This document shows positions 1 through 64,000 of a stretch of DNA of 64,000 bases, one piece after another. Numbering within the stretch: position 1 is the stretch's first letter; each line of letters opens with the position of its first letter. The position numbers were made by a program, and so were the translations under genes. The DNA is from Octopus sinensis (lineage: Eukaryota). The notes below the pieces were generated by a model. That model searched no databases, had not been told where the DNA came from, and was given only the letters and a program-made list of their open reading frames with translations. Location: positions 40,672,001 through 40,736,000 of the forward strand of contig NC_043012.1 in NCBI RefSeq assembly GCF_006345805.1. The letters run 5' to 3'.

Positions 1-27968: not shown

Positions 27969-29759
27969 TTGTTAAACTGTAATTATGTTTGTGTCTGGCG
28001 TTGTGCTGAAACTGTTTTTCAACATTATGGAGTTGTCACTTAGTGAAGAGAACTCGCCAACTAATGCGTTGATGGATATGTCTGTGTTTGTAACAGGTGA
28101 AGAAGGAAGAATCCAAAAAGTAGCAACCCAGAAAATAAACTTTGCAGAAGCAGCCAGGAAGAAGGAAAGTGCAATTAATATTGAAATTGAGAATCTAAGT
28201 GCTACATGAACTGCGTTTTCAAAGTGTGTCACGAGACCAGACATGTTTTTTTCTTTATGGCAGATTGAAACATAAGGGAGGAATGCATACACCAGTCGAT
28301 TTCTCCCAGGACCCACAATATTTAGTGACCTGTGGAGGGCATATTCACATATTCCAGAGATAGAGGGATACAATTGTCGACAGACCGGTGAACCACAGCG
28401 TCAAGTTTGGTAACTCCATAGATAACACACATACCCAACAAATAGAAAGTACTTGGGTGTGTTTGAAACAGGCTAACAAGCAACGGTGGGGTACACACCG
28501 TTCTATGATTGACTCGTATCCTTGCAAATTCATGTGGTGGTGGTGCAGACACGAGAAAACTGACCTTTGGGAGAAATTGCTGGAAAGCACTGGAAACTTC
28601 CAAGAAAAGTGCATCAATAATTGTTTTTTGACACAAAGAGATAAACCAGTGTGTTTCCTCTGCTCAGAATATAAGGGTCTCACAGATTTTGTAAATGTTT
28701 GCACATTTTGGGTAATTTTAGCCAATCAATAACCAGACGTATTGGTGTCTGTCTCCATAGTAACAAGCCATATAGTCTCTTCAAACTAAGACAACCAAAT
28801 ATGAACCATTTCGTTGCACGTTAGTTGGATTATTCGGTTATTCTGCAAACGTTTTCTTTGGATTGCTATTGTTGTGAAAGTAAGCTGCTCTCTATTTTAT
28901 GTTGTTGATACGATCTGTTTGTTGCCTTTTGTAAAGCAAATTGTTATTAATTCCCCCCTGGAGGGGAATTATTATTGTTAAACTGTAATTATGTTTGTGT
29001 CTGGCTTTTGTGCTGAAACTGTTTTCAACATTATGGAGTTGTCACTTAGTGAAGAGAACTCGCCAACTAATGCGTTGATGGATATGCCTGTGTTTGTAAC
29101 AGTGGTGAAGAAGGAAGAATCCAAAAAGTAGCAACCAGAAGAAATTAAACTTTGCAGAAGCAGCCGGAAGAAGGAAAGTGCAATTAATATTGAAATTGAG
29201 AATCTAAGTGCTACATGAACTGCGTTTTCAAAGTGTGTCACGAGACCAGACATGTTTTTTCTTTATGGCAGATGATGAAACATAAGGGAGGAATGCATAC
29301 ACCAGTCGATTTCTCCCAGGAACCACAATATTTAGTGACCTGTGGAGGGCATATTCACATATTCAGACCGGTGAACCACAGCGTCAAGTTTGGTAACTCC
29401 ATAGATAACACACATACCCAACAAATAGAAAGTACTTGGGCCAGTGTTAAACGGGCAATAAACGAAGCTGCAAGGTCCATGGTTCACTCATATCTGAGAG
29501 TGTATGTGGTGCTTGAGATTGTAATTCGTATAAGAAAACCCTAGGGCAGGGCTTCTCAACAGAAGTGCAGGGGAAAATTTTTGTAATGAAAAGTCATTTT
29601 TCACCTCATTTCTGTTAATTTAATATGTTTTTCTTTATGGCAGATTGAAACATAAGGGAGGAGTGCATACACCAGTCGATTTCTCCCAGGACCCACAATA
29701 TTTAGTGACCTGTGGAGGGCATATTCACATATTCCAGAGATAGAGGGATACAATTTTCG
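27969..29759 (+). repeat. Merlin-transposase-derived complex tandem repeat, block 1
   Basis: Translates through frameshifts as PGxTIFSDLWRAYSHI...VNHSVKF...HTQQIESTW...RWGTHRSMIDSY..KFMW (IS1595/Merlin DDE C-terminal half); near-identical to blocks 2-6. Confidence 0.9.
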
Positions 29760-31389
29760 CAGCTGCATAGTGTTACTGTGACGTAGACAGCTATATTGTG
29801 ACGTACTTAACGTTCGTTTGAAAATTGTAAACAGTGTGGGTAACAAGTAAGCCTTTTAAGCTATAGCAAATTGTTAGATATCAAGATCTTTACTCAATAA
29901 ATGAAGCATTGTATATTTAGAATTTCAGTTTGTAACTTTCATTTACAAAATAAAATTTTGATATTTTCGCCAGACCTCTATATCTTACGAAACTTCAATA
30001 TGTTGGTAATGCACCGTTTGATATTGGTATACGATATCATTCACCCACACAACCTTCCTTCATGACATAGACAAAAAAAGCCAGGCTGAAACAGGCGGGT
30101 AAATGACATCGTCCCCTCATAACTGACACTGTATATCAAAGTTTTTATTTTGTTCTTTAAGAATTGTCTGGGAACATGACAGTTATTGGTAATTATGAAT
30201 ATATATGCAACACGAAATAACTAAACTAATGTGGATATTGTTTTATTTTCTTCGCCTGTATCCACATGTTCTTAATATTTTATACACGTGGACTCTTATG
30301 ATAAAAGGCAGATTTTCTCTGTCTGTTCCCATGTTTCTTTTTAATACAATTCTACAATATAGAATTTCTTCAATTGGGTCATGGCATGTAAAGTTTTTTC
30401 AATTTGACCCCCAATTAAGCAAAAATTCGAGAAAACTCAATATTTAACGATTTGCCTCTTTCATTTCAAGTGCTTCACTCCTTCCATTACCACCACAGTT
30501 TCTCCTACTTTCTCTTTGCAAGTGTGCAACAATTAAAGTGAAAGTATTTATATAACAGGGATGAGCCATTAATACTGGTCATCCTTTTTGCTAGAGGAAG
30601 ATCCGCTATGGTCTTATATGCTACACCACTGGTTTTCAATTCATATTAATCAAATTAATATTCAATTTTTCACCCATATTATGTGTGTGTGTATTAGCAA
30701 TTCGTATAAAATTGCATCAATGACTTGAACAAGTGGTTTCACATAAATGGGGATAAATTAAAAAGGTTTGTTTTTATTATTATTACTGATTGACTATTGT
30801 AATCACGCTTGTTGGTTCCTCGTCAGGGAAACGTTGTTGTGTTGCATTTGTTAAATAATTGTAAACCGTAACCCTCCCCCTTTCGGAGAAGGGGCTTTGG
30901 TTATTGTTTCAAAATTGAATCGTGTCCCTGTTTGGGGAAATTGACAATATTTTCACCGTCTTTACGGAAGCATTTTTGTTTAAATGCCTTCGATAGAAGA
31001 AAGTTCAAAAATGAATTTCGCTGCAGCCGTCCAATTCTATACAAGAGGGAGGACAAGATCCAATTGATCGAAATTGCAAGAGACGGGCCTACAATTCCAG
31101 TCTGTTATATATTTTAAGTATTGTTATCACTAGCGATATCAAGATATAACTTTGTATTTTATGTGTAGATGTATATATATATATAGATGTACATGTAATA
31201 TGTACACATATATATACACATATATACATGCATAATATATCTACCCATACACACACATGGGCAGGTGTGGCTGTGTGGTAACAAACTACGTTCCAAACAC
31301 ATGGTCCTGGGTTCAGTCCCACTGTGTGGCACAATCAGTGAGACATAGTTCTTCAAAGCCGCGACAGTGGTCTTCGGCGTATTAATGAG

Positions 31390-33724
31390 ACGCATCGGTC
31401 ATAATGACGCTCTGCAGTTTCCTTTTCTTTTTCCGTAAGGAGAAGACGGGTACCATTTCGGCATTCCTCACCACAAAGCAAACGAGCCCACTGCTGCAAC
31501 ATCTAAAACTGTTTCATGTATGGCTTTTTACTCATACCGCTTCATGACAAGGCATAATGATTTCAACCCCCTGCACAGATCACGGGAACTGAGTCACCAG
31601 TTTGCAGTTGACATGGCTGCAAAGATGGAGTCCGAGAGACTGTGCTTCATCAAATTGAATCAGAAGCAGCTGCGCTCAGACTCCTACATCCATTTGCGTG
31701 AAGGCATCAGGAATGACACAATATCGGCAAAATGTGCATTCTCCCCTCAACCTATACAGGGGGCCCACAGTACATGCACGAGCAAACACAAGACGTTATG
31801 ACTTACATTCGGCATTATGGGCGACCCGATTTATTCATTACCTTTACATGTAACCCAAAGTGGGTTGAGGTAACGCGAGAACTTCTCCCAGGGCAGCAGT
31901 ACTGTCATCGCCATGATATTATTGCAAGGGTTTTCAGGCAGAAACTGGCTAAGCTCATTCATTTAATAAAAAAAGGGCAGGCTTTTGGGCCTGTTAACTG
32001 CCACATGTGTGGCGGAGGGTGTTTCGTTAAAATCTCCTAAAAAAATCAGATCACTTTTCTACTACTATGGTGTGACTTGGCTAATCCCACCTCTTTATGG
32101 CTTACCTACAAAGATTATATGTCTGAAGATTTCCTGCGTCACGCTCAATCGCTACATCCATCAATGGAGGTCGGGAACACTGACCTCATTTACAACAGGG
32201 CGCTGCTTGAAATCGAAGATACTGTACTTGATATGGGCGGTAGTACCTTGCCGGTCTATGGCCTACCTTCAACAAACCGGAAGGCACAAACACTCTGTCT
32301 TCACATTTGCTGCGTGAGACATGTTTTAATGTTGACGAGCTTGCCGAGTACATAGCCGACAATGAGCCAAAGCTCCTTCCAGAACAGAAGCTTGCTTACA
32401 ACTCCGTTGTTAATTCAGTCCGGGCCAAAGCTGGGGGGATTTTTTTCCTGGACGCTCCTGGGGGCACTGGGAAAACTTTTGTCAACAAATTAATATTGGC
32501 TGAGATTAGGCGAACACAAGGCATTGCCCTAGCTGTGGCATCATCTGGAATTGCGGCTACTTTGTTGCCAGGCGGCAGGACAGCTCACTCCACTTTCAAG
32601 CTCCCGCTTGACTTAGCGAAGACTGAGACACCAACTTGCAAGATCAGTAACAGCTCCGATCAGGCAGAAGTCTTCAGACGATGCAAGCTTATTGTTTGGG
32701 ATGAATGCACGATGGCCCACAGAGGTGCTCTTGAGGCACTAGATAGATCACTCAGAGACATCACTCTTCAGCTCCCATGGGAGGCATAACACTTCTTCTT
32801 TCAGGGGACTTCCGACAAACACTTCCCATTATTCCCAAAGGGACTAGAGCTGATGCAGTAAGTGCGTGTCTTAAGTCATTCACATTGTGGCCACTGGTGA
32901 AGACTCTCAAACTTCACACCAATATGCATGCTCATATGCAATGTGATATCACATCAGCAGCATTTTCTCACACCCTCCTTGCACTTGGCGAAGGCAAAAT
33001 ACCAGGGGATGAAAATGGTAATATTGCCATCGATTCCATTTGTACCATTGTTAAAACGCCTTCTGATCTCAGAGATGCAGTGTTCCCAGATCTACAAGCT
33101 AATTATCAGAATATGGATTGGATTGGCCAAAGGGCTATTCTGGCCCCGAGGAATAAAACTTCACCATATTAATGATGAAATGCTAAAACTTATTCCTGGG
33201 GATGTCTATGTATAATAAGTCTATCGATACAACTCCTGAGCCAGAGGACGTCATCAATTATCCAATAGAGGTACTCAATTCCTTTGAGCCCCCCGGACTA
33301 CCACCACACATTCTCAAACTTAAAGCTGGTGCCCCTATAATGCTCATTAGAAATTTGGTTCCCCCAAAACAATGCAATGGCACACGTTTGATCGTTAAGT
33401 CCTTATCTCCCAATCTAATTGAGGCCACCATTATCACAGGGTGCGGTCGAGGCAACGTTGTGCTCATACCTAGGATGCATCTTTTCCCATCAGGAGCAGA
33501 CCTACCTTTCATATTTCGGAGGTCCCAGTTCCCAGTAAGGCCATGTTTCGCAATGTCAATTAACAAATCGCAGGGTCAAACACTGTCTGTGGTGGGAATA
33601 CATTTGGGAGAGCCATGTTTCTCTCATGGTCAGCTTTGTGTTGGCTGCTCGCGTGTCGGCAGCAACAGTGATGCTTTCGCATTCGTTCCACAACGAAAAA
33701 CATTGTGTACAAGGAGGTTTTATA
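31390..33724 (+). mobile_element. Helitron Rep fragment plus PIF1-like helicase (deleted, frameshifted)
   Basis: YIRHYGRPDLFITFTCNPKW (Rep motif I); FFLDAPGGTGKTF, ASSGIAATLLPGGRTAHS, VWDEC, LSGDFRQ, CNGTRL, QFPVRPCFAMSINKSQGQT, FSHGQL. Confidence 0.95.
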
Positions 33725-35000
33725 GGATTACTACGTTTCATCATTTTCGAACATGTTAGTATTTCACTTACATACGACTCTTTTATGATGGCATTTACAT
33801 TTTTAGGCATTTCATGACATTAATTCACACTTAACCAACACCTGTCCTTTGCTCACCTCTATTTCTATCCATTCATCATCAAACCACCAGCCTCATCTAT
33901 ATCCAACGTACATGACACATCTACCCCCTCACTGTTAAAGTTTACAGAAGCGACAACACGATCGCAACATACACTTTGGAAACTAAGCAACAGATCATTT
34001 TATACAACAACAAATTTAATCATAACGCCCATCAATGAAAACATCTCCACCACTGTGTTGTGATTCATCTATTCAGCACCACTACAGTCTTGCCGGTCTG
34101 ACATATGGTGAGTAGATGCTATTGTTCTATATTTTATAAATTACCCATATTTACTTATCCCTGCTTCATTCCCCTCTTGCCTACGAACGTTTTACATCGC
34201 CTTCCACGACTATCAAATTCTTACAATTATGAGAACAATAACATGGCTCTTTTCAAGGCAACCTTGCATTCAATTCTTACACCATTCTACGAGGGGGTAG
34301 GAACCCCTTTACACAGCTTTCTATACACTTACAAATACATTCATTCGCCGTAAACTTATATCAATATTTGCTACTCGTGCACATCCAAATCATTTGCTTT
34401 GTAAACAAACAGGATAATTGAGTGCACTGCACTAGCACCGTAATTATATTAACATTGGTTCATTATTCTTCTGGCATAGGCCAATGCCTGTTGCTGTAGA
34501 TTTCCAGCTCATAACTTGTACTCGTTTTATCGACCCACCTGTAACTGGCATATTTTGAACTTGATAAACATATATATATGTAAACCTGAAAACATCTCGA
34601 GTATGTTATATATTTGTAGGGAACGGACGTGAAACCCAAGGCAATCCCATAAATCGGCCTTATCTAACTTTAATATATACTGTTCTATAACTTAGAGTGG
34701 GCTTCTTTTTTCGGATTTATGTTTACGGACGATATATATATATATAAGGTGAAAGTAAAGAATACGTACACCTGGTGTTTCGGGTTAGGGATTAGGATTT
34801 TCGTTACGCTGAAAACAGGTGGTGGGATCTTTTCTAAAAGATCCATATAGGATCTTTTCGGTTGCACAATTGCAGTGCCTCCATTGACTCTTCTTGTGTA
34901 CTTTGCATTTGCATCACAAACTGTAATATCCTGCTTTCAAATGTATTACACACCTGTTGCATAATTCTTGTGTACTTTGCATTTGCATCACAAATTGTAA

Positions 35001-36613
35001 TACTTGGGCGTGTTTGAAACAGGCTAACAAGCATCGGTGGGGTACACACCGTTCTATGATTGACTCGTATCCTTGCAAATTCATGTGGCGGTGGTGCAGA
35101 CACGAGAAAACTGACCTTTGGGAGAATTTGCTGGAAAGCACTGGAAACTTCCAAGAAAACCAGTGTGTTTCCTCTGCTCAGAATATAAGGGTCTCACAGA
35201 TTTTGTAAATGTTTGCACATTTTGGGTAATTTTAGCCAATCAATAACCAGACGTATTGGTGTCTGTCTCCATAGTAACAAGCCATATAGTCTCTTCAAAC
35301 TAAGACAACCAAATATGAACCATTTCGTTGCACGTTAGTTGGATTATTCGGTTATTCTGCAAACGTTTCTTTGGATTGCTATTGTTGTGAAAGTAAGCTG
35401 CTCTATTTTATGTTGTTGATACGATCTGTTTGTTGCCTTTTGTAAAGCAAATTGTTATTAATTCCCCCCTGGAGGGGAATTATTATTGTTAAACTGTAAT
35501 TATGTTTGTGTCTGGCGTTGTGCTGAAACTGTTTTTCAACATTATGGAGTTGTCACTTAGTGAAGAAGAACTCGCCAACTAATGCGTTGATGGATATGTC
35601 TGTGTTTGTAACAGGTGAAGAAGGAAAAATCCAAAAAGTAGCAACCCAGAAATTAAACTTTGCAGAAGCAGCCGGAAGAAGGAAAGTGCATTAATATTGA
35701 AATTGAGAATCTAAGTGCTACATGACCTGCGTTTTCAAAGTGTGTCACGAGACCAGACATGTTTTTTCTTTATGGCAGATTGAAACATAAGGAGGAATGC
35801 ATACACCAGTCGATTTCTCCCAGGACCCACAATATTTAGTGACCTGTGGAGGGCATATTCACATATTCCAGACCGGTGAACCACAGCGTCAAGTTTGGTA
35901 ACTCCATAGATAACACACATACCCACAAATAGAAAGTACTTGGGCCAGTGTTAAACGGGCAATAAACGAAGCTGCAAGGTCCATGGTTCACTCATATCTG
36001 AGAGTGTATGTGGTGCTTGAGATTGTAATTCGTATAAGAAAACCCTAGGGCAGGGCTTCTCAACAGAAGTGCAGGGGAAAATTTTTGTAATGAAAAGTCA
36101 TTTTTCTCCTCATTTCTGTTAATTTAACATGTTTTTCTTTATGACAGATTGAAATATAAGGGAGGAGTGCATACACCAGTCGATTTCTCCCAGGACCCAC
36201 AATATTTAGTGACCTGTGGAGGGCATATTCACATATTCCAGAGACAGAGGGATACAATTTTCGACAGACTGGTGAACCACAGCGTCAAGTTTGGTAACTC
36301 CATTGATAACACACATACCCAACAAATAGAAAGTACTTGGGCGTGTTTGAAACAGGCTAACAAGCAACGGTGGGGTACACACCGTTCTATGATTGACTCG
36401 TATCCTTGCAAATTCATGTGGCGGTGGTGCAGACACGAGAATACTGACCTTTGGGAGAATTTGCTGGAAAGCACTGGAAACTTCCAAGAAAAGTGCATCA
36501 ATGATTGTTTTTTCACACAAAGAGATAAACCAGTGTGTTTCCTCTGCTCAGAATATAATGTAAAAAGGCCCTTCCATGGTAGGCTGTGTTAAGGGTCTCA
36601 CAGATTATGTAAA
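35001..36613 (+). repeat. Merlin-derived tandem repeat, block 2
   Basis: Starts abruptly at tacttgggcgtgtttgaaac; same sub-units as block 1; 31-nt insertion at 36559-36589. Confidence 0.9.
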
Positions 36614-36624
36614 AAACCAAAAGG

Positions 36625-38630
36625 AGAATGGGAGACACAAGAAATAGCCCAGAGAGGCACCTGGTTTTTGCTGCTCTGGTGGCAAAGTGGACCTGCCACC
36701 CCTATGGGAACCACCTTAACTGCTTAAGGATCTCGCTGCGGGTTTAACCCCTCCAAATCGTCACAATTCCTTGAAATCATTCAAAAATACAACAGCTCAT
36801 TCCAAATGACCTCTTTCGGGGCCAAAATTCCTCCTAGAGAAGGCTGGATGCCTACTTTCAAAGTGCAGAGACAGGTCTACCATCTCATTGGGTCACTTCT
36901 GCCAGACGAGATTCAGCAGTCTTCTTTCCTCCAAATCTACTTCATTGCCGACTACAACCAGCAGGTTGATGCACGCCTTGGAATAATACCGGATTACATG
37001 TTATGTTCTCCACAAAGACGTTCTTCTCCGTCTCCAAACCATGCTTCATGATATCAACAGCTACGTCTGCAGCTTCAGGTATGCCTTGGACAGTGCTCCG
37101 TCTCCAAACTTCACCATTGTCATTGATGCTGATAAACGACCCCACGGAGAGCCTGAACGCCTTTTCAACGCACCTGCGTGCAACGAAATTGCCGCAGTCA
37201 TGCACGGAGAGTAACACAACAGCCGTGACATAATCATCTCCTCCCGTGGTAACAGCCTACGTAGGATCAGCGAGACTCACAGATCTTATGACGCACTTCA
37301 GTATCCACTGCTTTTCCCTTATGGGGAAGACGGCTACCACTTCGGAATTCCTTTACGGCAGCCCTCCAATCAAACTACTGCGGCATCAAAGACGGTTCCA
37401 GCAGAGCGTTTTACTCATACCGGTTCATGGTCAGGGAGGGTCAACTTCTTGCCCCGTTGTCGTCAGCTATTCAACCAGTTCGCCGTCGACATGGCCGCCA
37501 AAATGGAATCGGAAAGGCTGCTATACATTAAACTTAATCAGACCAAACTTCACTCCAACTCCTACATTCATCTCCGTAACGGCTTGCAACAAGAAAATGA
37601 CCCTCGCAACATCGCCATGCATTCTACCCTCCACCTTCACGGGAGGACCGTGATATATGCGTGAAAGGACCCAAGACACTTAGACCTACGTGCGCATTTA
37701 CGGCTGGCCGGACCTCTTTATCACCTACACGTGCAATCCCAACTGCGACGAAATCACTCGCAAACTCCTCCCGGGTCAGTCTCACACCCATCGACACGAC
37801 ATCGTTGCTAGGGTTTTCCGTCTGAATTTGGGCAAAATGATGGATTTGATAGTTACGGGTCAGATTTTCAGGCATGTAAGGTGCCAAATGCTTACGGTCA
37901 AGTGGCAAAAGAGGGACTTGCCACATGCTCACATCTTAATTTGGCTAACTAATAAAATCAAGACTAATGACATTGACAAATTCATTTCCGCCCAGATTCC
38001 TGACCCCGATGAGGACCCCGAATTGTACGAAATTGTCCGCACTACCATAGTACACGGGCCCTGTGGATCAAATTACGCCAACACACCATGCTGCAAAAAC
38101 GGATTAGCCTGCTCAAAGGGATTCCCTAAACGGTTCACTTTGGAGACTCAAACAGGCGGCGATGGGTATCCGCTGTACAAACGAAGGAGTCCAGCCAATG
38201 GAGGCCGCACGATTACGGTTGGGTGACATCATGTGGACAACAGCTACATCGTCCCCTACTGTCCTCCTCTGTCGAAGATATTCAAAGTCCACGTCAACGT
38301 TGAGTTCTGCAGCTCCATCAGGTCAATACAATATGTCTGCAAATATATCAACAAGGGCAGCGATGCTGCCATGTTTAGCATCCAGAGGACCACCAGTCAC
38401 GATGAAGTGTCCAACTACTTGGCAGGCCGGTACCTCAGCAGCAACGAAGCGTTTTGGCACATTTACAGCTTCCCACTTCATCAGAGACACCCAGCTGTGG
38501 TGCAGCTTGCTGTACACTTGGAAAATGGACAGCGGATTTACTTCACAGAACAAACTGCTGCACAGGTAGCCACCAACCCTAAAGACACAACGTTGGCCGG
38601 TTTCTTCAAATTATGCCAACATGACTTCGC
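36625..38630 (+). mobile_element. Second Helitron, Rep (HUH) domain fragment
   Basis: CCSGGKVDLPP, FQMTSFGA, PTFKVQRQVYHLIGSL, PDLFITYTCNP, WQKRDLPHAHILIW, HGPCG, YVCKYINKGSD, LAVHLENGQR. Confidence 0.95.
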
Positions 38631-38709
38631 TAAATTCTTAGAATTCCTCAGGCTCCCTCCCTCCTGGTTGTCTCCCCCTGTCAAAGATACGGTGCACATA
38701 CAATTAACC

Positions 38710-39180
38710 TGTAGTGACGTTATACAACAGTGCGCGTGCGCAACGTCATTTTCAGTGTGTGTGTGCGGAACGTCCTTCTTCAGTGTGCGTGTGCAGGGTT
38801 GGAGCCTTCTGGAAAGGCAGAAGGGAAGTGCCCTCTCGGACATGCGCGAAGACTGAAGAAGGAATTGCTGATGTGGCATTAGCTGATAGGCGAGGGACAG
38901 CGTTCCCTTAACAAGGGCACAGAGAGACACGCATAGCAGCAGTAGCAGAACGCCTTCATACGAGATTGTGGCAGACCTATTTTCTCCGCTGTCTCTGGAC
39001 GCTAAGATTTGACCTGCTCTGTTTTGCTGCTGAACTTGTAAGATTCTTACAAGTGTTAAAGTTCAGCCTTGCCACACCAGAACCAAATGGATACCAATAT
39101 ACCACCTTACTTCTTTCTGTGAATAAGAAAATAAAGAATATATATATTTTTAAGGTTGCGTTCGTGTTCCTTGACTGGTA
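38710..39180 (+). mobile_element. Possible LTR fragment
   Basis: Begins TGTAGTGAC, contains aataaa near 39131, lies upstream of Gypsy pol; no second LTR or clear PBS seen. Confidence 0.3.
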
Positions 39181-39284
39181 GATTCTGGAAATTAAAGAAC
39201 GGAAATTGTGCTGCACCTGAGTTGCACCCCAAAAGTGTAAGAAGCAACGAGTTCGACTACACTCTCCACGCCGACCAGAGAATC

Positions 39285-40390
39285 TACCGATTCAGCTCTT
39301 AGCCCAACATTTTTTGTTTCTACATCTGGAGACGTTTTTCACTCTTTTGGCCTCTTTTCCAGAGCTACTTGATGTTACCTTTAAGTGGCAAAGCCATTAC
39401 ACTCAACACAACATTTTATTACAACTACTGGGCCGCCTATTTTTTCGCGCCCACGGCGTCTTGCACCTGACCGTCTTAAAACGGCTAGGGCTGAGTTTGA
39501 GCATATGCTCCAGCTTAGTCTGATACGCCCATCCACCAGTCCATGGGCATCACCCCTTCATTTAGTTCGAAAAGGGGATACAGATTTTTGCCCGGTGGGA
39601 GATTATCGGCGTCTAAATTCTGTGACGATTCCGGACAGATATCCAATAAGGAATCTCAATGACTTTTCAGCAAATCTTCATGGCTGTACCACTTTTTCTA
39701 AGGTTGACCTCATACGTGCTTATCATCAAATACCGGTCAACCCAGACGATGTTCCTAAAACGGCAATTACCACTCCTTTTGGCTGTTTCGAATTTTTGTA
39801 TATGAGTTTTGGTTTGCGGAACGCTACTAGTACGTTCCAACGTTTTATAGATGAAGTTGTTCGTGGACTTGATTTTGTTTTCGCGTATGTCGATGATATT
39901 CTCATCGCAAGTGATACGCATGAGAATCATCTCCTGCACTTGTCTCAGCTTTTTCAGCGTCTTCGCGACTATGGTGTTCGCATTAATCCAGACAAGTGTG
40001 TTTTTGGGCAACCATCTCTTGATTTTCTCTCGGTCATTATATTGATTCGAGTGGAATCAAACCACTCTCGTCTAAAGTCGATGCTATTCAGCGCATCGCA
40101 CCACCTTCTTCTTTGCGTCAACTTTGCCATTTTTTGGGTATAGTTAATATCTATCGACGTTTCATAAATCATTGTGCGGACAAGTTGTTTCCTTTAACGC
40201 AGATGCTAAAGGGCAATTCTAAAAAGGACGCCCGTCTTACTCTTTCAGCTGAAGCACTGTCTGCCTTTGAGTTAGTTAAAAAGAAACTAGCTTCAGTCCC
40301 TGTTTTAGCACATTCGGCTCCTGATGCTCCACTTACTTTATCTGTGGACGCATCAGATTCTGCAGTTGGCGCTGTTTTGCAGCACACCAT
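39285..40390 (+). mobile_element. Ty3/Gypsy pol fragment (RT and start of RNase H)
   Basis: SPWASPLHLV, GDYRRLN, FSKVDLIRAYHQIP, KTAITTPFG, FAYVDDIL, LSVDASDSAVGAVLQ. Confidence 0.95.
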
Positions 40391-40823
40391 AGAGAGTGAC
40401 CAGGGGAAATTAACACGTATTCTGCAGCCAAAGATAATACATGGGCACCTACTAAAAACAGGAAATGGAGTAAAAAATCTAGCTGTTGAAGATTCAAAAG
40501 AAGAAAACACAGGTAGATCACATCTAACACAATTTCCGATAAATCCATCTAATCCACCACCTTTATGCACATTAGACTCAATACCAATTTACGATTCACA
40601 AAATCAACCAGCAAAAATATCATCTATGATTACAATCACTTATACATCAGAAGTAGATTTCGAATACACATCAGGCAGTCCACAGCAAATGGGAGGGATG
40701 GCATGGGGTACAACAAACGCAACAATACAAAACTCTGCAAAAACCAACTTATGCAAATGGCCACAGGGTTTACGTAACTATGAAATAACGAGAGTTGCTC
40801 AGTCACAAATTGCACATCGTTAA
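40391..40823 (+). pseudogene. Unidentified A/C-rich ORF end fused in frame to Gypsy RNase H; possibly a parvovirus-like capsid C-terminus
   Basis: Abrupt compositional switch after GAVLQHTI; NPSNPPPLCTLDSIPIYDSQNQPAKISSMITITYTSEVDF; same composition as the NS1 starting 50 bp downstream. Confidence 0.4.
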
Positions 40824-40873
40824 CACTCATATTACAAATCAATCCTTTCCGTTTACAGAACCAGCAAGCTAAA

Positions 40874-42448
40874 ATGTACATGATAATCTATCCTTGGATA
40901 GAAGAAGACGACTTTACATGGGCTGACCTATCATACATAAGTGCAGATATTCTATCGGTCCGCTCTTATGATGAAGAAACAAGCTCTCATGTGAAAAATA
41001 ATTACCAAATCGGCATCAACTATAAACTTATCGACTTCATAAAAACTGAAGGCGCTACTGTCATCTACCACACGAAAGAAAATCAACTCTGCAATAAAAA
41101 AGAATGGAACGCATTCAACCATTTCCATATCATATGGAACAGCAGCATCAGACCAGGTGAAAACCAAAAATTAAAGTACATAAGAAATCTTTATAAAAAA
41201 GCATCATACCTCAAACGGCATATTCCAGAGTGTCAGAGAATAAAGTTCCCAAGCTCAATGGCAAATTACTTTTGCCAACCTCCAAGAAAATTATTAATTA
41301 AAGGAACAAACAGAATCAATGCAACATTCAGCGAATGGTGTACTCAAGAATCTATTCCAAAACCAGCATTACAAAATCAACCACAAACACAGATTGATAA
41401 AGAAATTGAACCTTCATTCCGGGCAAAATCGGGAACAACTTTGACACTTTTCAATTATCTAAATTACATCTACACAAGCCAGCGATTTAAAAATGAGCAA
41501 ACGATGAAGCAGCACTGGTTAAATAGAAAAAATAACGAACTTTATAAGAGCAGTAAGCCATCCTATGTATGACACTGCAATGAAAAAAGTACTTGAATGC
41601 ATCAAATTAAAAACACTTGTGACTCCATTTAAGGAGAAGTTCGAAAACATAAATTGGGAACAGTTTGACAATGAGTAAAAAACTTTATATGGATAAAGAT
41701 ATATCCTTGAATGTATTACAAATGATATTAATGAACCAACAAATACCAGAGGCGCTCTTCGTCAAAAACGTATGGGAACTCTTAAACAAGAAAAGAACGA
41801 AAAACAAACCTTTTAGTATTACGTGGAAGACCTAATACAGGAAAAAGTATGCTTGCACACAGCATAGCTGACATGTTTACACATGTTAGCACAATTCAAG
41901 GGACAAGCAGCTTCCCTTTTCAAAATCTAATAAACGTAGAGATAGGTTTGATAGAAGAGCCCAATTTCACGTTAGAAACGCCGCAGACATCTAAACAGTT
42001 AGCAGAAGGAACAGACACTGAAGTATGTGTCAAATTCAAACAAGACCAGATTGTTCACTGTACGCCACTTATCATTATTTCGAACAATAGGTTCGATATG
42101 AATGCACCACCAGCAGAAAGACATGCATTCGTAACAAGATACAACGAGTATACATTTAATAATGCAGCACCTTTCCTTAAGCATATAAGGACAAAAATTA
42201 ATCCAGGCGTTTGGAATATATTGTTTTACGAACACTGTTTTCATCAATTTTCTCTGGATTATCATTCATCCAGTGATGAAGATCTCGTGTCTGTTTTAGA
42301 GGAGTACGAACGCATGTCAAGAGCAACAAAAAAAAAAAAAGACAAGACAGACTTCAGTCTGTTGCTGCAAATCGAAACGCAGACGAAAGAGAAAACAAAG
42401 AAAGTACAAACAAAAACACCACCTCAGACACCGAAATCATCGAAGTAA
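40874..42448 (+). pseudogene. NS1: Endogenous parvovirus/densovirus-like NS1 (HUH endonuclease plus SF3 helicase), disrupted
   Basis: FNHFHIIW (HUH), MANYFCQ, GRPNTGKS (Walker A, near 41825), SSFPFQN, IGLIEEP (Walker B), PLIIISNN (motif C); stops and frameshifts in 41570-41820. Confidence 0.88.
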
Positions 42449-42467
42449 ATGAAAATGATTCCTATGA

Positions 42468-44269
42468 CGGTTATTCTGCAAACGTTTCTTTAGATTGCTA
42501 TACCTGAGAGTGTATGTGGTGCAGGAGAGTGTAATTCATATAAGAAAACCCTAGGGCAGGGCTTCTCAACAGAAGTGCAGGGGAAAATTTTTGTAATGAA
42601 AAGTCATTTTTCGCCTCATTTCTGTTAATTTAACATGTTTTTCTTTATGACAGATTGAAATATAAGGGAGGAGTGCATACACCAGTCGATATCTCCCAGG
42701 AACCACAATATTTAGTGACCTGTGGAGGGCATATTCACATATTCCAGAGATAGAGGGATACAATTGTCGACAGACCGGTGAACCACAGGGTCAAGTTTGG
42801 TAACTCCATAGATAACACACATACCCAACAAATAGAAAGTACTTGGGTGTGTTTGACACAGGCTAACAAGCAACGGTGGGGTACACACCGTTCTATGATT
42901 GACTCGTATCCTTGCAAATTCATGTGGTGGTGGTGCAGACACGAGAAAACTGACCTTTGGGAGAATTTGCTGGAAAGCACTGGAAACTTCCAAGAAAAGT
43001 GCATCAATGATTGTTTTTTCACACAAAGAGATAAACCAGTGTGTTTCCTCTGCTCAGAATATAAGGGTCTCACAGATTTTGTAAATGTTTGCACATTTTG
43101 GGTAATTTTAGCCAATCAATAACCAGACGTATTGGTGTGTCTCCATAGTAACAAGCCATATAGTCTCTTCAAACTAAGACAACCAAATATGAACCATTTC
43201 GTTGCACGTTAGTTGGATTATTCGGTTATTCTGCAAACGTTTCTTTGGATTGCTATTGTTGTGAAAGTAAGCTGCTCTATTTTATGTTGTTGATACGATC
43301 TGTTTGTTGCCTTTTGTAAAGCAAATTGTTATTAATTCCCCCCTGGAGGGGAATTATTATTGTTAAACTGTAATTATGTTTGTGTCTGGCTTTGTGCTGA
43401 AACTGTTTTTCAACATTATGGAGTTGTCACTTAGTGAAGAGAACTCGCCAACTAATGCGTTGATGGATATGTCTGTGTTTGTAACAGGTGAAGAAGGAAG
43501 AATCCAAAAAGTAGCAACCCAGAAATTAAACTTTGCAGAAGCAGCCGGGAAGAAGGAAAGTGCAATTAATATTGAAATTGAGAATCTAAGTGCTACATGA
43601 ACTGCGTTTTCAAAGTGTGTCACGAGACCAGACATGTTTTTTCTTTATGGCAGATTGAAATATAAGGGAGGAGTGCATACACCAGTCGATTTCTCCCAGG
43701 ACCCACAATATTTAGTGACCTGTGGAGGGCATATTCACATATTCCAGACCGGTGAACCACAGCGTCAAGTTTGGTAACTCCATAGATAACACACATACCC
43801 AACAAATAGAAAGTACTTGGGCCAGTGTTAAACGGGCAATAAACGAAGCTGCAAGGTCCATGGTTCACTCATATCTGAGAGTGTATGTGGTGCTTGAGAT
43901 TGTAATTCGTATAAGAAAACCCTAGGGCAGGGCTTCTCAACAGAAGTGCAGGGGAAAATTTTTGTAATGAAAAGTCATTTTTCTCCTCATTTCTGTTAAT
44001 TTAATATGTTTTTCTTTATGACAGATTGAAACATAAGGGAGGAGTGCATACACCAGTCGATTTCTCCCAGGAACCACAATATTTAGTGACCTGTGGAGGG
44101 CATATTCACATATTCCAGAGATAGAGGGATACAATCTTTGTCAGACTGGTGAACCACAGCGTCAAGTTTGGTAACTCCATAGATAACGCACATACCCAAC
44201 AAATAGAAAGTACTTGGGCGTGTTTGACACAGGGTAACAAGCAATGGTGGGGTACACACCGTTCTATGA
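42468..44269 (+). repeat. Merlin-derived tandem repeat, block 3
   Basis: Starts cggttattctgcaaacg, ends cacaccgttctatga; tgagagtgtatgtggtgc recurs at a spacing of about 1370 bp. Confidence 0.9.
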
Positions 44270-44699
44270 AAGTTCGAGGGAATGGCAAATAGCCACAGGG
44301 GGTAAAAGGAAAAGGTCAAAAAAGCCCACCAAACAAGGAAGTAAAGCAGGGAGATATTTAACTCCGGACAGCATCCCCCTAGACAATCAAAAAATCAATG
44401 AACCCGCAAAACCACACACACAACTAACAGCAATAGACACAGACAATAAAAAACTAATGGATTACATTGCATCCAACACGAACATCTGTGAAGATGACTT
44501 TAAGACAAATAATCATCCGCGCACCACTCCACCGAAACACATAAGAATTGTACACAACACAAACACAACACCTTACACTGAAAACAATATTTCCAAATGC
44601 GGTAGGGGGGGGGGTTTCAAAAATACCTCTCAAAAAAACTATTCAAACACCTCCTCAAAGAAAGATGAAGAAAAAGCAAACTTTCGAAATGGTAAGTGA
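44270..44699 (+). mobile_element. Probable LINE ORF1 C-terminal fragment
   Basis: Basic low-complexity REWQIATGGKRKRSKKP... ORF directly upstream of the L1/Tx1 ORF2. Confidence 0.45.
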
Positions 44700-45140
44700 C
44701 CTTCCCTCTTGCCTCTTGTCTCTTCCAGTGTAGTGTGTGAAACACAAATTTCTTAAACGAAAAAACTATTCAAACACCTCCTCAAAGAAAGATGAAGAAA
44801 AAGCAAACTTTCGAAATGGTAAGTGACCTTCCCTCTTGCCTCTTGTCTCTTCCAGTGTAGTGTGTGAAACACAAATTTCTTAAACGAAAAAACTATTCAA
44901 ACACCTCCTCAAAGAAAGATGAAGAAAAAGCAAACTTTCGAAATGGTAAGTGACCTTCCCTCTTGCCTCTTGTCTCTTCCAGTGTAGTGTGTGAAACACA
45001 AATTTCTTAAACGAAAAAACTATTCAAACACCTCCTCAAAGAAAGATGAAGAAAAAGCAAACTTTCGAAATGGTAAGTGACCTTCCCTCTTGCCTCTTGT
45101 CTCTTCCATTGTAGTGTGTGAAACACAAATTTCTTAAACG
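44633..45140 (+). repeat. 4 x 127-bp tandem repeat
   Basis: attcaaacacctcctcaaag at 44641, 44768, 44895 and 45022. Confidence 0.95.
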
Positions 45141-48100
45141 TCAATTGTGCTTAAATTAGGTTGTGTGAATGCGCGTGGCTTGGCGACGGCTTGGAAGCAA
45201 GGTTACCTTCTAAATGACATCAAGTCACTGAACGTGGATATAGTAGCTATCAGTGAAACCAGACCCAGCAAGCCACGGGACCCCGCGTCCATGTTTGGCG
45301 ATCAATTCGAGATTTATTTTTCTCCCTGTCTGCCGAACATGGGTGGTGGAGGTACCGCAGTGCTTTTTCGAAAGAATCTAAATGCAAAAGTAAGAACAAT
45401 ATTCCTAGGCTGGTTGTCTTGGACGTGGATGGCAGAAATGGGTGTGCATTCCGTCTGATGGCAGTTTATGCACCGTCCTTAACGGGTCGGGCAGATTTCT
45501 TCAGACGTCTAGAGGTTTTCCTGGGTATGTCTAGACCTTTACTGTTAGTAGGGGATTGGAATGCTACCTTGGACACGCATATAGATTATGTGGGAATGGA
45601 TAGGAATAGAAGGGGGTGTAAGTGCCTCAAAGACCTACTCAGATGTTTCCATTTGTCTGACAGGTTCCGACTCGACCATCCGAACGTGCCAACGTGGACT
45701 TGGACAAACCACGTTGGATCGTCGAGATCTTATCTAGATAGAATTCTATGCAGGACAGCAGATAGGGACAGTGTAGGATGTCCACAATTTAAAATAGTCA
45801 GCTACACAGATCACAAATTTGTGACGTGTACGCTCGACTTAGATAAGACACATAGACAGGGTCCTGGTTACTGGAAACTGAACACATCGCTCTTAGCACA
45901 ACAGATTTACAGGAACCGGATTAGCGAGCTAATTAAGAGGGTGCTGGCGTGAGCCGTCATTAACAACCGCTGGTGGTTCGCCCTGAAAATGGCAATAAAA
46001 TCGGAATCAATTAGGTTTAGCAAGGAATTAGCGATAGATCGAAATAGAGTAGAGGGAGACCTGGTTAAGAAACTAGAAGAGGCACTTACCACTGGCAGCG
46101 CAACCAACGTGCTGGCTGCGAGGATGGCCCTCAACCAACACCTCATCGCCAAGCACGAAGGTTGCATCGTCAAAGCTAAAATGCGTGCCTTAAGGAACGA
46201 AGCTGCGCGAGAGGCCCAGGTAGCGGAGGCGCAGCATGGCAACAGAGCCACCATTCAGTCTCTAATAGATCAACAGGGATGCAGTTTACTCGAACCCGAA
46301 AGGATGTGTGAGGCCTTTCAACAGCACTTTGCTCAACTGTTTGGTGCGAGTGGTGGGTCGGAACGCGGGATGGATTTCAGTGCCTACCTGACGGACCTGC
46401 CACGGCTCTCGGCAAGAGAAGCGGAGTGTTGTGAAAGTCCCATCGCAGCCGCTGATGTGCGGGATGCGATGGCAGGCTGCGCAAGGGATAAGTCACCTGG
46501 ATTGGATGGTTTACCCTACGAGCTGTATTATCAAATGCCAGACTTGTTTGGCGACCTCTTGGCATCAGTCTACTGCAACTGGCAACAAAACGGGAGAATC
46601 CCCGGTTTTGTGAGCCGAGGTGCAGTGACGTTGCTGAAGAAAGACCCAAACAAGGGGAATTTTATAAATAATTTCAGGCCCATCACTGCTCAACGCAGAT
46701 TTTAAAATTTTGGCCAAAGTAATAGCTGAGAGGTTGGCGCTTGTCATTGGTAAACTGGTCAACAGGGCGCAAACATGCGCCGTGCCGGGCAGAACCATAC
46801 ATGACAACCTCCATCTGATGCACTACATTGTGGACAGGGCAGCTAAGGATCCTGGCATGGGTGGGGCGCTGATCAATTTGGATCAGTCTAAAGCCTTCGA
46901 TAGGGTCGACCATCGGTACTTGGCGGCCGTCCTCAGGGCAGCTGGCTTCGGTCCCGTCTTCCGCGGTTGGATCGCTGCCTTGTATAGCGGCATCAGATCG
47001 GTGATTCGGGTGAACGGGTACCTGTCGAAACCGTTTGACATCACGCGTTCGGTCCGTCAGGGGTGTCCCCTGTCGGCGCTTCTGTATGTATTGACTCTCG
47101 AGCCGCTACTGCGGAAGCTGGCGACACTGAGGGGCATCCCACAGGAACTGGGTCGTGGGACGAGCGTGTCGGCATATGCGGAGGATGTCACCGTCATAGT
47201 GTTGAGCAAAAAACACATCCAGATGATAGGCGAGACACTAAGAAAATACGAAACGGTGACGGGAGCGAAGATTAACCCGGAAAAGTCAGTGGGTTTGCTA
47301 CTCAGCACCTGGAGAAGTAAGCCCATGCCGTCCGACTGCGGCTCAGTAGTGGGACGCTGGACGGACGGACGGGTTAAATTGCTCGGGATCTGGTTCAGTC
47401 CGGATCTCCAAATGGGTAAGAACTGGGACGAGATCATGAGTAGAGTGGTCGCTCTCAGCCAAAAATGGGCCGAGAGAAAGCTGTCGCTAAAAGGTCCGGC
47501 AGAAATGGCGAACGCTTACATCGCATACCGCCTGACCGTCATGCCTTGTCCCGATCCACCATCACCAAACTGGAACGCATAGTCTTCCGCTTCCTGTGGA
47601 AGGGTGGCGTTCCAATGATGAGGAGGTCCATTTGCTGTCAACATCCGTTGAATGGAGGACTAGGCATGCAGTGGTTGATGATGCGCAGGCATGCGCTGAG
47701 ACTGCGACATCTCTGGAACTTCATAGATGATGGTGAACAGGTGTGGGCGCCGTTTGTGAGGCGTGCCTTCCCGCAGCTAGTCTCACTGACCGAACTGCAA
47801 ACGTGGATCAGGAAGAGACCGAAACTGGGTGATTGGCACCGAGAGTGTCGCCAAGCTCTACAGCAGCTCTGCCGACCGGGGTCAAACTTGTGCAACTCAC
47901 AAACGACTAAAGCGTTCTATAGAGGACTGGTGGAGGGGAGGCCCGACGACACACTCGGGGCAAACCTGGGCGTCGATGAGAAATTCCTAACCCGCCTGTT
48001 CAGGACGACGTTCGGGCCGGGGCCTATGGATAACTTCCAGAAATCCCTGGCTTGGCAATGCTATCGAGACACACTACCTGTTCGAGAGAAGAGCTACAGG

Positions 48101-48667
48101 CACAGTTCGAAAACCATCACCGGACCGACCTGTCCGAGATGCGGTCAGAGCGACGAAACCATTCTGCATGCACACATGCAGTGTCCAGATATTTCAGAGC
48201 TGTGGACCTTCGTCAAACAGCTGTTGTCGCGTGTAGGACGGGCCTGCTTATCGGCCGAGTCTATCATGAATATTGTTCCACCACCTTCCTTTAAACGGGA
48301 AGGGAAAATGGTTTTCGTTACGCTGATGGCTATGGTGAAAGAATGTGTGTGGTGGACGCATTTGAAAGGATTGCAAACAAACACCTTCCTCTCTGGTCAG
48401 TCTCTCGTCAACTTTTTCAAGTACCACTTGAAAAGGATGAGAATAGAGAGGAAGGCTTTGTCGAACGAATGTTTTAATAAAAAGTGGGTAAAAGTGGCAA
48501 AAACGGTCAGTATGAAAGACGACACTATTTTAAGCGTAAATCTGTGACCAAAAGAGACAACAAGGGATAAGGCGACTTGCTCATGTGTTCATTTTCGAAC
48601 TGTCTGAGGTGACCTTGGTCTTTTTTGTAGGTTTTTCTTTCCAGGGCTACACCTAAACTGTAAACTT

Positions 48668-48670
<3 letters not shown>
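45141..48670 (+). mobile_element. L1/Tx1-clade LINE ORF2 (APE, RT, zinc finger) plus 3' UTR, frameshifted
   Basis: CVNARGL, AISETR, VGDWNA, SYLDRI, YTDH, KSPGLDG, NFRPIT, DQSKAFDRV, VRQGCPLS, AYAED, CPRCGQSDETILHAHMQC; ends in (TA)n. Confidence 0.95.
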
Positions 48671-48708
<38 letters not shown>

Positions 48709-48864
48709 TTTTATACACCACACAATCCATAGATCCCTATTGATCGAACGTTTTTTTTTTTTCCTTTGTAATTCCACCCATCCCACCTCGAAAAGAAAAA
48801 AATTCTACATTGTATTTCGTCCATTTTTATTGTGTTTAGCCCTGTGTGGCCACAATAAAAAGTT

Positions 48865-49850
48865 ATCTGGGCGTATGACTGCATATTGCGGCATGTGTAT
48901 TTCTGCATCCCCTATTTCGGGTCCAAGATGCGTTTCTGTGAGTGCCATGCATATAGCTTGATTGCATGTCACAATGTCTCTCAGGAATGAGATTTTCCTT
49001 TTACAGTTGCCACGCAGCAGCCCTCCTATGCTCAGTAGAAATATTTTTGTGGTGTTGGTGTCTGTGGTGGCGGCTTTGTGCTTGTAGTCAGGTCAGCTGC
49101 TGAACAATTTTTTGTGCCATGCACAAAAAAGATTGCTGTTCAGCTGCTGCCATTCTCACATCTGGGTGAAGCTGGCCATTTGTTGGGTTACCACGCACCA
49201 CATCCGCATATCGTCTTTCAGTGGTCAGTGCACTATTTTTCCTTCTTTTATATCTTCCTTTTTGTTCTCCCCAAGGGAGGGATTTTTGTCTTGTGTCCGT
49301 GCGGTTTTTGTAGGGCTTCTGATGTGCAAAGCGACAACCAGCAGTCCCCCTTCAGGTTGAATTTGCCCTTATACTTCTTGCTGGGGTCCTTTTGTTTTCT
49401 CTGGACAGGGTTTGTTTTAGCTTTGATTTTCTTGCCTTTTACCTCCTGTTTCCCATCAATTTTAGGGTGCTTTTCTTTTCTTGCGGCCATCACACCTCTT
49501 TGGTCTTCAGTTGTGGTGTTGGGAGCTGGACATGTGTCATTGTTTCCCCGTGTTCTAGGTTTCTCGGTTTTGTCTTTTGTTGGGTCCTGGATGTTTTCTT
49601 CATCCTTTTGGCCTTCCCTGGTGCCGTCACCTCCTAAGATGATGTCCAGAGTGTCTACATGTTGCCTGATTAGAGCGTATGAATGGAGAAATTCTCGTTT
49701 CTTTCACTCTATCTGGGCGGTGGTCCTTGAAAAATCATTGTTCTTCAGCGCCGCTGCAATGATATTGTTCGGCGAGTTACCCTCGGCAATCTTCCAAGCG
49801 CGGACGAACAATTGCAACTCCCTCGCAGACCAGTTTCTTGACATTTTCGC
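48865..49850 (-). mobile_element. LINE 5' fragment (ORF1-like region and start of APE endonuclease); the only antisense fragment recognised in the cluster
   Basis: Minus strand RKISFLRDIVTCNQAICMALTETHLGPEIGDAEIHMPQYAVIR (APE motif II); upstream MSRNWSARELQLFVRAWK...RTTAQIE (Myb/SANT-like). Confidence 0.65.
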
Positions 49851-49859
49851 CTGAGATAC

Positions 49860-50640
49860 AGTGAGAGTGAAATATAGGGAAAGATAAGGTGGTTGACTGA
49901 GAGGAGAGGAGAAAGGAGGAAAGCCCGGGGGGGGGGAGAAAAAGAGAGAGACGAGGGGATTGTCCTGAGAGAAGACAGAAAGAATGACAGGTCAGCAGGG
50001 GGAGATTGAGCGGGATAGAGGTGTAGTAGAGAGAAAGTAAAGGGACAGGGAGGAAAAGAGAGACAAGAGGATGGACCTTAGGGGGAGCAGGGAGAAGAAA
50101 GACGGAGAGATAAAATGGAGAGGGAGAGAGAGGGCGGGATAGAGGTACCAGAGTGAAGTAAAGGGACAGAGAGGGTCGTGTGGAGGAAGGAGACAGAGAG
50201 AAGAAAAAGAGACAAGGGGGTGAGCCTTAGAGGGAGCAGGGAGAGGAAAGGTAGGAAGAAAAAGGGGAGAGGGGAAAAAGGGGGCATGACAGAGGTGCAA
50301 GAGAGTGTAGTAAAGGGACAGGAGAAGAGGGAAAGGGATTTGACTTGTGAGGGAGCGGAGAGAAGAGAGGCAGAGAGGGAGGGAGGGAGGGAGAGTAACA
50401 GAGAGAGAGTGGGATATAGATACAAGAGAGAATGAGTGAAGTAGAGGAACTGGGAGGGGGGTGAGATGTGAGAAAGTTGATCTGAGAGAGAGAGATGCAG
50501 AAAGAGAAACGATGGTAGAGAGAGAGAGGGGGCGAGCGGAAATAGAGGGTCTGGTGGATGGAGAGACAGATAAGGTAGAGAATTGTAAGAAAGAGATAGA
50601 GAGAGTATGGCAGATAGATAGGATTGAGAGATGAGGACAG
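49860..50640. repeat. Purine-rich (GA) low-complexity tract
   Basis: Directly visible strong purine skew. Confidence 0.85.
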
Positions 50641-51344
50641 GCTGTGTCACGGACGAATCTATAAACAAACGCGTTAAAGATAAAATAGCGCGTATTTTTT
50701 TATATCTTTTATATCTATGTCTTATTAGGCGATCTTAGAAATGTAAGATCGTCAATTATTAATAATAGTAAATAATTTTTTTTTTTTTCGTTTTTTTTAT
50801 CTTCTGGTTGAGAGAACACTATAATAATAAATATTCTTCTTACCTTCCGACTAAGAGAACACCTACCATCACTTCATTTTAGAAGAAAGAAAGATAAAAA
50901 GACAGACCTTCGATATTTCTGTATCCCTTACTTGTATTTTGTAAACAAAAGAAAAGAATAGAGTTCCGATGTTCGTAGATGCAAAAATTTTCAATATTTT
51001 CTTAAGCAATTTGGTATCAGGCAGCAAATTTTCAGATGTTTTCAAAACACGCAGATACACGACACCAAAAGCAAAAAATATCCTTCTCAAAAATACAGTG
51101 TCTTGTCGTTGCTTCACAGACAAAATTCACATCGACTTCAGGAAGTAACACACGTGCTCGCGAGGTGTGTTCTAGTCGCAAATACTATATCAAAAGCGAA
51201 AATATTCTTCTCAAATACAGTGTCTTGTCGTACTTTCACTTATATTTGCTTTACAGACAAAATTCACTTCTGATAACATCGATCTCTTGAAGGTCTTTTT
51301 AAACTTTTGGAGAGACACAATAACACACGACTTGTTAGTTCGGC

Positions 51345-51500
51345 GCCATATATATACATATTTCTTCAAACCCACAGATTCTCACGTCTACCTCAACTTC
51401 TCCTCCCCCATCCCTTCCACACGTAATGGGCCATCCCCTACTCCCAGTTCCTCCGCCTCTGATGCTTGAGCAGCACGACCAAGATTTTAAGACCCAGTCC
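51345..51500 (+). mobile_element. Penelope RT-thumb fragment
   Basis: FKPTDSHVYLNFSS...AIPYSQFLRL. Confidence 0.7.
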
Positions 51501-52075
51501 CTTCAATATCTACATGGATGAAACTGGCATAACAACTGTGCAGTGCCCCGATAGAATTATTGCCAGAAAAGGAACAAAGCAAGTGGGAAAAATGACAAGT
51601 GCGGAGAGGGGAACTCTAGTCACATGGGCATGCTGTGTAAATGCTGGTGGAAACAGCATACCACCGTTTTTTGTTTTTCTCCGGAAGAACTTAGGGCCAC
51701 ATTTCCTGAACAATGGTCCATGAGGCAGCGATGGAGGTGCTAATCCATCTGGTTGGATGTGTGAGGAGCAGTTTGTGAAATTCCTTCAACACTTTGTGAA
51801 GAATGGGAAATGTTCGAAGCAGTCACGATTCCCAGCTTAGTATCGAGGGGCTGACTTATGCATCAGACAATGGCAGCACCATGCTTTATTTCCCACCTCA
51901 CTGCACACACAGGTTACAGCCATTGGACAAAGCGGTCTATGGACCACTGAAAAGTACACAAACGCTGCCATTGATGACGGGCATATCAACCATCCTGGCC
52001 AGACCATGACCATTTATGACATTCCGTGTATTGTCAAAAACTGCATGACCATTGACTGCAACTCCGACGAACATT
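51501..52075 (+). mobile_element. pogo/Fot1-like DDE_1 transposase fragment
   Basis: NIYMDETG...SAERGTLVTWACCVNAGGNSIPPFFVF, NPSGWM, FPPHCTHRLQPLDKAVYGPLK. Confidence 0.88.
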
Positions 52076-52310
52076 CTTAGTTGTTTCCGCCAACATGGAG
52101 TTGTTCCTGCATTTGTGAATTGCCCAACATGTAATTCCCCTTGCGTTCTTTGAAATGGAACTAATATGTTTTGATGTAGGAAGATGGTTCGGCGTCGGAG
52201 ACAAAGGAAAACAGAATGCGGGTTTTCAGTGTCTATCTTCAAGAACACCTTTGTGGAGCGAAGCCGTTTACCCCTGTGGAAAGTTCTTTTGAGGTGGGCC
52301 ATGTTGGTGT
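52076..52310 (+). mobile_element. Merlin/IS1595-type transposase N-terminal (zinc ribbon) fragment
   Basis: FRQHGVVPAFVNCPTCNSPC...ECGFSVSIFKNTFVERSRLPLWKVL. Confidence 0.55.
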
Positions 52311-52424
52311 CTTAGATTTACAAGAAAAAACCCGGCCGTCAGGGCACACACGACATTACCTCCCTCCCGACAACGAGGGAAAACTTGTTAACTTTCGCAC
52401 ATTCACTCAAAGATAGCGGAGAAT

Positions 52425-53018
52425 ATAAATATGGATGAAGTACCTTTGACATTTGACCTGCCTCTCACTTGGACAGTTAATAAAAAGGTCACTCGTCCCT
52501 CACACTGAAAACAAGTGGCCATGAGAGAACGCATTTTACCTGTGTTCTGAGCTGCACAGCATCTGGACTAAAGATTCCACCGATGGGGACCTTTAAGCGG
52601 CTGACAATGCCAAAGGAAAAATTCCCAAAAGAAATCGTGGTGAAAGTCAATAAGAAAGGTTGGATGATGGAGAGCCTAATAACGATTGGCTCAGAGAGTG
52701 CCACGCCAAGCGACCTGGGGGGAGTTTTTCACACAAAAACAAGCATTGCTCGTTATGGACAGCATGAGGGCACATATAACAGATTCAGTGAAAGCTGCCA
52801 TCAAGAGTACCAACTCAATTCCAGCTGTGATTCCTGGGGGCACCACTAAGTATTCGGAGCCACTGGACATCAGCGTGGACCGGACATTTAAAGTGGCTCT
52901 GCACCGTGAGTGAGAGCGACAACGAAGTGGCTGAAGTGAGTGACGAGATTCGGACACTGAAGAAGAGGACTTTGATGGTTTCAGTGCACTGGAAGAAGAT
53001 GAAGAAGGTGATCAATGA
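52425..53018 (+). mobile_element. pogo (POGK-like) transposase fragment
   Basis: NMDEVPLTFD, KTSGHERTHFTCVLSCTASGLKIPPM, KGWM, LLVMDSMRAH, VIPGGTTKYSEPLDISV, acidic tail SDTEEEDFDGF. Confidence 0.9.
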
Positions 53019-53039
53019 CTTTTGACCTGGTAGGCTGCA

Positions 53040-53080
<41 letters not shown>

Positions 53081-53537
53081 ATGAAAGAAGGTTTGAAAAT
53101 GCAATTTTAAAAGATGTTTATTCACTTGACCAGTTTCATTTTTTTTTTACGATAAAATGGTGAAACAGGTCAGTTCATCCCAAATTCTTTGTAAACTAAA
53201 TATATCTCCTTCATTGTACATATATATATACTATCAAAATATGACCTTTTTGGACTTATAATTTTCTGTGTATATATATATATAGATACTTCCAAACAAA
53301 CATGATCTCTAATGAAATCCCAATATTCTTTATGAACTTAATATTTTTTTCTGTAATCTGTTCTTAACATATTCTTATCAAAGAATGTATATATGTATTT
53401 TAATACTTTTGTGACAACTAGTACCTAACACAACAAAGCTTTTACATGTTACTTTTGACAATCCTTTTCTAAAGAAAGGTGAAACCGGTCAAGTGAATGA
53501 ACATCTTTTAAAATTGCATTTTCAAACCTTCTTTCAT
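53081..53537. repeat. 58-bp inverted repeat pair (probable inverted Penelope pLTR ends)
   Basis: 53081-53138 pairs with 53480-53537 (tgaaaccggtcaagtgaatgaacatc...ttctttcat); abuts the Penelope ORF. Confidence 0.75.
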
Positions 53538-53544
53538 ATATAAT

Positions 53545-54538
53545 TCCACTTGTGCAAGAGTGAAGATTCTCTTTTCGATGTCCCGATGGGGGCATACGAC
53601 GGGGCTGAGATATGTATGCTCATAGGAGCCTATATTCTACATGATGACGGCCTTATAGCCACCCATAATTTAAACGGCCATGAATCAGATAAACTTAGGA
53701 AGGACCTTATTGCTTTCTTCCAAAGGATGGGCTTATGGGTTACGTTAGATACTAACCTGAAAAGTGTAGATTTTTTAGATGTAAATTTGAATTCAAGGTC
53801 GGATAAATTTAAACCTTACCGTAAGCCTAATGACAAGCTATCGTATATTAGCAAAGAATCAAATCAACCGCCAGTTATTCTTAGGAACTTAGTTAGCAAT
53901 GTAATATACGAATATCGTCAATTTCTTCTGATGAGGCAGCATTCCATAAAGCTGCACCTTCTTAGGAATAGTGGATTCTCTGAGAAGATCCAGTATAACC
54001 AACTTAATGCTAATAGTAATGCTACACGTAGAACTAGGACCAGGAAAGTTTTGTGGTTCAACCCAGCTTTCAATTTGGCCGTAAAAACAAACATAGGTAG
54101 GGAATTCTTGAAATTAGTCCCTAGGCATTTTCAAAAGGATCATAAATTTCATAGAAGAACCCTTAAGATCAGCTATTCTTGTTGCAGGAACCTTGCCTCT
54201 TACGTTAACCAGCACAACAGGAAATTAAATGATAATAAGCATAGTGCCGATCCTCTTAAAAAATGTAATTGCAAAGATGGATCCTCCTGTCCATTGGAAG
54301 GGAAATGTTTGGAAAAAGGAATTGTAAATAGAGCCAAGGTGCAAATAGAAGGCTCACCTGAATATAAGATTTATACAGGGGCTACTAAAAATTCTTTTAA
54401 AACTCGATTTTATTTGCACAAAAATTCCTTTCTATACCCAGAAAATAAGACAAAGACCAACCTGGCGAAATATGTCTGGGAACTAAGAGAAAAAGAAGTC
54501 CGACTTTTCAACGTGTCATGGAACATTCTAGATAGAGC
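53545..54538 (+). mobile_element. Penelope-like retroelement RT to GIY-YIG fragment
   Basis: FDVPMGAYDGAEIC, DDGL, VDFLDV, PYRKPN, VLWFNPAF, CNCKDGSSCPLEGKCL, KIYTGATKNSFKTRFYLHK; runs directly into repeat block 4. Confidence 0.92.
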
Positions 54539-54820
54539 GGCAGGGTTTCTCAACAGAAGTGCAGGGGGAAAATTTTTGTAATGAAAAGTCATTTTTCACC
54601 TCATTTCTGTTAATTTAATATGTTTTTCTTTATGGCAGATTGAAACATAAGGGAGGAGTGCATACACCAGTCGATTTCTCCCAGGAACCACAATATTTAG
54701 TGACCTGTGGAGGGCATATTCACATATTCCAGAGATAGAGGGATACAATTTTCGACAGACCGGTGAACCACAGCGTCAAGTTTGGTAACTCCATAGATAA
54801 CACATACCCAACAAATAGAA
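54539..54820 (+). repeat. Merlin-derived tandem repeat, block 4 (short)
   Basis: ggcagggtttctcaacagaagtgcagg...cccaacaaatagaa. Confidence 0.9.
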
Positions 54821-56032
54821 GGTATAATTTTATACTGAACTCATATGTTTTGTTTATCGCTCGCCTATGACCGTTATTTGAAAGGACCAATCAAACAAAT
54901 CCATTTCTAAAGGTGTGTCACTTATGCTAGTCTTGATCGAATTGTCATCCCGGTTCTATTTTAACAAAACTGTCCGACAAACGGGAATGGGAAACTCCGA
55001 GCAACAGCTTTTGTTAAATTTCTGCTGCTTTTAAATAAAAATATATACACACACACCAGTCATTAGGAGGAATGCTGTTCATGCACTGTTCAGTAAAAAA
55101 GCATAAGCAACGTAATTTGTGTGTTACTGATACGCACATATATTTAAGAGTAGGCGTGTTACAGGAATGGGACCGACCCCGCCGTGTCTGCTCTCGCTCA
55201 GGTTTCCTCTACTGCATCTTCCTTATCACATAAGGATATCTTGGAGGAACTGCAGCATATCAAACCAGGAACAACAATAAACCTGTGGTGACAAATCAAA
55301 CACCAAATGAGACACACACCATGGCATGTAAACCTCACCAGGCATCTGTGAAATAAAAAACAGCCCACTAGGTTTTAAAAAATGTGTATAAAACGAATAT
55401 GAAAAGACAAATTTCCACAAACAAATGGATGGATAAGGAGAGGACTTTCGGAAAATTCACAAGATTCAATTTTTCCCTCATAACTTTCAGGAAAATGGAT
55501 ATATATTGATAAAATGTTATATAGAAATACCATTTAGGTAGCACAAATTATGGTCATACAGAAATCTCTGGCAACTGTCAGTACACGAAATGGAATACAA
55601 TGTTGAAAACATAATCCCAAGGTTTATCCTTTTTAAATTCCAACAGTATGTAACATGAAATTTCTTTGATATTGTAGTGACGCTATTTTTGGAAGTTTTC
55701 AGGACACATGCACAGAGTTGGATTACTTCCGGTAGGCCGCCAGAAGTTCCCTCATACGCAGAGAACTGCAAACTGAAAGTGTCTATCGGTCATTCATTAC
55801 ATCTGGGGTGTGAAAATAATGGACCCACTGCAAAATTTCAAGCATGTGGACATATTGTATGGAATGTTCCAAAATCCAAATTAGACAATACACTTAAATA
55901 TCAAAAACCTGTAACAAGGAAAAGTGGATTTGTTAAGAAGACAACTTGGATATTTTGAGCTGTTAAAAGTTTAATAACATAACAAAAAAAAAAAAAAACT
56001 TTTTTTCTTTTGAGAAAATATTCATACATATA

Positions 56033-57945
56033 ATGGAGCAAAATATAAAAGAATTTGAGACGTCATATTTCGATAGAAATTACACACAAGCTTCTGTGAA
56101 TGTATTGAATTGTCCTCCGTGGACTGGAGACACCGTAATTCGGTTGGCACAACTGGAGGCAAGCTTTAAAGCTAATAAAATTACAAATGAAGAGCAGAAA
56201 TACAATATAATGCTCAGCAATTTACCTCCACCTCTAAGTAATGAAATTAGAGATTTGCTACTAAACCCAATAGAACCAGTTTCTTATTCTTCTTCAATTA
56301 AAGAGGAAATATTGAAACGAACATCAAATTCTAAACAAAAAGAGTTTGCGAAGTTATTCAACAATGAAGAGTTGGGTAATAAAAAACCCACACAACTTCT
56401 GCGAAGAATGAATGAACTTCTGGGAAATCAGCAGATAGAAGAATCTTATCTCAAAGAAGTGTTTTTCTATAAATTGCCATATAAAACTCAAACTTTGCTT
56501 TCGGCCGTTAAAAACCAAAACTCCATTCAACAGTTGGCAGATTTAGCAGACAGTATTCTGGAATTATCGTCCAAAGAAACTGTAAATGCAATTCCATCTA
56601 TTTCGAATGAAATACAGGAATTAAAAGATTGTTACCAAAAACAATTTGAATTATAAACAAAAAAAATAGAGAGTTTGCAACTCGAAAGAAATAGTCGCTC
56701 GGCTCAACAAAAAAATGCAAGATGGCGCAGGAGATCAAGGAGCCCTAGTTTAAAAAGAAACGCCATATGTTGGTACCATGCTAAATTTGGAGACAAATCA
56801 TTCAAATGTATTAAACCCTGTGCATTTGATTTCCTTAATAAAAAAAGGAAAATTCGGAAAACTTCTGAACCACCGATTGGATGCGACGAAATCTGTGGAT
56901 AACATCATAAAAAGTCACGTATTTTTCATCTATGATTTAAACTCAAAAGAAAGGTTTTTAGTTGATACAGGAGCAGCTTGTTCAATTTGGCCAGTAAAGC
57001 TTTTAAAACAAAAAACCAAACCTGTTTATTTGACTCTTCAAGCAGTTATTCTATCTGAAATCCAAACATTTGGAGAGATTAGCTTAACTCTAGATATAAA
57101 CTTAAGAAGAGAGTATAAATGGATCTTCATAGTAGCAGATTTACCATATCCAATATTAGGAGCGGATTTTTTGGCACACTATCATTTAATGGTAGATGTT
57201 AAAAATCAAAAATTGATAGACACAGGAACTTCATTAAAAATTCAAGGAATGAGATGCAGAAAAGCCACACTCAGTCCATTGCATTTCATAGCGTCCTCAG
57301 AAAATAGATATCACAGGATTTTGAAGAATTATCCAAATATCACGAAACAGCTCTAAATACCAAGTGTGTGCATTCGGTACAGCATCACATCGTCACACAA
57401 GGGCCACCAAGTTTTTCTAAGCTGAGAAGATTATCTCCGGAAAAATTGAAGGTAGCTACGGCAGACTTTCGGCATATGATGGATCTAGGTATAATCCGTC
57501 CTTCCAGTAGTAGCTGGTCAACACCATTAGTTATGGTAAAGAAAAATCTTATAGACTGGCGACCTTGTGGAGACTTCAGACAACTTAATGCAAAAACAAA
57601 AGCAGACAAATATCCAACACCACACATTATGGACTTTGCAACTTCTTTGAGTGGTTGTGCTATTTTTTCAAAAATTGATTTAGTCGGAGCATACAATCAA
57701 ATTCCTGTTGCAGAAAATGATATACCGAAGACAGCGATTACCACTGCATTTGGTTTATTTGAATTTCTTCGCATGCCTTTTGGATTGAGGAATGCAGCAA
57801 ACACTTTTCAAAGATTTATGGACAAAGTAACAAGAGATTTACCTTTCGTATTTGCTTATATAGATGATATTCTCATTGCTAGTCCATCAGAAGAAGCACA
57901 CGAAGAACATTTGAAAACAATTTTCGAAAGATTGACAAATTTTGA
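56033..57945 (+). mobile_element. Ty3/Gypsy gag-protease-RT fragment (second family), no LTRs
   Basis: gag PPWTGDTVIRLAQLEASF, ELGNKKPTQLLRRM, CWYHAKFGDKSFKCIKPC; protease FLVDTGA; RT WRPCGDFRQLN, RMPFGLRNA, FAYIDDIL. Confidence 0.95.
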
Positions 57946-58049
57946 AAATTCTTTGATTTCCTGAAACACTTTCTTATCACTATGGCATAGCAACGCACAT
58001 CTACAAGAAAGGATATATCCCGCACTACCAAGGCTAAACAATTTACGCA

Positions 58050-58530
58050 TGGGCATACTCATGGAATTAAACACAGTGACGATGATGGAATTCTTCACCA
58101 TATGGGAGTGAGACATGTTGTCTGAGGGAAAGAGAAATGGCAATTTTGAGAAGAACCAACAGAGCAATGTAATCCTGTAATGTGCAGATGTACCTTTCAT
58201 TGCACAATACAGTATCCGATGGAAAAACGTGCAGGTGCACTGTTTTCAATCGATTTTGTGGCATTAGGCAAGATTCGTTTTTCTCCGGTGCATGCCTATA
58301 GAATGCAAACAGTGGTGTGATGAGTGAAGTTGGAATCGCATCAGAAGCAACTGTTAACTGGTACAATTACATCTGCAATGTTCGTGCCGTGTGGAGCTTT
58401 GGCCACCCTGTGCAACTTGGGAGATATTATAGAAATTGACGAATCCAAGTTCATGCACAGGAAATATCATCACAGTTGTTATCAACGAAGGCCTTGGGTT
58501 CTTTGAATGGTTGAACAGGACAACCTCAGA
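58050..58530 (+). mobile_element. Merlin/IS1595-type transposase N-terminal half including the first catalytic Asp
   Basis: GIRQDSFFSG, EVGIASEATVNWYNYI, IIEIDESKFMHRKYH...PWVL*MVE. Confidence 0.8.
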
Positions 58531-58570
58531 TGGGTTTTCAATTCAAATAGATAAAGAAGAAAAGTTCCTG

Positions 58571-60077
58571 ACTCATATCACCGTCTACTTTCAATCTTGA
58601 GAGTGTATGTGGTGCAGGAGATTGTAATTCGTATAAGAAAACCCCTAGGGCAGGGCTTCTCAACAGAAGTGCAGGGCAAAATTTTTGTAATGAAAAGTCA
58701 TTTTTCTCCTCATTTCTGTTAATTTAACATGTTTTTCTATATGACAGATTGAAACATAAGGGAGGAGTGCATACACCAGTCGATTTCTCCCAGGAACCAC
58801 AATATTTAGTGACCTGTGGAGGGCATATTCACATATTCCAGAGATAGAGGGATACAATTTTCGACAGACCGGTGAACCACAGCGTCAAGTTTGGTAACTC
58901 CATAGATAACACACATACCCAACAAATAGAAAGTACTTGGGTGTGTTTGACACAGGCTAACAAGCAACGGTGGGGTACACACCGTTCTATGATTGACTCG
59001 TATCCTTGCAAATTCATGTGGTGGTGGTGCAGACACGAGAAAACTGACCTTTGGGAGAAATTGCTGGAAAGCACTGGAAACTTCCAAGAAAAGTGCATCA
59101 ATGATTGTTTTTTGACACAAAGAGATAAACCAGTGTGTTTCCTCTGCTCAGAATATAAGGGTCTCACAGATTTTGTAAATGTTTGCACATTTTGGGTAAT
59201 TTTAGCCAATCAATAAGCAGACGTATTGGTGTCTGTCTCCATAGTAACAAGCCATATAGTCTCTTCAAACTAAGACAACCAAATATGAACCATTTCGTTG
59301 CACGTTAGTTGGATTATTCGGTTATTCTGCAAACGTTTCTTTGGATTGCTATTGTTGTGAAAGTAAGCTGCTCTATTTTATGTTGTTGATACGATCTGTT
59401 TGTTGCCTTTTGTAAAGCAAATTGTTATTAATTCCCCCTTGGAGGGGAATTATTATTGTTAAACTGTAATTATGTTTGTGTCTGGCTTTGTGCTGAAACT
59501 GTTTTTCAACATTATGGAGTTGTCACTTAGTGAAGAGAACTCGCCAACTAATGCGTTGATGGATATGCCTGTGTTTGTAACAGGTGAAGAAGGAAAAATC
59601 CAAAAAGTAGCAACCCAGAAATTAAACTTTGCAGAAGCAGCCGAGAAGAAGGAAAGTACAATTGATATTGAAATTGAGAATCTAAGTGCTACATGAACTG
59701 CGTTTTCAAAGTGTGTCACGAGACCAGACATGTTTTTTCTTTATGGCAGATTGAAACATAAGGGAGGAATGCATACACCAGTCGATTTCTCCCAGGAACC
59801 ACAATATTTAGTGACCTGTGGAGGGCATATTCACATATTCCAGAGATAGAGGGATACAATTTTTGACAGACCGGTGAACCACAGCGTCAAGTTTGGTAAC
59901 TCCATTGATAACACACATACCCAACAAATAGAAAGTACTTGGGCGTGTTTGAAACAGGCTAACAACCAACGGTGGGGTACACACCGTTCTATGATTGACT
60001 CGTATCCTTGCAAATTCATGTTACGGTGGTGCAGACACGAGAAAACTGACCTTTGGGAGAAATTGCTGGAAAGCACT
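58571..60077 (+). repeat. Merlin-derived tandem repeat, block 5
   Basis: actcatatc[18 nt]tgagagtgtatgtggtgcagg...gctggaaagcact. Confidence 0.9.
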
Positions 60078-60629
60078 TTGTGACTCGGCTCAACCCATAC
60101 TTTCTCAGATTTTGTCTGCTGTTATCTACACCTACAAAGATTGCAGCTGTTTTTGTTCCTGCTTTTAGCTATCAGAATTATCCTACAACCCCTGGCAGCT
60201 ATAGAAGATTGTTCTTGTCAACCATGCCTGGCTCAGCTACCTACAAATCGAAACTGAGATCTGCGAAAAGGGCTTGTTCTGCTGATCCTATTTTGGAAAA
60301 TTCAGTTAATAAGGCTATCAGTGATATCAAGCTTTCACATGAAGACCCTGAAATCAAGATTTTTCAAGAAGATGGTCTTACTAACAAGCATCTCAACGAG
60401 CAGTTGCCATTGCTTAAACAAGAGTCGAGCACCTTAAGTCTGTTGTTGCTGAATTACAGAATAAACAAACTGAATCCCATTCAAAGTCTCCTACTGACGC
60501 AGAGCCACCCTTGATTTCTTCCCAAAAGACTTCCAAACTGAAGTGATTAAAATCGAAGCGGTCAAAGAAGGCGAAAGAACCAGCGGTCGTTTCCATCTGC
60601 CATTTCGGTCCCAGGGGTTCCCCAAGCTG
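60078..60629 (+). other. Unidentified captured ORF fragment (possibly a LINE 5' end / ORF1)
   Basis: MPGSATYKSKLRSAKRACSADPILENSVNKAISDIK...; no diagnostic motif. Confidence 0.3.
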
Positions 60630-60675
60630 AATTAAACTTTGCAGAAGCAGCCGGCAAGAAGTACAATTAATATTG
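60630..60675 (+). repeat. 46-bp sliver of the scaffold repeat
   Basis: aattaaactttgcagaagcagccggcaagaagtacaattaatattg matches 43524-43574 with a small deletion. Confidence 0.8.
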
Positions 60676-60915
60676 GGACCTTTTCTAACAGATGGACAGA
60701 ATTTTCTAGTTAACTAAATAATTTGAAACTTCATATACTGGTAGAATGTGTCAAAAGAAAACATTAATTTCAACTAGTTTTTTTGAGAAAATTTTATTTT
60801 GTAAGTTTAAACGTAGTTTAAATCTGCGAATTTTAACCAATCGTATTGTCTGTTTTGATCTGAAATCATTAGCTGCATAGTGTTACTGTGACGTAGACAG
60901 CTATTTTGTGACGTA

Positions 60916-62332
60916 CTGCAAACATTTCTTTGGATTGCTATATCTGGGAGTGTATGTGGTGCAGGAGATTGTAATTCGTATAAGAAAATCCTAGGGCAGG
61001 GCTTCTCAACAGAAGTGCAGGGGGAAAATTTTTGTAATGAAAAGTCATTTTTCTCCTCATTTCTGTTAATTTAACATGTTTTTCTTTATGACAGATTGAA
61101 ACATAAGGGAGGAGTGTATACACCAGTCGATTTCTCCCAGGAACCACAATATTTAGTGACCTGTGGAGGGCATATTCACATATTCCAGAGATAGAGGGAT
61201 ACAATTGTCGACAGACCGGTGAACCACAGCGTCAAGTTTGGTAACTCCATAGATAACACACATACCCAACAAATAGAAAGTACTTGGGCGTGTTTGAAAC
61301 AGGCTAACAAGCAACGGTGGGGTACACACCGTTCTATGATTGACTCGTATCCTTGCAAATTCATGTGGCGGTGGTGCAGACACGAGAAAACTGACCTTTC
61401 GGAGAAATTGCTGGAAAGCACTGGAAACTTCCAAGAAAACCAGTGTGTTTCCTCTGCTCAGAATATAAGGGTCTCACAAATTTTGTAAATGTTTGCACAT
61501 ATTGGGTAATTTTAGCCAATCAATAACCAGACGTATTGGTGTCTGTCTCCATAGTAACAAGCCATATAGTCTCTTCAAACTAAGACAACCAAATATGAAC
61601 CATTTCGTTGCACGTTAGTTGGATTATTCGGTTATTCTGCAAACGTTTCTTTGGATTGCTATTGTTGTGAAAGTAAGCTGCTCTATTTTATGTTGTTGAT
61701 ACGATCTGTTTGTTGCCTTTTGTAAAGCAAATTGTTATTAATTCCCCCTGGAGGGGAATTATTATTGTTAAACTGTAATTATGTTTGTGTCTGGCTTTGT
61801 GCTGAAACTGTTTTTCAACATTATGGAGTTGTCACTTAGTGAAGAGAACTCGCCAACTAATGCGTTGATGGATATGTCTGTGTTTGTAACAGGTGAAGAA
61901 GGAAGAATCCAAAAAGTAGCAACCCAGAAATTAAACTTTGCAGAAGCAGCCGAGAAGAAGCAAAGTGCAATTAATATTGAAATTGAGAATCTAAGTGCTA
62001 CATGAACTGCGTTTTCAAAGTGTGTCACGAGACCAGACATGTTTTTTTCTTTATGGCAGATTGAAACATAAGGGAGGAATGCATACACCAGTCGATTTCT
62101 CCCAGGACCCACAATATTTAGTGACCTGTGGAGGGCATATTCACATATTCCAGAGATAGAGGGATACAATTTTGGACAGACCGGTGAACCACAGCGTCAA
62201 GTTTGGTAACTCCATAGATAACACACATACCCAACAAATAGAAAGTACTTGGGTGTGTTTGAAACAGGCTAACAAGCAACTGTGGGGTACACACCGTTCT
62301 ATGATTGACTCGTATCCTTGCAAATTCATGTG
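60916..62332 (+). repeat. Merlin-derived tandem repeat, block 6
   Basis: ctgcaaacatttctttggattgcta...ccttgcaaattcatgtg. Confidence 0.9.
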
Positions 62333-62920
62333 CTAGTACTTCGAGGACAACCTAATACAGGCAAAAGTATGATCGCTCGTAGTATTGCTGACATGTTCAC
62401 ACATGTCAGTACTATTCAGGGAACAAGTAGCTTCCCATTTCAAAATTTAATTAACGTCGAAATCGGATCAATAGAAGAACCGAATTTTAAATTAGAAACT
62501 CTACAAACTCTTAAGAAACTGGCAGAGGATCAGATAATACATCGCACACCACTTAGTATCACATCGAATAATATATTTGATCAAAACGCTCCTCCTGCCG
62601 AAAGATATGCTTTCATAACACGTTATACAGAATACGTTTTTAATGCAGCCGCTCCTTTCTTAAAACACATAAAAAAGAAAATTAATCCATTTGTATGAAA
62701 TATTTTAGGAGTATGACCGACTCAGAAATGAAAAAAGAAGGCGAAACAGACTTCGGTCTCCGTCTCCTTGTGGAGGCGGGGAAACTGATGGAAGCGGAGA
62801 CAGAAAAAAATCCACAACTCCGACGACTCAGACAAAGAAAACGACATCACATGGGAAACACCAAAGTGGCATAAATATAGTAAAGTAATGGAGTCGCAAT
62901 CCGAAGCGCCATCTGCTGAG
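62333..62920 (+). pseudogene. NS1: Second parvovirus-like NS1 fragment (SF3 helicase to C-terminus)
   Basis: LVLRGQPNTGKSMIARSIADMFTHVSTIQGTSSFPFQNLINVEIGSIEEPNF...RTPLSITSNN. Confidence 0.88.
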
Positions 62921-62999
62921 CCGTTAAAAAAAATTTTAATTTTCCCTTGATTATATAAATAGTAATATCGAGGGGAAGTAACAGGAATAAAAGCAAGCA

Positions 63000-64000
63000 T
63001 TCAGGTAGGACTCCACAATGAGAGGTCTTATCGGAATGCTCTCCCCGTGCCTCTTGCAGCATCTAAAAACACTGAGAAGACCGCGGATTCTGCTACCCAT
63101 GAAGTTATTGCCATTGGGCTACCAGAAGACATGGCTGATCTTCAGGCATTTGCTGCCAACTCAGCCAAAGACCTAGGCTGCGTTCCCCCAACGGGTGCTC
63201 TCCGCCTTGGACGACCTGGCCCAAAACCCAGGCTCATCAAGCTGTCTTTTTCAGACCACGCTGAGGCAACCTCATACCATCTGGCCTCAGTTAAAGCTGG
63301 GCGTGAAAATCGAACTACCTTCCGAACACGTCCAGGCTTACCACCCGATGTACGTCCGAAGCTACGTGTAGCGACTTCCCTGAACCGGAACTCAGCTCTG
63401 CAAGAAAGTTTCAGTCTTCGTGAGGATGGACAAACCTGGAGATTTGTTAAGACTGGTGAAACGTGGAAGAGAGATACCAGCTGGTCTGAGTGCTCTCTAC
63501 CCACAATAACTGAAAATGGAAAAAAAACTACAGCAACTCTGGGAAACTAAACCAGAAAAACCTGCCATCCTCTACACACCATCATAAACTGCAAGCAGGG
63601 TACAAATTGTTGTCCTTAAATGCTCGCAGTTTATGCAACAAAATATATCTGTTCAACTCCTACGTCAGAAGTATTGACCCTGACTTCATCACATTCACGG
63701 AAACATGGGCACATTCCTTACTCTGTGATGGGGTTGTCAACATTACTGGCTACAACCTTTTCCGCAAGGATCGCATTAACCGCCGTGGTGGTGGTGTGAT
63801 GGTCTACGTTTGTTCAAATTTTTCGGTAATTCCTTGACCTGATTTGAACGAATCACAAGAAGTTTTTTTCTGTGACATACGTATGACCATGTCAACACTC
63901 CTGCTTGGCATTGTTTATCGTCCCCCAAATTACCATCAAAACACACAGCTTTGCGATATCCTCCGAGCTGCTGCCAGGAAAACAGCCACTTGTTAACTTT
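63000..64000 (+). mobile_element. CR1/L2-type LINE: ORF1 end plus ORF2 APE start (runs off the window)
   Basis: ORF1 VIAIGLPE...LRLGRPGPKPRLIKLSF; ORF2 LSLNARSLCNK, FTETW, GYNLFRKDR..RRGGGVMVYV, LGIVYRPP. Confidence 0.88.

What the first reader, a model, noticed from the sequence alone, without database searches (positions are those of the whole stretch)
27969..62332. The scaffold repeat is built from the catalytic C-terminal half of a Merlin/IS1595 transposase
Seen: a core of about 190 bp occurs 13 times and translates (with frameshifts) as ILPGTTIFSDLWRAYSHI...VNHSVKF...HTQQIESTW. It continues either as ..LKQANKQRWGTHRSMIDSY..KFMW or as a second paralogous variant ..ASVKRAIN..SMVHSYL..ECMWC. 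These alternate with two non-transposase modules in a higher-order unit of about 1.37 kb. Known: SDxWRAY, VNH, HTQxIESxW and YLxEFMWR are diagnostic of the ISXO2/IS1595 (Merlin) DDE domain. No TIRs or intact ORF were seen, yet the copies are highly homogeneous while the cargo is degenerate. Inference: a transposase remnant co-opted as a structural or regulatory repeat under concerted evolution.
Basis: partly seen in the sequence, partly recalled or inferred. Interest (0 to 1): 0.7.

Follow-up and report, generated by a model that had tools for sequence, protein, structure and literature searches.

The report
Dead Merlin copies inside transposon trap
A broken piece of a Merlin jumping gene is copied 13 times inside a 50-kb pile of transposon and virus scraps that nearly all face against the neighbouring DONSON gene, a layout that likely makes transposon-silencing small RNAs (piRNAs), so the repeat is likely a locally duplicated passenger rather than a purpose-built scaffold.

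Summary
The 13 cores are real and are Merlin/IS1595 transposase, lacking the first catalytic Asp. They sit in six ragged blocks (8.4 kb). The 1.37-kb unit is a chimera of two dispersed Merlin families; 82% of it, including most of the 'non-transposase' modules, matches Merlin-type elements. All cores share the same lesions and differ by 2.3%, so a dead piece was amplified recently. One block lies inside a Penelope element, with a 4-bp microhomology, so that block was copied into the cargo. The surroundings are a 50-kb, microsatellite-poor field of transposon and parvovirus-like fragments, 18 of 20 on one strand. It starts 2.5 kb past the stop codon of a DONSON gene on the other strand. Four of the five other virus-fragment loci in this genome show the same polarity and local duplications; one starts 3 kb behind DNA polymerase eta. 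Best reading: a read-through, uni-strand piRNA cluster with a duplicated Merlin passenger. piRNAs and strand were not testable. The scan noted such loci before in other cephalopod and urchin genomes.

The parts
27969..29759 (+). Repeat block 1: partial module M1, core, Merlin-A C-terminal tail, M1, variant core, M2, truncated core
28225..28600 (+). Type example of the core plus tail: family-B-derived 5' part (to about 28310) fused to family-A transposase; carries the second Asp and the Glu motifs, lacks the first Asp
   Evidence: 114 of 118 identical to L016 before 28310; afterwards 84-100% to L001 per 30-bp window up to 28580 (72% in the last window); HMM 57.5 bits
28689..28800 (+). Module M1, first part: subterminal (long-TIR) sequence of Merlin family B
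   Evidence: 615 candidates; 31 of 40 listed rows hit this piece elsewhere; both ends of L033; upstream of decayed Merlin frames in L034, L037, L038
28800..29249 (+). Module M1, rest: shared with one family-B derivative at C16:15.1 Mb (L016, about 10% diverged); includes a 134-bp piece of another repeat (28853-28986); runs back into family-B transposase near 29200
29250..29627 (+). Variant core (26-27 bp deletion), family-B-like C-terminus (66% to L036) and module M2; the last ~85 bp have no match outside the window
   Evidence: (PF12762 E=6.5e-4, below cut-off)
29760..29852 (+). Merlin-A 5' non-coding fragment directly after block 1
34990..36613 (+). Repeat block 2 (tail, M1, variant core, M2, core, tail)
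42468..44269 (+). Repeat block 3 (1.3 long units); right end joins a 5'-truncated LINE with a 2-bp overlap
54539..54824 (+). Repeat block 4, inside a Penelope, replacing 0.4-1.2 kb of it; 4-bp microhomology at the left junction
58598..60077 (+). Repeat block 5 (short-unit type); left junction bridged by a contig of an independent run
60675..60915 (+). Merlin-A 5' end with GG-starting terminal motif, 95% to dispersed copy L002
60916..62332 (+). Repeat block 6 (short-unit type); shares an internal junction with block 3
27025..27583 (+). Leftmost cargo: Crypton-like fragment (label recalled, no Pfam hit)
   Evidence: related copies in two sister loci
31439..33756 (+). Helitron A, Rep/Pif1 fragments
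36728..38853 (+). Helitron B, Rep fragments (65% to A)
39385..40500 (+). Gypsy-type RT/RNase H fragment
40784..42448 (+). Parvovirus-like NS1 endogenous viral element, broken
   Evidence: Parvo_NS1 E=3e-11, PPV_E1_C E=1e-11
44268..48868 (+). 5'-truncated LINE (EN, RT, zf-RVT), natural 3' end, internal 127-bp x4 duplication
48870..50000 (-). LINE 5' part on the minus strand; one of two exceptions to the polarity
   Evidence: family label recalled
51463..53055 (+). pogo-type DDE_1 fragments and a Merlin N-terminal piece; 52383-53055 is duplicated (99%) from 63988 onward, past the window end
53556..55047 (+). Penelope-like element interrupted by block 4 (label recalled, no Pfam hit)
55967..57961 (+). 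Gypsy gag-protease-RT fragment
58168..58538 (+). Fragment of a third Merlin family (family of L024-L028)
62333..62707 (+). Second parvovirus-like NS1 fragment (69-80% to the first)
62966..64000 (+). CR1-type LINE ORF1 end and endonuclease start
   Evidence: weak, E=0.069; label recalled
27025..64000 (.). The polarised field as far as the window shows it. It runs on 13 kb past the window end (L017, L018: pogo copy, three Penelope-like elements, piggyBac and Merlin on +, one Gypsy on -) and ends 2.5 kb from the stop codon of a minus-strand DONSON homolog (last coding exon L018:5624-5974), the likely read-through source
   Evidence: DONSON (E=1.6e-5; second exon E=6e-4)

Best explanation
The repeat is a dead, chimeric Merlin transposase fragment copied 13 times inside a 50-kb field of same-strand transposon and virus scraps, which is likely a uni-strand piRNA cluster transcribed by read-through from the neighbouring DONSON gene. 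Shown: two Merlin families recombined inside their homologous transposase cores; the product carried its lesions before it was amplified; blocks of 0.3-1.8 kb have non-homologous ends with 1-4 bp overlaps; block 4 sits inside a Penelope. Inferred: unequal exchange made the 1.37-kb and 1.0-kb units, and break repair with template switching or microhomology joining scattered pieces among the cargo. Also inferred: RNA polymerase runs past the DONSON poly(A) site along the minus strand, so nearly every fragment, the Merlin blocks included, is read antisense and would be cut into primary piRNAs against the very abundant Merlin families. The repeat is then a duplicated entry in the archive, not its frame.
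For: Merlin identity. Chimera switch near 28310. An 11-bp deletion, a 2-bp deletion and a 1-bp insertion against L002 in 12 or more of 13 cores, plus 29 fixed substitutions. Copies of 95% or more occur only in this window. Block 4 inside Penelope. Polarity 23+/2- intervals, 18+/2- after collapsing duplicates, p=4e-4; none of the minus-strand window ORFs scanned hit a Pfam family at E<=1e-3. Microsatellites 4.7 bp/kb in the field, against 120 to the left and 74 to the right. DONSON stop 2.5 kb from the first element, opposite strand. Sister loci found by the NS1 piece: C12 28-/3+, C14 13-/3+, C27 11+/1-, C10 15-/4+, C5 3-/2+. They carry their own local duplications, Merlin and non-Merlin. The C12 field starts 3 kb behind a DNA polymerase eta gene facing the predicted way. 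Small runs guessed to be RNA cover 25-29 of 30 bins in two stretches 25 kb apart, and one 2765-nt contig bridges Gypsy, Merlin-C and block 5. Precedent in mosquito, slug, mammals and fly.
Against: No small RNA, strand or 5' U signature was seen. The RNA label of the runs is a guess. The intended silent control (23.2-26 kb) was covered as well, so transcription specific to the field is not shown. No host gene was recognised upstream of the C14 and C10 fields; the C27 gene is only a weak augmin-7 match (E=0.41; two other exons gave nothing relevant). C5 shows no clear polarity. Poly(A)-signal depletion on the minus strand is weak (27 against 35.6 +/- 4.8), and two such signals lie between DONSON and the field. 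The tblastn library came largely from this field, which inflates the density contrast with the flanks. Merlin blocks also bracket NS1 pieces at C27 and C14, which leaves room for a special role of Merlin.
Confidence: 0.65

Rival explanations
1. Neutral transposon nest: a rearrangement-prone graveyard whose polarity comes from selection against sense insertions behind DONSON, with no piRNA output. The Merlin blocks are an incipient TE-derived satellite.
For: All junction and duplication evidence fits without piRNAs; tandem repeats born from internal parts of DNA transposons are known (PMC12628747).
Against: It does not explain why 5 of the 6 NS1-bearing loci are dense, many-family, polarised and microsatellite-poor, nor the pile-up of coding fragments right behind a gene end in two cases.
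Confidence: 0.2
2. The Merlin block is a functional element of the cluster: a homology landing pad through which foreign fragments enter, or a dose amplifier kept by selection because Merlin is highly active.
For: Cargo lies between direct repeats; copies look mosaic (15 of 21 pairs); different Merlin blocks are duplicated around NS1 pieces at C27 (816 bp, 96%) and C14; the genome holds at least 150 Merlin loci, some identical with 308-aa frames.
Against: Ragged ends, no one-repeat-per-cargo rule, block 4 entered an older element, and pogo/Helitron pieces are duplicated the same way at C12 (95-98%). No gradient of similarity with position (rho -0.10, p 0.42, 12 of 13 cores).
Confidence: 0.1
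3. One reading: a transposase remnant co-opted as a structural or regulatory scaffold, kept uniform by concerted evolution while the cargo decays.
For: Merlin origin; 2.3% divergence; four-gamete failures.
Against: Cargo is about as young as the repeat; lesions predate amplification; only 8.4 kb in six ragged blocks, with no close copy found elsewhere.
Confidence: 0.04
4. The repeated blocks are an assembly artefact or independent MITE insertions.
For: Independent runs disagree with the assembly at a few 1-2 bp indels, so part of the copy-to-copy variation may be polishing noise.
Against: Copies differ in structure and junctions; an independent contig bridges the block 5 junction; no TIR or TSD at any of 6 block ends.
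Confidence: 0.02

Closest known systems
Mosquito core piRNA clusters made by read-through (10.1101/2022.08.22.504762; 12 passages read)
   Same: Unidirectional, start directly after an upstream gene, hold endogenous viral elements in antisense.
   Different: Those were defined by small RNA and trap non-retroviral EVEs; here the viral pieces are parvovirus-like DNA-virus fragments, the cargo is mostly DNA transposons, Helitrons, LINEs and Penelopes, and no RNA product is shown.
piC-DoG clusters of mouse, human and hamster, and uni-strand clusters of the slug Arion vulgaris (PMC11615739; passages read)
   Same: Dense antisense transposon fragments immediately downstream of a gene; in the slug, minus-strand piRNAs over plus-strand fragments.
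   Different: Read-through was shown there for mammals only; no repeated internal block appears in the passages read.
Drosophila flamenco and its R1 islands (PMC10495008; PMC10643416; passages read)
   Same: One transposon family locally tandem-duplicated into islands about 3.7% diverged inside a polarised cluster; strand bias used to predict clusters.
   Different: flamenco has its own promoter and is Gypsy-biased; R1 islands are far larger (about 99 kb) and often in sense; here the amplified piece is a DNA-transposon chimera in the predicted antisense orientation.
Merlin/IS1595 superfamily (PMC8101967; 12 passages read; Pfam PF12762)
   Same: Second and third DDE blocks, 85-95% identity to dispersed Merlin copies, GG-starting terminal motif nearby.
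   Different: The blocks are not elements: first Asp, open frame, paired TIRs and TSD are missing.
Satellite DNA derived from transposon segments (PMC12628747; passages read)
   Same: Tandemisation of an internal transposon segment with microhomology-type junctions.
   Different: At most 1.3 units per block, six blocks, one locus: not a satellite array.

Membership tests
Merlin/IS1595 transposon | DDE_Tnp_IS1595 domain homology | tested here: met
   PF12762 20.2 bits on a native frame (below cut-off 27); 13 of 13 cores 16-62 bits on a local Merlin HMM, shuffles at most 4.1; 3 of 3 parent frames at or above cut-off
Merlin/IS1595 transposon | Complete DDE triad in an open frame | tested here: not met
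   First-Asp motif in 0 of 13 cores; shared frameshifts
Merlin/IS1595 transposon | Paired TIRs beginning with GG | tested here: not met
   Longest inverted match between block ends 0-9 bp; only unpaired 5' motifs at 34824, 34850, 60675
Merlin/IS1595 transposon | 8-9 bp target-site duplication | tested here: not met
   Longest direct match in block flanks 0-6 bp
Read-through uni-strand piRNA cluster | Dense fragments of many transposon families | tested here: met
   25 intervals of nine groups in 50 kb; none in 67 kb to the left (library bias noted; Pfam found no transposon family in L043-L046)
Read-through uni-strand piRNA cluster | Fragments antisense to the upstream gene | tested here: met
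   18 of 20 independent elements on +, DONSON on -
Read-through uni-strand piRNA cluster | Starts at the 3' end of a gene | tested here: met
   2.5 kb from the DONSON stop codon; the poly(A) site itself is not mapped
Read-through uni-strand piRNA cluster | Endogenous viral pieces in antisense | tested here: met
   Two NS1-like pieces on +; NS1 follows the majority strand in all 5 other loci
Read-through uni-strand piRNA cluster | One long single-stranded transcript continuous with the gene | tested here: inconclusive
   Contigs of runs guessed to be RNA tile 23-28 kb and 52-58.6 kb, but give no strand, and the control part was covered too
Read-through uni-strand piRNA cluster | 24-32 nt PIWI-bound RNAs with 5' U bias and phasing | not testable with these tools
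   Only assembled contigs were served
Read-through uni-strand piRNA cluster | piRNA output depends on the upstream promoter | not testable with these tools
   Needs knock-down or promoter edit
Satellite DNA under concerted evolution | Long head-to-tail arrays | tested here: not met
   Six blocks of 0.3-1.8 kb, 8.4 kb in all
Satellite DNA under concerted evolution | Sequence exchange among copies | tested here: inconclusive
   15 of 21 site pairs incompatible; polishing artefact not excluded

The most novel reading that the evidence does not exclude
In this cephalopod-type genome, piRNA archives sit behind DNA-replication and repair genes (DONSON, polymerase eta) and grow by copying their own entries: a dead Merlin chimera serves as a recombination landing pad and dose amplifier that brackets newly captured transposon and parvovirus fragments, a loose eukaryotic counterpart of a repeat-spacer memory array.
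Probability: 0.1. Interest if true: 0.8.

Novelty: new member of a known kind. Interest (0 to 1): 0.42.

Why it matters
If the reading holds, this gives named, testable piRNA source loci in a cephalopod-type genome: five polarised fields, two directly behind identified genes. No description of cephalopod piRNA clusters turned up in my paper searches (listings). It would extend read-through piRNA biogenesis and antisense trapping of viral DNA to this group, and show DNA-virus fragments as markers for such loci. The Merlin blocks record how an archive reshapes itself by local copying. The repeat alone is ordinary: a dead transposon piece duplicated nearby.

Tried and rejected
Block 3 as an insertion into the viral fragment with a 6-bp duplication: rejected, the right flank is a LINE. 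Core start as a splice acceptor: rejected, it is family-B transposase sequence. Cargo inserted into one continuous array in register: rejected, block ends do not continue each other in unit coordinates. CRISPR-like one repeat per cargo: rejected. Blocks as MITEs: no TIR or TSD. Similarity gradient with position: none (12 of 13 cores). No RNA holder listed on record; this says nothing on expression. The silent control failed because it was covered. Contig depth was not used as copy number or expression level. Poly(A)-signal and splice-donor asymmetry: weak or none. TIR/TSD search in 21 Merlin loci paired ends in only two (L005, L014), with one possible 9-bp TSD. Upstream genes for C14 and C10 not found among 30 frames scanned, picked by eye from 124 listed candidates plus a few longer frames; Atlas search for the C27 exon was uninformative. 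Earlier-finding look-ups by place, by Merlin words and by sequence returned nothing. No fold or complex prediction was run. No supplements were read; the tables of PMC8101967 may list Merlin families of this lineage.
Full report
Setting. The window is G000:C16:40672001-40736000 of a 2.72-Gb animal genome. Earlier notes on this genome call it an octopus; I did not test that. The left 26 kb is rich in microsatellites, the rest is almost free of them. Positions above 64000 below count on past the window end into L017 and L018.

Observation. Self-comparison gives six blocks: 27969-29759, 34990-36613, 42468-44269, 54539-54824, 58598-60077 and 60916-62332, 8.4 kb in all. They hold exactly 13 cores. 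The long unit is 1371 bp. Blocks 1, 5 and 6 also hold a unit of about 1.0 kb that lacks the variant core and module M2, as expected from crossing-over between two cores. The variant continuation occurs in 3 of 13 cores. Block ends fall at different unit positions and show no TIR pair or TSD. Cores differ by 2.3% on average, M1 copies by 0.4-2.9%. Matches of 95% or more lie only in the window. None was seen in 40 kb to the left or 80 kb to the right.

Merlin identity. One native frame hits PF12762 at 20.2 bits, below the cut-off. Against an HMM built from other Merlin families of this genome, all 13 cores score 16-62 bits; 65 shuffles reach at most 4.1 (the pieces were chosen with a family-A frame as guide). 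The first catalytic Asp motif is absent in all 13. The genome has at least 150 loci above the cut-off, from 690 candidates. The nearest family (A) is about 85% identical, and 3 of 3 of its frames tested reach the cut-off.

The unit is a chimera. Up to about 28310 the core is 114 of 118 identical to L016, a derivative of an older family (B). After that it is 84-100% identical to family-A copy L001 per 30-bp window up to 28580 (72% in the last window), and 57-76% to L016. Module M1 opens with a subterminal piece of family B that hits 31 of 40 listed places elsewhere. That piece lies at both ends of L033 and upstream of decayed Merlin frames in L034, L037 and L038. The rest of M1 is shared over its length only with L016. 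The variant C-terminus is 66% like family-B copy L036. In all, 1130 of 1371 bp match A, B or L016, and 713 bp match dispersed A or B alone. A family-A 5' end with the GG-starting motif lies at 60675. So the modules are mostly Merlin too.

Why the copies are alike. Against L002, 12 or more of the 13 cores share an 11-bp deletion, a 2-bp deletion and a 1-bp insertion, and 29 substitutions are fixed. The piece was dead before it spread. The cargo is not older in any striking way. The LINE is 93-94% identical to its listed full-length copies, and two of those are 91.6% to each other. The Penelope is up to 96% identical to a family copy. Fifteen of 21 informative site pairs fail the four-gamete test, which suggests exchange among copies. 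Polishing noise is possible, since independent runs disagree with the assembly at some indels. Similarity does not follow position (12 of 13 cores).

How the blocks got there. Block 4 lies inside a Penelope: family copies match up to 54542 and again from 54848, with 0.4-1.2 kb missing, and the left junction has a 4-bp overlap. Block 3 meets a 5'-truncated LINE with a 2-bp overlap, and blocks 3 and 6 share an internal junction. A pogo piece is duplicated at 99% without any block. Several cargo elements follow each other with no block between. This fits copying during break repair (inferred), not a repeat-per-spacer frame. A 2765-nt contig from an independent run bridges Gypsy, Merlin-C and block 5 with five differences, so that junction is real.

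The field. From 27.1 to 77.0 kb lie Crypton-like, Helitron, Gypsy, parvovirus-like NS1, LINE, pogo, Penelope-like, piggyBac and Merlin fragments (the Crypton, Penelope and CR1 labels are recalled). Twenty-three intervals are on + and two on -. Collapsing repeated blocks and the pogo copy leaves 18 against 2, p=4e-4. The 67 kb to the left had no hit and the right flank had 3+/3-, although the library favours the field. Microsatellites cover 4.7 bp/kb in the field, against 120 and 74 in the flanks. Two minus-strand exons match DONSON (E=1.6e-5 and 6e-4); its stop codon, near 79,625, lies 2.5 kb from the first element. A transcript running on from DONSON would read nearly everything antisense.

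Sister loci. The NS1 piece matches five other places. Counts over all DNA fetched: C12 28-/3+, C14 13-/3+, C27 11+/1-, C10 15-/4+, C5 3-/2+, with NS1 on the majority strand each time (duplicates not collapsed). They hold their own local duplications at 88-99%: Merlin blocks at C14 and C27, pogo/Helitron blocks at C12. The C12 field starts 3 kb behind the stop of a plus-strand DNA polymerase eta gene. C27 has only a weak augmin-7 match (two searches gave nothing relevant). No gene was recognised for C14 and C10.

RNA. Runs guessed to be RNA or of unstated kind cover 28 and 27 of 30 bins at 52-58.6 kb, and 26, 25 and 29 of 30 at 23.2-28.2 kb. They were picked for holding 53-58.6 kb, not the second stretch, which hints at one long unit. 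But the label is a guess, contigs give no strand, and the part meant as a silent control was covered. This is weak support. Poly(A) signals are only slightly depleted on the minus strand.

Comparison. Mosquito core clusters arise by read-through and hold viral pieces in antisense (10.1101/2022.08.22.504762, passages). Mammalian piC-DoGs and slug uni-strand clusters have the same layout (PMC11615739, passages; PMC12506671, passages). flamenco of the simulans clade holds tandem-duplicated R1 islands 3.7% diverged (PMC10495008, passages), and strand bias has been used to predict such clusters (PMC10643416, passages). Snail clusters are enriched for young DNA transposons (PMC6128900, passages). 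Merlin features follow PMC8101967 (passages). Transposon-derived tandem repeats are reviewed in PMC12628747 (passages). The listings showed no title on cephalopod piRNA clusters or on a Merlin-derived repeat; no supplements were read. I had the piRNA reading before consulting earlier notes. One search then showed that the scan has reported similar loci in other cephalopod and urchin genomes, and pointed me to the mosquito and slug papers.

Verdict. The blocks are Merlin-derived but are not Merlin elements. They work most likely as a repeated antisense entry in a read-through piRNA cluster (0.65). A neutral nest (0.2) and a functional landing pad or dose amplifier (0.1) remain open. New member of a known kind; interest 0.42.

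Noticed in passing
G000:C12:57.46-57.55 Mb (L085-L089, L067-L072): About 85-kb polarised field (28-/3+ in the 120 kb fetched) starting 3 kb behind a DNA polymerase eta gene; holds duplicated pogo/Helitron blocks, a 107-bp tandem array and parvovirus-like non-structural and capsid-like frames.
   Followed up: partly
G000:C14:52.35-52.37 Mb; C27:15.93-15.94 Mb; C10:97.27-97.31 Mb: Three more polarised, microsatellite-poor fields with NS1-like pieces. At C14 and C27, duplicated Merlin blocks flank the NS1 pieces. C27 may lie behind an augmin-7 gene (weak match).
   Followed up: partly
L016, G000:C16:15.108 Mb: The only other long copy found of module M1 plus the core 5' part (about 10% diverged); its neighbourhood is also mildly polarised (6+/2-).
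   Followed up: partly
G000 genome-wide: At least 150 Merlin loci above the Pfam cut-off, with three identical 308-aa frames on three contigs, so Merlin looks recently active.
   Followed up: partly
window 27826-27968: Near-perfect long hairpin (non-autonomous element end) directly left of block 1.
   Followed up: no
window 27192, 27215: Three independent runs each carry one extra base here, so some frameshifts in the cargo are probably assembly errors.
   Followed up: no
window 24975 / 26550: One contig of run X1 joins these places in opposite orientation, a possible inversion allele at the left edge of the field.
   Followed up: no
window 12949-13991: 467-bp tandem duplication (97%) in the left flank.
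   Followed up: no
window 34824-35002: Two Merlin-type terminal motifs (one in a short hairpin), then a piece 73% like a tandem repeat that lies next to Merlin-A copy L002.
   Followed up: no
window 60078-60514: Unassigned plus-strand open frame of about 145 codons between blocks 5 and 6, with no Pfam hit.
   Followed up: no

What the first reader, a model, noticed from the sequence alone, without database searches (positions are those of the whole stretch)
29759..58571. Repeat register resumes just downstream after several cassettes: insertion with a small deletion, no TSD
Seen: block 1 stops at gatacaattttcg and block 2 resumes at tacttggg (about 70 bp further along the unit). Block 2 stops at cacagatt.tgtaaa and block 3 resumes at cggttattc (about 140 bp further). 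Block 4 stops at caaatagaa and block 5 resumes at actcatatc (about 55 bp further). Other junctions skip several hundred bp. Break points differ each time but four of six right-hand block ends fall in the transposase-derived part. Inference: a once-continuous tandem array was repeatedly cut and repaired by pasting in foreign DNA or cDNA (break capture), rather than being hit by ordinary transposition. Small-RNA-guided or transposase-guided cutting of the repeat is one candidate trigger.
Basis: partly seen in the sequence, partly recalled or inferred. Interest (0 to 1): 0.72.

Follow-up and report, generated by a model that had tools for sequence, protein, structure and literature searches.

The report
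One-way transposon mosaic with recurring module
In an octopus-like genome, about 37 kb of broken transposon and virus pieces, nearly all facing the same way as in small-RNA defence loci, alternate with copies of one transposon-derived module that looks copied in between the pieces rather than left over from a cut tandem array.

Summary
The junctions are real: 0 of 5 cassettes has a target-site duplication and none shows a recognisable transposon end. The 70- and 137-bp skips are exact; the '55-bp' skip uses the wrong internal copy (about 1,040 bp). On the plain 1,371-bp unit the five skips are not shorter than chance (P=0.16). The larger signal is elsewhere. From about 27 kb to the window's end, 14 of 14 tool-oriented transposon or parvovirus-like fragments lie on the + strand (one further LINE, called by eye, is on minus); the flank is mixed (32 to 35). 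That is the layout of a one-strand piRNA cluster; no RNA could be tested. The repeat is a decayed Merlin transposase derivative. Five of six blocks are 1.4-1.8 kb, right ends cluster, and three start at one shared rearranged joint. A 47-bp duplicate ends cassette 5 and begins cassette 1, as if a block was pasted into one sequence and the order later permuted, which would undo two of the three short skips. Best reading: a finite module copied into a growing mosaic by break repair, then shuffled by recombination. Guided cutting is unsupported.

The parts
27000..64000 (+). Co-oriented mosaic of truncated transposon and parvovirus-like fragments; runs off the right end of the window; a piRNA precursor would be read from the minus strand (inferred)
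   Evidence: microsatellite runs 3.1 per 10 kb in 25601-64000 against 78 in 1-25600
27969..29759 (+). Block 1: Q-M-T-Q-M'-P-M, u861 to u270, 1,791 bp
35001..36613 (+). Block 2: M-T-Q-M'-P-M-T, u341 to u586, with a 37-bp deletion shared with block 6 and an insert of about 31-34 bp at 36556-36589
42468..44269 (+). Block 3: T piece u724-757 joined to P, then M-T-Q-M'-P-M to u399, 1,802 bp; holds the reference unit 42500-43870
54539..54821 (+). Block 4: P-M, u56-338, 283 bp
58598..60077 (+). Block 5: P-M-T-Q-M, u6 to u482, 1,480 bp (1,001-bp period)
60916..62332 (+). Block 6: T piece u732-757 joined to P, then M-T-Q-M to u427, 1,417 bp
42633..42990 (+). M part of the unit: decayed Merlin (IS1595-family) transposase C-terminal half; M' repeats its head and switches to a second Merlin family
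   Evidence: Pfam DDE_Tnp_IS1595 E=6.5e-4, below the curated cut-off; profile from 30 relatives, iE 1.7e-22 here
43332..43360 (.). G/C hairpin at the T/Q boundary, in 5 of 5 long copies; possibly a head-to-tail join of decayed termini (inference)
29761..29807 (+). 47-bp duplicate, first bases of cassette 1
   Evidence: 46 of 47 identical to 60871-60917; only such pair among 36 end-start pairs, random pairs reach at most 11 bp
60871..60917 (+). 47-bp duplicate, last bases of cassette 5
29760..35000 (+). Cassette 1: unassigned DNA, SINE-like head, internally deleted Helitron Rep and helicase (31439-33759), 38-bp direct repeat abutting block 2 (34891-34928, 34965-35002)
36614..42467 (+). Cassette 2: second Helitron Rep fragment (to about 38620), Gypsy RT cut in RNase H (39385-40400), broken parvovirus-like stretch with NS1 helicase (about 40400-42445)
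   Evidence: Helitrons 65% identical
44270..54538 (+). Cassette 3: 127-bp x4 tandem, L1/Tx1-like LINE ORF2 (45138-48547), two pogo-type DDE_1 fragments (51400-52910), a Merlin N-terminal piece (52106-52297), Penelope-like ORF cut inside its C-terminal domain (53544-54538)
48870..49990 (-). Probable LINE 5' part (ORF1 and start of an endonuclease), the one counter-oriented fragment
   Evidence: by eye from recalled motifs; not confirmed: Pfam none, 501 of 2000 shuffles score as high, PDB none, atlas 0.76 Myb lead only
53081..53537 (.). MITE-like element with 67-nt inverted ends in a TA run: an ordinary-looking insertion inside cassette 3
54822..58597 (+). Cassette 4: unassigned DNA, Gypsy gag-protease-RT cut in RT (55967-57940), third Merlin-family fragment (58311-58597)
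60078..60915 (+). Cassette 5: N-terminal piece of an integrase-bearing element (60227-60600), 46-bp piece of the unit's Q part (60630-60675), 47-bp duplicate
   Evidence: 84% identical to P0172, named by its source as an Octopus sinensis protein, Pfam PF00665
62333..64000 (+). Cassette 6 (incomplete): second broken parvovirus-like NS1 helicase piece starting just before its Walker A motif, then a LINE endonuclease start
   Evidence: 79.5% identical over 166 bp to the first NS1 piece; endonuclease E=0.035, weak
27137..27956 (+). Left neighbour: ORF fragment of an uncharacterised eukaryotic cluster and a 130-bp palindrome ending 12 bp before block 1; Crypton-like by recall only
   Evidence: atlas score 0.95

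Best explanation
The region is a one-directional graveyard of transposon and virus fragments, most likely a one-strand piRNA source locus transcribed from the minus strand (layout shown; transcription and piRNAs inferred). The repeat blocks are end-trimmed copies of a finite 1.5-2 kb module made from a decayed Merlin transposon dimer (shown). Copies were put in among the fragments by break repair that copies from a sister block and joins by short homology, sometimes duplicating a short stretch of the target (inferred; shown best for the 47-bp pair). Recombination between the 95-99% identical blocks later permuted the cassettes (inferred). The apparent 'resumption just downstream' follows from the module's preferred ends: right ends in M, left ends near the T757-P joint. 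Selection for antisense piRNAs is the likely cause of the common orientation (inferred).
For: Orientation: 14 of 14 tool-oriented elements on + (P=1e-4), 14 of 15 with the LINE called by eye (P=0.001), against 32 same and 35 opposite repeat pairs in the left 25.6 kb. Poly(A) signal words are fewer on the minus strand, 13 against 27 (P=0.04; weak). Block lengths 1791, 1610, 1802, 283, 1480, 1417: five within a 1.27-fold range, P=0.0007 for exponential and 0.003 for gamma-2 lengths. Right ends in u270-586 (P=0.004); 4 of 5 left ends within 90 bp of the T757-P joint (P=0.001-0.03 by assumed period). The 3 P copies that open blocks 3, 5 and 6 share one 2-base allele, the 3 that follow M' share the other. 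47-bp duplicate anchored at both junctions. Repair marks: insert near the end of block 2, 38-bp repeat at the start of block 2, Q piece inside cassette 5; private substitutions 17 in 1,664 sites within 150 bp of block edges against 18 in 5,894 further in (P=0.0006).
Against: No RNA or small-RNA evidence at all. Only 1 of 36 end-start pairs matches, so for the other blocks the missing halves must lie outside the window or be lost. The two halves around the 47-bp piece could not be shown to be one element (inverted similarity reached by 120 of 1000 shuffles). With u757 joined to u1 all 5 skips are short and forward, and block divergence is star-like (6-13 differences per about 770 bp, no clear distance trend); both fit an array-first history. 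All clustering tests were chosen after seeing the data, with n of 5 or 6. Edge divergence is also expected from weaker homogenisation at the edge of a repeat. One probable counter-oriented LINE. Cassette order could be an assembly error.
Confidence: 0.5

Rival explanations
1. Array first, break capture later: a higher-order tandem array of period about 1.76-2.1 kb was broken once per period in the second M-T stretch, resected both ways and joined to foreign DNA.
For: In that register skips are 70, 137, 413, 424, 249 bp and four of five span u587-723; star-like divergence; no TSD; edge-enriched substitutions.
Against: Needs every period hit in the same zone and none left whole; the required unit is never intact; the same sequence is uncut in 5 of 5 first copies, against any sequence-guided cutter; plain-unit skips not significant; leaves the 47-bp pair unexplained; each cassette is itself 2-7 unrelated pieces.
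Confidence: 0.25
2. Ordinary nested transposition into a Merlin-derived satellite, followed by deletions that erased the ends and TSDs, with blocks kept alike by gene conversion.
For: Cassette elements are internally deleted and frameshifted; one MITE-like insertion keeps its ends; the L1/Tx1-like element is 5'-truncated as LINEs usually are.
Against: All 11 block-cassette junctions would have lost their termini, while 8.4 kb of blocks show only three larger deletions, each shared between copies; does not explain end clustering or block lengths.
Confidence: 0.12
3. RNA route: a reverse transcriptase jumped between transposon, viral and module RNAs and pasted chimeric cDNA, so that common orientation comes from mechanism and not selection.
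For: All classes co-oriented, DNA transposons included; right ends (the RNA 3' side) cluster; same-polarity EVE-LTR chimeras in Aedes are ascribed to copy choice (10.1101/127498, passages).
Against: No poly(A) tails at cassette or block ends; right ends spread over 316 bp; non-coding hairpins and palindromes are carried along; no spliced piece could be shown.
Confidence: 0.08
4. The order is partly an assembly artefact: unique cassettes were chained through 95-99% identical blocks in the wrong order.
For: Would give the permuted 47-bp pair directly; no reads could be laid.
Against: Blocks carry private variants and are under 2 kb; no N in the window; the repeat itself is held by runs of 9 studies; cannot create the strand bias.
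Confidence: 0.05

Closest known systems
Aedes aegypti EVE-bearing piRNA clusters (10.1101/127498; passages seen)
   Same: Loci over 50 kb where viral pieces are interspersed with transposon fragments in one direction, some crowded by one repeat, giving mostly antisense piRNAs.
   Different: There the recurring partner is an LTR retrotransposon and copy choice is proposed; here it is a Merlin DNA-transposon derivative, the viral pieces are parvovirus-like, and no piRNAs are shown.
Drosophila flamenco and flam-like unistrand clusters (PMC10643416; passages seen)
   Same: Dense transposon fragments with strong strand bias over tens of kb or more.
   Different: Their bias is driven by Gypsy elements only; here Helitron, LINE, Penelope-like, pogo, Merlin and Gypsy all share it, and a constant module alternates with the cargo.
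crystal/Su(Ste) region crystal1 (PMC13643785; passages seen)
   Same: Fragments of a transposon-containing tandem repeat interspersed with transposon relics, read as a piRNA cluster.
   Different: crystal1 fragments are in both orientations and of varied length; here one orientation and near-constant block length.
Transposon-derived tandem arrays (PMC5932611; passages seen) and Merlin elements (PMC8101967; passages seen)
   Same: Head-to-tail units from a DDE transposon, often with damaged ends; Merlin transposase homology.
   Different: No block holds more than about 1.5 units; no 24-bp or longer TIR and no 8-9 bp TSD was found.
Molluscan piRNA clusters (PMC6128900; passages seen)
   Same: Molluscs, octopus included, have PIWI genes; snail clusters are enriched for Gypsy and DNA transposons.
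   Different: The passages seen describe no cephalopod cluster and no repeat-cassette alternation (the words tandem, satellite and strand do not occur in the main text; supplements not read).

Membership tests
Unistrand (flamenco-like) piRNA cluster | Dense transposon fragments over tens of kb | tested here: met
   At least 14 elements in about 37 kb, running off the window
Unistrand (flamenco-like) piRNA cluster | Strong strand bias of fragments | tested here: met
   14 of 14 by tools, 14 of 15 with the LINE called by eye; flank 32 to 35
Unistrand (flamenco-like) piRNA cluster | Long one-strand precursor antisense to the fragments | not tested
   No reads were laid on the locus; left open
Unistrand (flamenco-like) piRNA cluster | 24-31 nt, 5'-U piRNAs mapping uniquely to one strand | not testable with these tools
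   No small-RNA data available
flam-like cluster in the strict Drosophila sense | Strand bias confined to Gypsy elements | tested here: not met
   Only 2 of 14 oriented elements are assigned to Gypsy, and one more bears an integrase of unassigned type (definition)
Merlin transposon (the repeat unit) | DDE_Tnp_IS1595-type transposase | tested here: met
   Decayed C-terminal half, profile iE down to 2.6e-27; N-terminal origin of part Q not supported
Merlin transposon (the repeat unit) | TIRs of 24-462 bp beginning GG | tested here: not met
   Only a hairpin with arms of about 9 bp at the T/Q boundary; no long inverted repeat of the unit among the 25 longest of 134 pairs shown
Merlin transposon (the repeat unit) | 8-9 bp TSD at block ends | tested here: not met
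   Left-flank end against right-flank start of the same block shares at most 6 bp in 6 of 6 blocks
Ordinary transposon insertion (the cassettes) | TSD and intact termini at cassette borders | tested here: not met
   TSD 0-2 bp in 5 of 5; borders cut reading frames of Penelope-like, Merlin and NS1 pieces
Non-autonomous LTR element with the block as LTR | Fixed LTR ends (TG...CA, recalled) | tested here: not met
   All 12 block ends differ
CRISPR-like repeat-spacer array | Repeats of fixed length and ends, duplicated at each acquisition | tested here: not met
   Lengths 283-1,802 bp, ends ragged over 90-316 bp; resemblance is in layout only
CRISPR-like repeat-spacer array | Dedicated integrase and polar growth | tested here: inconclusive
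   No intact transposase or integrase gene found in the window; no clear divergence gradient among five blocks

The most novel reading that the evidence does not exclude
A cephalopod piRNA locus that grows like a repeat-spacer array: each capture of transposon or virus DNA is coupled to duplication of a Merlin-derived module, which fixes orientation, supplies homology arms for shuffling cassettes, and may itself be where piRNA-linked breaks occur. That would be an acquisition route for animal small-RNA immunity beyond the passive trap model.
Probability: 0.07. Interest if true: 0.9.

Novelty: new variant of a known kind. Interest (0 to 1): 0.5.

Why it matters
How piRNA clusters gain new antisense sequence is usually put down to transposons jumping in. 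Here the borders look like repair joints and not insertions, DNA transposons and parvovirus-like pieces are oriented as strictly as retroelements, and a near-identical module marks each border, so breakpoints, deletion sizes and cassette order can be read in unit coordinates across individuals and sister species. That makes capture-by-repair directly testable. I found no description of such a locus in a cephalopod: searches for piRNA cluster with octopus (15 papers, 12 listed), piRNA with cephalopod (14 listed), octopus with endogenous viral element and parvovirus (0 papers) and CRISPR-like piRNA clusters (3 listed) showed none in titles and abstract starts; the library lacks most subscription papers.

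Tried and rejected
No whole genome is held. No RNA holder listed: not evidence either way; no read or contig evidence on empty sites, other alleles or expression was obtained, so these stay open. The repeat pattern was not found in metagenome contigs and had no look-alike among earlier findings. A homologue search with the M' frame found none; the representative search did. No viral contig relative of the NS1 piece. Part P as a Penelope derivative (which would make junction 54539 a homologous switch): profile stops at 54554 and does not hit other P copies, rejected as unproven. Part Q as Merlin N-terminus: not supported. The two halves around the 47-bp piece as one fold-back element: 120 of 1000 shuffles as good, rejected. 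Flanks of cassette 1 belonging to different unit classes: block 2's first M shares a deletion with block 6 but shares SNPs with its own neighbour, inconclusive. First Q-M of block 1 and last Q-M of block 6 are the closest pair (8 of 568 differences against 12 and 15; 3 of 283 in M, lowest of 21 pairs): suggestive only, noticed after the fact. Higher diversity of P and M (2.8-2.9%) than T (0.6%) is mostly an edge effect: private changes P/M against T/Q P=0.10. Left ends do not cluster on the plain unit (P=0.55). The minus-strand LINE could not be confirmed by four tools. Pfam ORF scans covered 81 plus and 85 minus frames of 70 aa or more and 149 of 163 shorter frames in unexplained stretches (14 dropped as lying in repeats or known frames); read-through scan covered 18 frames only.
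Full report
Setting. The window has no N. Its left 25.6 kb is rich in microsatellites (78 runs per 10 kb), the rest is not (3.1 per 10 kb). A fragment at 60227-60600 is 84% identical to a protein that its source names as Octopus sinensis, so the genome is octopus-like. No whole genome is held. The repeat is held by 20 of 24 listed public runs, from 9 studies and four organism labels, at 0.44-0.65 of the sampled words (none was laid), so it is a real repeat of several related animals.

The repeat. Taking the real copy at 42500-43870 as reference (1,371 bp), the unit has parts P (u1-133), M (u134-500), T (u501-860), Q (u861-1133) and M' (u1134-1371). M is the decayed C-terminal half of a Merlin (IS1595-family) transposase; M' repeats the head of M and switches to a second Merlin family. 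Units without M' and P give a 1,001-bp period. Merlin TIRs and TSDs as defined in PMC8101967 (passages) are absent; only a short hairpin lies at the T/Q boundary. Six blocks occur: 27969-29759, 35001-36613, 42468-44269, 54539-54821, 58598-60077 and 60916-62332, differing by 0.9-5.3% in pairs of segments.

Checking the observation. Skips across the five cassettes are 70, 137, 1,027, 1,038 and 249 bp. The third figure (55 bp) treats block 4's M as M'; it is preceded by P, so the register is wrong, and the 9-bp match at 58571 sits within a separate Merlin fragment that runs to about 58597. The skips are not shorter than chance in sum (P=0.16; 48 of 120 permutations); 3 of 5 at or under 250 bp is borderline (P=0.045; 8 of 120). 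Against my own reading: blocks 3 and 6 both begin with a piece of T ending at u757 joined to u1, and in that register the skips are 70, 137, 413, 424 and 249 bp. No cassette has a TSD over 2 bp, and borders cut inside reading frames: the Penelope-like ORF before its last conserved cysteines, a Merlin piece mid-transposase, an NS1 piece just before Walker A. Five of six right ends are in the transposase-derived part; all six lie in u270-586 (P=0.004).

What the cassettes are. Each is a mosaic of unrelated, truncated pieces. Oriented by tools: the Merlin module (counted once), two Helitrons, two Gypsy elements, two parvovirus-like NS1 pieces, an L1/Tx1-like LINE, two pogo-type pieces, a Penelope-like element, two further Merlin pieces and an integrase-bearing element: 14 of 14 on + (P=1e-4). 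The 85 long minus-strand frames gave no transposon family. One probable LINE at 48870-49990 lies on minus by eye but was not confirmed; with it, 14 of 15 (P=0.001). A weak LINE endonuclease at 63550-64000 (E=0.035) and the ORF at 27137 are also on + but are not counted. In the left flank, dispersed repeat pairs are 32 same and 35 opposite. This is the layout of one-strand piRNA clusters: flam-like loci (PMC10643416, passages) and Aedes loci where viral pieces are interspersed with transposon fragments in one direction and give antisense piRNAs (10.1101/127498, passages). Molluscs have the pathway (PMC6128900, passages). Transcription and piRNAs are inferred, not shown. An earlier AI note on another genome describes a similar layout; it is a lead, not support.

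How blocks and cassettes came to alternate. Four things point to a finite module and not a cut array. (1) Five of six blocks are 1.4-1.8 kb (P=0.0007 under random cuts). (2) Four of five cassette-following blocks start within 90 bp of the T757-P joint (P=0.001-0.03), and the three whose P start is readable share an allele that the three internal P copies lack. (3) The unit that an array model needs, M-T757 followed by P, is never intact, whereas u587-723 is intact in 5 of 5 copies followed by Q. (4) The first 47 bp of cassette 1 repeat the last 47 bp of cassette 5 (46 of 47); it is the only such match among 36 end-start pairs, and random pairs reach at most 11 bp. The simplest reading is one event in which a block of about 1.7 kb (u732 to u270) was copied into a sequence with a 47-bp staggered overlap, after which recombination between blocks, or an assembly error, permuted the order. 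One crossover between a Q-M-T-Q-M dimer and such a block gives exactly blocks 1 and 6; their first and last Q-M are the closest pair, which is suggestive only. The halves could not be shown to be one element, and no other pair of halves lies in the window.

Repair marks. Where both parents are in the window, joints show 2-4 bp of microhomology (read by eye). There is an insert about 25 bp inside the end of block 2, a 38-bp direct repeat abutting its start, and a 46-bp piece of Q inside cassette 5. Private substitutions are 3.4-fold denser within 150 bp of block edges (17 of 1,664 against 18 of 5,894; P=0.0006). Such marks are those of microhomology-mediated end joining and template switching (established knowledge; one search gave listings only), though edge divergence also arises when homogenisation fades at repeat borders. 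Ordinary transposition also occurs: a MITE-like element keeps its ends.

Guided cutting. A sequence-guided nuclease would not spare 5 of 5 sister copies of the candidate interval, and a Merlin transposase would act at termini, where only the left end of block 1 lies. Three breakpoints do fall within about 10 bp at u338-348, so a local weak point is not excluded.

Verdict. Observation partly confirmed; interpretation partly supported (repair joints yes, continuous array and guided cutting no). Best reading, 0.5: a piRNA-cluster-like one-way mosaic in which a Merlin-derived module was copied in by break repair and later shuffled; I put the piRNA-source part alone at about 0.7. Refined array-first capture 0.25, eroded transposition 0.12, cDNA jumping 0.08, assembly order 0.05. 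It works like a unistrand cluster but is not shown to be one, and fails the Gypsy-only criterion of flam-like clusters. All clustering tests are after the fact with five or six points. Papers were seen as passages or listings only; supplements were not read, and cluster tables there could hold comparable loci. New variant of a known kind; interest 0.5; novel case (capture coupled to module duplication) probability 0.07, interest 0.9.

Noticed in passing
window 40400-41569: A capsid-like C-terminal frame (by eye, recalled motif) ends about 50 bp before the start of the NS1-like frame on the same strand, the reverse of the usual parvovirus gene order (recalled); it would fit integration from a head-to-tail concatemer or circle. 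Fused in frame to the cut Gypsy RNase H.
   Followed up: partly
window 44633-45140: Four 127-bp copies, 99% identical, covering what looks like the ORF1 end and spacer of the L1/Tx1-like element: a very recent local duplication.
   Followed up: no
window 54539: The Penelope-like frame runs on in frame into block 4 for a few codons that loosely mimic its missing C-terminus; may mark a longer microhomology.
   Followed up: partly
unit u338-348 (window 35001, 54821, and the M' switch near 43821): Three independent breakpoints within about 10 bp, at the conserved motif around the last catalytic residue of the Merlin transposase: start of block 2, end of block 4, and the switch between two Merlin families.
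   Followed up: no
unit u266-272: Hypervariable six bases (five different states among ten copies) that coincide with the end of block 1 and the right edge of the 27-bp deletion in M'.
   Followed up: no
window 34783-34797: Short telomere-like run inside cassette 1.
   Followed up: no
window 24977-25026 and 26500-26549: Perfect 50-bp inverted repeat 1.5 kb apart at the left edge of the mosaic: probably a young DNA transposon marking the boundary.
   Followed up: no
window 1-25600: Microsatellite-rich flank with many SINE-like and short dispersed repeats in both orientations and a 3.5-kb TA/CA-rich array at 19262-22803; a small LINE RT piece near 20650 (by eye).
   Followed up: partly
window 1194-1363 and 1763-1932: 170-bp inverted repeat, 98% identical, around a (CATA)n tract: a MITE carrying a microsatellite.
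   Followed up: no
variants among the unit copies: 31 of 60 variable sites are transversions or multi-state and only 7 are CpG-type transitions.
   Followed up: no
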